Source of the DNA: Bilabrum cf. latius
Lineage: Eukaryota
Length of the DNA stretch: 64,000 nucleotides
Assembly: GCA_965178125.1 (NCBI GenBank)
Contig: OZ237750.1
Coordinates: 558,001 to 622,000, forward strand
Reading direction: 5' to 3'
Below are positions 1 to 64,000 of the stretch, in pieces. A program made the translations under genes and the position numbers. The stretch's first letter is position 1. The number at the start of each line of letters is the position of its first letter. The notes below the pieces were generated by a model. That model had not been told where the DNA came from. It ran no database searches and saw only the letters and a list, made by a program, of their open reading frames with translations.

Positions 1-330
1 CCGGCAAAGAGAAAATATGGCTATTACCCTGCATAAGCCCCTGAAAGTAACGGGCCATGTCGCGTGAGCGGAGTATAGCATCCGTCGCCACCAGCCAACG
101 CGGTGCACTGCATGGCATGATGCCATGCGTGCACCAGGCTGGCTGGCTTGGGTGTGAAGCCGCGTTGAATTGATGTCGTACTAGATCTGTGGGTGCATCC
201 ACCATCCTTACAGGCTTACCAGTAGCCAGAGACTGCAGGCAGGCCAGGCAGGCCACCCACAATTCTGGCTTGCACTCGTCATGGCACGCCAACACCCCAG
301 TGCGCTTCCGATGCACTCAACCTTGCCACA

Positions 331-3095
331 ATGATAAGGACAGAAGCCGCTATAGTATCTGGTGCTATTTTTCGGACTGCTTTGCGATGTCGTGGCGCAA
401 CGCTTCTGCGATAGACCTTGAGTGCCGCTGGACAGCAGAAAAGATTTCGAACAGTGATGCCCTCCGTCTGGGGAATCGACATCACGTGCTCGCATCCAGA
501 CGCGGCATCGTTGTATGATGATGCAGTCAATTCGGTAAGCAGCTCTTGAGTACCGGACCCTGCTAGCTCATGTCCGTCCTCTCACCGCAACCACTTCACG
601 CGGACATCACAACTTTCGTCTTGCAGTACTTGTCCCTCACGGGCGATCCTAGCGGGAAATGTGCAGCGGCAGTCGAGCGTGATCCTGGAATGGTGATGTG
701 TATTGCTTTGGATGGTTTTCTGCACCTGCTATCAGGTGGCTGCACTGGGGATCACCCGGCGGTTCGCATAATGCGAACTCGAGTCCAAAAGCTCGTAGAA
801 AAGAACCACTGCAGCCATCGCGAGCGATGCTTCGTAGCAGCGTTCACATCTCTAGCAGAAGGAAGATCCCGCGAGGCCACCGCTATTCTGGAAGCCTGGC
901 TGCTGGAGCAGCCGGTGGACGCTCTCGTAGTTCGGGTTCTCCACGACATCTACTTCCACCTGGGCGATTCCCAGCAGCTGCGGGATTCTCCTGGGCGAGT
1001 CCTAGGCGGATTCGATGTAGCGAGACCGGGATACCTCAAGGTGTGCGGCATGTTTTCGTTTGGGGCCGTGGAGATGCACCAGTACGGCCTGGCGGAGGAG
1101 CAGGGGATGCGAGCACTCTCCGAAGACATGAGAGATCCTTGGGCATTGCACGCAGTGGCGCACGTGTATGAAATGCAGGGCAGAAAGTACGAAGGCTAGC
1201 GACTTCTGCGAACTACAAGGTACTGGTGGGATTCGGCCAACTTGATGTTTACTCACCTGCACTGGCACTGGGCATTGTTTCAGATCGAAGACGGCTAGTA
1301 CGAGAAGGCGATGCAGAGGTACGACATGTGGATCAGGGACGGGCACAGCAATCAGTCCCTAGACCTTGCAGATGCTATTTCAATGCTGTGGAGAATGGAA
1401 TTGGCCGGACAGAACGTCTATGACCGCTGGATGGAGATGCAGCCGCTGGTGCGCGACCACTGCGGGAAGCACACTACCGCGTTCTTTGACGTGCACTATG
1501 CCATGTGCCTGGCTGCATGCGGCGACGATGATGGATTGGATGAGCTGATGGAGTCCATGCGCCGGTATGCCCTGGATAGTCCCCTGTATTCCGAGGCGCA
1601 CTCGAGCACCATTCCGACCCCAGCAGACGAGGATGTGCCTCTGGTCGATCCCACCTGGGGCTGGGAACCGTGGATGACGCAGGAATCGGAGGATGAGGCA
1701 AGGTGGAGATCGTTCTGGAGCAGCAGGGGCGTGCCTGAGCACGCCACCATCGACCCAATCGCGCCAGATCCCACCACTGGGGAGGAAGTTAGCAAGCCGA
1801 CAAGGCCGGAGCCTGGCAGCGCATCGCAGGCATCGCACGATGGAGATCTGTTGGAAGAATCTAATGCCGTGAAGGGGTACTCTCTCAATAATACAGCAGA
1901 TAGCACACATCGCTCGCAGGAAGGCATCGTGCCAGTGAGCAAGGAGTCCGACCCACTTGGAGGAGGAGAGCGCACCGCGGGCGTGCCGGCCATGTATGGT
2001 GGGGCAGCCAGCAGCAGCTCCCTTGGCCCATCGTTCGAGGTGCGAGTGGATCCACCCGGTGCAGAGGGGTATGACCCTAGCTCGCTCGTGCTGCCTGTGG
2101 ACCAAGACATCATGTTCAAGTCCAAGGAGGAGGAAGCTGCGCTAAGGGCAGAGTACGAGGAGGCTATGGATGCGCCCAGGCCGGTGCTGACCTGTCCTAT
2201 GAGCGTGCTGCCCACGCTCCCACTGATGGCCACTCCACCTCACGTGCCACCGCGAGAGAGCGGGTCGGGAAATAGCCCAGGGATGCTGCTGCCAAGCGGC
2301 ACGTCGTCTACTGGCAGGGCAAGCCGGCCAAGCGGGTCACAACCAGAGGGCCATGCGTTCAGAGGGGAGATCACTTCGGTGGAATCACCAGCCGGTTCAG
2401 ACACGTGGGCGGATCCCAGGTACGAGACCCACCAGTCTGGACTAGTGAGCATTGGCGGTGTGGGGGGCATTGGGCTGGGCAGCCATTCAATCATTGACAA
2501 TCGGTACATCACCGCAGCAGTTGGCCTCCCGCTCGTGGAAGGCATGGTGGCGTACCGCAGGGGCGACTACGAGACGGCGGTTGAGAAGCTGCTTCCATTG
2601 CGCGGCATGTTGCACTACATTGGCGGATCCAACGCGCAGAGGGATGTCTTTGCGCTCACCCTTGAAGCGGCTGCCACGCAGAGCAGGCAGGTGGTGCTTG
2701 CACGCAGCTTGCTGCGGGAGAGAGTGACAAACCGATCCAACAGCGGCCTGGCCCTGTACCACCTATCTTCGGTTCTGTACGCTACAGGAGAGCACAGGCA
2801 GGCAGGCCAAGCTAGGGATCGTGCGTTGAGGCTTGGGCTGGGCGACGATCGAGCATTTGTTTCGAAGCGCTGGAGGGTCGGCGGCAAGCCCAAGGAGCTG
2901 CACCGCATTGACGTGGAGCACGAGCAGACCGAGGCTGAGATATCCCTGGAGGAGAAGTTGCGGCTGCAACCCAGCGTCGATGAGCGCATGGCCCGGTGGG
3001 GTAGCAAGACTGAGAGCCTTGAGTCGAGCACTAGCGACGGCAAGCAGATTGAATCTGGCAACGAGCAAAGTGGGGGCGGCCAGAGCAGGCAGTGA
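331..3095 (+). CDS. TTC38: Tetratricopeptide repeat protein 38-like, with a long low-complexity insertion
   Basis: Exons 331-534 and 627-3095 (GT..AG intron 535-626). Motifs PSVWGIDIT..AASLYDDAV, DPWALHAVAHVYEM, THLHWHWALF, DAISMLWRMEL and IGGSNAQRDVF. In-frame TAG at 412, 1197 and 1296; ends TGA. The start at 331 is inferred. Confidence 0.88.
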
Positions 3096-3369
3096 CCGGG
3101 TATTGTCACCCGTGTACCTGGATCCAGATCAGATCGATGCGATTGAACAGTATTGCCCATCATGGATGCACGTCACCTGTAAAGGCTGATAAAAAACATG
3201 CACCCCAAAAATCTCCTTATGCCGGGATCCCAGAGATTACCGCAGCCCCTCAGCGATGGCTACCAGGGCAATGACTGGCCGCACCTCAACTTCTTGACGC
3301 AGGGTCAGATCCGTACAGGATACCAAAGCCTTGCGATGACTGCTGCCAAGTTTTCCTGGACGGCCCACT

Positions 3370-6300
3370 TCATGCCTGCGAGGCGAAGGAGAACTTGCCG
3401 CCTGGCCCGACCTCGAAGACAACCTCGTCGTCTACGACGGCAGCCGACTGCACGCCGCGAGCACCGGGACTGAACTTGCCACCACTCCACACCTTGTCAC
3501 CGTTGCACGTGATCGTGACGCTCCCGCATCCTCCCACGGGGCACGCAACGTGCACCTGGCCGTAGGTCCCTCCACCGGCCGGAAGGGTCGCGGTCACGGA
3601 GAAGTCGCCCGCGCGGAGCTGTGGGACACCGCTGTGCTAAGGCACACCCTGCTCCGCGAGAGCTGCCTGCGTGGTACCGTTGGCCCAGGTGATGCTGGCA
3701 GCACCCCGCAGTGAGGGGATGGTGGCAGAGGCACCGCCGATGCGCACATCCCTGGTGATGCGAGGCCGGTACTGGGTCTTGGCGAAGCCCAGGCTGCCGG
3801 GTGCTTGCTGGATGCCCGCGATGTAGTTGAAGAAGGCCATCTCCACGCTGGAGAACATGTGGTGCGCGCGTGAGTTCATTCCAGGGCCGGACACAGGCGC
3901 AGTCCAGAGCTCCCACATGGTGGTGGCTGGCTCGTAACCGTGCTCGCCGCCCTTAATCATGAACCCGAAGGACGGGTAGTCGGACTGCTGGAGAAGCGTC
4001 ACGGCAAGGTCAGCGCGCCCCATGTCCGTCAGCAGCTGCCACAGCACCTTGTTGCCGGTGATGCCGATGCTGACGTGGTTGCCGTGGGTCTTCTCGATGT
4101 CGTCCACGAGGGAATCGAATGCCTCCTGCTCGTATGCCTTGGAGGGGGCGATGCCTCCGCGGCGCAGGGCAATCGCGGTGGACGTTTGCAGCCCGTCCTT
4201 GTTGCCACCACCGGCACCGTATGCCTTGATGCTGGCATCCCAGAACGCAGACTGGAAGTCGTGGCGATACGTCGCCGCGAGGGCACGGTACGACGCCGCT
4301 GCTGCCATGCTGCCGGTAGCGGCAGCCAAATTAGCGGCCGTGTCGATGTCGCCGATGAGGTTGTAGGCGCTGATCAGCGACTTGGGGGGCTTAGGGCCCT
4401 GGGTGGGCGAGTTGACGCTGGTCGGGTACGCAGGAGGTGTTACCCACTCGCCGTAGTGGGCGAAGAGCTTGCCGATGCCGCTCTTGTTCGCGGCCGCAGC
4501 CAGGTCATGGATGTATCCCGCGATGGGCTGCTCGTAGGCTGCCGGCAGGCGCATGTCCCCCGTGTTCTCGTAGATGGCGCGAATGGCAGTGGGATACGCT
4601 GTCTGCCAGCTGGGATCTCCGACGGCCCCTCCAAAGGAAATGGGAACCGTGTCGCCGACCGCGTTGCCATGCGCGGGCGAGTACGGGTTCACCTGCGCCT
4701 CTCTCATGTTGCCAACCCACGAGGGGAAGAGCGTCCACGCGTCGAAGTTGAGGAAGAAGGATTCGGTAGACAGCGCGCTACTGCGAAAATGACGTTTTTA
4801 AAAGAATGAGGTGGTTGTCTAAGTTGCTTGGGGGGGGGGGGGGGGGGATTGCGCAGCAACCAATAGATAGTAAATGCGGCGGCAAGCGTACGCTAGTCTC
4901 ACTCTCCCATCCATCCCTTGCGCTGCGGTGGAAAGGATGATCCAGCGGTTTGCAGCGTGCTTATACACACAAACGAGAACGCTCAAAGGCAATCAGATCG
5001 ATCGAAGTGCGCGCATCAGCAGGCCAGCAGGGCTCACCTCATCCCTCTGGGGGCAGTCGGACACCACGCCCATGGCGTTGTTTGCCTCGACCATCTAGCA
5101 CGCGTGGTGGACCTTGTCAATCAGCTGAGCGGCATCGTGCACCTTCACGTCGCCCTTGATGCTGATGCCCGTCCGGAAGTGCCTCGCGCGGATGAACACC
5201 GATGGCGGGTTCCACGAGTCCGAGCCGGGGCCGCTCGCAGTCACGAGGGCGTACCGGAAGCCGTGCTGCGTGGCCTCGCCGAAGCTGTGCGTGCGGTTTG
5301 CGGAGCCGTCGTGGACGTACGTGTCTGTCTGCCTGGCGCTGCGCAGGTTGCCGACGTACACAGTCCCGTCCAGGTCACCGTACGGGGGATGCATGATGGC
5401 CTCCGCGTGCACGATCGTGAGAGTAAACCCGGATGGAGTGTTGGGCGGGATGACCACCTCGACGGCCCCGGCGATGTTCTGGCCGAAATCGAAGCGGTAC
5501 GTGTTCGCCATGCTGGTGGCCTTGGTGACATTGACAGGGGTGTAATCGTTCATGTTCTGGATCGGGGGCTGCGACTGCGCCTGCAGCTTGATGTCCTTTG
5601 CGAACGGAAGTGCAGCCTTGGCTGCCTGCCACTCGAGCGATGCTGGCGGCGTCCAGCCAGCCTTGGTCCAGCCCGGCGTCTCACGCCTGGCGTCATACGT
5701 CTCCCCGTCATAGACAGAGTCATTGGTGCGCGGTCCGCCGCCGCAGGTCCAGCTGGCGTCCAGGACCTCCCCTGCATCCCTGAGGGGTGCAGCTTCCCTG
5801 ATCGGGCTGCTGGCAGGCAGGCCGGCCAGGTCTTGAGTGGCATCGGGGCCGAATAGGAGATCTGCCTCCATGGCTGCCAGGCCCTAGTACTCTGTGGTCG
5901 GAGCACCTGGCGCGTTGGTCACCACGGTCGCCTTGGAGCCGTCCTGGAAGGTGAGGGACAGGAGGGCGATGGCCTTGCGCTGGGCCCCACCCCGCTTCCA
6001 TGGAACGGCGCCCTTGGACACCGTGCCGTTCCAGGGAGCAGGAAGCACGTCGGCCCAGCCGTTGCCCAGCTCTAGGCCTACGGTCACAGACGCGGTCGAG
6101 GTTGCCACGGCACTCGTCACGTCGGAAGCCCAGTAGAGCACCCGCTGCCGAAAGCCGGTCCACGAGGCCTGCAGTCTCCACGACTCGGGACCGACGAGCG
6201 CGCCGTTCACCCAGGCGCGGCCATTGCCGGTGGATGCCATGTACATGACGGCCCGTTTGATCCCGCCAGCCGCCTGTGCTGCAGAGGTCAGGCTCACCTC

Positions 6301-6924
6301 GGTCCGGAAGCGGTTGCGAGCGGCTGCGGTGTTTTCCATCTCGCCGGACTGGTCGCAGCCGATCCAGGCTGCGTTCGACCAGTCACCGGACTGCAGCAGG
6401 CCCACGCGGAACGAAAAAGGCTGGGACCAGTCGCTCATGGTTCCGTCGCTCTGGCGCACGCGAGCACGGAAGGCAGCGTCAGTGTCCGCCGGAAGCGGCG
6501 TGGCATCGAGATTGCCGCGCAGCGTGGATTGGAGTGACGGACTTAGAGCTGATGAGGGGTATGCAATGGCAATAGTGGAATTGCTTTCCACCTCACCACT
6601 GTCCCAGAATAGGCCAGATCCCGACGGTAACGAGCTCGCGGGTCCGACTTGCACTTGGTACGACTTCACCGTCTGCCCCACGGCGACATTTGGGAGGAAC
6701 GTGAAGCGAGGAGACGGAGTGTCAATGGTTGCGTACTCGCTCGAATCCAAATACCTGCGCGCAATGTGCAAAGAATGATTGAGGACCAAGATTATTTTAT
6801 TGTGCGATCTTGTGACTACGCGCAGGAACCTGCGGGGGACTCACTCCACAGAAAGCTCTGTTGGTACAGAGGCAAGGCACGAATAAACTGATAAAGCGGC
6901 TACTATGGATGCGAGGCCTCGCAT
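3370..6924 (-). CDS. Secreted alpha-L-rhamnosidase (GH78)
   Basis: Exons 6924-6845, 6754-5038, 4922-4903 and 4780-3370. Signal peptide MRGLASIVAALSVYSCLA. Motifs DFGQNIAG, HGFRY, DCPQRDE|RKGWMGD, ATTMWELW, MNSRAHHMF and C-terminal VFEVGPGGKFSF-TGA. In-frame TAG at 5884, 5095 and 3637. Confidence 0.9.
4830..4847. repeat. G18 homopolymer (C18 on the sense strand) in a GH78 intron
   Basis: Read directly; lies within intron 4781-4902. Confidence 0.95.
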
Positions 6925-6981
6925 GATGGCAGACGAAAGACTGAAAGGATGCTTGCAGCGTGGACAGAAAATCTGATATAA

Positions 6982-8301
6982 TTAGCGGAACCTCGCGTGC
7001 GCATCACGTTCACGAGCCGCCCTCGCGCCTGCAGAGCGCCAAGCAGAGGCATCACCTCTAGCAATATCCGCCACTTCCTCCAGTGTCTCCACAACCAGAT
7101 CTGCCATGTCCAGCGCTGCCACATAGTGCTTGCACGGCTCCCAGCTGGAGTCACCCGCTGAACCAGCAGGGGGCAGATCAGCCACGAGGCAAGACAGCGC
7201 CCCTGCACGCCATGCGGTTTCCATGTCATCGATGGTGTCGCCGACCATGATTGCCCTCGCCTTCAGCTCCGCTGGCAGTCCGGCACCAACGGATGCCATC
7301 GAAACGAACTCTGGCACCTTGGGTGCTCGCGGGTCACCGGGAGCAGTGCCCGCCCCTGCACCTGCACCTACCACAGACTTGGATACAGGTTCTCCCACCG
7401 ATGCAGCGGCCTTGCTTGGGTCAAGCGTGGTACTATCTCTTGATTTGCTCTCGCTACTGCCAGACAAGGAGCCAGAGCCGTGCACGCCTCCGCCCTCAAC
7501 CTCGCTGCTCGCCGTCCCGGAGCTGCCGCCATCGCCAACAGGAGCGTACACGTCAGGATACAGGCTGAGCTCCTCCGATGCTCGTTTCTGGACTTCCTGA
7601 CGGAGCATGCGCATGGGCTCTGGCTAGGCTGGGGCTCCGCATGAGGCCAGCAGGGCATCGACGGGGACCGAGGGCAAGAGCATTTCTGCTGATGGCACAG
7701 CTAGTGCTGGCTGTTCTTGCGCATCTGCACCACTGCTGGTAGCATCACACGCATGGACTGACGCGGTGCTGCTAGATTGCGCCTTGCCTGTCGCTGTCGA
7801 TGCCGCAGCACTGCCCGTGCCTGCTATCGTGTCAGCGCATGCACCAAGGATGTGCAGCAATGGGGCCGCGTGCGGCTTTGCTGGTTCAAATTCTCGGGGA
7901 ATAGCAAGCGCAAATGCCGGGCAATCTGCGTCCACTTTGGCCTGGTATGCGGAGAACTCGGGGTCGCTGGGAAGGACGTCATCCAGCAGGGCATCGACCG
8001 CTTCTTGATTGTTCCGAGTCAGAATCGCCTGCGACACGCCCAAGCTGTGGACATTGCTAATTGCAAGCCCTGAACCGGCCCGCAATCTCTGATTCTTGAT
8101 GCCGAGCCGCTCCTCTTCCACCAAAATTTGATTCAAGATCGCCTACTCAGCGTGCGGCTTTGATCGAACATAAGCAATGATATCCTCCCCATCAGGCACC
8201 TTGCACCGGCGACGCATTCTTCGAAAGTCGATGGAACCCCTCTCAGTCAGCGTTCCATCCATATCCCACACAACAACACGCAACGCGAGGTCGAGGCTCA
8301 T
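6982..8301 (-). CDS. HAD-superfamily hydrolase (YOR131C/At2g33255-like)
   Basis: Motif I VVWDMDGTLT, motif II ILTRN, motif III AKPHAAPL and motif IV MVGDTIDDM lie in one frame only if TAG at 8143 and 7624 is read through. Ends TAA at 6982-6984. Confidence 0.85.
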
Positions 8302-8547
8302 GCTCGCCTTCTACCTTTGGCCGAGCTGTACGGACCTACAAGAGAGTAGTTTTGGATTATACCGGCAAGATAGGCTTCTACGTATACTATTGCAAGAAAT
8401 TAGACGGAAAATGGCGAACCTTGCGAGTAGTATGCAGCAATTTTGGGACTAATATGATCCTGATGGTGACGTGGAGCTGCCGTCGTCACACGGAAGTGCC
8501 CGACGGTGAGTGTTTCGCGCCGTTTGCTGCCACACCGCAGCCTCAAC

Positions 8548-10260
8548 ATGTTGAATTCGCTGCTTGGGATAGGTCTTCTGCAAGCTTTACTCTCTGATGC
8601 CGGGCAGGTTCCGCTGACGCCGCTAGAGTACGCCACCCCAGCCGATGCGCGTCTTTTTAGCTACAACACCGTATTGGGCCCCATCCTGCAAATTCCTTAC
8701 GACAACAAGGGGCTAATCGCTGGAATTGAGGCCCTAGGTTTAGGGTCAGTACGCTACCCAGGTGGAACGGTGGCCGATTACTGGTCGATGGCAAAAGGGA
8801 ATTACATTGATCACTGCGAGCAGAGCCTGTGCTCTTGCTGCTAGTTCCAGCCCAACATATCATCGTTCCCCGATGGAACTTTCTCACCAGGAGCAGTCCT
8901 TGCTCCGGGGTCCCTCGGACGCGCAACAACGGCGACCCCAATCTTCGACGTGAACGTTCTGACGTTCAACACAACTGCCGCGCTTGCGGACCTGGATTCG
9001 TTGGCGAAGCAAGTGGATTCAAGTGATGATGTGGAGTTGTTTGAACTGGGCAACGAGTTCTACCTGCCAGATTATCGCTGGCGATTTCCCAACGCCAGCA
9101 CGTACATGGAAGCGTCCGCACCCGTCGTCTCGAAGGGTCGCGAGCTGTTCCCAGATGCCCTGGTGCTGGCCGTTGCGTGGGAAAGCCACCTGCACACCAC
9201 TGACTGCGGTGACGACTGGAACTCGCAGGTTGCCGCGTCTCGGCATCTCTACGACGGCGTCACCCTGCACGACTACTCGATCGGGAACGGTAGCGTGACT
9301 AAGAAGTACCAACCGGACCAATATGCGACCGTCGTGGCGAGCTGGTCGAGCGCACAGGTCCGCGCGTCGATCCAAGGAGTCAACTCATGCTTTGGAAACG
9401 ACACCTTGATCGCGCAGACAGAGTACAATTACGTGGCCGGCACGGGGACGGGCTACGGGCCCTACCCACACTCCCCCCTGCTCTACCCCTACGGAGCCAT
9501 CCACGGGATGTTCCAGGCCGGCCGGATCCTGGAAGCTCCCTACCACACCACCAGCACGCCAACCCCCCCGCGAATGCGGAGGGCAGCAGCACTGGGAGGC
9601 TTGTCCCCCAATGCTGCCGAGATCCGCTGGAGCAGGTACGTCTCCATGCACATGCACGCGTTGGCCGAAGACACGGACGTGGGCTGGGACGGCCATTCGG
9701 GTGTTCTGCAGTTCAATGCATCGCTGGGTCCGGACGCGCCACCAATGGTCAGCGGCGTGGGACAGCTTTTCGCCCACCTGACCAGGGCAGCGCGCCCTGC
9801 GCCGTGGTCTGCCTTCGAGCAGAAGAAGGGCGGTGCCGCTGATGGTGCTGCCCGAGGTGCTGCTGGCAGCGTGCCCGCCTCGTACTTTGTGCCTCTAGCA
9901 CAGCCCAGTGGCGGACCAGTGGTCCCTTTGGATCTCCGAGGCGAGACCGGCCTGCCTTGCATGCAGGGCTCTCTGTTTGTGGAAGAACCCAGCAAGAGGG
10001 CCTCGCCTCGGTTCGCCGTGATCAACCGATGCAACCAGAGCATCACAGTGAGCCTGCCTGCATTTGACCCAGCAGAGGCCAGTGCCTGGCTGTACTCTGC
10101 CGAGGACGAGGGCGGGTGGGCCCCGCTCCCTCCTAAAGGCGCTCCCGTGCCGTGGACCTCCGGTCCTTTGCACCCTGCATCTGCATCGGTGGACTGCGGC
10201 GACAGCAGGTGCAGCATAGAGATGCCAGGAGTGTCCATGGTCATTTCTGCGGGGGCCTGA
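8548..10260 (+). CDS. Secreted clan GH-A glycoside hydrolase (GH51/GH79-like)
   Basis: Signal peptide MLNSLLGIGLLQALLSDA. Motifs RYPGGTVADYW, FELGNEFY (acid/base) and IAQTEYN (nucleophile). One in-frame TAG at 8842 between the motifs; ends TGA. Exact family uncertain. Confidence 0.75.
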
Positions 10261-10389
10261 CTCGCGAGTGAGTGTAGAATTCCTAGAGCGTTTGCATGGA
10301 TGCACCCTACGCGCAATTGATTTTCCTCAGTGTACATCCCAGATTTGTCCCTCCAAGCTATGTGCAGCTCACACGATCACACGCAAGCG

Positions 10390-13107
10390 TCAATCAGAAT
10401 CGTACAGGTCCAGCCCACTTTGCGCCCTGACCATTGCCTCTGCCGCGCGCTGCTTCATGTCATTGCGCTGGGCCATGGCTGTCGCCTGGTCCAGTCCGGC
10501 AGCCTCGTAGTCAATCGCGCCCGCTCTGGTGCGAGGCAAGCTACCTATACCGAAGTCCGCGCGGCTGCCCGACCCCCCGCTCACGGCGCGCTGCGCGGCA
10601 CCTCTGAGTTGCTCAGCCATGCTCTTGTCCCCTTGATCGATTGCAGAAGCGGTGCGTTGGAAGGCCTCTTCCATGCTGCGGGGATCGAACCCTGTGGCAA
10701 GAACGGGCGGCCTGTGGTCGCCAACCACATGCTCGGCAGCAGTGCGCTGCGTGCCGGCGCCCGCGCCTCTTCTGGACATTTCCGCCACGTTCCCTCGCGC
10801 TTTCTGCCGCTTTTTTGCGCCGTCTGCTGCAAAGTCACCCGTAGGGCTATTGTCCCGTCCGCCGATGGTTCGGTCGTACTGCACCCGATCCCAAACGGCT
10901 GCGCTGGGGCCCATCCCATCGCCCACTGGCCTCTCCTCCGCGTGTTCCCCGGGAGTTGACCACTCGTACAAGTCGTCTTCCTGCTCGGCATCAACCTTAG
11001 AGTCCGACCAAGCTAACCCGCTCGTCCTTGCGCCAGCCATTGCGTCGGCCTGTTGCCAAGCCAAGCCGCCATCGCTTTCTTGCCGCGCTCTGTCGGCCCT
11101 CATCCACCACGGCAAGTCGCCCAGCTATCCGCCCGCACCCCCACCACGAGAGGCCTGTCTGTGACGCTCCGTCCCGGATTTCAGTCCAGCGGCCTGGGCA
11201 GAAGTGCCATGGGTCGGCGCCCCAGCACCGTAGCCCTGAGCCCAGGCATCTGCCATTGTGGTGGCCTCGCCGCTGCCGCGACCCGACACTTCGGCCTGCA
11301 CCGCAGCTTCTTCCCTATCTGTTGGCGCGTACCCCGAGGTGTCTTTTTGCCTAGCCATTTCTCTGAATGCGGTTGCGCTCATGGCGCGGCTCCCGTGCTC
11401 TCTGCAGTGCCGCAGCCACGCTGACCTCGTCTGCTCCTCCCACTCGGCCACCTCGGCTGAACGGCGCGTGTGCGACGCGAGGCTGCGACCGAGCTGGGAC
11501 TCGTAGCGACGCTCCAGCTCGCGCGTGTGATCCCGTATGAACGCGGCCGCCTCTCTGTGTTCCATGTTGTAGGGAAGGTAGAGCGTCATCGTGTCTGGGA
11601 CGAAGTCGTACACACGGCCCAGCACGACGCTTGACACCGCCCAGAACGGGTGGTGGGCAAACACGGCGTCGAAATGCCGCAGCATGGTCTTGCTCAAGTT
11701 TTGCCGGCCGATTTGCTCCTGCATGTCGTCCAGGAAGTGCGTCGACACGATGCCAGAGTCCAGCACCTGCGTCACCCTCGCCACCATCTGCGACTCTGTG
11801 TACGTGGACACCTGATCCAGGTGAAGCTCCGGAAACGTGAAAACCTTGCCCTGCACTTGCGGAGCGTACCTTCCCATGGATCGAAACGTGTACTCGTGCG
11901 CGTTCAGCTAGGACTCCCCTTTGGGGCGCCGCCTGGCTTCATCGTGCGACACTCCCTGGCCTCTGCCGTCGTACGCGTACACGTCTTCGCCCTCGCCCGG
12001 TGCCCATGGCCCGCCCTCGCCAGGTCCTCCTCCGCCCTCCACAAGCACTCGCTGGACCTCAGGGTCTAGCTGGAACTTGACCTTCTCCCCTATCTCTCGC
12101 AGGAGAGAGCCCACCGTCCGCACCGCGATGCCGAGCCACTGCGCCTGGGACCGCAGCTCGCCTTGGCCCGCGATGGCACGCTTGGCATCGTTGAGAACAG
12201 CTTCGGGAATATGCACCGTGTGCACAACCTCTCGAATGTCTACTGAACCTCCCTAGTCTGCACTGGTGGACTAGCCCTTGGTATCCTTGCTCGGTTGCTG
12301 GCCCACTGCCTCCACGCAAAACAGCCGGAGCTCAATGGCGCCGTCCAGCGAGGTGTGCTTGATGCTTTCCAGCGCCTTGCGCATGCTGGACTTTGAATCT
12401 GCACTGCTTTTACTGGTCGCGTCGCTCTCTGTCGCCGCGTCGACTCCCGTTCCAGCAAGGACCTTAAACACGTCTAGCAGCTCGATGAACGTCTGGAAGA
12501 AGCGCTGGTTTGTCGCCAATATCTTCTGCTCGTCTAGGCGCTACATGCCTCTAGATGCCATACTACTGGCTGCAGTTTTTATGGCCGACTGGAGCATGTC
12601 TGGATGCGCCCTCAGGATTAGTCGTTTGCTGTGAGGGGCGAGCTAGCTTACGTGAGAGATAGGCTCGAGCTCATCCGAAACACCAAGCTTCGAAGATGAC
12701 GCCTTCCCTGCGCCCCTCAATGCTTTCATGGTAGCTTTATACTCGTGATAGGTTGCGTCTAGAGGTCGATGCACCTTGACCGTGCCGTCTAGAGCGACTT
12801 CCTCTGGTCGTCGCTGATCCTCCGGCAAACTCCGCCGCGACGCTGTCTGTCGCTACCGGCCCCGGCGGTTGCGAGATGATCCAAATGGAGATTGAGACTC
12901 ATCTTTTCCGAAGTGCAGCCCATCCCGCACTCGATTCACTTGAGCCCGAAGCTTGCGGAGCAGTTCCTCTTGGGACCGGCGTTCGTGCGTCGCAAAGAAC
13001 CGCCAATGAGCACCAGCTCCTCCATCCTAGCCATTGATCGTAACGGTGCATCGGAACACAACACGTGGGCGCATTCTAGTCACCCCGAAAACGCGAGAGG
13101 TCCGCAT
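10390..13107 (-). CDS. Putative mitochondrial protein with a DUF4460/TCAIM-like segment (~905 aa)
   Basis: A single 2,718-nt frame joins five ORF-track fragments through 8 TAGs and ends TGA. Arg-rich N-terminus MRTSRVFGVTRMRPRVVFR. KRLILRAHPDML...ATNQRFFQTF resembles the DUF4460 'F..VHPD.F....N..SL' signature. Confidence 0.6.
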
Positions 13108-13285
13108 GCTGTGCCCAGTTGCCGTTGCTAGTGTGCCTCGCAGTTCCGAAGGTTCGGAAACAACTTTGAAGAAAATTGAAAACTCTGAGCAGGCCTTACG
13201 CGTAAGGAAGGAATACGTATGTTCACTATAACGATATCAACGAGCAGCAGTGGCAAGAGAAAGAGAAGTCGCCGACAGGCCCCCT

Positions 13286-16200
13286 TCACATCCCTCCGAA
13301 CTGCCCTCCCATCCCGGGACCGCCCATGCCGCCGTAGCCAGGGCCCGGCGCAGATCCCTGCGGGTACCCCTGAGGATACCCTCCAGGCTGAGAGTTCGCC
13401 GCGAAGTTCGCCAGCTGCGGCACCTGTCCGCCGAGCATGGGGATGCCACCGGCCATGCCCTGCCCCATGGCCTGCTCCTCCTCCTCCTCCTTCTCCGCAG
13501 TGCGGGCATCCAGCTCGCGGATCTTGGCGTCCTGGTCGCCCAGGTACTGCACCAGGTACGGCATCACGTAGTCGATCAGGCGGTACCTCCACGCCAGCTC
13601 CAGTGCCACATCAGGACGCACGAGCCCGTAGCACGCGTACAGGCAGGCAGAGAAGCACTCGGCGTCGCCCTTGTCCTCCACAAAGTAGCGCACCAGAGCC
13701 TCCACCAGCTTGACGTCGCGCGAGGCGGCGGCGGTCTCGATGGCGTCGCTGAACATGCCGGACTTCTTGCTGAGCTCGATCGAAGACTCGAACCTGCGGT
13801 TCCTACGGTAGAGCACGGCAGCGATCCGCTGGAACTCGACGAGCTCGTGGCTCTCGAGCTTCTTGGCAAGGTCAAGCTGGTCGAAGGTCTGGTGCTCATC
13901 GATGCTGGTCCGCAGGCGCTCGTAGTCCTCGAGCTTGACGAGCGTGGCGTTCACTGCCTCGTTCACCGCGGTGATGTCGTTGGACTGCACCTGCAACAGG
14001 TAGGGCAGCGCCAGCCTCATGTGGAACTGGTCCTTGCGCAGGATGTGCACCACGCGGGAGTGGTCAAGCATGGGGGCCAGCACCTTGAGCAGGTCGTTCA
14101 GCTGCATGGGCTCCTCCCTCAGGTAGAACTCGACCGCCTGGTAGTACAGCTCGGGGTTCCTGACCTTGCGGATGATCTCCTTGAAGCGGTCGTGGTCGAA
14201 CGCGGTCGGCGAGTGGTCGATCATGACCTTGACCCCGTTGTCGAAATCGTCCGTCTCCACGTGCAAGAAGGCGGCCTCGGGCCAGTGGCGGCCGGCCTCG
14301 CAGGAGCGGAGGATCTTGGGCACGTTGAGGCGGCTCTTGAACACCTTGAGGTGGTTCATGAGCTTGTCGGGAAGGTGCCTGCTGTACACCACGCCGAGCT
14401 CGGTGAAGATGCCCTGGTGGGCACCCTCGGCGCCGATGCCGGTCTCCAGCAGCTTGATCAGCTCCTCGAAGTGCCCGCCCTGCTCGTACGTGTGCACCAG
14501 CTCCTCCAGGTGGTCCGGGTCCGTCATGATGTTCAGGCCGCACTGCTGGGCGAGGCGGAACTCGCCGGCCGCCATGCAGGCCTTGTTCAGCTCCTTCCAC
14601 GTCTTTGAGCTGTTGGCCTTCTTGGCGGCCTGCACCGCCTCGTTGTACTGCCCCAGCTGCACGTAGCATGCCGCCAGCTGCGCGTTGTTGTCGATGGCCG
14701 CGAACAGGATGCGGCCGGCGTCGAACAGACCCTCCGAGTAGCACCGGTCGCCGATGCCCTGGATGTCAGCCACGTTGGGCTCCGACACGAACACCTCGAG
14801 GTCGGAGAGGCGCTTGCACTGGGCAAACGCGTACGCCAGCTCCGAGTCCACCTCGCGCTCCTTCTTGCTCTTGCGGGCCATCTGCAGGTACCTAACGAGG
14901 TCCTCGAAGGCCTCCTCCCCGCGCGCCACGGCGATGACCTCGCTGAAGTTGGAGGCGTCGTCGGCCTTGATGAACGAGTCCACCGCCTCCTTGACCATCT
15001 TGTCGGCCAGCTGGGCGTTGGCCAGCATGGTCCACACCTCGGCCTTGTCCACGCGCTCGGCGTACCCAAAGGCGCGCTCGAGGTCGTGCAGGCGCTCGAT
15101 GAGCACGGCGACGGCCTTCATGGGCATGTCGAACTTCTTGTAGATCGTGAAGGCCTCCTCGAACAGCTCGTAGTCGTCGCGGAGGGCCATGGAAGCGATC
15201 CGCTCGGGGTCAAAGTTGTCCAGGCGGTTGATGTACTCCATGAACCGGCCGCCGGACTCGTCGCTGTGCGAGCAGCGGATGGCCGTGGCCAGGAGCAGGT
15301 TCTGCAGCTTGGTGTGGTGCGAGAACTCAGTGCCATGCAGGACGAGCTTCTCCAGCAGGCCGATCAGCTGCTGAGGCACGTCGGCGTCGATGAAAGCCTT
15401 CACGGTCACGGACACGAGCTCGCCGTCCTTGATCTCCGGGAGGGCGGTGCCGACCACCTGGTCGATCAGGTCCTGCCTGTGAGGGTTCTCCTCGTTCAGA
15501 ACGCGGGCCCAGAGCTCCTCGTCGCGGCGCTCCACCAGGTAGCGCGCCTGCTGCTTGAACAGGCCGTTCTTGTTGGAGACCTCGAGCAGCTCCTCGTCGC
15601 AGTTGCCGCGCTTGTAGGCCAAAAACGCCAGCTGGGGGTCCAGCCTCTCGGCGAACTTGCCGAGCACCTTGGGGTCGTAGAAGGTGTTCTTCGTGAGGAA
15701 GTCCTTCGGGTCCTTGTTGGCCATGATCACGATCTTGCCCATGGCGTTGTGCGTCGCGGGCTCGTTGTTGCCGCCGGCGATCTTGGCGTCGAGGAACCGC
15801 TCCAGCATCTTGAGGCGGTTGCGCTTCTCGACCTCCTGCACGAGCTCGCCGATGTCGCACACGTTGGGCTCGGGGGCGCCCTCGGGCATGTGCTGAGGCA
15901 CGGGTCCGGTGGGCACCTGGCTGATGAGGTTCATGATGAACTTCTCATCGGCGTCCAGGTCCAGGAGCTTGCCGATGACCAGGGGGCAGCTCTTGGGGCT
16001 GACCTTGAGCACGTACACCTCGAGGAAGCGCTGCAGCTTGTTGGTGTGCAGGTAGTGCGTCAGCTCAGGCACGAAGCCGTGGCGGTCGCACACCCAGATC
16101 AGGGGCTGGGGGTTGGGCAGCTTCTTCTGGATGAGGTAGTCCTTGACCTCCTCGGGGTTGTACACGGTCGAGTCGCGGCACACGCGCAGCACCTCGTCGG

Positions 16201-18615
16201 GCTGGTTGAGCTCGGCAGCCACCTGGATGTACTTGAAGTGCACCTCGGGGCTCTCGGAGGTGTTGACGATGCCGGCGAGGTAGTAGTAGAGCGCGTTGGT
16301 GCTCTTCCTGTCCTCGAACATCTTGATGAGGTTCTCGGGGCCCATAAAGTCCGAGTACTGCTTGGCGATCTCCACCACGGCCTCGTCCACCTGCTTGGTG
16401 TCCAGCAGGGCAGACACGCAGGTCAGCGCGTCCTCGCTGACGAGGGTAGAGAAGAACTTGACCAAGAAGGCGCGGTGCTTAGGGTCGCGAGCCACGTTGG
16501 GGATGACCCTCTTCATGTCTTCCACGTCTTCGTGCAGCTCCAGGGCGCGGTGGTAGAGGCCGCACCTCTCCGCGAGGGTGGCGATGTGCTTCTTGTCGAA
16601 GTGGTGGAAGGTGTTGGAGCCCAGGATGGCGTCAGCCACGGGGGCGGCGCCGCCGAGCATGTTCATCTCCAGCAGGCGGGTCTGCAGGTATCCCTGCTCC
16701 TTGCGGTCCTCGGACAGCACGTCGTACAGGAAGCTAGTGCACTCGGGGAGGCGCTTGAACTGCATGAAGATGTCCACGGCCGTGTCGATCTGGATCAGAG
16801 GGCCGGGGGAGTTCTTCACGAGCGTCTGCGCGAACTCGGCGGACTTGTCGGGGTGCGTGTGCACGAGCTGCTGCAGCAAAGTGGCCCAGTCGGGCTGGTA
16901 GGCGTGCTCCTTGGCGTACGGGATGATCTTGTCGACGTCACCCGCCTGCACGAAGCATCCGACCACCTTGTCGTGGGCGCCGCCCGAGTTCTCGTACACG
17001 GACTTGGCGAGGGTCGAATCGTGCGGGGCGATGAGGTCCCCGAGCTCTGCGCTCGAGGTCATCTTGCCCTCCCGGACCCACTTCTGGATGAGCGGCAGCC
17101 GGTTCTGGGCGAGGGCCGGGCGCGCCAGCTCGATGGATTCCACGGCGTTCAGCTGGCCCTTCTTGGCGATCCGCGTGAGGTAGACGAGCAGCTGCCTGGC
17201 GCCGTCGGGCATGCCCTGGATCCTCCGGATGGTCTCAGAGTTGCGGAGGACCTCCCCGGGGGACGATGCGGCTAGGTCGGCTGCGCCCTCGATGTTGCTG
17301 GAGGCCAGGAGCCGGTCCATCTGGCCCTTGTAGGCCGCCTCTGCGCCGGGGAGGGACAGGCGTCCCGCGAGCTTGAGGGCGAGGGACTCGTTCTTGAGCG
17401 TGCCCATCACGTACCCCACGAGGGCGTCTCGGTTGATCTGCACGTGGTGCAGGTCGCCAGAGGTCATGGCCAGGGCGAGCACGCCGCCCGTCTCGGGTTG
17501 CGCGCAAGCGGTGAAGATGGGCGTCTCCGCCACCTTGGTCCTGAAGATGACGTTGCCGGTCTCGAGGTCGAAGACGAAGCAGAGGCCCATCCGGGTGAAG
17601 ATGTACAGGATGCCCTGCTCCTCCGAGGCCTGGAGAACAACGGCCATGTCACCGGCGGAGCCGGCGGGCAGTGGGAGAGTCTGCTCGGGGACGGTGTGCG
17701 CGTCGGCTCCCTTGTATCCCACCTCCACGATCCGGAGGGTGGGCTTGGAGCCAGCGGGCTGCTGGACGTAGCAGAAGAGCATCGCCGGCGTGGCGCGGCC
17801 GGCCACGTTGAACTTGGTGAAGCATCCCGCGGCGGAGGTGATGGGCTTCTGGGACTTGCGGTGCTCCACCGAGTAGAGCTGCATGACGCCCTGCACGGCC
17901 CCGTCGATCTTGGCCATGCCCGAAGCCACCAGCCACTTGCCGTCGGCCGAGGCGTCGTAGTTGATCACCTGCGCGCCGAGCAGCGCCTTGGAGCGGTCGA
18001 ACATCTTCTCGGGCTCGGAGCCGCCCTCGGAAGACCAGTGGTAGACGGCCTTGCTAGCAACGATGGCCAGCGTCGTGTCGTTCAGCCAGCGCCAGTACGA
18101 GATCTTGTCGGACGAAAACACCTTCGTCGACTTGATCTTCTTTCCGATCTCAAGGTTGCGAATCTGCACGATGCCCTTGCCTGCGAAACGTGATTGAAAC
18201 AAATTGAAAGAATGCAGCTCGTTGCTGGGAAGCCCATAGCTGATTGCCGTTCGGTTGGCGGCGTGCACGTCGACTGGGTGCGTCACCGACGGCAGCCGAG
18301 CAAATCATGCGCGCAACAGGTCGCCGACTCGATTCCCAGGCTTGTCTCACCGCGCGCAGCAAGAAGCTTGCCGTTGGGAGACTGACAAGCCGCATCTCCT
18401 TCCAGCGCGTGCTTGCTCTTGATTCGCTGCTCGGAGGGATCCACCGTGGAGAGCTGGCCCTTGCCCCCGTTGTCCTCCCGGATCAGGATAGCCTTGTGCG
18501 ACGTCATGCTCGTAGTCTTCACATTGATTGCTTTGCCTTGCACCCCAAGGGCTGACAAGGAGAGCACCTTGCTCGCCGTGATCGGCGTGCCAGAAGCTCC
18601 GCCGGCGGCAGCCAT
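13286..18615 (-). CDS. CLTC: Clathrin heavy chain
   Basis: Exons 18615-18351 and 18180-13286. N-terminal propeller (YWRWLN, QVINYDAS) and CHCR repeats (LIWVCDRHGFV, EVEKRNRLK, AHQGIFTELG, DVALELAWR). No in-frame TAG; ends TGA. Confidence 0.97.
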
Positions 18616-18851
18616 TCTGACGAAGCTAGTTACTGGAGGAAGATCCGGTTTCTGGCGCTACTTGAGACTGCAAGTCCCAAGAAAGTCAATAAATTATCAA
18701 CACAGATGTCTCTGCTGATCGCAGCGACGAGTGTGCTTGATGTAGTGCGGTTTATCCCCAGGCCACTTTCGCGGATGGGCGCGGGATTGTGGTACCGTGT
18801 ACTTTAGAGCAGATATCTGGTTTTACTGGACCAGGCGCACATTGGCCCGTC

Positions 18852-20148
18852 ATGAGGAGTTTCGGAGCAGTTGTACTTGCACTCGTAGCTGGATATGTTT
18901 CTGTAAGATATAATGTGATTCGTTCGTGCCGAATGGAGGGCAATTTTGTCCTGGAAATATCCGCAGGGAGACGATTGTGAAACTTGCCTTCGATCCACGT
19001 GTTCAACCGCAGGCTGATCTAGTCGAGCTGACTTCTAGCACGTTCGACGACTTCGTCGGAGGCGATAAGGGTGCATTTGTCAAGTTCTATGCGCCGTGGT
19101 GGTGAGATGTTTCACGTTTCTCTCGCGCCACTGCTGTCATCGTGAATCTCGAGCAGGTGCGGGGTTGCCCTCGGATCCAACACCCGATATTCGAAACTAG
19201 TGTATGTGTTTTTTGTTTCGCAGCGGCCACTGCAAGGCGATGGCTCCTGCTATGGAGGACGTGGGCAAGGCGTTCAAGTCGAGCGATCCCGTGGTGGTCG
19301 CTAAGCTTGACGCCACAGCGCACGGCGATGTCGCCGCCAAGTTCGATGTGAAGGGCTACCCCACAATCAAGTGGTTCCCAGCCGGCTCCACAGAAGGAGA
19401 AGATTACAACGGTGGCCGCGATGCCGCGGACATCGTCGAGTTCATCAATGACAAGGCCGGCACCCGCCGCCGCATAGCCCAGGAGCCCACCGCCGTGCAG
19501 CACCTGACCGAGTCGTCCTTCAAGACGGTGGTGGACAGCCGATCCAAGACCCAGCACGCCCTTGTGGAGTTCTACGCCCCCTGGTGCGGCCACTGCAAGA
19601 GCCTCAAGCCGACGTACGAGAAGCTCGCCCAGGCGTTCCAGGGCGAGGACGACGTGATCGTCGCCGCGGTCGACGCGACAGCCCACCGCTCCCTGGGCGA
19701 CAAGTACGACGTGAAGGGCTTCCCCACGATCAAGTTCTTCCGGGCGGGGGCAGAGGAACCCGAGGACTATAGCGGGGGCAGGAGCCTTGATGACTTTGTG
19801 GAGTTTTTGAACAAGGAGGCCGGCACAAGCCGCGGCTCGGACGGGTCTCTCTCAGTGGATTACGGGCGCCTGCCCGACTTTGACGAGTTCGCGACCCTGT
19901 TTGTGGCCTCTGACGACCACGACGACGTCATCAAGCGGGCGGAGGAGGCCGCCGCAGAGTTGGAGGGCAAGGCTGCGACCTTCGCTGGGCATTACGTGAA
20001 GACGATGAAGAAGATCTTGGCCAAGGGGGGCGAGTACGTGGACAAGGAGATCGCCAGGCTGAGCAAGCTGATCGAGGGGGGCAGCGTGAAGCCCGCCAGG
20101 AGAGACTTGTTCGTGCTGCGGAAGAACATCCTGGCCGCCTTCCAGTGA
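18852..20148 (+). CDS. Protein disulfide isomerase, a-a'-ERp29 type (ERp38-like)
   Basis: Exons 18852-18902, 19013-19101 and 19224-20148. Signal peptide, two FYAPWCGHCK thioredoxin motifs (the first split by an intron) and an ERp29-like C-terminus ending RKNILAAFQ-TGA. Confidence 0.95.
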
Positions 20149-20403
20149 GTTTGCCAGTGAGTTCCACTGATTGGGTGCGTGGTCTTGCTTTGGGTGCGTG
20201 ATGCGCCGGCATGCAGAGAGAGCCATCGAACCGGTCATTCAGGTAAACCGAATCATGTCAACGCAAGGAAACAATTATCGCGTAACCAGCAACGATTTTT
20301 TTTCCGCTGCGGCACCGAGTCCCCCTCGCTCTGTGCATCCTCCTCCCACCAGAGGACCTCGCCTCCCTCGCAAACGATGCTCGGTCCGCTCTCATGATGC
20401 GAA

Positions 20404-20947
20404 TCACTTGGCCTGGGGGTGGGTGGACACGAAGGCAACGGCGTCCTCCACAGTCTTGATGGACTCGGCCTCGGCATCGGGGATCTGGATGCAGAACTCC
20501 TCTTCCAAAGCCATGCAGACCTCGACGGCATCCAGCGAATCCAGGCCCAGGTCCTTCTCAAAGTGAGCACCAGCAGCAACCTTGGCGTCCTCCACCTTCT
20601 CGAAGTTCTTCAAGACCTGCATCACTCGCTCCGAAACCTCTGCCTTCTCCAGGAAGGTCTGCGAGGCGAAACATGTGCCGGATTGATCATACAACGTCAG
20701 CAGGTGGGCTCGACGGGGGCGCACGCATGGAATCATTGATAATACGCAAAGCCCCAGCATGTGCGTAGTACAAAGCAAAGCAAACAAACGATTCGACGGC
20801 AGCCGCAGGGACTCTATCGGACTACAAGGGACTTGAGCTTACCTGCACGGTGGCACACAAGGACCGCGTAGGCATGCGGACAGCGAACCTAGTGGGCGCT
20901 CGGAAGCTCCGGGCAGCAGCAAGCATAACACGACGAGCCATGGCCAT
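20404..20947 (-). CDS. NDUFAB1: Mitochondrial acyl carrier protein
   Basis: Exons 20947-20843 (Arg/Ala-rich presequence) and 20658-20404. DLGLDSLDAVEVCMALEEEF phosphopantetheine site; ends TGA. Confidence 0.93.
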
Positions 20948-21128
20948 GATGAACCTTTGTACGCGCTCTTCAGCTGGTTAGACAGATGCACAGAAGAAGC
21001 TCCGATTTCGTGTGCACTTAATCAGAATTCTCTTACAAACGCACGCAACTAGAATGAAACTCTGTTTGATCGGAGCCAGACACCCGTTGGGATGCCTCAC
21101 GGCCCCCGAGGCATTTAGCCGCGAAAGG

Positions 21129-23079
21129 ATGTCGTCTTCTATGCGCGATTTTAAAGTAATCCAGCTTCTTGGTAAAGGAAGTTTTGGATCAGTCTACAAG
21201 TGCAAGCGTATCTCTGATGGACTGCTGTAAGGCATTGCAAGCCATGCTCAATGACGAGGCGGCTTGGGTCCGTTCCTCGCGCGAGATTCTGACGGTCTTT
21301 TTTTGTACGACGTATTTAAATTCGCAGTTATGCCGTTAAAGAAGTGAATATTAAGAAGCTGAGCGCGCGTGAACGGTAAGACAAGTGGTATTCGTAGCTA
21401 CATCGGTATTTCGTGGCTGCAGAGCGTTTCAGCAAGCGACCGGCGGCACGTGAATTGTAGTCAGCATAACGTATCGCGCAGCGAGGACGCCGTTAACGAG
21501 ATCCGGATCCTTGCATCCATCTCCCACGTGAACATCATCCGGTACTGCGATGCATTCCTGGAGCGGGACAATCTGTACATTGTCATGGCGTTTGCCGAGC
21601 ACGGCGACGTCTACAGGCAGATCAAGAAATTCAAGGCGGCCAACAAGTACATCAAAGAGGACACCATTTGGAGCTATTTGATCCAGATGTGTGCTGCCCT
21701 GCGAGACCTGCACTCGAGGCGCATCCTCCACAGGGTGAGTAGCCGATGCCCCTCTCCTGCCCCCCACGCCCCACGCCACTCGCCCGATCCCGCCAGTGAA
21801 GTTCGACGTCCGCTGCCCCCATAACTCCTGCAGGACATCAAGCCGAAGAACGTATTCCTCACGGCCAAGAACCACATCAGGGTGGGCGACCTCGGGTGTG
21901 CCAAGCTCATGAAGAGCGGGCTTGCAAGGACCCAGGTGAGATGGATTGACACGATGGAACCGAGACTTAACGCCTTTGTTTCATTGCTTTGCTAACATGC
22001 ATCCTTCACCTGTCACACCATGCCATGTAATAGTATTTGTCCCTCCGCCCGCTGATGCCCCCAAATCACAATTACAGATCGGCACTCCCTACTACATGTC
22101 CCCCGAGCTGTGGACGTGCTCCCCATACGACGACAAGAGCGACATGTGGGCCGTCGGGTGCTTCATCTTTGAGCTGTGCATGCTCAACCCGCCCTTCGTG
22201 GCCAACGATATGAACGGGCTGGCACGCAAGGTCAAGACCCAGGCCACCCCGAGGGTCAGCAAGCACTACTCGGCGGAGCTCCAGGACATCGTATACGCCC
22301 TCCTCCAGAAGTCTCCCCGCCTGCGACCCTCCTGCGAGGACATTCTCCGCAATCCCTCCGTACAGCGGCGCATGCAGCTGGCACCCATGATCAACGAGAG
22401 GACGGACCGAACCGCCCACATGCTGGCCACCATCAAGGTCCCCAGAGATATGCGAAGAGTGGGACGCATGCAGCTGCCGCAGCCTTCGTATCCAGACCTC
22501 AAGGCAGCCGCTGCCGCGGAGGATGCCGCGCTCGCCAGGGTTGGAGCAGGCGCAGGCGCAGGTGCGGGAGCAGCAGCAGCAGCTGCAGCTGGTGGTGCCG
22601 CCCCTTCGGTAGGCAGGCGGGCCACGAGCCCCCTAGTTTCACCGGGGAAGAAGAAGGCAGCCGCGGCGGCCATGGCCTCAAAGGCAATCCCTGGCAAGGC
22701 CGTGCGGCCTCCGTCTTCCGCTGCCGGGGTTGGGATGAGGCGAGTGGCGTCTGACGGGGACTATGGACGTAGGGGTGGGCGGCCGGCCTCCAGGGCCAGG
22801 GGGGGCGGCGCACGGCCGCCGTCGGCGTACGGGCGTGCCCCCTCGAGGCAGAGGGGGGGCGCTAGGGGTGCGGCTGTCCCCTCCGTGGGGGCCTATTCGA
22901 AGGCCGTGCCCAGCTCGAGGGGCGTGGCGGGGCACATGCAGCGGATCTACGCGGCGGCGGCCGCCGGGGGTGCCGGCGCTGGCGGCTTGGCGTACGGAGC
23001 CGGGGCTCGCCGTGCGGCCTCACGGGCGCCTTCGGCCTATCAGCGGTACGCAGGGAGGGCAGGGTCCAGGTTTTACTGA
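21129..23079 (+). CDS. NIMA-related (NEK) Ser/Thr kinase
   Basis: Exons approx. 21129-21226, 21328-21375, 21482-21734, 21834-21935 and 22078-23079. Motifs LGKGSFG, YAVKEV, HRDIKPKN, GDLG, TQIGTPYYMSPE and LATIKVPR; ends TGA. Confidence 0.93.
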
Positions 23080-23288
23080 GGAGTCCGCCCGGGGCACCAC
23101 CGGCAAGTCAACCGGGTGGTAGGTTTTTGGCTTGCTGGCCGGGGACCCATCGAGGCATGGTGAGTAGTTAGGTGCAGTTGGCTAAAGGGCGCCATTAATG
23201 TGAAAGTGGGGAGGAGTAGAGATAGTACGTTCATCAAGTTCTGTTCACGTCTTTGGTTCGAATCAACGGGCAAAGCTCGACCGTCACG

Positions 23289-23734
23289 TCACTTCGCCTC
23301 ACCATCCTTTTTGACTGCCAGCGGGTTAATGCCGCCCTGCAGCCTATATTCTTGGTACCACCGTTCCTTTTCTTCATCCCTTCCAAACGTGGTGAGGCAA
23401 GACTCCATCGCAATGTGCGACTGCCTGCAACTCGAAACGACAAACATGCCAGAATCTTGCCTGCACTTCCAGTACTCCTTAACTTCATGGTCGCATACCT
23501 TGAGACCGAGCTTCATCCATTCACGCTTTAGCAACTGCGGGAACCATGGTGTAATGGATTCAGACTCGAAGGGGGGTCTCTCGCTACGAGAGCGCTGCGA
23601 CATCCAGAAAGTCGAGCTCCACTCACGTCATCAACAGTGCGGGTAAGTCGCTGCAACCTGCCGCGCCTGCCTTCCTCTTTCATCGATAAAGCATCTTTTT
23701 GCAGGCTGGACGAACTGCTGTCCGAGGCTGCCAT
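23289..23734 (-). CDS. Twin CX9C mitochondrial protein (CMC1-like COX assembly factor)
   Basis: Exons 23734-23627 and 23534-23289. CDHEVKEYWKC...FVVSSCRQSHIAMESC; ends TGA. Confidence 0.8.
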
Positions 23735-23874
23735 TGCTCAGTAGTGAAATGAAAGATTTGGAGAATGACTGGTTCGTTGCAGGTTCGTTCCGCTTCGCAG
23801 CAGAACATGGCGGCGCCATTGGCGCGGCGGCACACAACCCCGGCCAAAAGCAGAGATACTGGTGCAAGGAACAA

Positions 23875-26302
23875 TCAATTCGAAACAGTCGCAGTGGGCC
23901 TGTGTCTCAGACCCTCAGCTGCCTTGGATTCGCTCTCCGTCACTCCGTGGATGGGAGCTGAAGGCAGCGCCCTTGAGCTGGCCTGCTTGGGCTTGTCAGC
24001 TGCCGGGGCACCATCCTTCTTGTTGGCAGCCAAGCGAGCCTTCTTGGCGGCAGCAGCCGCAGCGAGCCTCTCCTCCTCTCTCTACTTGGCAGCCCACGCC
24101 GCGCCAGGAAGCACGCCAAGGGCGAACACCACGGAGCCCAGGTGTACCCCGAGCAGCACGCGAGACAGCGTCCCCATGGCGCTGTAGGCAACCGCAATTG
24201 CTCCCAGTGGGCCACCTTCATGCGATGAAAGAGCCTCCACTGCCCTGCTTGCGATGCCCACCACCTCCCCCACGCTGCCAGCCTACTCTTCCCCATGCCC
24301 ATCGCTCGACTCGGAGGCATCACCGCCGCTCGACACCAGAGCCAGGTGGACGGCCACCAGGGCCGCCGAGACGAGGAGGCACCGGATGGCCTCGTACCAC
24401 GCAGCGAACGTTCGTCGGTCAAGCAGAGAACCCACCCCGAACATGCCCGAGATCACGAAGAGTACCAGGGTCACGGTCCGAGCCGGCCCCGACGTCATCG
24501 CGGCCACTTGCTCCGATGCATAGAACGCGCCGGTGATCATGGCAAAGTGCACGGTACAGTGCAGCACCAGGGCCCAGCCAAGCGGGGCCGTCTGCTGCAG
24601 AACTGGGTTGTACCTTGTCCCGAGGGAGGGGACGGGAATGTCCTTCCAAATCTGCTGCTGCTCGTTGCGAGGCTTGCCAGACTCGGCGAAGGTGGAGGCG
24701 TACGAGGGCTTGTCCACGGCACGGCCCGCGGGCGGGACATCCTCGTCCTGCTTGCCATCGGCAGCTTCCTTCTCCGATCGCTCCCATGCCTCACGCACCC
24801 TGGGCGTCTGCTTCACCAGGTACCACCCAACGGAGGCGTACGGCACCACAAGCGCGTCTCTAAAAGAAGGCGCCTCCGCCATGCGCTTGAACATGTCGTA
24901 CCAGTGGTATGACTGCGCGTGCAAGGCCTCGTTGCTGGTCAGGGGCGGGATGAGCCCGTACACGGGAGGCTCTGCCTCCTCCAAGGCACCCGTCCGGCCT
25001 TGCGATTGCATGCCGCTCCGGCTCGCCGATTTCTACGCCCGAGCATCCGCAACCAAGTCAGACGAAAGACCGTCCTAGGTCTCGAACGGTTCCCCCGTCG
25101 CGTCCTCTAGCTTCCGCACCATGCCGGCGTCCTTGGGCGCGGTGTACCCCGCGCCCACTCTCTCCTCGGCAAAGGTACCAAACATGCGGTCCCAGATGAT
25201 GAAGATGCCGCCGTAGTTGCGACCGCCCCCCGCAGCGTACGCAGGGTTCCTGGCATGGTGCACCCTGTGGTGGGAAGGAGTGGACATTACGTATTCGATG
25301 GGCCACCACAGCTTGGGCACGTGCCTCGTGTGCACCCAGTACTGGTACAGCAGGCTAAAGGCTCCGTGCACGGCCTTTACCCTCGGAGGCACCACAAGGG
25401 CCAGGGGGACGTAGAAAAGCACGCTATCGAACGGGGTCATCGTCTACCGCAGGGCGCAGGGCAAGTTGTACTCGTTGCTGGAGTGGTGGACGCTGTGCGA
25501 GTTCCAGAAGAGCCCCATCTCATGCGTGGTCCGGTGGTACGCGTAGTAGAGCAGGTCGGTTCCTAGCAGCGCGATAAAGAACGTCGAGATGGTGTCGGGG
25601 GTATCCACCAGCCGGAAGTTCGTCCAGATGTAGCCGTAGGGGATCGCCATCCAAGCATGCGCAAGGAGAGTGACCATCCGGTTGACAAGCCCGGTCATGA
25701 GGCTGGTCAGAGTGTCGTCGAACCTGTGGTACACCTTGCCCCTCGCGAACCCAAGGAAAATCTCAGCGAGGATGGAGAGCGGGAAGAAAGCGATCCCTTC
25801 CTTCATGAACGGGAGGGCAGTGACGTCCACGACGCCGTTCGCATCCGCGTCGAGCATCTCCTGAAACTTGAGGTCGGGCTTTGTTAGCGTGGTGATCGGG
25901 AACGCAATCTTCCAGAAGAGCGTCCCATCCGGCGGCAGGGGCACGCCAGCAATGGAAAGCATGCTCAGCACGACGAACGATAGCCCGGCTGCGATGTTAT
26001 AGAAAGTATGTACGGCCCTGTAGTGCTATTTTTGTTCCAGGTCGCGGACCGGCCCTTGGATTCGCCGGAGCAGTCAGAGGCACTCTCGCAGGATTCAAGC
26101 CGTTAAAACCATTTCTCGACAGGCATGCTACCGTAGATTGAGCCATATACTAGAATTATACTAAGACACCTACCGGCAAGATGCCGCAACAAGAACACAG
26201 CATGCAGAATCAAGCAGTCCCTACCAAATACGTCTCACCTGCATACGAAAGAGAAACCGCAAAGAATACCCACGCAAGGGCCTTCACTGCGGTACTCGCC
26301 AT
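23875..26302 (-). CDS. AGMO: Alkylglycerol monooxygenase (fatty acid hydroxylase superfamily)
   Basis: Exons 26302-26239 and 25988-23875. His boxes YYAYHRTTHE, HSVHHSSNEYNL..ALR*, YQYWVHT and TPSHHRVHH, plus NYGGIFIIWDRMFGTF and PVYGL. TAG at 25444, 25075, ~25033, 24283 and 24082; ends TGA. Confidence 0.9.
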
Positions 26303-26482
26303 ATTTTTCAGAATTGTCGTAGAAACAAAACTGCAAGCACTGGGTATGCCCGGGCTTTGCGTTAGTTGCCTTTCGCACCGTTTTTACGTAATACTGCAAA
26401 ATGATACGTTACATTGAGCTTCCGGCTCGTTGGGTCCCGAATGCTTAATATCTTCTGCCTCAGAACCTGCAGCGACTTCTGA

Positions 26483-28180
26483 ATGGAGCCACGAAAATTG
26501 TTTACGGAGAGAAAGCCACGGCGCTCGACACATTTGTTCACACCCGGAACTGCGGTCCCTAGGTCCAGTCGCAAATCGACCAGCAAGCCAGACTCAAAGA
26601 AGTTTGCATTTCTCGCTGAGCAGCTGGGTGAATACAGAAGTAAGAAGGTTCATTGCCTACGTTGATGGTTTAAGATATAGTGGACTCGATAAATCACGTA
26701 AATGCCGGATCTCCGACATGCTCTGTCCGTATCGCCTTGCATACATGCAGGTACAATCCGCTAGTTGCGACGTGAGCTAGATCAGGCAAAACTTTGCAAG
26801 GTGACTAGCGGACAAAATGATACCCCGTCATATCCTGATGAGATCGATGAGCTCAAGAAGGAGCTCTAGAGGGAGCGGCAGGCACGACTGGAGGCGGAGA
26901 AACAGGTCGCGCGGCAGCTAGGGTAGCAAGTAGCGGAGTATGCCGCCCGCGAGGCGTTGTATCAGAATAGATAGGCTCAAAGACTGGACAGTTTGTACGA
27001 GAAGAAGGTCTGCGTAACCTCCCGAGAATACTACGAAATGGTGGAGAAAGCGCTGCACCGAAAAGCTGCAATACGCGCGGCGGAGCGAGCAAGGAAGCAA
27101 GAGGTAGCCAAACAGCAACGCAGGCTGAGTGCAGATATGATACAAGGGCTCAACACACCGGATGGAGCCGCTGGAGCCGGGTAGAACGAGTTCAGCACGC
27201 CTTGGCACGGCGACAAGGCCGCGCATCGGGGAGACGTAGCAGCGGCAGGTTGCACGCCGCCAGGGCATCCCGCCCTCAAGGCCACTCCCGATGGCAGTTT
27301 CTCTCAAAGGTCTCAGGCAAAGGGACATCAACTCCGCGTTGAGCCCGAGCCCATGCTATTGTCCAGCCTCGTCGACGTGCGGCCCGCGAGGCACCGCGAC
27401 GGCTCTGGTGGCGCGCATCCGGGGGCTCAGTCGTCCACGCCGATGGCGAGCGGTCCTCCGGCCAAAGCACCCGTTACCCCCGGCGTGTTCTTCCGCGCGC
27501 TCGCCAGGGAGGGCACAGCCGGTGGGGTGGACAGAGCCGCGGTGGCCAAAGCGGTCGCACGGGGGGACAGGGGCGCGGTGGAGGCCATGGCGCTGGAGTC
27601 GATCCCAGGGAACAAAGAGGGGCCTGCGACTGCAGGACGTTCGGTCCAAGAAGCGGCTGCCCGCGAGAAGGGAGCTGCGTACTCGAGGCTGTCAAAGCGG
27701 GTGGCCGACGCGTGCCGTGCACTGGACTACAAGGGCCTAAACGCTGCCTTTGAGGAGGCGGAGCGGGTGTTCGGGCCCGCCAGCGGGGATGGACACGCGT
27801 GGCTGTGCAGGCTGGCGGACGGTGATCTCGTGCTCCGGACCGGGCCCGGTGCGGGGGCGAGCACGGGTAGCGGCGGGAGGAGGAGGGCGGTGCCTGTGCT
27901 GGTGTTTGTTGCAGGGGCCAGTGGAGGAGGGGTTGGTGCGCAGCTGTCCAAGCGGTGCTGCCGGGCGCTTCTTCGCAATCACGCGAACATCAATGCGATG
28001 GATGCACAGGGCCGGACGGCCGTGGATGCCGCCAGGGAGGCAGGGAACACGGGCCTCGTGGCTTACCTCGGCAGCAAAGGTGGCATGGGTGGAGAACAAG
28101 CCAGGGCAGCCACATCCGATGACGTTGCCGCCGCACCGGCAGATAGAGCGTAGACAATGGACTTGGCCACGGACTCGGAG

Positions 28181-28211
<31 letters not shown>

Positions 28212-28975
28212 GGGCGCGGCCCCGCACAACGGATGTAGTCCGCTTAGAGGCGACTGGGCCTGCAAGCAACCGCAGAGGAACCGCACGTATGGACAGTCCG
28301 GTCGCCAAAGCCCCACCCATCGGCCTGATGCCTCCCGCTGTCTCAAGCTATGGGCACGGCTCCGGTAGCAGCCGCCCGGCCCGCGCCCCACGAGGTCGAG
28401 CTTCACCCGCCAGCCCGGGGGCGCTGTTGCTGGCAGGGGAGGGTGCCTCGTAGGCGGGTGCCGGCGCAGTTGTGACTGTCACGCCCTCGTTCAAGACAAA
28501 GAGGGTGGCGTTCGATCTAGCACCGGTACAGGACCCCGCCAAGGGTGTTGCGTCGCCATTCAAACGCGCGACATTGGATAGCAGACTTAGCAGGAGCGTC
28601 CCGAGGAACTCCCGCTCAGGGGCCGGCAGCCCGCTCGTGAGCAGGAGCGGGAACCTCTCTGCTCCCGGCAGCGAGGCAGGCAAGGGCAAGCTGGCCCGGG
28701 CTGTGGGCTCGCTGATGGGCCGCGGGGATGCAGGCTAGGGCTCGCCTGCATCTGGTCGCGGTGCTGGGTCCGGGTTCGGGGGTGCGGTCGGCTCGCCCAT
28801 CGCTGGGGCAGTGGCACAGGCAGGGGCTGGGGCAAGGTCCTCCGGTAAGAGGTTTGGGAGGAAGCGCGTGCCAGGGGTACGCAGCCCGCTGGCCAGGGGC
28901 CAGTCTCGCAGGGTGGCTGGGTTGCGTGGGGGTCGTGGAATGGGAGGGGGCTCGAGTCCAACCATCAGGTTGTGA
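26483..28975 (+). CDS. Coiled-coil plus ankyrin-repeat protein with low-complexity tail
   Basis: One intron ending at 26750 (donor near 26628 or 26641). All fragments share one frame through 8 TAGs. Coiled coil EIDELKKEL*RERQARLEAEKQ; ankyrin LLRNHANINAMDAQGRTAVDAA; (CAG)7 polyQ near 28190; ends TGA. Confidence 0.65.
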
Positions 28976-29115
28976 GTGGTGGAAGTTGCTCCACTGGTAA
29001 CCACAGTATCAAATAGCAAGTGGGTACGCTTCCACTCGTAGCACATGCAGCATGCAGGAAACCCAAAGAGCAAACCGCGGTTTTAAAGCCCCCGCAGTGT
29101 TCCCCCACCCTGTCA

Positions 29116-30858
29116 TCAATGGCCTCCTGCGGGGCCATCTTCCATGGGAGACGAGCCACCGATCTTCCCTGTGCCCTTACTCGCTGTGCCTATATCCGCA
29201 CCTATGCTCAGCTGAGAGCCGCCGGCCACATCTCCGGGAAAGCCCCCACTGCTGGCAGCTGCTGCCGCGTCCTGTCGCCCCACCAGCCTCTCCCAAGCAT
29301 CTCCGTCCAATTCCTCCGCATCCTCCTCCTCGGCCTCATCGGACGGCGAGCCAGACGCCGCCGCCGCACCGCCACCAAGCTCCTCCTCCTCGTCATCGTC
29401 CTCCTCCTCCACACCCACAGCAGACAGAGCGGAGGCACGCAGCCTGGCCAAAGCCGGCGAGGCCCTCCCCCTCGCCTCCCAGCTCTGCTAGCTGGTGCTG
29501 GAATCAGGTCTCCTAATGCCCTTGGGGCCACTGCCCCTGAGCTCGACCACTCGCCTGCCCGGGGAGGGAAGCGATGGCATGCCGGTGCCTGCATGGGCAT
29601 GGGCCTGGGTCTGTGCGTGGGACGGTAAAGAAGAAGATGAAGATGAGCCATGCTCTGCGCTCGGCACGGTGGCTGCAGCAGGCCCCGCGCTGCTGCTCGC
29701 CCCTGAAGCACCTGCCCCTTTGCGAGCATCCCCCCCCCCTACACCCCCGGTACCGGCGGGGACAGTCGGTGGTATGGCGCCCCCCGCGGCCACGAGTCCC
29801 CGGCCAGCCGCGGTAGGGGCGGTTGACCCTTCGTCGGGCAGAAATACATCAGGGCGGTCGTGGACACTAGACTCGCTCAGTGCGAACAGGACGGCCCGCT
29901 TGGCGGGAAACGACACGAACACGTGTGTCTCGCTCCAAGCCGTGCTGCCGGGACGCTGCACCGGGTCATCGCTGTCACTGGCATAATTAACCTTGTAGCA
30001 CTGCACTGCGGGGTGCTTCACTCGGTTGCCGATGCTGAGCACCGAATATATGCTTGACCATGCTTTGCGGAGCAAAGGCAGGTGCTGGCGACCGACTGTG
30101 CTTCGGTGAAATGCTCGCTCCAAGGTGCCATACACTGCCTCAGGTGATCTCTTTTCAAAGGCAGAGACCGGCATTCCACTGCGGGGCAGAGTATAGGGTT
30201 GGTTTCAGGGCTCGTTGCGCAGACGCTCGCAGCGGTGCATTCGACCAAGCACCGCGTCTACCAGCGAATCTTCGAAGTGATGCGTTCACCATCAGGTTCA
30301 CAGCTCACCTAAAGTCGTAAAAGGTGTCAAATGATCTATTCAGAGTGCCTATCAAGATTGCATGCAATTTGGCCTGCACTGCCAGCGAGGCTTGGGCTCG
30401 TCGAAGTTGCTTCGTCGACTTGCCCCCCTTTCCATGCCCGTGCTGCTGGAGCAGCCTAGAGTGCCTCGCACCAATCGCACGCTTCAGATTTCTAGCAGCC
30501 TTATCTGGCTTCACTGCGGTTTCGAACCCGGTGCAAACAACAGCACCAAAGAAACTTGATGGGTGCAGTTAGACGAAAGAAATTGATGCAGTGACTCGGA
30601 TGGTTGCGGCATGCCCATGCCTCAGTACAGCCGGGCGGCTTGATTATTTGATTTGACAACATGAATCGAGACTTATCCACGGCAGTGGCTTGGATTTACA
30701 CCTAGGATCTGCGGCAAGCTCGATTCGTGCAACTGCAACCGCCGCTCACTGGTAAACGCAAATATGATGCCATCAATCGCACTATCGCAACCCGATACCG
30801 TGAGAGCATTGAGCTCTACGCATAAATCAGCAAATGCTGCGACGTCAATGAATTTCAT
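29116..30858 (-). CDS. MAF1: Divergent MAF1 (RNA polymerase III repressor)
   Basis: Exons 30858-30750, 30513-30309 and 30178-29116. MKFID (box A), LIGTLNRSF.TFYDFS (box B), SDDPV...AWSETHVFVSFPAKRAVLF (box C) and an acidic tail reached through TAG at 29488; ends TGA. Confidence 0.7.
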
Positions 30859-30972
30859 GATGTATTGGCGTGGTCATTCCAGCCGCTTTCCGCTTTCCAC
30901 CGCGGAATCGAACCACAACGAACGTTCGATCACGTTCAAACGGCTCCTGAAGATATGCTCCTCATAACAAAG

Positions 30973-32300
30973 ATGCACGATGTGCAAGGGCCATCTGGCC
31001 CTGCAGTGGTCAGTGAGAATATTGGCAGATGCTATCAGTTGGAGCGTAGAGAGATAATCGCCCTTGGACATGGTTTATTGCTCGCCGTAGGTTCTTGCTG
31101 CACCCCGCAGCTCGCAAGCGCGTGTCTAGCATGGCACTAGCAAAGTTTCTGTATTATCATCAGTGGTTTTCCCTGATATTTGCGTTCGTATTCATCCGTA
31201 TTGCGTACTTTAAGGTGAGAGAAGCATGCATACGACGCCATTGTCTGCATGGTTGTCAAATATTGTACACATCCCTACTCCAGATCGGTGCTTTCTCGCA
31301 GTTCTCGGAAGTATCAAATATTCGCAACGCGGTTCGAATCGTTTATCCGATCGTTGTTGCGTTGTGGGTACTTTTGGAGCCGCTTCGGCTGAATCTCGGC
31401 AATCTCGGCAACCTGCAAGAGAGGGTACCGGAGCTGGCAGCTTTCATTTTGCTTTCTTTTGTTCCTCAAACTGCCTTTGCCATCGTGCTGGCTATCCTGG
31501 GGCGTTCTCATAAGCTTCCGATCGAGACGGTCTTGGGTTGGACGCAGGCCGTAGTGACCATCATCGAGCTCGTCCTCGGGTACTGGCAGCTGCGCGCCTG
31601 CATGGCCCAGCAAATGGCCGAGCAGTATCGCCAAACCAACGAGACCAATCCGAGCAACTCGGCAAACGATGCCATCGAGCAGCAGACGATGGCGCTGCGG
31701 CGGGAGCGGCAAGAGGCTGGCATCAGGGAGACGGAGATGGTGAGGGGGTCGGGCATGGAGGGCTTTGGGCACAGTGATGCTTCTTCAAGCTGGAATGCGG
31801 CGGGGTAGGGACTAGGAGCCGGAGAGGGCGCGCGGCGCAGGCGGCAGGGGCAGGGAGCGGGGGCAACTGCCAGTGGTGGGGCGAGCACACGGGCAGGGGC
31901 AGGGGCTAGCAGGGGTGGGGCCGGGTTTGGCGGGCTTGCAGATACCCAGGCGGGGGACGATTCGTGGAGGCTGGAAAGCACAGGGGGGTTGGATGGCGGG
32001 GCTAGCGCCAGGGATGGTGGGGCGGGCCGAGGGCCGGGGTTGGGTGAAAGTAACGTGCCATTTTCTCCTCCTCGTGGTGGCGCAGGCGCAGCCGACGAGC
32101 GTAGTCCGTTCCGAGGCGGCAGCGGAGCCGGGGCAGGCAGGCGCCGAGCAGGATAGAGGGAGCCAACAGTTGGCGATGTGGCCCACGCTGGGGCACGGGG
32201 TTTAGCTTCGCCGTTGTACGGCCCAGTGTCCGGGGAGGGCAGAGCAACTGGAGCGGCACGAGATAGCACTGGAAAGTACGAAGACTGGGGCCCGACATGA
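30973..32300 (+). CDS. Ciliary transition-zone membrane protein, TMEM17/TMEM216 family
   Basis: Likely exons 30973-31012, 31111-31214 and 31284-32300. SSMALAKFLYYH and LEPLRLNLGNLGNLQERVPELAAF; four hydrophobic segments. Gly-rich tail through TAG at 31806 and ~32153; ends TGA. The 5' exon is inferred. Confidence 0.8.
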
Positions 32301-32545
32301 CATGAACAACGACGAAATTGTTGAAAGAGCAAGTATCGTCGGCTATGATTGGAATGGAGGCCCGCTCATGACACAATTTTCTGGCCTTCGCGACCACCAC
32401 CTCAAGATTCGCAGGCATCCAGGATTTGCGACCAACCCGCAATCGTCAGCACACACGAACAGACAAATGTCATTTTCGGTGCCGTACATCGAATTGAACC
32501 GTCACAATCCCAACGAATCTACGATTTGGCGATCTTGGAGTCAGT

Positions 32546-35500
32546 ATGAAAGTATCAGACTCGCGATATGGTGCGGGTTAGTCCGTCAGAGCCCGGGCTC
32601 GCCACGAGACTCTTGGGCCTAGCAGCGGAATATCCAATGCGTAGGGTTCGCGCCAAATTCCGAGACTCCCATTGGATCTCGTTAGTTCATCTGGTCATCC
32701 AAAAGCTGATTCAGGTCGATTAGGTGGAAGCGCCAGGGCAGACAGCCACAGGAGAGGCGTGGGCGGCCACGGAGCGAGCCGTCACGAGCCCGGGGCGAAG
32801 CAGACCGTTGCATCAGCTAGGGCATCTGGTCGAGGCGATGCTGCAAGAACGATACGAATGAAGCTTCCATTGCATTCTCTCGCTGGGGGTGGCGAAGTTG
32901 CGCCACGTCGTGCGGAGCACCGGCTTTACGGTTCGTACCAAATGGGCGGTGCAGCTGATACACGACATCACGACAGGCCACATGGAGCGTTGAATGCGCT
33001 GCCCCACTCGAGAGACCGCGGTGCATTAGACTCGAAGGATACGAGCTCCACCGCTCAATTTTCTGACGCGCGCAGCCGCCGCTCTCCATCTGACTAGTCG
33101 CCGAGGGCAAGGGACCGTTTGGGGCTCAGCCCGCGTGTACCGCTCGGTGGAGTGAAGGCAGGAACTCAAGGCCATTAGGTTCATTCAACGCGAATTGGGT
33201 TGCCGATAAACACCGCCAGATAGGCTCCCTCCACGCGGCAACCGCTGACCGGACTGCGCGGGCCCCGCAGCAGCAGTGGTCGCAAGCACGGCAGCAGGAA
33301 AGCAGCAGCGGGCCAGTCGGGGGAGAAAGGTAGCGGGACCTTTGCAGCTGCTGGGCTAGGCCAGTTCCGGGCATCAAAGGCGGATCCGGGCGGAGGTATG
33401 CCTCGAGCAGCGAACGAGCAGGCGAGCACCGGAGCAGGTGCTCCGGACGAGCACCGCAGCGTGGAGCGCCTCCGCCACGGCCTCGCGGGAATGCCATCCA
33501 CGGCATCGCAGGTGCCTGAATTACCGTCAAAACCGGCGCTTGGCGGTATCGGGAAGGGCGGCGCAGCGTCGGGACAGCCAGTAGGAGGGGCGGGCTCATC
33601 ATCGACTGCTTCGGCTGCTGGTGGTGGCAAGCAGCAGCCGTCGCCGTCGGGGCCCAAGAGCGGGTCGGGGCGGGGCAGCACCGTGGAGCCGAGCCCGAAG
33701 ATGACGCCGGCCATGGTTTTGCGCGGCATGAGCAGCCGACTGTCCGAGTTTGAGCAGAGTGAGATACTGGACTACAAGAGCATCTACTTTGTGGGCAGGG
33801 ACAAAGAGAGGAAGGTGAAAGGGAGCAATCGACGGGGGAACAACGCGGGGTACGACGACGACCGCGCCAACTACAGGACGGTCAAGGGGGACCACATCGG
33901 CTACAGGTTTGAGATCCTGGGGGAGCTAGGCAGCGGGTCCTTCGGCATCGTGATGCAGGCTCTGGACCACAAGACCGGGAGGACAGTCGCCCTCAAGATC
34001 ATTCGGAACAAGAGGAGGTTCCACAGGCAAGCCAAGATCGAGGTAGATCTGCTGAAGCGACTGCGGGATGCAGACGCGAACGACGACGCAGGGATCATAC
34101 ACCTGCACGAGTGGTTTGTGTTCCGTAACCACCTGTGCATCACCTTTCCCATGCTGGGAGGGGACCTGTACGGCTACCTCAAGAAGAGGCGCTTCCGAGG
34201 GCTTCCCATCGCGTCCATTCGTCGCATCGCGGGGCAGGTGTTCAGGTGCCTTGATTTCCTCCACGGGCGGCGGATCGTCCATTGCGACATCAAGCCCGAG
34301 AACCTGCTGCTCTGCGTTCCCAGCCAGGAAGGAGGGGACCAGTACCGTCCTTGCGGCCCCACCAGGGACAGCACGGTGAGCGGTACTGTGCACCGAGGGA
34401 TGAGCCAGGCGCAGGCAGTGGGTCGGGGGCTGGACCACCTCGCCCCCGGCGAGGGCTTCGACGTGCGCATGATCGACTTCGGGTCGTCGTGCTTTGAGGA
34501 CAAGCGCGCCTACACGTACATCCAGTCCAGGTTCTACCGCAGCCCGGAGGTTATCATGCACCTCAAGTACGGCCGCCCCGTGGACGTGTGGTCCACCGGT
34601 GCCATGCTCTCTGAGCTGTTCACTGGCGAGCCTATCTTTCAGGGGGAGGACGAGAAGGACCAGCTGGCTTGCATCATGGAGCTGTGCGGACCACCCTCCG
34701 GGAGCATGATCGAGGAGTCCCCGAGGAAGAAGACCTTCTTTTAGGAGGATGGGACGCCCATCGTGAGACTCAGCTCCAAGGGCAGGGCCAGGGTGCCTTC
34801 GAGCAGGACTATCAACAAGGCCATGCGGAATCCGCCGGACCCAGCCTTCATCGACTTCGTGCACAGGTGCCTGGCCATCGACCCAAAGAAACGGCTGACC
34901 CCAGCGGAAGCCCTTAGGCACCCCTTCCTGACGGCAGACTGGGCTGCCACGAGAGTCCGATCGATCGATGTGGTGCTAAGGTATGACAAGGGTGCGCCAC
35001 AAAGACCGGCAGCTGGCCCCCAGCAAGGAATCAAGGGTGTGCTTGAAGGAGAAGGCGGGTCAGTGGCAGGCAAGCACACAAGCTCCAGCCATTCGAGCGC
35101 CCACGCAGCTGCTCATGCGAACAGTAAAGGCACTAGCACAGCCAGGAAAAAGCAGCCGGCAGGTGGGGCGTCCTCCATCCCCTTCCAGTCGCCTGCTGCC
35201 TCGATCCGATCTCAGGCCAGGCAGGAACAGGGGGCGGCGCAAGCTGGCTCCACGGCTCAATTGATGCAGTCTCCTGCCATGGCCGCTGCCTAGATGGGCA
35301 GGCAGAGGCACCAGATGGCTGAAGCAGGGGCGCGTGCGCAAGGCGGTGCGGGGGTTGGATACACGCACGGGCACTTGGCCCCTCTAGGCTCCGGTGCCGA
35401 TGGCCAGCACGGGCAAGGGCACGTGCACTCTGGCAGCCGAGCAAGCAATGCTTCCGCCGTTAAGCACGATGCCCTTAGGATCAAGCAAGGCGCCCCGGTT

Positions 35501-36757
35501 CCGCCTGACTCCTTCAGCGTCACGCCGAGCAGGCCGTTCGGGAGGCGGCGGCCGGCGGGAGGCCACGCGCAGAGCAGCCTCGTGGCAGTCCCAGACAAGG
35601 CACCCCTCGACAGCGAGGACCACCACCACGGTGCTCACACTACCAGGCATGTGACAGGCCGATCTGACCCTAACGTCACTTCCTCCACAATCGCGGCGCA
35701 GCGAAAGAGGCGCGGCGAGAGGCTGGGTGACCCGGCCGAGCCCAGCTCGTAGTCGGTTGCCGCACCCAGGGACGGGCGTGGCCGGGACGGGCGCAGCGTG
35801 ATCACGATGCCCAACGGGCTGCGTCGCGACTCGAGCGTGTCAGGTGTGACGCGGGGCTCCGTGGTCACGCCCGCCAACGATGACAACCTGAAGCGCGCGC
35901 TGATGCGCCGCGTGCCCACCAAAGACACGATGGTGTCGGACATGTCCGATGACCTCGCCGGGATGGAACCGACGGGTTCCGATCACCAGACGGTAGGCGG
36001 GTCCACCAACGACAGGGGCAATGGTGCAGACAGCCGGGCGGATCGCGCGCTGACGAGCGCCACGGGACTCACACAGCTGCAGGCGCTGGACGAAGGGGCT
36101 GGGGCTTCAAGAAACAAAGGAGCCATCGGGGGCTTTCCGGGTAGGAACGGCAGGCACGGGTCGCAGATAGGGCGTGGGCAACAGAGGCTCGAACAGGGGC
36201 TCAGCCAGGATCAAGGGCAAGGGCAAGGGCAAGGGCAAGGGCAAGGGCAAGGGCAAGGGCAAGGGATGCCAGCGGAGCGACTTGGAGTGGGCACGAGGAG
36301 AAGGGCAGGGAGTGGAGATGCGGCGGCCGCGACGAGTGCCAGCACTATCACTTCCCCCGACACTGGTACAACGATCAAGTCACCCAAGCCTCCAACCAAG
36401 CAGCCATCGGCTGGTTCCTCGCAGCGGCAGGGCAAGCAGAACCCTCGACACCGCAGGATGCGCACAGGCAGCTCATCGCCCTCGAAGGCGTCGCAGAGCC
36501 GCAGCACGATCGAGAGCGGTGGTGCTTCGGTGGCCTCGAGCATGCAGGTGGGTGCGGCTGCTGGTGGGAGTGCCCGTGCTGGCGTGACTACGACAGGGCC
36601 AGGCGGGTCATCATCGTTGAAACGAAGGGACACGAGCCCCGCCATTGCTGCAACGACACGTGGTGCCCTGGTGGGCTAGCTGGGGGCAATGCACGCGGGC
36701 TAGGCGTCCCAGAGCGGGCGGACGATTCCTGTGAGAGTGACAAGAGACGACCATTGA
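32546..36757 (+). CDS. Class 2 DYRK kinase (DYRK2/3/4-like), ~1,400 aa, intronless
   Basis: NAPA/DH box (LSEFEQSEILDY, GYDDDRANY), HCDIKPEN, IDFGSSC and YTYIQSRFYRSPE. Subdomain XI (CLAIDPKKRLTPAEALRHPF) lies past TAG 34742. Ten in-frame TAGs; ends TGA. Confidence 0.88.
36212..36265 (+). repeat. (CAAGGG)n microsatellite encoding (QG)n in the DYRK tail
   Basis: About nine tandem CAAGGG units read directly. Confidence 0.9.
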
Positions 36758-37928
36758 CAACCTCAGAGAGTCGAATCATTTATCAAGTAGCAGTTTTTCA
36801 ACCGATTGTCTAGCCACTATGGTCTTACTTGCAAAGAAGCCGCATCCAAGTTGATAGGTGAGACATGCACATTGTTATACAGACCACGTGATGCAACCAG
36901 TGGTCTCCACTGTGTTAGCCGTTTCGTTGGCAGCGCTACTGGAGTAGTACGCAACGTGAGCACCCACGACCTCCGGAGTCCTGGTGGTCCGTGTGCCATC
37001 CTCGCGGTCTACGTAGCCCTACCATTACGACCGCTCGTTGCTTTGAGATCGTGGCCCCGAGTTCGCTCGATATCGTACGGTACGCCTCGCGGGCGGGCAC
37101 CTTCAGAGCCTGTTGTAGTGCGTGGGCATCGCATCGGATGCGATCTCTGGTGAGGCGTGTCACAGAGACCGCGTCACTTCCTGCAGCTGCAAACACTCGT
37201 TGGAGGACCGTCTGGTTCACGAAGTTGCTGGGGTGAGAGAGAATGAATATATTTGAGTCAAAGCACACACTACTCAACTACAACGACCGCCCCGAGGGAT
37301 AGTAACGCTGGATAGGTCTAAAGGGTCAACAGGCTCACGCCGCAGAGCATGCAAGCTGGGTTACGACTTCGTGTAGGAGCGGCACTGCTTGTAGCATGCT
37401 GACGTGCGTCCTGTCTAAACGTACGATTGCATTCGGATCAACCGCACACACCAACTTGGTACCTGCCGTTTCTACTGCAGCTGCAGCAGGCACTGTGGGC
37501 ACAGCTGGCGTTCCAGCTGCATGCAAATCCAACGCACCGCCAGCTCCACCAGCCTGCCACAGTGCCAACGCTAGCTGCGCAGCTGCCGCTGCCAGCTCTT
37601 CCACCTGACCGTTTGCTCCTGCTACGCCCGTTTCCTGTGCGCTTGATGCTCCCATCTGCTTCTGCAGCCCACACACGATGAGGTTGAAGTTGTGTGTGAA
37701 AGCTGCCTTCTGCGTGGCAGGCAACATGGCGCTCTCCGAAGCCCAGGACTGAGTCTAGGCTTTCATCGGTTCATAGCCTCCTGGATCTCCTGGAGGCCTG
37801 CCCTAGGCAGCGAGATAGAGAGCTCAGGACAGAATGTGACGATACAGTGACGACATTTCACCCAACGGCAGCAGTTCGATTGGCACCCGTAGATTCCAAG
37901 CAGCACGCCGCGTTTGCTGACTCAAACT

Positions 37929-40900
37929 ATGCAATACTCACCGTTCACTTCAACGCTACTTGTTTCGTGGCTCTTAGTGTCTACATCCACTCACGGCGAA
38001 TTGCTCCAGGCAACGGTGAGCACTGGCAGTGTGGGTGATACGTTATGTTGCTGTATTCTGCCGGAGACGGTTCTTTCACTGGAACCTTCATACGAAGATA
38101 CGCATAATAATTTACCACAAAGTCGCTCTTTGCAAGCTAAATCGCAGCTGGTCGCCGGGTGGTAGGACGCATGCGGCGTGGAGCATTCGGGGCACATCCG
38201 ATGCTGGGGATCGAATGCTGGCAATAAGGCACCACCTGAGGTGCCTGGAGACTTTGTATAGGTGAGATATTTGCATGAATACCCAAATCAACTCAAGCAA
38301 CTGGTACGATTGTCTCCCGAGTCGTGCTATAGCAGCGTGCCGTGGCATGCACAGGACCAGATAACACGATTCGAGCCGGATGCAAGCTGTTTGCTTGCAA
38401 CGAAGGTAGTCACTAGCACCAAGCACATGCATCAATACAGACTGTGTAATCTTGCATGGGAGTCGTGAATGGTCAAGATTAATGCCATGCTCGCCAGCGG
38501 TGTGTCATTGGTTTGTGTGTGCTGCCTCACTGCGGTCTTCCCCGACAATGAAACCGATTTCACGCAGATGGTTGCCGGATGGTACCACTCATGCGGCGTG
38601 GAGCGGTCGGGGCGCATTCGATGCTGGGGAAGTAATGATTACGGCCGGGGCCCATCTGCAGTGTCTGGGGACTTCATTCAGGTGAGACATTCGCACGATC
38701 ACTCAGTCCACGTGTAGCGGATACTGCCATCTCCTGAGCCGTCCATCCCTTAGAAGTACGCGGTGGACAGTACCAGATCGCATGATCCGAGCTGGATGCA
38801 AGCGGCGTGCCACAGGAATGCCACCGTAACCCACCCCGGCCGCCCCCCCGACGGCTGACGGCAGAGCAGAGGTAAAGCTCAACTCCTTGTCACCAATCGC
38901 GGGGGCGGGCGCGAGCACCGCAGCGCATATGTGGGGCACTATGTGCCTGGCTGATTCCGAGTAGTTGGGGTCCTGATTTGTGCTCCCGAAGCACTTCCCT
39001 TGGGACCCGTGCTCGAGTGGAGGCTGAGAGGGAACACGTAGGGCCACAGACATAAATATCAGAGCACTAGAGTTCTGAAAAATGGTGGTGATTTCGCGTA
39101 TACACACGAGGCGGCCGATTGTCGGCCTGCGAAGTCACAAATCGGGCTCTTACTTGCTGTTGGTCGACATGGACAACACTATTGCAAGCGCGTGTCCGAG
39201 GATAATGCATGTCCTACGTCACTACAACCTTTCCAGTCAATGGATCTATTAATATCATGCAGGCGGCCGTCGCGGATAAAGCATCGTGCGGGTTGGAGCG
39301 GTCGGGGCGCATCCGATGCTGGGGATTGAATGATAATGGCCGGGCCCCAGCTGTAGTGTCTGGGGACTTCATACAGGTAAGACATTCGCATGGTCACTTA
39401 ATCCATATTGAACCTAGACCACAGATCAGATACGTACCTCCAACCGCGCCCATTGGCTCATCGTTTCGGCCAAAATCAATGAGCCGGCTTGACAAGTTCG
39501 TTCCAGTCTACCTGAATCCGGCTGCGGATGCGCCCCATCCATCCACCCGCCTGTTGCCCTTCTGCGCGCTGCTGGCCAAATAGCCTGCTGCCACTCGAGG
39601 CTCCCTTGTGTCTGGCACTTGGAGCTCCCTTCCTTCCGTTGTGTTCTCCCTAAAGACACCTAACTATCGTCGCTTATGCCGGTGTCCCCCTCTTGTTCCT
39701 CTCCATCTCCTGCCCTTCTGCGCCCGCCTCGTCTTCCGGCTCATCGCTGTTCCCATTCGCTTCAATCATAATGTCCAAGTACATATACCAGCTTTAAATT
39801 CGTGGGTGACCGAGATGGATGGCACCATCGCAAGCGGTTTGCTGCGCCACTATGGTCACTCCCATCAATGTATCCGATGATGTTACGCAGGTGGTCGGTG
39901 GGTGGGAGCACTTCTGCGGGTTGGAGCGGTCGGGGCGTATCCGATGTTGGGGATTGAATTGGTACGATCGGGCCCCATCTGTAGTGTCTGGGGACTTCAT
40001 GCAGGTGAGAAATACGCACGAGCGCCAAAAACACGTGCAGCAAGCACAACCACCTCCTGAGCCGTCCATCGCTCCGAGATGCGGGCAGGGTCCTGTGAGC
40101 GACCGGCGAGGTCTCATTCCGCTTCGAGTCACTTGGAGAAGGCCTCTGCGCTAGCCAGGATTAGCAAAGCAAAAAATGAATGCAGCCTTTGCCAGGGGAT
40201 TTCTTCTGTCCCGCCCGGACTGGCGCACATCGCGTTAGCTGAGCGCGATGCATGCCATACGCCACGAGATGGCACCATCGCAAGCGGCGTGTGTGTAGAG
40301 TGTGCACATGCTGCACCACTATGGTCACTCCCGTCAATGTATCCGATGATGTTACGCAGGTGGACGCTGGGCGGGAGCACTCGTGCGGCGTGGAGCGGTC
40401 GGGGCGTATCCGATGTTGGGGATCGAATCGGCACGGCGAGGCCCCACTTGTGGTGTCTGGAGGCTTCATGCAGGTGAGACATACGCATGAGCGCCAACAA
40501 CACGTGCAGCAAGCACAACCACCTCCTGAGCCGTCCATCACTGCGGCATACTTCGGACACTATGAATGTACGCACCAATGTTCCCGTGCACTTCATGGCC
40601 TCGTCAATGCATGTTGTCATATTCCTGCCCTGAGGTCCTTGCGGGCTGCTCCTCTAATCTCCACCTTGACCTCATCCTCTCTGCTTTTTATGTACAGTTC
40701 TTGGCTGACCCGCCACGCGCCTCATCCATATCCTTGCGCATGTTGGCCTCTTCCACTTTTTGTTGGCAATGCAGCCCGCTGCCAGCCGCGTCTCCTTTGT
40801 GCCTGGCACTCGGAGGCTCGTGTCATCCCATTGTGTTGTTCCATTGACGCCGCACTATGGCCGCCTTTGCCAGTCTCCACCTCTTGTTCTTCTTGGCGTC

Positions 40901-43900
40901 CTATCCGTCAGCGCCCACCTTCACGTTCCGGCTCACCGTCGCTTCAACAATCGTGTCCAAGTACACCATGATGGCAGTACTGTGCTACTGCGTTCTTTCT
41001 CATCAATGCATCCGATGATTTCACGCAGGTGGCCGCTGGACACGGGCATTCGTGCGGATTAGAGCGGTCGGGGCGCATTCGATGCTGGGGAAGGAATTAG
41101 TACGGCGAGGCTCCACCTGTGGTGCCTGGGGACTTCATACAGGTGAGGCTAATGCACAGGCGTCTCTGAATCATGTCAAGTGATGTGCGTCTCCGAAGGG
41201 ATCTGGATGAACACATGCATTATTCATGGTACTTTGCATATCTCGATTGCAGGTCACATCAAGGTCACGTTTTACTTGTGCATAGTATAAGCACACGTTT
41301 GCCATTACTTGCTTTGGGTCTCCTGCGATGTCTCGGAGCGGGTTGGGCTCGGTACCTTTCCCCTACTCTATTGTATCCAATAGCTATACGAAAGGATTTA
41401 CAAATCTACCAGTGGCAAGAGAGCTCGGGATTTCTACTGCCTCAGACTCAAGCCTGGCTATTGCTGTGGTCCACTCGCACACTGCCAGTGACGACAAGTT
41501 GATAAGCACTCGTGGCGCTTCCCTCCACGTGCTTGTTAGTAAAACGGCCTCTGGAATCTCAAACTTACATGCATTGGTCGATGAACCAGCGAGGGACCCT
41601 ATATTTGCTCAGGTCAAGGATGGAACGGCCTGTATCGTAGCGCCCCGCACAGGCTTCCTCGCGGATTGCTATGTTGGGGAAAATGCCATTCCCACAAATA
41701 ACTTGGCCATTCATCCAGCAATGCTGGCCCCGTCAGCTGCCATGCCTGGAGGCATCGGACCCATGCGCCCTCTTGCCCTCACATCGGGAGGCACTGTGTG
41801 CGCGGTGGACGTGGGATCCCGTGTGGTCTCGGTTGCTGTGAACGCTTCCCACCCAGTATCCATGCCGCAGCTTGACCCGAGTACAGGAACTCACAATTTG
41901 ACCTGCCTAGGGACATCAATCGAGGCACAAGGTTTTGTCAATCATGTGCCGGAGGAGCCTGGACATGCTGGTGTGCCCATGCAAGCTCGTGGCGTGGAGT
42001 GCGGGTCTTCCATCTGCTGCGCTGCATCTGCCACGAACAGGTCGCGTGTGACATGCTGGAGCAGCGTAGACTCTAGCCATACCAGTGCCACAGCTATTGG
42101 GTAGTCTATTAGCGTACCAATGGGAGCAGCCAGGGTATCTGGTTTGTGTGCAGCCAGCAGCTATGCATGTTCTATTGATAACCTGGGTGCCATTCGGTGC
42201 GCCAGCATGAATCAGGCAGATACTCAAATTGTGCCAGCAATGCTGCAGCCCGGACCAGCAGGGCCTGCGGTACCCTCCCGCTTCCTGTCCTGCAGCGACA
42301 GCCACGTGTGCGTTGTGACGCAGGCAGGCTGTCCAGTGTGCTTCGGCGAGCAGAACGAGAACACAGCCCATCTGCAGGAGCTCAACTCACTCATGGGCTG
42401 TTGGAGCGGGTCTAGTACCCCACCAGTGAGTGGGGATGCAGTTGCAGTGGCAGCATCGAAGGGGGGCACCTGTGTGATGGCATAGCCTTCCAACTAGGTG
42501 CGTGCAAGATGCTTCGGTAAGAATGTGCTTTCCCCGGAAAATGTCATCAAGGCGCCTCAACAGCAAAGTGATGGACCAGTTGTGGACATTCAACGGACTA
42601 TAGTACTCAACCATAGCCAAACAGATCCAAGCAAGTGTGACTTCAATACGATCGGCAGGATGCTTGAGCAGAGAGGGGCGGGGGCAGCCAATGTGACAAT
42701 CGCTGATATCTAGGCACTGTATCAAGACCCCATGGAGCTGATGAAGATTCTACCTCACTGCCAATCCTTGGCTCACGCTGCTGACTCATACATCAGGAAC
42801 GGTCTCAACGTCAGCTTCATACCAAGGGACATGCCGATGCGAGTGGTCGTGGTGCCTGATTCTGCCTCGTACTCTTCTACGATGGCTGATCCTCGGAACC
42901 AGCAGCTGAGCATCACTCCAGGTGTTGCAGCGACTCCATTTAACCAGACCTCACCAACCCGCCTGCCTGTGCGGAGACTGGAAGTGATAGGGATAGGCGC
43001 ATGGATCGCATTCCTGAGACACGTGAACTCAAGTGGGGTCTGCTACAACTGCCTTGGCGATTTTGCTGACACTGTGATGGAATCACGGGCAGCGCGTACA
43101 TCGGGTGGTGGCAACTCCTCAACTAAACTCGGGTGGGCTCGTGATACTGCTGCGGGCTGGACGAAGAGTGCCACTAGAGCGCTCGCGTGGAATCAGCAGT
43201 CGGATTCGAGCAGCGCAATAGAATTCTGCCGTTCTGCTGAAATGACACACAGATAGGGGAACATATCGTTTGCTTCTACTACATGGACATGGAGCGGACA
43301 AGCTGCGCTAGATTTGGAAGTGGGCCCTGGGGCTCAGGTTCACGTAATGGGCGTCAACTTCGTCCAGGTGCAACAGAACCACAGTTCTAGTCGACCTCTT
43401 CTCGTGTCCCCACTGGCTCCCATTGCATTGTACGTCAGCCAAGACGGAACATCGTAGTCATCCGTTCGTTTGCTTCAGGTTTCAGCAAGGCAAGGCTTGT
43501 CACACGCAACCGATCGATTGACAGCAGGCTTAGAATCCGTCGCTGCGATCCTGCAGATACGCTCAGGTTGTAGCCTAGAGCATGATCGCAGACAAACATG
43601 TGTGGACCCCACGGAGCTCGGACGGCTGCTGCCACCTAACAATGGCTTTAATGTGTGGATGCAGGGAATCCAGGTGCTCCCGCCCTGCCTAGTGTCAGCA
43701 CCTGCAGGCCCTCTGAGAGGCGGGCCTTGGGTGGTGCACAACGAGACTGCTACTGGTGGAGCCTAGTCCAGGTTCTTGAAACTCAATGCAAGCAGGCTAC
43801 GTACGACCTCTGGTCTCAAGGCCAGGTCCATGCTGCTCGGGGCCATAGGAAGAAGGCCTGCCCCTGCAGTGGTTGCGGTTGATGGGGCCTCGAGGGTGCG

Positions 43901-46900
43901 GCTGGACTCCTCCTTTGTGCTTGATGCATCGAGGATGGTGCAACCCATGCAGGTGATGGCACTTAGTAGCGTGACAGAGGTGACAGTGGAAGACGTCATA
44001 GTACGAGGTGCGAGGACTGGCACGCCTATGGGGTCGCTCGAAACTGACCGGTAGCTAGGATACATGGTCGGGCAAACGACAAGAGACGCGTGCCATGCAA
44101 CGCATGGAACCGCGTGTAACACGTGGCTGGAAAGCACCCGCCTGGATGTCGTGCCACCACCACACCCACTTGCCCTGGACTTGGTGGGCAACACGAGCAG
44201 CAACGCCACAGGAGTAGTCATGATGGATCCACTGCAAACCATGCAGTTGACTGGAGCCTTCATCGGGCTCCATAACCCCCCGCTCCAGGACCAAGGTGCG
44301 TTGTCTCCAATTGTGGCCATCAGTCGTCTGCTGCTTATTGATAGCACAGGAATATAGCGGCAGCAGGGCGTGGGTTGGTAGCCAGCGAACCAGTCAGCGC
44401 ACCTGGCCTCGATCGGAGCTGCAGTGGCGGTGACAGGAGCAGCACAAGTGACCATGAGCCGTGTGCTGTCGATTCGGACTCAAACACCTGCATGGTGCGG
44501 TACCTCGAGCTTGTGGAAGGAGGCTACAATCAATGCAAATGTGGATGTATCTCAGCATGTGATGGAACCATGCGGGGACGAAGAAGGTACCTTGCTTAGA
44601 GCCAATGACGTGGACTAGGTGAGTATGTCCAGTATCTCAGATGTTCGTATCTCCAACACTTGGAAAGTGAAGGAATCTGGACTGCATGCTGTCATGCAGC
44701 AGATTGGAAGCAATGGAGGTCACTCTGAATCGTCCACATTGATGGGTAGGGCACTGCTGCCCTCTAGGCTACTACTTGTCCACGACTTGCCAGCCTGGAA
44801 GCACGCAGCAGGGCGAGACGGCCTGGTTGATGGCAGCATGTTGCCAGTGGATGCCAGCTCTGACTGGTGGCCGAAGCTGGTAGCAGCTAGTAGATAGGAT
44901 ATGGAGCACGGGGGCCGCGTAATGTGGAAGCCATCAAGTAACAGCACTCATGCAAAAGCCATCCGAGTGCTCATCACAGACGCAGTGCTCTCTTCGGACA
45001 GTGGTCGCTTCTTTGCTGCGTCAAATGAGTCTCGGGTGACGGTCTCAGAGTCGCTGGAGGTGCTCAAGTCACTGGATTACTCTGGCTAGCATGGATACCC
45101 CAGCAACAACTCAGACGATAGCTGCTCGCCTGGATATGGTTGCTTGTTGCCATCAGTGGGGGCCTAGGCGCTTTTCGGGCTCAACCAATCCGCTGCGCTC
45201 AACATGGATGCTAGCGGCATGCTTGCGCTCCGACAGTGCGATCACGCGGCATTGATGCGAGTGACTAGGATCTTGGACGCGACCAATGCAATAGTAGGCG
45301 GTTGGACCACTTAGAGTCCATCTTCATTGCAACAGCAACTGAAGGATTAGCATGCATTGCATTTCAATTGCATCAGTCTGGCTTTTCCCCAGGTGTAGTG
45401 GGATCATGTCGTCGGATTGAACGCATCCTTATACAGGTTCCAGGCAGAGTCCCAGGCCCAATCTAGCCATATGTATGCCTCAGGTGGCTTGGTGTCTGCT
45501 CGACTGGCCTCGCGTGGGCTGGAGCTAGGCATGTCCCAGCTCGTTGCAACGGACATTCCAGTCAGCGCTTGGGATGGGGGTGCTGTGGCAGTCACTTCAT
45601 ACGTAGGTAACGACGACAGCGCAGCTAGCCCAACTGCACTATCAGTGCGAATCACGCAGAGCAACCTGACTGGAGCAGTGAGTGCGTTTGGTTCTGGAGG
45701 TCTCGTCTCTGTGCAGTCGCAGGCTGCATCAACAGCGAGCGCTGCGGTGTCAGTGGAGTTCTCCAATATTTCATCTTGTGCTGCCATCGGTGGTTCTGGT
45801 GGGTGTGTTGCACTGTTGCAGTCGCGGCACTCCGTATGGCCTCTAGAGTATAAGCAAACGGAATCACCGGATGCTTCGATCTCGGTGTATTCTTCCTACA
45901 TGAACTAGGGCTATGCTGGGACTATTGGTGGAGCTCTCGCAGCTGTCGGCTTGCATAATGGACGCGTATCTATGTTGCTGCATGATGCTACCATTTTGCA
46001 GACGGTTGGAGGAATAGCTGGTGGTGCTGCTGCACTTCTGCAGCTACCTCCTATCCCAAGCACCACTAGCGGTGGCGCCGACTCGGTCGACCTCTTCGGT
46101 GCTGCCAACGTGACTTCCATAATCGACTCGGTGAATTCTATGACAACTATCAGTAGCGAACATAAGCAGCAAGTTCTCTTGTTGGAGGCGGCCAGGTCGT
46201 TACTAGAAGCAGCTCAACTGCCGCTTGACAGCACCCAACGAGGCCCCTTCAGCAGGATCGGACGGGTTACTCCTGCATCCAGCCTGCCGGACCCACTGGC
46301 TCCTCGAGTCACCAGAGCTACAATTAAGCTATTGGGTAGCACTATCTAGCACTCCTTCGTCGGCAATCCACCCTGCGCTCTTATGAACTCGGACGGCCTA
46401 TTTCAACCGCGAGACTCGCAGCTGTGCCAGGCACAGGACTAGCGAGCATCTGCGCAGAATTATCCTCCATGCATTCCGTGGAATGCAACCTCTCTGGATA
46501 TCGTTTCTGGGACTGGGGTTCTCAACGGGTCTTTTGGTTAGCATCGGATGGGCAGAAGTAGCTGGGCTGACAACCAGCCAACGTGCGGGTCTGATATTAC
46601 ATCATTGGCCACAAGTCCGTGGACAGGCACGTCAAGACTCGCCAAGGTACTGGGCGGTCGCATGGGAGGCGCTTTCACGATGCAAGCTCACGGAGATACC
46701 CTTGTGAGTGTTGCGGACTTGACACGGCCGGGACAGTCACAGGGACAACCCTCGATGATCAGCGACACTGGAGTGGGACTATTCGCGAGTGAGCAGTAGC
46801 TGCGACCGCCCCTGCCAGTGAAAGGGGGTGCTATTTCCATGGACAGGGTAGCTTCCGCCGAAAGAACCAAAGATCTGGTTCAGCTTGGTCTGATAGTAGA

Positions 46901-49900
46901 CTGGAGCGCTGCTGCAGCGTCCATGCGCATTCAGTCTGACTCCGTGCAGGAGCATGCCAGGAGGCTACGACTGGCGTTGTCCAGTGCACAGCAGACTTCT
47001 CTGCCCAGGCGCCGATCTTCTCGTTGTTCTGTAGACGGAGCTACGAACGCGTCAGTGGAGTGGATTTGGCGGCACTAGTGCAACATGTCGCAGGCACCTG
47101 TCATTCAGACTGAGCTGGAGCAGCATGTTCCTGGATTCCCGGGCGACGTAGGGGTCAGCAGCAGCCCCACAGATGCACGGAGGCCGACACTCATCAGCAG
47201 CACCGCTGCATGCCAGCAATTCCTCAACGGATCGTGGTGGATAGACTACATGAATTCCGCGGAAGGCAGCGAGGCCGGATAGCTGGCTGCTGCAGGGCTG
47301 GCTATGGCGTTCAGGTTGAGTCAGCAGTGCGGTAGTACCCCGGATCTGGTCCACTTGTACTGCTCGCGAGAGACCGCAAACACTACAATGCTAGCGCAAA
47401 ATACCACGTTCGGTGAAAGGCAGAAAGTATTCGCTAGTCTTGCCTGCTTGTTGGCGAAAGCTGCAGGCCCTTGGTCGAGAGATACTCACCAGGAGTCCTG
47501 GCAGTTGGCACACTGGCAGGATACCATTCACCTTGGAGGTTCCGTCCACTTGCTGCCTGCAGAAGAGCTGCAGCCCCTCACTGCAGTGGCAAAGCTTGTC
47601 ATCGGTGGCAAGTCTACAATTCAGAGGGGAAGTGCAGCAACCATGCCTGGCAGCTTCTCGTCCGTCGTGTCTGGTGGTGGGCTTATCGCTGTGCAGGGGG
47701 TCCAAGTCCTGGTGCATCCTGGTTCGCAGCTGTTGCATGGTATGGCGGGTGGATCTGGAGGTATAATTCTAGCCAGGCAGTCATCTGTAAGGATTGCTGG
47801 GTCAGTGTTGGAGGGAGGTGTGGCCTGGGATGGCACGGGCGGGTGCCTATCCATGCAAGACGACGAGAGTAGGTAGTCTGTGCTGCGTGACGGAGCTCAA
47901 TTGCGACACTGTGTGGCCATATCGCCTGATGCAAGCCGTAGGCTGTCCACTCCGGGTGATGGGCAGTATGGCGGTGGCTGCCTGGCGACCACCCGAACCT
48001 CGATGTAGATCGGACCTCACGCGCTGCTAAGGAGTTGTCGAGCTAGTGCTTTGGGAGGCGCATGGATGCACACGGGCAAGCAGTCCACTGCAAGGATGGT
48101 GGCCCCTGTAACTATTCAGGATGGAGTAGTACTAGGGGAAGCGTACAATGCAACCAAAGCAGAGCATGGAGTCTTTGAGATTGTGCAACCCAGCACTGGC
48201 CCCCTGGTATAGTCAGAGGTAATGGCCCCACTGAACCTGCAACACATTGTGCCAGGAGGTGGCCTAATAGCCATGGCTGGCGCACTATCCTTCAATACGT
48301 CCCAGTGCCTGCCTCGAGGCTTGTGTGCACTTGCGCAGGGGGCGGTAGTGGGTCTACCGTGGGCGAGGGGCGGGTGTCTGATGGCTGATAGCATGGCGCA
48401 GTTGGAGCTGAAGCATGTGGCCTTCAAGGATTGCACCATTCGAGAAGAAGCAGATCTAGTAAGTTTGGCGCATGCATTGGGAGGACAAGGTGGGGGAATA
48501 TCTGTGTCTAGAATGCTCACATCGAGCAGCGACTATGCTCCCGCATTACTGCACGACGTTCTGATGGAATCCACGAGTGCTAGAGGAGGCGGTGCGGTGG
48601 CTGTGGATGCAAGCACTGTGAACGAAGTGAGAACAAGCCATTTGGCGGTTACTGGGGCTTAGGCCGATGCTGGTAGTGTGTTGTTTTACCCAGACCCTGC
48701 TGGGGCTCCAAAAACACCGACGGCTATAGACTCTGCTAGTGCCTGCCACAGATCGGCTACCAGGGCGGTACAGCCAGACAACGGGACCAACACAATCTCA
48801 GCATGGGAGTCCAGGACTTGTATTGGCGGCCAGATTGCGCTGAAGGCTTGTTCTGGGTGCATTCTTGGGTAGGACATGGGGGGTCAGGCGCTAGGCACAT
48901 CGCTGCTGGATGCCCCAGTGCTGAATTCATGGCTTGGGGCAGAGTGGATTGGCCTCAATGCCACCGGAGCTGGTCCGGGTCAGATTAATAGCACCGCAAT
49001 GGGTCAGCAGGGCAGCATCTGGAGACAGATGAAGCCGTTTGGGTCTGGTCTGCGGAGTGTAGATGTAGAGCACGTGCTCGAGACAGCGGATACCACGGAG
49101 GGCGTCCTTCGGACATCCACTCCATTCCTGCCAGGCATCGAGACGAGTGACCCCTTGCTTGTGGCGGGGCTTCTAGATACGTTTCAGTAGCCTGTATCTG
49201 GGGAAGACAGCCAGCGATATGGTGTTGCGTGCAATGTGCAGGCCACATACGGCCATGATGAGTCGTCCAGGTCAGTCGTGTTGCCAGTGGATTCAAGCAG
49301 TTCGTATGCCCCATCGAGCGTGACAGGACAGCTGCAAGTATTGCCCTACGGCGTGCAAGCGAGAATGGGCGACTTACTCCGGCTGTCCATGAGCTGTACG
49401 AGCAGCGTGCTTGGCATCTCTTCGGAGCCTGTGGTGGTTCTTGCTCGTGTTGCGTCAATTCGGGCTCGAGTGCAAGTCGGTCCATCACATCCTAGAAACG
49501 GCTCTGCAGATGTGATACTGCCTGTCGCTGCAAAGGGCAACCAACAGCTAGCATCCGTCGCCAGGAATGGTCTTTGCTTGTCTTAGCACTAGTTTAATAG
49601 CTCCGGGATCGACTCCAAGAGACCACAACTCCAAGTGCAACTGACCTCAGACAAAGCTGGATCTTCAATGGAATTCAGCACGCGAGTGCATCAATCCAAC
49701 GTCAGCTGCATAGCAGTGGTGACTGCTGCTGGTCCAGACGTGCAGTTGACCGGTGTAGATCTTCTAGTCAACCAGCCAGCGGCAGTGACTGTGGCTCTGA
49801 AAGGGCAGACGTGCTTCATCACAGACACAGACGGGTCCATCACGTTTCCTGCAATGGAGCCAAACCAGGCATTTAATAGCCGCTTGCCATTGCTCGGGAT

Positions 49901-52900
49901 GTCCATGCCTTTAGGTTGGAAAGCTCAACTGGGGATGCAATGCGAATGGCCGAACCCAATAGAAAGTTTCCCTCATGTTGAGGCGGTGGAGGTACGGACT
50001 CCCGTTGTGGCGTGGGCCGTGCGCTCATGGTCAATGCATGGGTCATCAGGCGCGGTCCGAGCCGATCGCGCAGTCGTACACTCCATGCCCCGCCATCGAA
50101 GAAGCCCAAGCCAGTGGCTGCACCCATGGCGGTCGCCGCAGAGCCTCGGCACAGGATCGCAGATCACCGCGTGGACACCTCCGCATCCCCTGGCCCCCAT
50201 GCTGGACTCGCTGGCTGGCACCGGCGCCCTGCATGCTGCGCCTGCTGCCGTCCTGCCATTTGTTCGCCCCGCACTCACGGACGACGAGTCCGTCCCCGAC
50301 TGGCCCTCGGCGCTGCCCAGTCTCGGCAGCGACGTGCAGCCACTGACGCCGGCGCCCGAAGTGGTGCTGGAGGTGAGCGGCGTGGGATCGCGGGACCTGC
50401 TGCAGTATGCCACCAGCATCAGCTGCACGCTGACACTGGAAGCATGGGCCCCGTGGCGGGATGGCGCAGCGGCTCGTGTGGCTGCAGGGGGCAACCTGGA
50501 GTCTCCCCGTCTGGTGGGCAACATCTCGTGGGACGGCGTGCCTGCGTGGGAGGATCTAGGCGATGCGGAGGCGCCGTCCAGCAGTCTGCTGCCGCGGGGA
50601 CCGGACCTGCATGCCGCCACCGCCACGCTGCAAGCGGAAGTCGACGATGGCGCCTGGGCAGATCAGGAGGGCCTGGGCTCCTCCCAGCTGCAGTCGGCCC
50701 AGGCACAGCTCCGGGCCGTGGCCAACGCCACCACCGGCATGTCGTCCAGTAGTGGGGTGGCGCGTGTCCGGTTCCCGCATGTGGGCATAGCCGGCGTATC
50801 GTCGTCAGCATCTGTGGTGCTCGGAGCTCGATGCGCATGGGGAGACACGTACAGCATGATGCGGGCCCCGTCAGCCGTGCGGCCGCTGCTGCGTGCAGAC
50901 GTGCTGCCACTGTCGGTGGCTCTGGATCGGGACAGCATGGCTGCGTAGATCGCCGACACCGTGCAACAGGATGCAGCGCGCAGATCCAGCAACGCCTCCG
51001 TGGCGCCCGTGGTGGTCGTAGCTCCATGGTCGCACAGTCCCGACCAGGACACCTCCCCGACTCCTCGAGAGGTCGTTGGTCAGGTGCAGCCCGAGGGCCA
51101 GGTGCTGGGACTGGTGCCGGCGCCTGTGGCCACGGTGAGCGCGGTGCCTCCGTTCGACAGACTGCTGGTGCGCGGGACCACGCCGCGCAGCAGTAGCTCC
51201 CGCCTGGACTCCGAGCAAGCCGCCAAGGTGCAGCTGCATCTGCGCAAGACCCCTGGAGCAGCGACACGATCTGACCACCAGTGGCCGGGCCGCCTGATAA
51301 TGCCCCACCTCGTGGCAGGCCGTGAGTCCCAGACCGACCGCGCCCCGCTGCCGGCCTCCAGCATCGTCCTTGCCAACGCTTCTGACAGCCGGCCGCTGGT
51401 GCGGGGACTGGGCAGCAGCGCATCGCAATGGGTGGCGAGGTTTCAGCGTGTCGGGCTGGCCACACTGCGCGCGGACCAGCTGGACACCGCCATGCACCGT
51501 GGCGGAGCCGCGTACCTGTCTGTGGAGGCCACGTGGATCACGGGCGAGACCTTCATGCACTCTGCTCCGGGAAGTGATGCATCGGACCTGCTGGCGCTGG
51601 TGCCGCCCATGGCGGTGCGCTGGTGGACGGGCGAGGGCGGGGAGCTGGACGCATGGCGAGCCGCGGCGCATGATCTGCTGGTGACAGCGGAGCATCAGGC
51701 CGATGATCAGGCGTCCGTGGACACGGTTGCGCTGACTGCCGCCATGCCCAGCGTGAGCCGCAACTACATCCTGAGCGGGTCAGCCCCGGATGTGCCTCTG
51801 ACCGATGCCGAGCTGCAGCCGGCCCTGCCATTGCCTCGGGTGGTGGTGGGCATGGTACTGCCGTGCAATCTGACGGATGCGTGGCCGGGTCTGTGGGAAG
51901 TCCCGGAGGCTGGGTCCTTCGAGGCCGGCCAGGGCGCGGGTGCTGGTCTGAGATGCAGGACGCAATCAGCGCCAGCTGACGAGCTGCAAGAGACCAACCA
52001 GACCGCGACCGCGCTGCTGCGACTGCATCGGTCCATGGCGGCTGTGGGTGGATGGCAGGCGCTGAGCGGGCCTGATGCGAGCACATGCGGGTCCCCGCCA
52101 AGGCTGCGCTGCGACGCCTTGCTTGTATCGACATCTTCGTCGTCGGATCCCGGGACCCTCTTGGATGGTGACCTTGTAGGCTGGACCCGCATGTACACCG
52201 TGCCTGTGCCCGAGCCATGGCAGCGGGATCAGGGCTTGGGCGTTATGTGCGAGCAGTCGATTGTGCTGCCCGCGGTGGCACAGGCCCACTCGCTGGGCGT
52301 GGCATCAGACTTCGACAGTGTGAGCACTGTGGATGCCACGTGTCAGTGGCTGACTGGAGGAGCGGTGCGATCGCGGGACAGCCCGAGGATGTCATTAGGC
52401 AATCCGCATTCCATGACAGGCAGCTTGCTGCAGATGCAATCTCCTGTTGTGGCGTGGGCCGTGCGCTCATGGTCAATGCATGGGTCATCAGGCGCGGTCC
52501 GAGCCGATCGCGCAGTCGTACACTCCATGCCCCGCCATCGAAGAAGCCCAAGCCAGTGGCTGCACCCATGGCGGTCGCCGCAGAGCCTCGGCACAGGATC
52601 GCAGATCACCGCGTGGACACCTCCGCATCCCCTGGCCCCCATGCTGGACTCGCTGGCTGGCACCGGCGCCCTGCATGCTGCGCCTGCTGCCGTCCTGCCA
52701 TTTGTTCGCCCCGCACTCACGGACGACGAGTCCGTCCCCGACTGGCCCTCGGCGCTGCCCAGCCTCGGCAGCGACGTGCAGCCACTGACGCCGGCGCCCG
52801 AAGTGGTGCTGGAGGTGAGCGGCGTGGGATCCCGGGACCTGCTGCAGTATGCCACCAGCATCAGCTGCACGCTGACACTGGAAGCATGGGCCCCGTGGCG

Positions 52901-55900
52901 GGATGGCGCAGCGGCTCGTGTGGCTGCAGGGGGCAACCTGGAGTCTCCCCGTCTGGTGGGCAACATCTCGTGGGACGGCGTGCCTGCGTGGGAGGATCTA
53001 GGCGATGCGGAGGCGCCGTCCAGCAGTCTGCTGCCGCGGGGACCGGACCTGCATGCCGCCACCGCCACGCTGCAAGCGGAAGTCGACGATGGCGCCTGGG
53101 CAGATCAGGAGGGCCTGGGCTCCTCCCAGCTGCAGTCGGCCCAGGCACAGCTCCGGGCCGTGGCCAACGCCACCACCGGCATGTCGTCCAGTAGTGGGGT
53201 GGCGCGTGTCCGGTTCCCGCATGTGGGCATAGCCGGCGTATCGTCGTCAGCATCTGTGGTGCTCGGAGCTCGATGCGCATGGGGAGACACGTACAGCATG
53301 ATGCGGGCCCCGTCAGCCGTGCGGCCGCTGCTGCGTGCAGACGTGCTGCCACTGTCGGTGGCTCTGGATCGGGACAGCATGGCTGCGTAGATCGCCGACA
53401 CCGTGCAACAGGATGCAGCGCGCAGATCCAGCAACGCCTCCGTGGCGCCCGTGGTGGTCGTAGCTCCATGGTCGCACAGTCCCGACCAGGACACCTCCCC
53501 GACTCCTCGAGAGGTCGTTGGTCAGGTGCAGCCCGAGGGCCAGGTGCTGGGACTGGTGCCGGCGCCTGTGGCCACGGTGAGCGCGGTGCCTCCGTTCGAC
53601 AGACTGCTGGTGCGCGGGACCACGCCGCGCAGCAGTAGCTCCCGCCTGGACTCCGAGCAAGCCGCCAAGGTGCAGCTGCATCTGCGCAAGACCCCTGGAG
53701 CAGCGACACGATCTGACCACCAGTGGCCGGGCCGCCTGATAATGCCCCACCTCGTGGCAGGCCGTGAGTCCCAGACCGACCGCGCCCCGCTGCCGGCCTC
53801 CAGCATCGTCCTTGCCAACGCTTCTGACAGCCGGCCGCTGGTGCGGGGACTGGGCAGCAGCGCATCGCAATGGGCGGCGAGATTTCAGCGTGTCGGGCTG
53901 GCCACACTACGCGCGGACCAGCTGGACACCGCCATGCACCGTGGCGGAGCCGCGTACCTGTCTGTGGAGGCCACGTGGATCACGGGCGAGACCTTCATGC
54001 ACTCTGCTCACGGCAGTGATGCATCGGACCTGCTGGCGCTGGTGCCGCCCATGGCGGTGCGCTGGTGGACGGGCGAGGGCGGGGAGCTGGACGCATGGCG
54101 AGCCGCGGCACATGATCTGCTGGTGACAGCGGAGCATCAGGCCGATGGTCAGGCGTCCGTGGACACGGTTGCGCTGACTGCCGCTATGCCCAGCGTGAGC
54201 CGCAACTACATCCTGAGCGGGTCAGCCCCGGATGTGCCTCTGACCGATGCCGAGCTGCAGCCGGCCCTGCCATTGCCTCGGGTGGTGGTGGGCATGGTAC
54301 TGCCGTGCAATCTGACGGATGCGTGGCCGGGTCTGTGGGAAGTCCCGGAGGCTGGGTCCTTCGAGGCCGGCCAGGGCGCGGGTGCTGGTCTGAGATGCAG
54401 GGCGCAATCAGCGCGAGCTGACGAGCTGCAAGAGACCAACCAGGCCGCGACCGCGCTGCTGCGACTGCATCGGTCCATGGCGGCTGTGGGTGGATGGCAG
54501 GCGCTGAGCGGGCCTGATGCGAGCACATGCGGGTCCCCGCCAAGGCTGCGCTGCGACGCCTTGCTTGTATCGACATCTTCGTCGTCGGATCCCGGGACCC
54601 TCTTGGATGGTGACCTTGTAGGCTGGACCCGCATGTACACCGTGCCTGTGCCCGAGCCATGGCAGCGGGATCAGGGCTTGGGCGTTGTGTGCGAGCAGTC
54701 GATTGCGCTGCCCGCGGTGGCACAGGCCCACTCGCTGGGCGTGGCATCAGACTTCGACAGTGTGAGCACTGTGGATGCCACATGCCAGTGGCTGACTGGA
54801 GGAGCAGTGCGGTCGCGAGACGGCCCGAGAGTATCATAGGCCAACTCGCATTCCATGACAGGCAGCTTGCTGTCGGTGCAAGTGCCAACAGTGTCTGTTG
54901 GATGGGCAAAAGTGGATAATGCTGGTAGCCAATCCATCGCACAATGCCCGGCGACAGATCCACTTGCTGTGCAACAGGCCGTGGACTTGCTTGCCTCCGA
55001 TGTCTCTGGAAATGACCAGGCGGGGTCTCCCCTCAAGGTGCTGTATGGCGATACACACCCGGTTGCGGTGAGCATTACAAAGTCGTATGCTAATGGACTT
55101 GGTGGCCTCATATTCTTGCCGTTGTCACCAACTGAAGCTGCCGCCACCGGCTGTACCCTGTCAGTCGCCGGTTCTAGCGGGAGCGACGAGGCAGCGAGGC
55201 TGAAAGGAGGGGAGGCTTTCACGTTTGCTCGGCCTCAAGTTCAAGCAAGTGCCGGCGATGCGTCCATTGCTACGCTGTGCATGCAGCTACTGGCAGATAG
55301 AGGGTCAAGGGCACAGCTGGTAGTGTAGTGTGAGCTGTCAGGGCGTATCGTCTACAGTCCGCAGCTACACGTGAAACTGCCTGAGCTTCAGCTGAGATTC
55401 ATGCAATGGCTAGGCACCGTGGCCAAGCCCAGCACGCCGCAGCAGCCGCTGCCTATCAGACCTGCCGGGGCTGTGGGTTTGCAGGATACAGACAGACAAG
55501 GTAGGCCCCTTCCTGCGCAGTGTATCGTGCGCTTAGACGAGGCTGCAAGTCTCCTCGACGATGCATCTAGGCCGTGGGTGAGGCCTCCACTGGGTCACGA
55601 TGGGAGCTAGGATCCCACGCTGGTGACGGCTGCCCTGCTTGTGCCTCCTGCGGGGGGCTACAGGCCATCCGTGGATCTTGATGTACTGGATCTCCAGCTG
55701 GACCAGCGCTAGGCTCGGATGGAGCAGCTGGGCATGGACCCCGACAGCTAGCACGCCGCAACACTCACGGGATCAGCGGGTCTGCCAGCACGCAAGCTGC
55801 TTCCAGTGGTTGCGGCCCTTGATTCCCAGGAGCGCGAAGCAATCATTTCGCTCGGAGGTGTGGTTCCACTGGACCGCGTGGTACTGTAGGCAGACTATGG

Positions 55901-58610
55901 ACAGGTCCTGGCACTTGAAGTGGAGTGTTTCCGTGAGCAAGGCGGCGAGTCGGTGCTGCATCGAGCTGAGGTCAGGATGCGTGGTGATGTGGCTCGGTGG
56001 GCTGTAAACCCTCCAGTATCCGTGTAGTCGCAGGAACCGTTCGAAATGGCGCTTGAGATAGTCACGGTTTGGGACGGGCACGCTGAAGTGGACCCACCTG
56101 TGCGGGCCGTGGACGAAGTGCACGTGAGCTGCGAGGCAAGGCTGCTGTCGGACGATCCTTCGGTACTCCTCTTCAATCCTTCTGCAGTGGCACGGGGGGG
56201 GCTGGTGGAGTGGCCAGCTATCGCTGCTCTGGGCAGGGCTGGGATGACATACGATATTGAGGTGGTGTGCTTCCGTGGCGAGTCGGTGCGCATGCCTGGA
56301 ACACCGATCCGTAGTCGCATCAAGGTATAGCCCTGTGGACCAGGCAGTGAGCCTACGGGGCTAGGCGGGGTCCGGTGCGGGGACTGTCCACCTCTGTCGT
56401 ACGCTCTCGGGGGCGATGGCCAGGCGTGCAAGTCCTGTCCAGATGAGCTGGGCTTCGCGTCGTGCGCAGGTGGAATCCTGCAGCTGCCCAGCAAAGGGTG
56501 GTACCTTGTGCCGGATGAAGATTCAGCCCCTGTAGTCAATGCCAGCACGGGAGAAAGGCTACTCACGGCCGAGTCCGAGGTGCACGAGTGCCTTCACGCA
56601 GAGGCTTGTGTCATTGACAGAGACCAAAGGGTGCTGGCATGTGCAGAGGGACACTCGGGTCCACTCTGTGCAGTATGTGATGAAGAGAAAGGATTCGGGG
56701 CCAGCTCAACACCCGGTGAATGCGTGGAGTGCGGTTCTTCGGCTGAGAACTGGGCCTTGGTGGGTCTAGGTGTGCTTGCACTAGCACTGGGTATACTATA
56801 TGTGGCAGTGCTTCAGGCGCCAGGCCGATCGAAGCGCATTGGAGTGGTCTTTAGGATCGGCATGAACTACGTGACGGCACTCGGTACTCTGGGGCTGTAC
56901 AAAGCCAAGGGGACAGAGACGTTCCGCATGCTGATGGGATGGACCGAGACAGCAGGATCTAGCCTGTTTGCAGGCAGCCCTTTGCAGTGTGCGGCGCGTC
57001 CAAGCTTCTACACGGTGTTCTACACGGCGATTCTATTTCCGGTGGTGGTGAGTGCGGTCGCCATTGTGATGAATGTTCTAGCATTCCTAATAGAGGCCTT
57101 TACAGGTGCCAAGGTGCGGCACACAGACTTGTCCATCTGTTCATCAGCAACTGGATGCATATTGCAGACCTGTCAATCTAGGGGCAGAGGTCGTTCAAGT
57201 GGTAGCGCACGTGGTGCTGGTCTCAAAATGACCACACTCTCGAGCAATCCGGAATTTTAGCCAGTGGACCAGCCTCGGGCTGGCAATAGGCCCGGTGGAA
57301 TTCGTCGAAAAGACACGCGTACTGCCAAGACGCTAATGACTCAGAACCCGCTGCAACCATCACCAGGTCCGAATTCAGCTACAACGTCGCCAGTGGTGGA
57401 TGCTTCATCAGATTTCAGCACGAATAACCCTCTACAAGCCTCTGGACACGTCGTACCTTTGCCAATACTACAGCAAGATGGCATGAACGGCAGGGCAGAT
57501 GAACCACTTGGCGCATTGCTGGAGTACTTGGTGGAGCTTCGCTTCATGGGGACAGCCGTGCTGGTGGCGTGCCTGTCCTACACAGTGGTGTCTTCCATGG
57601 CCTTGTCGGTCTTTGACTGCCTACCAGATGCCATCGGAGGCCGAGTGTACCTCAAGCGCGATCTGCGCATAGAGTGCCACGAAGGCAGCCATGTTGGACT
57701 GCAGGTAGGGGCAGGCGCAGTGCTGCTTATTCTGGGTCTGGGACTGCCCGTCGGGGTTGGTACTTTGCTATATCGCACGGATTCGCACATACTGCGGCAC
57801 AATGATGCTTTCTTTGAGCTTTACGGGTTCCTCTACCGCGGGTATGATATTGATCGGGGCCTGCAGTCTTGGGAGTCTTTGGTAATGATTAAAAAAGTGG
57901 CCATCGTAGCTATTGGGTCACTGGTCACGGAGCCATACAATGCCGTGCAGCTTTCCATCAGCATTTCAGTGGTGGCACTCGTCCTCCACGCGCTCTACTA
58001 CCCTTACGAGCAGCTGCTGCTCAACCGTGCAGAGCTGGTGTGCCTTCTGGCGCTCACCATGACCCAGGTGCTATCAGTCATGTACCTGCGAAGCGAGGAC
58101 ATGGCGCTGTCCGAGGAGGCCGAGCTCGAGTCGGCGGGTCTGACCGGCCAAATGGGTGGTGGCAGCAGTGGTGGTGCAACGCTGCAGGAGTAGGGTGGAA
58201 GGAATGGCTCGTTGGTTGGGATGGATGGGGACACACTGGTAGGGACTAGTGGCCAGGGGAAGTTGTCGTCGCGATTGTATGGCACGAGCGTGATTGTGAC
58301 TCTAGGACTGTGCGTTGTGAACTTTGTGGCTGCTGGTGTGTTGCTGTACACCGGTGTTCAAGTGTGGCGGGAGGATAAGAGGCAGCAGCTGCTTGAGTCC
58401 ACTAGCACAGCACGCCCAACGGTAGTTCCGAGCTGTGCGGAGCCTGAGCATAAGGAGGAGTCGCGACTAGCAGCATTCCTGGCAGGCAGTCTGCACGGCT
58501 AGCCACGAAGGACGGGGGTGGGTGAGTCTTCTCGCCGGGGATTAGCGGCGTCTCAAGGCGGCGACACTATCTAGAGTGGAAGTCGGTCTAGTGGGAAACT
58601 GCTGCAGTGA
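37929..58610 (+). CDS. Giant (~6,040 aa) cell-surface multi-pass membrane protein: signal peptide, RCC1-like blades, GG-type beta-helix repeats, duplicated 814-aa block, Cys-rich region, polytopic TM domain
   Basis: Exon 37929-38015 (signal peptide), six 114-nt exons, then one exon 41253-58610. All ~29 ORF-track pieces in the last exon share one frame, and every gap I translated contains only TAG; ends TGA at 58608. C-terminal motifs CAEGHSGPLCAVC, YLKRDLRIEC, YGFLYRGY..WESLVMIKK and YPYE..LLNRAE. Confidence 0.85.
38148..41142 (+). repeat. Array of six paralogous phase 0-0 exons (114 nt, 38 aa), each one RCC1/BLIP-II-like blade
   Basis: Exons 38148-38261, 38568-38681, 39263-39376, 39891-40004, 40360-40473 and 41029-41142. 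Each is flanked by cag| and |gt(g/a)ag. Consensus xxAGxxHSCGxERSGRIRCWGxNxxGxAPxxVSGDFxQ. Confidence 0.92.
49999..54872 (+). repeat. Near-identical tandem duplication, period 2,442 bp (814 codons, frame-preserving)
   Basis: Copies approx. 49999-52440 and 52441-54872. Matching ORF-track entries are offset by 2,442 (e.g. 50961 and 53403). Confidence 0.97.
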
Positions 58611-59428
58611 CACCCGGCGGCATTGAGAAAGCTGGCAAGACATCCAGCGGAATGCTACGCCCACAGTCGTAACGGAATTCAGGCTTGCCAATTATTATGA
58701 TCGAGTGCTTGGTTGTGGTAGTCTTCACGACCTATGGGTATCGATCGGATGGTATCGATGTTGGAGTAGGAGCGCTTGAACGTCTCATCGGGTTTCGCTG
58801 GCGATGGCAACCGGCGTCCGTGACCAATATTAACGGATTGCTCGCTGGCTTGATATGGCGCAATTACCATTTCTCTAGGCCTATGGGTTCAGAAGAGGCC
58901 ACCCTCCCGACCCCCTCCTCGGCGAAGTGGTGCACACACGTGACGCCCCAGTCAGTCCGGTCAAGGGTCGCGTGCGCGCACAACTGTGCAAAGTCTTGCT
59001 ATCGGTAATTTGATTGATTTGGAGACTTGATTGCGGCTGTACTCTTGAGATCACACATTTACAAACTGGCGAGGGTAACCCTTTAGCGCACGAATAGAAC
59101 GCGGCTCGATTGCCGCCCAAGTCTATTTGTGACCTCCCGACTTTTTCATCCGCATGTGACCGGGTGATCCGATCCCTGATCCAGGTCACTCGTCACCTAC
59201 ACACCCTCACCTCAACCTGCCCGGCCTGTGTCTCCCCGTTTCTATCCACGGTATCAACCAGATGACCCAACCGATCATCTGCACTTATCCGGATCCCTCA
59301 CCCACTTACTCCGAGCATTAGCAGCCACGGGTAGTGCTCGGACATTGTTTAGTTGTGGCTGAACGACTGGTTGCTGCCAGTCATGAGTAATGATGGTTAT
59401 AGATTCTAGATTCTAAAAGTTGTATCGT

Positions 59429-62400
59429 TTAAGACCGGCGAGCGCGCCTGCCGTGCGCCACGCTGCTCTCAACGGGAGGGTATGCCGCCCGGATGGCGGG
59501 TCCAAGTGGCAGCAGATATAAATCGCCCGAGTGGGCGCCTTCCAGTCCATCCTCCTCCTCCTAGCCCTGTGCCTGCTTCGTCGCCTTACCCCCTTTCTTT
59601 TTGCCCTTGTCGGCCCCTCCGCGGGCAGGCCCCGAAGCCGCTGCATCCGACGCCTCGATGCCCCCGCCAGCGAAGCCCCCAAACACAGCCAAGCAGGGCT
59701 CTTCACACGCAGGGTACTCCTTGAGAGCCTGCTTGTTCCACCCCGCCGCCTGCAGTGCGCCTGCCAGTCCGCCCGGCAGAAGCACAGCGCTGTGGCCGGT
59801 GCGCCGCAGCACCCCCGCGTCCTCTCGGGATACCTCCAGCTTGTGCCAGGCCTGCGCATGCGTGTTCAGTACGTAGTAGGCAGTGTCTTCGGGGAAGTCG
59901 GGGCAGTCCCAACCCCCGAGGAACAGCACGAGCCCGTCCCCTATGCGAGTGGCCGTGTGCCCGAACCTGGGCGAGGGCCTGGCCCCGAAGCACTCGAGGG
60001 CAGACCACCGGAGAGACACAGAGGAACCCTGGTTGGCGGGGGCGAACTCGTCCAAATCCACGTTGTCGTCTTCCTCGTCCTCATCTTGGTCGGCATCCGA
60101 GCCGCTGGCACTTGAGGAAGATGCCGACTTGCCGCGCGCTTTCTTGCTCGCCTTTTTGCTAGGCGACTTCCTCTTCTTGCCCTTTTTGCCCGAGCCGGCC
60201 TCGACCACTTGAGCAGTCAGCAGGTGCACGTCGCCCAGCGCGTCATCGTCATGTACCCCGCCGAAGAGCACCGCAGTGTCGCTATCAGTGGCCGTCAGCG
60301 TGTGGAAGGTTCGGCCCGAAGGAGACTGCCCCTTTGGCCTGCTCGCGTCCCAGCAGTACTTCTCGAGGTCGAGCACGTGCACGTCCTGTGGCTGGCCGCG
60401 CTTGGCCTGGCCGCCGAACACAACCATGGACTTGCCGAGGCAGCACATGGCCGGGCTGGTGCGCGCTGAAGGCGGGCTTCCCGAGATGTTCGGCGTGAAC
60501 CACAGGGCCACGTCGAGGTCCAGAGTTTGCACCGTGGACACGGGGGAGGAAGGCTTGTTCTCTCCTCCGAAGCTGATGGCCATGGCTGTGTGCTCTGCAG
60601 GGGTGAGGGCATGCCACGCCCTGCAATCGGGCTTGTGTCCTCGGGGCTCCTCCCATGCCAGCTCACCGAAATCGAACTGCAGCGTATCGCCCAGCGACAC
60701 GGCCTCCCCGGACTCGTTGGTGGAGCCTCCGTGCACGGCAACGCACCCGTGGGAGGTGAGGCAGCTCACGTGTCCCCATCGCGGTTTGGGAGCAGGACCG
60801 TCCGCCTTCCTGGGCCGCACCTGAACAGGACGGCCTGCCTCCAGCCGCTGGGCGATCGACACCAGTGCTTGCTGCACCACCTGCGGGACGGGCCGCCCCT
60901 GCCCCCTCACCACTGCGCTTGCAGCCTCCACGAGCTGGTCCATGTCCATGGAGGCGTGCCCCAGGTCAGCGATGGACTGGGGGATCGTCATGGGCTGGCT
61001 GGATGCTTCCTCAACGACGTCGCCGGAGCCAGCGCCGGAGGACGGACCCGCAGAGCTGCTGGTCCCGCTGCTAGGGTCCCTTGGCGGCTGCACGATTCCA
61101 TCTTCCTCGTTTGCCACGCGCTCCAGCCGTCGCCTCTTGGGAGCCGACTCCTCAGAGGCGCTGGATGCCTCGCCGCTCGGGACGTGGGCCTCCTTGCGGG
61201 ACTGGGACGCAGCAGCTGCGGTCTTGAGCCAGTCCGGTGAAGTCTCATTTCCCGCACCCGTTGTCGTGCCGCCGGCACCACCGGCTCGTGTCCCGCTGCT
61301 GGGAGTGGCTACGTGCTGGCTCGACGGCTGCCGTGTCGTCGGCTGGGAGCCAACTGAGGCAGCCGAAGACGCTGCAGCTGATGAAGACGATGAGGACGAG
61401 GTGGGTGGCCTCTTACCGCTCTTGCTTGGCTCATTGTCCTCGTCTTCGCTGTCAGCCATCATCAAGCTGTCCACGCCTCCTCCTAGATCCGTCTCAAGCT
61501 CAAGCTCACTCGACCCGCCGTCCTGGGTCAGGTCCAGAGCATCCTCCACATCCCCTGGCCCAGGGCTCATCTGTGCCAGCGATATATCGTGCTGCTCCTG
61601 CTGCTCCACGGCATCGCCATCCCTGCTCGCGACAGCACCTGCGCTGCCGCGAGAGCTCTGCCTGCTGCCCCTTTCGCTCACTCTTGGGCGCTTGGAACCT
61701 AGTCCCAGCCCGCCTGACTTGCTGGCCTTCTCGGCCCCTGCTCCATCTGTTGAACCATGATCATCATCGCAGTCGCCCTCCATGGCCACCGCGGGTGACT
61801 CCGGCTTGCCCGTCCTCAGGAAGCTGTCTAGGCAGCCGTTGCGCGTTGGGGAACCAACCTCGCCAGCCCTGCCAGCTGTGCCCGATGCACCTCGTCCGCG
61901 CCGAGAGCGCCTCACTGGGGAAGCATGGACGGGCACTTTCTGCTTCTGCCCGCCCGCTTTCTTTGGTTTGGTTGGGGACTGCTGCACGCGGCGGTTCTTG
62001 TGAACCCCCTTTGAGGCAGCCGCTTGGGACGGTGACCGCAGCGGGCTGCGCTGCGCGGCGGCAGATGCGGCTGCGCGACTCGTGCCCCTAGCTTGAGCAT
62101 CATCATCGAGATCTTCAGTGTCCAGGTCGGTGGCCGAGGCCTGGTTGCGAAGCATGCTCTCGCCCACGTCCTGCACGGCAGGCACGGCTGGCGAGGACCC
62201 TCCGGCATGCGCGCTGCTCGCGCTTCGTGCTTTGGAACCCTGTTTGAGGGAGAATGACTGCGCAGAAGGATTTAATTTATTGCCTTGATGTGCAAGCACG
62301 GCCGACTGCAGCATGCTTGGGGGTACTGATTCAGTCTTCTAGGTTTGGCTGTGGTCGTCTTCTGCATCCCCATTGGCTCCACTCGCCGAAAATGATTTCG

Positions 62401-62809
62401 GAACGCTACCAGGAGCTACATTAATGTCATCAATTGCTGCTTGTCGGAGAATGTGAATTGGTGCCCGCTGGTGTTCCAGATTAGGGCTGCCAAACAGCGG
62501 GACCACCTGCTTGGATTCAAATCCGATTTTTTCCGCCTGCTTTTGCGGCGTATCTGATCCTGCACCGAAGGAAATTTCATGATAAGTAGATGATTTTAAG
62601 TCTTATATAGAAAATGATCATCAAATTTAGACAATTAACGACCACAAACGGTGCTTACTTGGAGCCACCACTAGGCGAATAGTGCCGGTGAAGTTGCTGA
62701 GACGAAGGCACACCTCATCCAGCGATACTCTGGTCTGCAACCCTGATCCACATGAAATATATACATCTAAAGTGTCCCCAGGCGTGTCAATGGTTAGTGG
62801 GGCTGACAT
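59429..62809 (-). CDS. Kelch-repeat protein with a long disordered N-terminus
   Basis: Kelch blades PKPRWGHVS..VHGG, PSART..VVFGG, PSGRTFHT..LFGG and PSPRFGHT..LGG. The last blade is completed after TAG 59561 (HSGDLYLL); ends TAA at 59429-59431. The 5' exon (ATG 62809, intron approx. 62658-62560) is uncertain. Confidence 0.75.
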
Positions 62810-62928
62810 TTTCCTCGGTAGTCTGCGATCCAATTTTCGAAGATGTTTAGTCCACGGAGCGAATGTTCGCCAAAGTTCGCCAGGCGAGCCCAGTTCGCTG
62901 ATTTCAGATTGCCGCCCAGGTAGCAAGC

Positions 62929-64000
62929 ATGGCCTCCGTAGCGAAGGCCTCGGCGAGCTTGCTGTCGCTGGCTAAGCGTGATCTACTCTCTGTCGCCCCA
63001 ATGATGGCCTGGACGACCCGTGCTTACCGCTACTTTGTCAGAAGCTGTACGTCGAGAACGAAGTTGTACACCGAGATGTATGTGGCAGACACGATTCACT
63101 ATGCAAATGACAGGCAACTTCGCGAGCTGATGGAGTTTGAAGAAATCCAGAGGCCGCTAGCCCTGCAGCTGGGTGGCTCAGACCCGGACCGCATGCGCCA
63201 GGCGATGCGCCGGGTATTGCCGTTCGAGTACGACGAGTACAATTTGAATTGCGGGTGTCCAAGCGACAAAGTAGCCGGGAAAGGCTGCTTTGGAGCAGCG
63301 CTCATGCTTCGCCCGGAGCTAGTCCGAGATGTGGTGGGGGTCATGGTGGAGGAGGCCCGGAAATGGTCGAACGACGAGGGGAAGCCAATGCCAGAAATCA
63401 CTGTCAAGTGCAGACTCGGCGCAGACGACATGGACACGTACGCCGAATTTCGCAACTTCATCGCGGTGGTCGCAGAGACGGGGGTACGTCACTTCATAGT
63501 GCACGCTCGGAAGTGCTGGCTCAAAGGCCTCGACCCCAAGGCCAACAGGAACGTGCCCCCACTGCGGTACTCTTGGGTGCAGCGCGCCGCGCTGGACTTT
63601 CCCGGGCTGCGAATATCTGTCAATGGAGGAGTGAAGAGCCTCAGGGAGACGGATTTGTTCCTCGGACTGCGCCCTTGCCCTGGCTCCCAGGTGGGGTGCA
63701 CCGACAGAAGCGAGGGCGCTGCCAGCAGTGCCAGTGCCAGTGGGGACGGGACGAGCGAAGGCAAGCGGAGGGATGAGACAACAAGTGCCGGAGCGACGGG
63801 GGCCGGGTCATCGCTGGATCTCTCCATCAAGCCCAGGACGGCAGCAGAAGAGGCAGCCATGGCCATGCTCACCTCCCAGGACTCGGCTGGTGGCACGAGC
63901 GGCACCACGGCGAGGAAGCTCACCAAGCGAGGCGTGCAGGTGAGCAAGGACGGGCTTGGTCCCGATGCAGGCAGCAGGTGGCGTGTAAGGGACGATATTC
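62929..64000 (+). CDS. dusA: tRNA-dihydrouridine synthase, DusA-like (runs off the window end)
   Basis: LSVAPMMAWT..YRYF, LYTEM, LALQLGGSDP, NLNCGCPSDKV, FGAALM, TVKCRLG, FIVHARK, NRNVPPLRY and VNGGV. Absent from the ORF track because no stop occurs in the window. Confidence 0.92.
   Translation, partial: MASVAKASASLLSLAKRDLLSVAPMMAWTTRAYRYFVRSCTSRTKLYTEMYVADTIHYANDRQLRELMEFEEIQRPLALQLGGSDPDRMRQAMRRVLPFEYDEYNLNCGCPSDKVAGKGCFGAALMLRPELVRDVVGVMVEEARKWSNDEGKPMPEITVKCRLGADDMDTYAEFRNFIAVVAETGVRHFIVHARKCWLKGLDPKANRNVPPLRYSWVQRAALDFPGLRISVNGGVKSLRETDLFLGLRPCPGSQVGCTDRSEGAASSASASGDGTSEGKRRDETTSAGATGAGSSLDLSIKPRTAAEEAAMAMLTSQDSAGGTSGTTARKLTKRGVQVSKDGLGPDAGSRWRVRDDI

What the first reader, a model, noticed from the sequence alone, without database searches (positions are those of the whole stretch)
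331..62342. Non-standard nuclear genetic code: TAG is a sense codon (most likely Gln) while TAA and TGA remain stops
Seen: about 95 in-frame TAGs (manual count) interrupt 12 genes on both strands, including inside conserved catalytic domains (AGMO, DYRK, GH78, HAD, GH-A, TTC38, Kelch). The same genes show no frameshifts and no internal TAA/TGA. Known: in most nuclear code variants (ciliate/table 6 type) UAA and UAG change together. UAG-only reassignment (table 15 type) is rare, reported in e.g. the fornicate Iotanema spirale (Gln), an uncultured rhizarian (Leu) and a few ciliates. Inference: this GC-rich, intron-containing flagellate does not look like those AT-rich ciliates and may be an independent origin. 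It should carry a tRNA-Gln(CUA) and an eRF1 that rejects UAG but accepts UAA/UGA.
Basis: partly seen in the sequence, partly recalled or inferred. Interest (0 to 1): 0.97.

Follow-up and report, generated by a model that had tools for sequence, protein, structure and literature searches.

The report
TAG read as glutamine, stramenopile flagellate
In this GC-rich protist genome the stop codon TAG is used inside genes as an ordinary codon, most likely for glutamine, while TAA and TGA still end genes; this is a rare kind of genetic-code change, seen here in a relative of the flagellate Cafeteria.

Summary
In 16 reading frames (16,866 codons) TAG occurs in frame 94 times; TAA and TGA occur 656 times in the other two frames of the same stretches. 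One frame runs 5,799 codons with 47 TAG and no TAA or TGA. Spliced transcript contigs from two other studies carry 20 of these TAGs unchanged, so they are not spliced out, edited or sequencing errors. Glutamine is the best reading. One TAG sits on a Gln that is the same in 120 of 120 AGMO homologs. Two TAGs in a TTC38-like gene align to Gln in the 4 nearest relatives that span them. In closer relatives, 2 of 2 alignable ORF ends fall on CAG-Gln codons of the window. TAA is not a sense codon: 0 in the giant frame against about 17 expected. The organism is a stramenopile; its nearest named relative is Cafeteria. No such code was found in print for stramenopiles. The tRNA-Gln(CUA) and the eRF1 change could not be tested, because no genome is held. 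Whether TAG also ends some genes is still open. This is a new lineage with an already known code type (table 15).

The parts
570..3092 (+). TTC38-like gene. In-frame TAG at 1197-1199 (codon 210) and 1296-1298 (codon 243). Ends at TGA.
   Evidence: 3,120 homologs at E<=0.001. The 4 nearest relatives that span these sites have Q at both TAGs. It gave no Pfam hit.
3370..6840 (-). GH78 alpha-L-rhamnosidase in two frames (3370-4797 and 4993-6840), with 1 + 2 in-frame TAG.
   Evidence: Pfam Bac_rhamnosid6H, Bac_rhamnosid_N and Bac_rhamnosid. Three solved GH78 chains have I/T/L at the second TAG, which is a variable column.
6982..8586 (-). HAD-like hydrolase frame with 4 TAG. Two are upstream of the likely start; one (codon 148) is inside the Hydrolase match. 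Ends at TAA.
   Evidence: Pfam PF00702. One solved homolog (2ybd) has S at the TAG.
8470..10260 (+).
   Evidence: No Pfam hit and no PDB hit.
10390..13236 (-). Open frame of 948 codons, unknown family, 8 TAG.
13286..18304 (-). Clathrin heavy chain: 1,672 codons with no TAG, CAG 74 against CAA 2.
   Evidence: Pfam Clathrin 1.9e-172. Codon counts. P(0 TAG) = 3e-5 at the rate seen in the other genes.
23875..25988 (-). AGMO (alkylglycerol monooxygenase) main exon. TAG at 25444, 25075, 25033, 24283 and 24082. Intron 25989-26238. Ends at TGA.
   Evidence: Pfam FA_hydroxylase and AGMP_C. The TAG at 25444 aligns to Q in 120 of 120 homologs. All 5 TAGs lie inside transcript contigs of X5, X6 and X7 with 0 differences. 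The C-terminus after the last TAG matches relative P0002 to the last residue.
26702..28975 (+). Open frame of 757 codons, unknown family, 8 TAG.
   Evidence: 5 of the 8 TAGs lie inside a transcript contig of X5.
31017..32300 (+). TMEM17-like (ciliary transition-zone family) frame, 3 TAG.
   Evidence: Pfam Transmemb_17 2.6e-12.
32498..36757 (+). DYRK-family kinase with 10 TAG; the one at 34742 is inside the kinase domain. Ends at TGA.
   Evidence: Pfam Pkinase 2.5e-46. Human DYRK2 at 3.8e-100, with S at the TAG in a variable loop. All 10 TAGs are inside transcript contigs.
41211..58610 (+). Giant open frame of 5,799 codons: 47 TAG, 0 TAA, 0 TGA. Transmembrane C-terminus and an internal 2,442-bp tandem duplication.
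   Evidence: No Pfam family and no homologs found.
59429..62602 (-). Kelch-repeat protein with 2 TAG, both outside the Kelch domain. Ends at TAA.
   Evidence: Pfam Kelch families. Positions.

Best explanation
This is nuclear DNA of a GC-rich, intron-bearing stramenopile flagellate related to bicosoecids. In it the codon UAG has been reassigned from stop to a sense codon, most likely glutamine. UAA and UGA remain stops, with UGA far the commoner. Shown here: UAG lies in frame in at least 11 genes, is kept in spliced mRNA, and falls on Gln positions of homologs; UAA and UGA are excluded from coding frames. Inferred from how all known cases of this kind work: a tRNA-Gln with anticodon CUA, one base away from the normal CUG, decodes UAG, and eRF1 has lost efficient recognition of UAG while keeping UAA and UGA. 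UAG makes up about 11% of presumed Gln codons (94 against CAG 547 and CAA 182). It is absent from the one clearly highly expressed gene, clathrin. That suggests it is decoded less well than CAG or arises mostly by neutral CAG-to-TAG transitions. Closer relatives known only from unnamed contigs seem to share the code. More distant ones, Cafeteria included, have ordinary Gln at the same sites.
For: Coding frames: 94 TAG in 16,866 in-frame codons, against 656 TAA+TGA in the two off frames. One frame of 5,799 codons has 47 TAG. mRNA: contigs of X5, X6 (study P2) and X7 (study P3) skip 10 introns with GT..AG or CT..AC ends that the DNA run X1 does not skip. They cover AGMO 23811-25988 and DYRK 32483-36202 with 0 other letters and 0 gaps. 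Twenty TAGs lie inside them. Translation goes on after TAG: the AGMO C-terminus after its fifth TAG matches relative P0002 to the last residue. Residue: AGMO codon 181 is Q in 120 of 120 homologs. The 93% relative P0001 has Q at two AGMO TAGs. TTC38-like codons 210 and 243 are Q in 4 of 4 nearest spanning relatives: P0241 (Cafeteria), P0242, P0246 and P0411. Summed log-odds over 3 columns are Q +4.79, then K -3.43. The ORFs of relatives P0336 and P0243/P0408/P0409 stop exactly before residues that are CAG-Gln in the window. TAA: 0 in the giant frame against about 17 expected, P = 4e-8. Counting TAA as sense as well barely lengthens the frames. Stops: 14 frames end at TGA and 2 at TAA. Lineage.
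Against: Only 3 TAG columns are well filled with homologs, and one of them drives the Gln result. In the wide TTC38 sample, codon 210 is mostly I/L/V (Q 5 of 142) and codon 243 mostly E/D/R (Q 17 of 141). Other TAGs align to S (DYRK2, a HAD structure) or I/T/L (GH78) in distant solved proteins. One AGMO TAG aligns to A in P0001, in a gapped stretch. The RNA status of X5-X7 is the tool's guess; X5 is even marked 'probably DNA'. I rest it on the spliced joints. The stop codons of the relatives' ORFs were not seen as DNA. That TAG never ends a gene is not shown: frames were read through TAG by construction, and DYRK and the giant gene each have two TAGs within 36 codons of their TGA. No tRNA, eRF1 or peptide evidence was obtained.
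Confidence: 0.82

Rival explanations
1. TAG has two meanings: it is read as an amino acid inside genes but still ends some genes, depending on context, as UAA does in Blastocrithidia and all three stop codons do in Condylostoma.
For: This is not excluded. Frames were extended through TAG by construction. DYRK has TAGs 26 and 18 codons before its TGA, and the giant gene has them 36 and 12 codons before its TGA; any of these could be the real end. TAG is absent from clathrin, as expected if release factor still competes for it.
Against: Four TAGs in the last 40 codons of about 15 genes is close to the roughly 3.4 expected at 0.56% per codon (my arithmetic). So there is neither the depletion before stops described for ambiguous codes (PMC11687900 passages) nor an excess. 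In AGMO, homology continues to the C-terminus 69 codons after the last TAG.
Confidence: 0.1
2. TAG is a sense codon but stands for a residue other than Gln (Leu, Glu, Ser, Lys or Tyr, as in other lineages).
For: Most TAG columns are variable. I/L/V dominate one TTC38 column and E/D/R the other. S or I/T/L appear in distant solved homologs.
Against: The one invariant column is Q in 120 of 120. The nearest relatives have Q at 4 of 4 conserved sites. The log-odds favour Q by about 8 natural-log units. The relatives' ORF ends fall on CAG codons, one transition away from TAG.
Confidence: 0.05
3. Both TAA and TAG are reassigned (the ciliate table 6 type), and TAA is merely rare because the genome is GC-rich.
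For: TAA is the rarest stop triplet (186 in the window). Only 2 frames end in TAA, and neither end is confirmed by homology.
Against: There are 0 TAA in 5,799 codons of the giant frame against about 17 expected from the off-frame TAA:TAG ratio of 0.36, P = 4e-8. CAA is a quarter of CAR codons, so A-ending codons are tolerated. Reading TAA as sense changes the top 16 frames only slightly, for example Kelch 1,057 to 1,078.
Confidence: 0.02
4. The TAGs are artefacts or defects: base-calling errors, pseudogenes, or sites removed by splicing or editing before translation.
For: None was found. The one listed difference between runs (27861 G>A, low depth) does not touch a TAG.
Against: Contigs of four runs from three studies agree letter for letter over 20 TAGs. 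Spliced transcripts keep them. Only one of the three stop codons is affected, in at least 11 genes on both strands, with no frameshifts.
Confidence: 0.01

Closest known systems
Iotanema spirale (Fornicata): UAG = Gln, UAA and UGA stops (Panek et al. 2017, PMC5304391; abstract and passages read)
   Same: Only UAG is reassigned, and to Gln. UAA and UGA show no in-frame use. UAG is a minority Gln codon.
   Different: Iotanema is an anaerobic metamonad known from a transcriptome, with UAA as its main stop. Here the organism is a stramenopile with about 60% GC, and UGA ends 14 of 16 frames. Its eRF1 carries T32G in the GTS motif; the eRF1 here was not seen.
Phyllopharyngean ciliates and Protocruzia tuzeti: UAG = Gln or Leu with UAA kept as stop (McGowan et al. 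2024, PMC11687900; passages read)
   Same: UAG is reassigned alone and used widely as a sense codon.
   Different: These are ciliates with 27-54% GC in which UAA ends 87-98% of genes. Here UGA is the main stop and the lineage is unrelated.
Rhizarian exLh (UAG = Leu) and the green alga Scotinosphaera (UAG = Ser) (PMC5304391 passages; PMC11687900 passages)
   Same: UAG is uncoupled from UAA in a non-ciliate nuclear genome.
   Different: The residue differs: Leu or Ser there, Gln as the best-supported reading here.
Table 6 type codes (UAA and UAG = Gln) of many ciliates, Ulvophyceae, Hexamita, Streblomastix and Amoeboaphelidium (listed in PMC11687900)
   Same: Stop-to-Gln reassignment. The probable route is an anticodon change in a tRNA-Gln.
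   Different: UAA is also a sense codon there. Here UAA is absent from coding frames.

Membership tests
UAG-only reassignment to Gln (NCBI table 15 type) | UAG occurs in frame inside conserved coding sequences | tested here: met
   94 TAG in 16,866 codons. TAGs lie inside the FA_hydroxylase, Pkinase and HAD matches and in conserved TTC38 and GH78 stretches.
UAG-only reassignment to Gln (NCBI table 15 type) | UAG is present in mature mRNA (not spliced out, not edited) | tested here: met
   20 TAGs lie inside spliced contigs of X5, X6 and X7 with 0 differences. The RNA status is inferred from 10 intron-skipping joints that the DNA run X1 lacks.
UAG-only reassignment to Gln (NCBI table 15 type) | UAG columns align to Gln in homologs | tested here: met
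   Q in 120 of 120 at AGMO codon 181. Q in 4 of 4 nearest relatives at both TTC38 TAGs. Log-odds Q +4.79 against K -3.43. There are only 3 well-filled columns; the wider samples of the two TTC38 columns are not Gln-rich.
UAG-only reassignment to Gln (NCBI table 15 type) | UAA and UGA are not used as sense codons | tested here: met
   0 TAA against about 17 expected in the giant frame, P = 4e-8. Frames hardly lengthen if TAA is read through. TGA is the commonest off-frame stop triplet (561 in the two off frames) and ends 14 of 16 frames.
UAG-only reassignment to Gln (NCBI table 15 type) | UAG does not end genes | tested here: inconclusive
   No case requires TAG as a stop, and AGMO is read through 5 TAGs to a conserved C-terminus. 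But TAGs 12-36 codons before the TGA of DYRK and of the giant gene cannot be judged.
UAG-only reassignment to Gln (NCBI table 15 type) | A tRNA with anticodon CUA and Gln identity | not testable with these tools
   No tRNA in the window (ARAGORN; Rfam). No genome is held.
UAG-only reassignment to Gln (NCBI table 15 type) | eRF1 N-domain altered so that UAG is poorly recognised | not testable with these tools
   eRF1 is not in the window.
Table 6 type (UAA and UAG = Gln) | UAA is also used in frame | tested here: not met
   0 in-frame TAA in the long frames.
Ambiguous stop/sense codes (Condylostoma, Blastocrithidia type) | The same codon ends genes and is depleted just upstream of true stops | tested here: inconclusive
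   4 TAGs in the last 40 codons of about 15 genes against about 3.4 expected. There is no depletion, but the sample is small.
Stramenopiles, near Bicosoecida (placement of the organism) | Groups with stramenopile sequences in gene trees; nearest named homologs are stramenopile | tested here: met
   Clathrin: the best named hits are Pythium, Phaeomonas and Ascophyllum at 47% identity. In a quick ML tree of 27 rows, the query plus 3 unnamed rows (support 100) is sister to the other 11 stramenopile and unnamed rows, joined at support 100. The nearest full TTC38 homolog is from Cafeteria. The sampling held only top hits, with no alveolates or rhizarians, so the placement is provisional.

The most novel reading that the evidence does not exclude
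This is the first non-canonical nuclear genetic code in Stramenopiles. It would be an independent, evolutionarily recent UAG-to-Gln reassignment in a small clade of bicosoecid-like flagellates. Some members are so far known only from metagenome contigs, where automatic gene calls cut their genes at TAG. It arose in a genome of about 60% GC that ends genes mainly with UGA, which is the opposite of the AT-rich, UAA-terminating setting of most earlier cases. With Cafeteria-like relatives on the standard code, it would offer a close pair for working out how UAG is split from UAA.
Probability: 0.55. Interest if true: 0.8.

Novelty: new member of a known kind. Interest (0 to 1): 0.72.

Why it matters
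Nuclear codes in which UAG and UAA have different meanings are rare. PMC11687900 (passages read) lists about eight lineages. They bear on an open question: why the two codons almost always change together. A case in a free-living stramenopile could be compared gene by gene, tRNA by tRNA and eRF1 residue by residue with nearby relatives that use the standard code. It shows that neither AT pressure nor a preference for UAA as stop is needed. There is also a practical side. Standard-code gene calling cuts this organism's proteins and those of its relatives into pieces, as the public ORF fragments P0336, P0412, P0243, P0410 and P0001 show. Its genes are therefore under-represented or truncated in protein databases.

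Tried and rejected
(1) No whole genome is held for the window, so Codetta-type inference and the tRNA and eRF1 searches were impossible.
(3) The giant frame (residues 280-2800) was searched against shorter proteins, to catch relatives' ORF fragments that span its TAGs. None of the 8,000 candidates scored.
(4) I tried to fetch relatives' DNA from metagenome contigs, to read the stop codons at the two Gln positions and to test a more distant relative's code. The relatives' stop codons were therefore never seen as DNA.
(5) An exact look-up of 10 of the window's own TAG-bounded ORFs found none in the collection.
(6) Solved-structure searches for more TAG columns gave only variable columns for DYRK2, GH78 and one HAD protein, and nothing for 8545-10257.
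(7) The two copies of the 2,442-bp duplication differ at one TAG (TTA against TAG), but in a diverged stretch, so this is uninformative.
(8) No listed holder of the stretch is on record as RNA; RNA status was inferred from the joints.
(9) Rfam found nothing in the window.
(10) Seven literature searches for a stramenopile, bicosoecid or Bigyra UAG reassignment found none. Two papers opened on that lead were irrelevant (PMC10120064; PMC7468197). The library holds only CC-licensed PMC papers and bioRxiv, and supplements are closed, so a report elsewhere cannot be excluded.

Full report
**What is in the sequence.** The window has about 56-65% GC in 4-kb steps, contains no N, and is densely packed with eukaryotic genes on both strands. 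Under the standard code the longest stop-to-stop frame is 1,672 aa. If TAG is read through, it is 5,799 aa (41211-58610 +, 47 TAG), and the codons in frames of 300 aa or more rise from 13,258 to 30,199. Reading TAA through changes almost nothing (14,014). Reading TGA through also inflates the figure (40,247), so this measure is not proof on its own.

Pfam names many of the frames:
- GH78 rhamnosidase
- a HAD hydrolase
- clathrin heavy chain
- a PDI/ERp38-like protein
- a NEK-like kinase
- AGMO
- TMEM17
- a DYRK kinase
- a Kelch protein
- a Dus enzyme

A TTC38-like gene has no Pfam hit but 3,120 homologs. In 16 frames trimmed to RNA-supported exon borders (16,866 codons), TAG occurs in frame 94 times. 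The two off frames of the same stretches hold 95 TAA, 266 TAG and 561 TGA. In-frame TAG (0.56%) is thus nearly as common as off-frame TAG (0.79%), while the other two stops are excluded. At about 0.019 TAA+TGA per off-frame codon, a 5,799-codon frame cannot stay open by chance. Of the 16 frames that end inside the window, 14 end at TGA and 2 at TAA. One of the 14 is an exon end of GH78.

**Are the TAGs in the mRNA?** Ten public runs hold part of 23800-33700. X1-X4 hold all of it and are probably the source DNA. I laid X1, X5, X6 and X7 on 19000-38900. X5 and X6 (study P2) and X7 (study P3) contain contigs that skip ten short intervals with GT..AG ends on the + strand or CT..AC ends on the - strand. 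Examples are 21226>21328, 21733>21833, 21932>22075, 25988>26239 and 30178>30309. X1 does not skip them. The tool only guesses that these runs are RNA and marks X5 'probably DNA'; the spliced joints are my reason for treating these contigs as transcripts.

Such contigs cover AGMO 23811-25988 in all three runs and DYRK 32483-36202 in X5 and X7, with 0 other letters and 0 gaps. Twenty TAGs lie inside them: 5 in AGMO, 10 in DYRK and 5 in the frame 26702-28975. Splicing, editing and base-calling error are therefore excluded for these sites. Two TAGs of the crude frames do fall in RNA-supported introns and were dropped before the count of 94.

**Which residue?** I read TAG as X in every query, so that the alignments were not biased towards Gln.

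- AGMO. The TAG at 25444 (codon 181, 'ALRX') aligns to Q in 120 of 120 homologs. The 93%-identical relative P0001 has Q there and at the next TAG. At the third TAG it has A, in a gapped stretch. The other TAGs lie in lineage-specific inserts. After the fifth TAG the C-terminus still matches relative P0002 to the last residue.
- TTC38-like gene, wide sample. The 150 best representatives are not Gln-rich at the two TAGs. Codon 210 is I 60, L 22, V 16, A 11, Q 5 of 142. Codon 243 is E 36, D 32, R 29, Q 17 of 141.
- TTC38-like gene, nearest relatives. The four nearest relatives that span the sites (P0241, P0242, P0246, P0411) have Q at both.
- Log-odds. Summed over the three well-filled columns, Q scores +4.79 and the next residue, K, -3.43. 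The AGMO column drives this result.
- Distant solved proteins give S (DYRK2, a HAD protein) or I/T/L (GH78) at other TAGs, all in variable columns.

**Closer relatives.** Cluster look-ups show that in closer, unnamed relatives the TTC38-like gene was called as separate ORFs on the same contigs. P0336, P0412 and P0243 lie on contigs of 7,580 and 4,891 bp. P0410, which starts just after the window's second TAG, lies on a 57,410-bp contig that also holds P0001. That contig is therefore a syntenic close relative (97% and 93% identity). P0336 ends exactly before a residue that is CAG-Gln in the window and Q in the four other homologs that cover it. P0243, P0408 and P0409 end exactly before another CAG-Gln. 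That is 2 of 2 ORF ends that can be aligned without doubt. The end of P0001 lies within one residue of a window TAG in an indel-bearing stretch. The end of P0412/P0276 cannot be aligned. The simplest reading is that these relatives carry TAG where the window has CAG.

**TAA, TGA and possible double use of TAG.** If TAA were a Gln codon too, the off-frame TAA:TAG ratio (0.36) predicts about 17 TAA in the giant frame. There are none (P = 4e-8). Reading TAA through lengthens the two TAA-ended frames by only 46 and 15 codons. CAA makes up a quarter of CAR codons (182 against 547), so A-ending codons are not forbidden.

Whether TAG also ends some genes is open. DYRK and the giant gene each have two TAGs 12-36 codons before their TGA. 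This count is close to the chance expectation of about 3.4 in the last 40 codons of 15 genes. Clathrin, with CAG 74 against CAA 2, has no TAG in 1,672 codons (P = 3e-5 at the rate of the other genes). This fits a codon that is decoded less well or is still young.

**Who is it?** Clathrin is only 53-55% identical to three unnamed proteins and 47% to the best named ones: Pythium, Phaeomonas and Ascophyllum, all stramenopiles. In a quick ML tree of 27 rows, the query plus the three unnamed rows form a group (support 100). That group is sister to the other 11 stramenopile and unnamed rows, and the two are joined at support 100. The sampling held only top hits and lacked alveolates and rhizarians. 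The nearest full TTC38 homolog, P0241, is a Cafeteria roenbergensis/burkhardae protein. It is an uninterrupted 654-aa ORF with Gln at both sites. A TMEM17 homolog fits a flagellate. I therefore place the organism provisionally among heterotrophic stramenopiles near bicosoecids.

**How it probably works.** By analogy with all studied cases, a tRNA-Gln(CUA) decodes UAG and eRF1 has lost efficient recognition of UAG. This follows the passages read in PMC11687900 and PMC5304391: a CUA anticodon reads UAG only, and in Iotanema eRF1 carries T32G in the GTS motif. This step is inferred, not shown. The window has no tRNA, no genome is held, and eRF1 was not seen. The eRF1 figure of PMC5304391 is in a supplement that I could not open.

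**Comparison and novelty.** PMC11687900 lists these UAG-only reassignments:
- a rhizarian (Leu)
- Iotanema (Gln)
- Scotinosphaera (Ser)
- phyllopharyngean ciliates (Leu once, Gln twice)
- Protocruzia (Gln)
- a ciliate with UAA = Lys and UAG = Glu

The code type here is thus known. What is new is the lineage and the setting: a GC-rich genome with UGA as the main stop. In Iotanema and the phyllopharyngeans UAA is the main stop. Seven searches of the held library found no report of such a code in stramenopiles, bicosoecids or Bigyra.

**Verdict.** The finding is a new member of a known kind, of clear interest to people who study genetic-code evolution and of practical weight for annotating this clade.

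Noticed in passing
window 37800-41200, + strand: At least five short open pieces, spaced about 350-450 bp apart, repeat a motif of the type 'CG(V/L)ERSGRIRCWG(S/L)N..G.AP..VSGDF.QVR'. It looks like RCC1-type blades. They are probably intron-separated upstream exons of the giant gene that starts its long frame at 41211.
   Followed up: no
window 49999-54900: There is an exact 2,442-bp tandem duplication inside the giant gene: 49999-50298 equals 52441-52740 at 100%. Both copies keep a TAG at the same place. It may be real or an assembly artefact.
   Followed up: partly
window 36928-37591 and 37246-37464: The depth of the DNA run X1 jumps to 127 against about 13 elsewhere. Contigs of X1, X5 and X6 share a 'goes back 219' joint (37464>37246) with 27 extra letters. 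This points to a repeat or an assembly difference just downstream of DYRK.
   Followed up: no
window 13286-18304, - strand: Clathrin heavy chain is unusually divergent: 47% identity to the best named homologs, and its N-terminal part lies outside the long frame. It shows extreme codon bias (CAG 74, CAA 2, TAG 0).
   Followed up: partly
window 20658-20843 and 23534-23627: Spliced joints with CT..AC ends (minus-strand introns) lie in contigs that also cover the plus-strand PDI gene and the region below AGMO. They suggest overlapping or antisense transcripts, or very closely packed genes.
   Followed up: no
proteins P0001 and P0410 (unnamed 57,410-bp contig); P0336, P0412, P0243 (unnamed 7,580- and 4,891-bp contigs): Public automatic gene calls for close relatives split the TTC38-like and AGMO genes into pieces at what are probably TAG codons. 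Proteins of this clade in databases are therefore truncated.
   Followed up: partly

What the first reader, a model, noticed from the sequence alone, without database searches (positions are those of the whole stretch)
25420..25500. TAG occupies the conserved Gln of the AGMO motif HHSSxxYNLxxALRQ
Seen (minus strand): CAC CAC TCC AGC AAC GAG TAC AAC TTG CCC TGC GCC CTG CGG TAG ACG ATG = HHSSNEYNLPCALR*TM. The remaining iron-binding His boxes follow in frame. Known: alkylglycerol monooxygenases carry HHSSE.YNLSTALRQ here. This is the best family-based assignment of TAG to Gln rather than Leu, Glu or Tyr.
Basis: partly seen in the sequence, partly recalled or inferred. Interest (0 to 1): 0.8.

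Follow-up and report, generated by a model that had tools for sequence, protein, structure and literature searches.

The report
TAG read as glutamine in protist
In this GC-rich protist genome the stop codon TAG sits exactly where an ether-lipid enzyme family always has glutamine, one of several signs that the organism reads TAG as glutamine while still stopping at TGA.

Summary
Confirmed and supported. On the minus strand, 25488-25438 reads HHSSNEYNLPCALR-TAG-TM, with the TAG at 25444-25446. The gene is a two-exon alkylglycerol-monooxygenase-like fatty-acid hydroxylase: ATG at 26302, a 250-nt GT-AG intron, TGA at 23875-23877, 725 codons and 5 in-frame TAGs. The TAG column is Gln in 120 of 120 close hits and in 141 of 150 diverse representatives, next to an invariant Arg and between invariant iron-binding His boxes. 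Spliced transcript contigs from two studies carry all five TAGs unchanged. Across the window, 17 frames hold 91 in-frame TAGs and no TAA; 14 end in TGA and 2 in TAA. Close relatives (80-93% identity) have Gln at 4 of 5 alignable TAG sites, and 3 of 4 relatives' truncated gene predictions stop just before a window CAG. Best reading: TAG = Gln, with TGA and TAA as stops (NCBI table 15 pattern). Clathrin suggests a bigyran stramenopile with no close named relative. Eight literature searches found no nuclear code change reported there. No suppressor tRNA or release factor could be examined, because no genome is held.

The parts
25444..25446 (-). In-frame TAG aligned with the near-invariant Gln of the ...ALRQ motif (residue 173 from Met 25962; residue 203 of the full protein)
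   Evidence: sequence and frame; column Q in 120/120 and 141/150
25438..25488 (-). Motif HHSSNEYNLPCALR-TAG-TM: the end of His box 2 plus the conserved YNLxxALRQ segment
   Evidence: column conservation
23875..25988 (-). Exon 2 of the AGMO-like gene, ending in TGA (23875-23877)
   Evidence: Transcript contigs cover 23811-25988 (X5) and 23853-25988 (X7) with 0 differing letters. The 79%-identical relative P0004 ends at the same C-terminal residues
25989..26238 (-). 250-nt intron, GT...AG on the minus strand
   Evidence: Joint 25988->26239 in contigs of X5 and X7, absent from X1 and X8; intron ends printed
26239..26302 (-). Coding part of exon 1 (ATG at 26302-26300), adding 30 hydrophobic N-terminal residues in frame
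25522..25536 (-). His box 1 (HRTTH; H143, H147)
   Evidence: H in 150/150 at both columns; coordinates
25483..25497 (-). His box 2 (HSVHH; H156, H159, H160)
   Evidence: H in 150/150 at all three columns; coordinates
25255..25272 (-). His box 3 (HHRVHH), downstream of the TAG, so it is made only if TAG is translated
   Evidence: H232, H235, H236 in 150/150; coordinates
25075..25077 (-). Second in-frame TAG (X296). Gln in the 93% relative, Asp and Arg in the 79% and 74% relatives
25033..25035 (-). Third in-frame TAG (X310), next to an indel; not informative
24283..24285 (-). Fourth in-frame TAG (X560). The 93% relative's predicted protein stops within one residue of this place
24082..24084 (-). 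Fifth in-frame TAG (X627), in the variable tail; Ala in two relatives
32546..36757 (+). DYRK-like kinase gene with 10 in-frame TAGs, used as an independent test. TAG 34742-34744 is Gln in an 80% relative and TAG 35750-35752 is Gln in an 88% relative
   Evidence: transcript contig X5 covers 32483-36202 with 0 differences

Best explanation
[quoted passage not shown] The TAG at 25444-25446 is an ordinary, minor Gln codon in an expressed, spliced, intact gene for an alkylglycerol-monooxygenase-like di-iron membrane hydroxylase. Shown here: TAG is in frame and widespread, is present in spliced transcripts, aligns with a near-invariant Gln, and alternates with CAG/Gln in close relatives. Inferred, not shown: decoding by a tRNA-Gln with anticodon CUA together with a release factor eRF1 that no longer recognises UAG. 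That is how the published UAG-only codes are thought to work (introduction and discussion of PMC11687900).
For: (1) The column is Gln in 120/120 hits and in 141/150 representatives at 50% clustering. It is flanked by Arg in 150/150 and lies between His boxes that are 150/150. Three of the eight invariant His lie downstream, so stopping at TAG would give a dead enzyme.
(2) Contigs of runs X5 and X7 (two studies) lack five GT-AG introns that the DNA runs X1 and X8 keep. They cover 23811/23853-25988 with 0 differing letters, so all five TAGs are in spliced RNA unedited. X5 also covers eight DYRK TAGs with 0 differences.
(3) Reading TAG through raises the codons in frames of at least 200 from 21,934 to 42,670 and opens a 5,799-codon frame. 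Reading TAA through changes little (24,646, same top frames).
(4) 17 frames (16,668 codons) hold 91 TAG; 14 end in TGA, 2 in TAA, and 1 runs off the window. The 5,794-codon gene has 47 TAG and 0 TAA although it has 79 CAA against 191 CAG, and its frame is the same length whether or not TAA counts as a stop.
(5) Relatives at 80% identity or more: Gln at AGMO X173, AGMO X296, DYRK X733 and DYRK X1069; the fifth site (X310) is beside an indel.
(6) Relatives' predictions P0270, P0271 and P0274 end immediately before window CAG codons, 3 of 4 clean ends.
(7) NCBI table 15 gives one uninterrupted 725-residue product ending at TGA, where the 79% relative also ends.
Against: Only one TAG in the window sits in a strongly conserved column. 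Other aligned TAGs do not point to Gln:
- DYRK X733 lies in a column of S 51, D 39, N 11, E 10, Q 2 of 120.
- Rhamnosidase X462 aligns with I, T and L in three solved homologues.
- AGMO X296 is D and R, and X627 is A and A, in the 79% and 74% relatives.
- In the giant gene's tandem copies one TAG pairs with TTA (Leu).
- One relative's prediction ends before a window GAG.
With HMMER's default weighting the emission at the AGMO column is only Q 0.36 against K 0.09. No tRNA gene lies in the window and no genome is held, so the decoding machinery is unseen. That the relatives' proteins were called under a standard or bacterial code, so that their Gln are real CAA/CAG, is my inference. It rests on their fragmentation and on a start placed where the window has Leu, not on their DNA. 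The library type of X5 and X7 is only guessed by the tool.
Confidence: 0.88

Rival explanations
1. TAG is a sense codon but encodes another amino acid: Leu, Glu, Ser, Lys or Tyr, as in other published UAG or UAR reassignments.
For: Rhamnosidase X462 aligns with I/T/L. A TAG pairs with TTA (Leu) in the tandem copies of the giant gene. One relative's prediction stops before a window GAG. X627 aligns with Ala twice. UAG=Leu, UAG=Ser and UAG=Glu codes exist (discussion of PMC11687900).
Against: At the only strongly conserved site, Leu occurs in 1 of 150 and in 0 of 120, and Glu, Tyr, Ser and Trp never occur. All of the counter-hints are in variable columns, or at a repeat edge where neighbouring codons also differ non-synonymously; TTA and TAG differ at two bases. 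Four of five sites in the closest relatives are Gln, and three of four broken predictions abut CAG, one transition from TAG.
Confidence: 0.06
2. TAG has two meanings: Gln inside genes and stop at some gene ends, as in the context-dependent codes of some ciliates. This is a refinement of the best explanation, not an alternative to it.
For: I defined frames by running through every TAG, so a gene that really ends at TAG would not have been noticed. In the DYRK-like gene two TAGs lie 26 and 18 codons before the TGA, and I cannot tell which codon terminates. Dual-meaning codes are documented (introduction of PMC11687900).
Against: For the AGMO gene the end is TGA: the 79% relative ends at the same residues, and both transcript contigs end (23811, 23853) before the next in-frame stop 65 codons further on. 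No case in the window requires a TAG stop. Highly biased genes (clathrin, PDI) end in TGA.
Confidence: 0.1
3. Standard code: the TAGs are real stops in pseudogenes, or are assembly or sequencing errors, or are removed or edited in the RNA.
For: Under the standard code the gene is cut at residue 203. Contigs cannot exclude editing in a minority of molecules (note).
Against: There are 91 in-frame TAGs but no TGA or TAA across 17 long frames that include conserved genes. Four runs of DNA or RNA agree on the letters, and spliced contigs keep all the TAGs. The protein is 93% identical to a relative over 552 residues, running across the TAG positions. The relatives' genes are broken in the same manner.
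Confidence: 0.01

Closest known systems
UAG-only reassignment to Gln in Iotanema spirale (Fornicata) (PMC5304391, abstract read)
   Same: UAG is translated as Gln while UAA and UGA remain stops. It was inferred from in-frame UAG at conserved Gln positions in transcripts.
   Different: In Iotanema UAA is the primary stop (abstract). Here 14 of 16 complete frames end in TGA and only 2 in TAA. The organism here is aerobic-type (it has an O2-dependent AGMO-like enzyme), has 60% GC, and by clathrin falls with stramenopiles.
UAG to Gln in the ciliates Hartmannula sinica, Trochilia petrani and Protocruzia tuzeti (PMC11687900; abstract, introduction and discussion read)
   Same: The same code pattern (UAG sense, UAA and UGA stops), arising independently several times.
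   Different: For the five UAG-reassigned phyllopharyngean genomes that paper studied, 86.9-98.3% of genes use UAA as stop and UGA is the least used; here the preference is the reverse. This window is not ciliate-like: it has long spliced genes, and its best named clathrin match is a bicosoecid.
UAR (UAA+UAG) to Gln codes: NCBI table 6; many ciliates, Ulvophyceae, Hexamita, Streblomastix, an aphelid (list in the discussion of PMC11687900)
   Same: The same amino acid for UAG, and probably the same route through a tRNA-Gln derivative.
   Different: Here TAA is not used as a sense codon: 0 in-frame TAA against 91 TAG, where a CAA:CAG ratio of 166:533 would predict about 28.
Animal alkylglycerol monooxygenase (AGMO/TMEM195), Pfam FA_hydroxylase + AGMP_C
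   Same: All eight invariant His, the YNLxxALRQ segment, the domain order, and 40-46% identity to named animal AGMOs.
   Different: It is 725 residues, against about 445 for the listed animal AGMOs. It has an inserted linker after the hydroxylase domain and a long C-terminal tail. It has Asn where 110 of 120 homologues have Glu in HHSSE. Its AGMP_C score is below Pfam's cut-off.

Membership tests
Nuclear code with UAG = Gln and UAA/UGA = stop (NCBI table 15 pattern) | In-frame UAG widespread in otherwise intact protein-coding genes | tested here: met
   91 TAG in 17 frames (16,668 codons); 13 of the 17 frames hold at least one. One of the 91 (31047-31049) falls in an intron seen, so about 90.
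Nuclear code with UAG = Gln and UAA/UGA = stop (NCBI table 15 pattern) | UAG falls at conserved Gln positions of homologues | tested here: met
   AGMO column Q in 120/120 and 141/150. Gln at 4 of 5 alignable sites in relatives at 80% identity or more. Only one strongly conserved column was available, and the other columns are variable.
Nuclear code with UAG = Gln and UAA/UGA = stop (NCBI table 15 pattern) | UAA is not a sense codon | tested here: met
   0 in-frame TAA. Reading TAA through hardly lengthens any frame. The 5,794-codon gene has 47 TAG and 0 TAA. This covers the window only, and TAA is rare anyway at 60% GC.
Nuclear code with UAG = Gln and UAA/UGA = stop (NCBI table 15 pattern) | UGA terminates | tested here: met
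   14 of 16 complete frames end in TGA. The AGMO TGA coincides with the C-terminus of the 79% relative and lies 22-64 nt from the ends of the transcript contigs.
Nuclear code with UAG = Gln and UAA/UGA = stop (NCBI table 15 pattern) | The codons are present in mature mRNA (not spliced out, not edited) | tested here: met
   Spliced contigs of X5 and X7 cover all five AGMO TAGs, and X5 covers eight DYRK TAGs, with 0 differing letters. Contigs cannot exclude minority editing.
Nuclear code with UAG = Gln and UAA/UGA = stop (NCBI table 15 pattern) | Cognate suppressor tRNA (anticodon CUA) with Gln identity | not testable with these tools
   No tRNA gene in the window, no Rfam match, and no genome held.
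Nuclear code with UAG = Gln and UAA/UGA = stop (NCBI table 15 pattern) | eRF1 altered so that it no longer reads UAG; peptide-level proof | not testable with these tools
   eRF1 is not in the window, and there are no proteomic data.
Alkylglycerol monooxygenase (AGMO/TMEM195) | FA_hydroxylase domain above Pfam's cut-off | tested here: met
   PF04116, E 5.3e-25, 88.8 bits against a cut-off of 31, residues 129-263.
Alkylglycerol monooxygenase (AGMO/TMEM195) | Eight conserved His in three boxes | tested here: met
   H143, H147, H156, H159, H160, H232, H235 and H236 are present, and each is H in 150/150.
Alkylglycerol monooxygenase (AGMO/TMEM195) | AGMO C-terminal domain (PF24858) | tested here: inconclusive
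   E 7.2e-05, 23.2 bits, below the cut-off of 28.3. The 93% relative P0003 carries PF24858 in the precomputed list.
Alkylglycerol monooxygenase (AGMO/TMEM195) | Closest named homologues are AGMOs | tested here: met
   Named hits at 40-46% identity are a Cafeteria roenbergensis fatty-acid-hydroxylase-domain protein and then many animal AGMOs. The only NCBIfam match is OlsE, far below its cut-off (45.9 against 475 bits).
Alkylglycerol monooxygenase (AGMO/TMEM195) | Tetrahydrobiopterin-dependent cleavage of alkylglycerols | not testable with these tools
   Needs an enzyme assay.

The most novel reading that the evidence does not exclude
This is the first nuclear genetic-code change in stramenopiles. 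A deep-branching, GC-rich bigyran lineage has reassigned UAG alone to glutamine while using UGA as its main stop, and several sampled relatives (68-98% protein identity) likewise carry genes that standard-code callers break at Gln positions. That is the opposite stop-codon preference to Iotanema and the phyllopharyngean ciliates, the UAG-only cases whose stop-codon usage I read about. It arose without the AT pressure usually invoked for capture of stop codons.
Probability: 0.45. Interest if true: 0.75.

Novelty: new member of a known kind. Interest (0 to 1): 0.62.

Why it matters
Changes to the nuclear genetic code are rare. Cases where UAG and UAA have different meanings are rarer still, and they bear on whether the two codons are mechanistically coupled. 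A GC-rich lineage that stops mainly at UGA, outside ciliates and metamonads, would be an independent case with a different stop-codon economy. It would be useful for testing the codon-capture and ambiguous-intermediate models.

There is also a practical cost. Standard-code gene callers cut these genes: the relative's AGMO is recorded as 557 residues, against 695 from the same internal Met in the window (725 for the full protein), and its DYRK kinase appears as separate fragments. Public protein sets for this lineage are therefore systematically truncated until table 15 is applied.

Tried and rejected
- No whole genome is held, the window has no tRNA gene and no Rfam match. The suppressor tRNA could not be sought.
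- The look-up of sequencing runs lists no holder on record as RNA. The library types of X5 and X7 are the tool's guesses; I call them RNA-derived only because their contigs lack GT-AG introns.
- Run X8, a relative about 92% identical in DNA, covers the TAG site (24734-26104). The table of differing letters was cut (1,209 rows not shown), so its codon there is unknown.
- The metagenome scan for the 81% DYRK relative's contig returned only generic kinases of at most 37% identity.
- For the first gene (570-3095, two TAGs in a helical-repeat core), the genome-contig scan, PDB and NCBIfam found nothing, so those two TAG columns stay untested. Pfam also found nothing for it.
- Rhamnosidase X462 lies in a variable column (I/T/L in three solved homologues), so it is not informative.
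- Profile emissions under HMMER's default weighting are flattened (Q 0.36). I keep that as a conservative figure beside the raw counts.
- The giant 5,794-residue protein is not a conserved family and was no use for codon assignment.
- Earlier notes of this scan hold nothing on this genome or on look-alike sequence. Two notes on TAG recoding in a phage and in a bacterial mobile element do not bear on a eukaryote.
- Rejected readings: pseudogene or sequencing error, the TAG removed by splicing, and RNA editing (see the rival explanations).
- Literature: eight searches found no nuclear stop-codon reassignment reported in stramenopiles. Subscription journals and supplements were not searchable, so a published description cannot be excluded.
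Full report
THE OBSERVATION. The TAG is at 25446-25444 and the motif HHSSNEYNLPCALR-TAG-TM spans 25488-25438. With TAG read through, the frame stays open from 25962 to a TGA at 23875-23877: 695 codons with five in-frame TAGs.

THE GENE.
- Pfam finds a fatty-acid hydroxylase domain at residues 129-263 (E 5.3e-25, 88.8 bits against a cut-off of 31). It also finds a weak match to the alkylglycerol monooxygenase C-terminal domain (23.2 bits, below the cut-off of 28.3).
- Of 2,582 word-index hits, the named ones among the best 120 are a Cafeteria roenbergensis fatty-acid-hydroxylase-domain protein (45% identity) and many animal alkylglycerol monooxygenases at 40-46%.
- All eight invariant histidines are present: H143, H147, H156, H159, H160, H232, H235 and H236, each H in 150 of 150 representatives.
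- Five of these lie before the TAG and three after it. A product that ended at the TAG would lack the third iron-binding box.

THE COLUMN. I translated the codon as X so that no residue was presupposed.
- In a MAFFT alignment with the 120 listed hits, the column is Q in 120 of 120.
- In a second alignment with the 150 best representatives of an exhaustive HMMER search of a library clustered at 50% identity (8,784 hits at E up to 0.001), it is Q in 141 of 150. The nine others are H 3, K 2, and F, R, T, L one each. Five proteins are in both sets.
- The preceding Arg is 150 of 150.
- Leu appears once; Glu, Tyr, Ser and Trp never appear.
- With HMMER's default entropy weighting the match-state emission is flattened to Q 0.36 against K 0.09. 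Gln is still first, both here and in the sum with the second column I could model.

TRANSCRIPT EVIDENCE. I laid four runs on 22000-41000.
- X1 matches the window exactly and looks like the source DNA.
- X8 is a relative about 92% identical in DNA.
- X5 and X7, from two different studies, hold contigs that skip five stretches with GT..AG ends on the coding strand: 23535-23626, 25989-26238, 30179-30308, 30514-30749 and 31013-31110. Neither X1 nor X8 skips any of them. I therefore take X5 and X7 as RNA-derived, although the tool only guesses their library type.
- Their AGMO contigs cover 23811-25988 (X5) and 23853-25988 plus 26239-26352 (X7) with 0 differing letters. All five TAGs are thus in the spliced transcript unchanged.
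- The splice also reveals the true start. An ATG at 26302 opens a 64-nt coding exon that joins in frame and adds 30 hydrophobic residues. The full protein has 725 residues and the TAG is residue 203.
- A contig of X5 also covers 32483-36202 with 0 differences, which includes eight TAGs of the neighbouring kinase gene.

THE WINDOW AS A WHOLE. It is eukaryotic, at 56-65% GC. It holds clathrin heavy chain, an ERp29-type protein disulfide isomerase, a DYRK-like kinase, a Kelch protein, a TMEM17-like protein, a dihydrouridine synthase, a GH78 rhamnosidase and a 5,794-codon gene.
- Reading TAG through nearly doubles the codons in long frames (21,934 to 42,670) and opens the 5,799-codon frame. Reading TAA through changes little (24,646, same longest frames).
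- In 17 frames chosen by length and codon bias (16,668 codons) there are 91 in-frame TAGs. Fourteen frames end in TGA, two in TAA, and one runs off the window.
- One of the 91 TAGs (31047-31049) lies in an intron seen. Some frames are exons rather than whole genes, so the counts are approximate.
- The giant gene gives a test of TAA that is not circular. Its frame is the same length whether or not TAA counts as a stop, and it holds 47 TAG and 0 TAA, although CAA is 79 against CAG 191.
- If TAG is Gln, it makes up 91 of 790 Gln codons (11.5%).
- TAG is absent from the two genes with the strongest codon bias: clathrin (GC3 0.94) and the disulfide isomerase (GC3 0.86).

WHICH AMINO ACID: EVIDENCE FROM RELATIVES.
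- The three closest AGMO orthologues (P0003 at 93%, and P0004 and P0005 at 79% and 74% over the catalytic region) all have Gln at the motif site.
- P0003 comes from a 57,410-nt contig that also holds two fragments of the kinase orthologue, P0274 (98% identity) and P0270 (88%). So the neighbourhood is syntenic, and the relative's kinase gene is broken.
- Counting every TAG site that aligns in a relative of at least 80% identity gives five sites. AGMO X173, AGMO X296, DYRK X733 and DYRK X1069 are all Gln. AGMO X310 lies next to an indel and is aligned to Ala.
- In the reverse direction, four relatives' predicted proteins align cleanly up to their last residue. Three of them (P0270, P0271, P0274) stop immediately before a CAG codon of the window. 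The fourth (P0005) stops before a GAG in a poorly aligned tail.
- P0003 stops within one residue of window X560.
- I infer that these predictions were made under a code in which TAG is a stop. The grounds are that they are fragmented and that P0003 starts at a codon where the window has Leu. On that inference their Gln residues are true CAA or CAG, and their breaks are TAGs. I could not see their DNA.

EVIDENCE THAT DOES NOT POINT TO GLN.
- DYRK X733 lies in a variable polar column: S 51, D 39, N 11, E 10, Q 2 of 120.
- Rhamnosidase X462, beside the DCPQRDE motif, aligns with I, T and L in the only three solved homologues.
- In the 79% and 74% AGMO relatives, X296 is D and R, and X627 is A and A.
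- In the two 2,442-nt tandem copies of the giant gene, one TAG is shared and one pairs with TTA (Leu). That is a two-base difference at the diverging edge of the repeat, where neighbouring codons also differ non-synonymously.
None of these sites is conserved, so they weigh little against an invariant column. They are the reason I put Gln at about 0.9 and not higher.

MECHANISM.
- Shown: TAG is translated (or the enzyme would lack a His box), it is in the mRNA, and TGA ends the same mRNA. The 79% relative ends at the same residues, and both transcript contigs end before the next in-frame stop.
- Inferred from published UAG-only codes: a tRNA with anticodon CUA reads UAG but not UAA, which lets UAG change meaning alone, and eRF1 must stop recognising UAG (introduction and discussion of PMC11687900).
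- Neither component is in the window and no genome is held.
- A dual stop/sense role for TAG cannot be excluded, because my frames were defined by reading through every TAG.

WHO IT IS.
- The clathrin heavy chain has no match above 56% identity. The best named match is Bicosoecida sp. CB-2014 at 53%, followed by oomycetes, an ochrophyte and Aurantiochytrium at 46-47%.
- I built a FastTree of 44 rows: 18 named and 25 unnamed rows picked from the 120 listed hits, plus the window. The window falls on a long branch (0.52) inside a 19-row clade with support 100. That clade's only named member is the bicosoecid, and it sits beside the clade holding Aurantiochytrium.
- The best named AGMO hit is also a bicosoecid.
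- This is one gene and a fast method. I take 'bigyran stramenopile without a close named relative' as likely, not settled.

COMPARISON WITH WHAT IS KNOWN.
- UAG alone reassigned to Gln is reported for Iotanema spirale (abstract of PMC5304391). It is also reported for the ciliates Hartmannula sinica, Trochilia petrani and Protocruzia tuzeti (abstract and discussion of PMC11687900).
- UAA is the primary stop in Iotanema. In the five UAG-reassigned phyllopharyngean genomes of PMC11687900, 86.9-98.3% of genes stop at UAA and UGA is the least used. Here TGA dominates, 14 frames against 2.
- The pattern equals NCBI table 15, which translates the spliced gene into one 725-residue product.
- Eight full-text searches found no nuclear stop-codon reassignment in stramenopiles; the hits concern mitochondrial codes (passage check).
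- The library lacks most subscription journals and supplements were closed. The DNA is held in runs dated 2019, 2024 and 2025 from five studies. A description in print is therefore possible.

VERDICT. It is a new member of a known kind of code variant, probably in a lineage where none has been reported. The finding itself is the single best site in this window for making the assignment. The decisive evidence still to come is the tRNA, eRF1, a genome-wide inference and peptides.

Noticed in passing
window 41226-58610 (+): A 5,794-codon open frame with 47 in-frame TAGs and no Pfam-recognisable core. It ends in a cysteine-rich stretch and several hydrophobic segments. It contains a near-exact tandem duplication with 2,442-nt spacing (copy-1 residues 2928-3726; 26 of 799 codons differ).
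   Followed up: partly
window 13286-18004 (-) and 19204-20148 (+): Clathrin heavy chain (GC3 0.94) and an ERp29-type disulfide isomerase (GC3 0.86) contain no TAG at all and almost no CAA (1 of 74 and 0 of 6 Gln codons). TAG behaves like a non-preferred Gln codon that is avoided in strongly biased genes.
   Followed up: partly
window 25474-25476 (-), residue N163: This enzyme and its three closest relatives have Asn in HHSSN, where 110 of 120 homologues have Glu (HHSSE). The only three Asn in that column are those three relatives.
   Followed up: partly
window 3370-6438 (-): A bacterial-type GH78 alpha-L-rhamnosidase is split over two frames (6438-4993 and 4707-3370). The first frame leaves homology right after DCPQRDE, as if an intron begins there. 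Each piece has in-frame TAGs.
   Followed up: no
window 37216-37849 and 39118-39751: Summed contig depth is 15-20 times that of the neighbouring sequence in both DNA-type runs (about 213-248 against about 13), with many variant letters and rearranged joints. This is probably a dispersed multi-copy repeat.
   Followed up: no
window 31013-31110 (+): A 98-nt GT-AG intron seen in the X5 and X7 contigs removes the start I had assumed for the TMEM17-like frame (31029), together with its first TAG (31047-31049). The real start of that gene lies upstream.
   Followed up: partly
window 20673-21227 and 21997-23079 (+): The N-terminal glycine loop and the C-terminal lobe of a protein kinase lie in separate frames about 770 nt apart. 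This is presumably one gene with introns, or with a missing middle exon.
   Followed up: no
window 59429-62314 (-) and 6982-8301 (-): These are the only two frames ending in TAA (a Kelch-repeat protein and a HAD-type hydrolase). In both, a TGA follows in frame within 16 and 47 codons. Whether TAA truly terminates was not tested.
   Followed up: no
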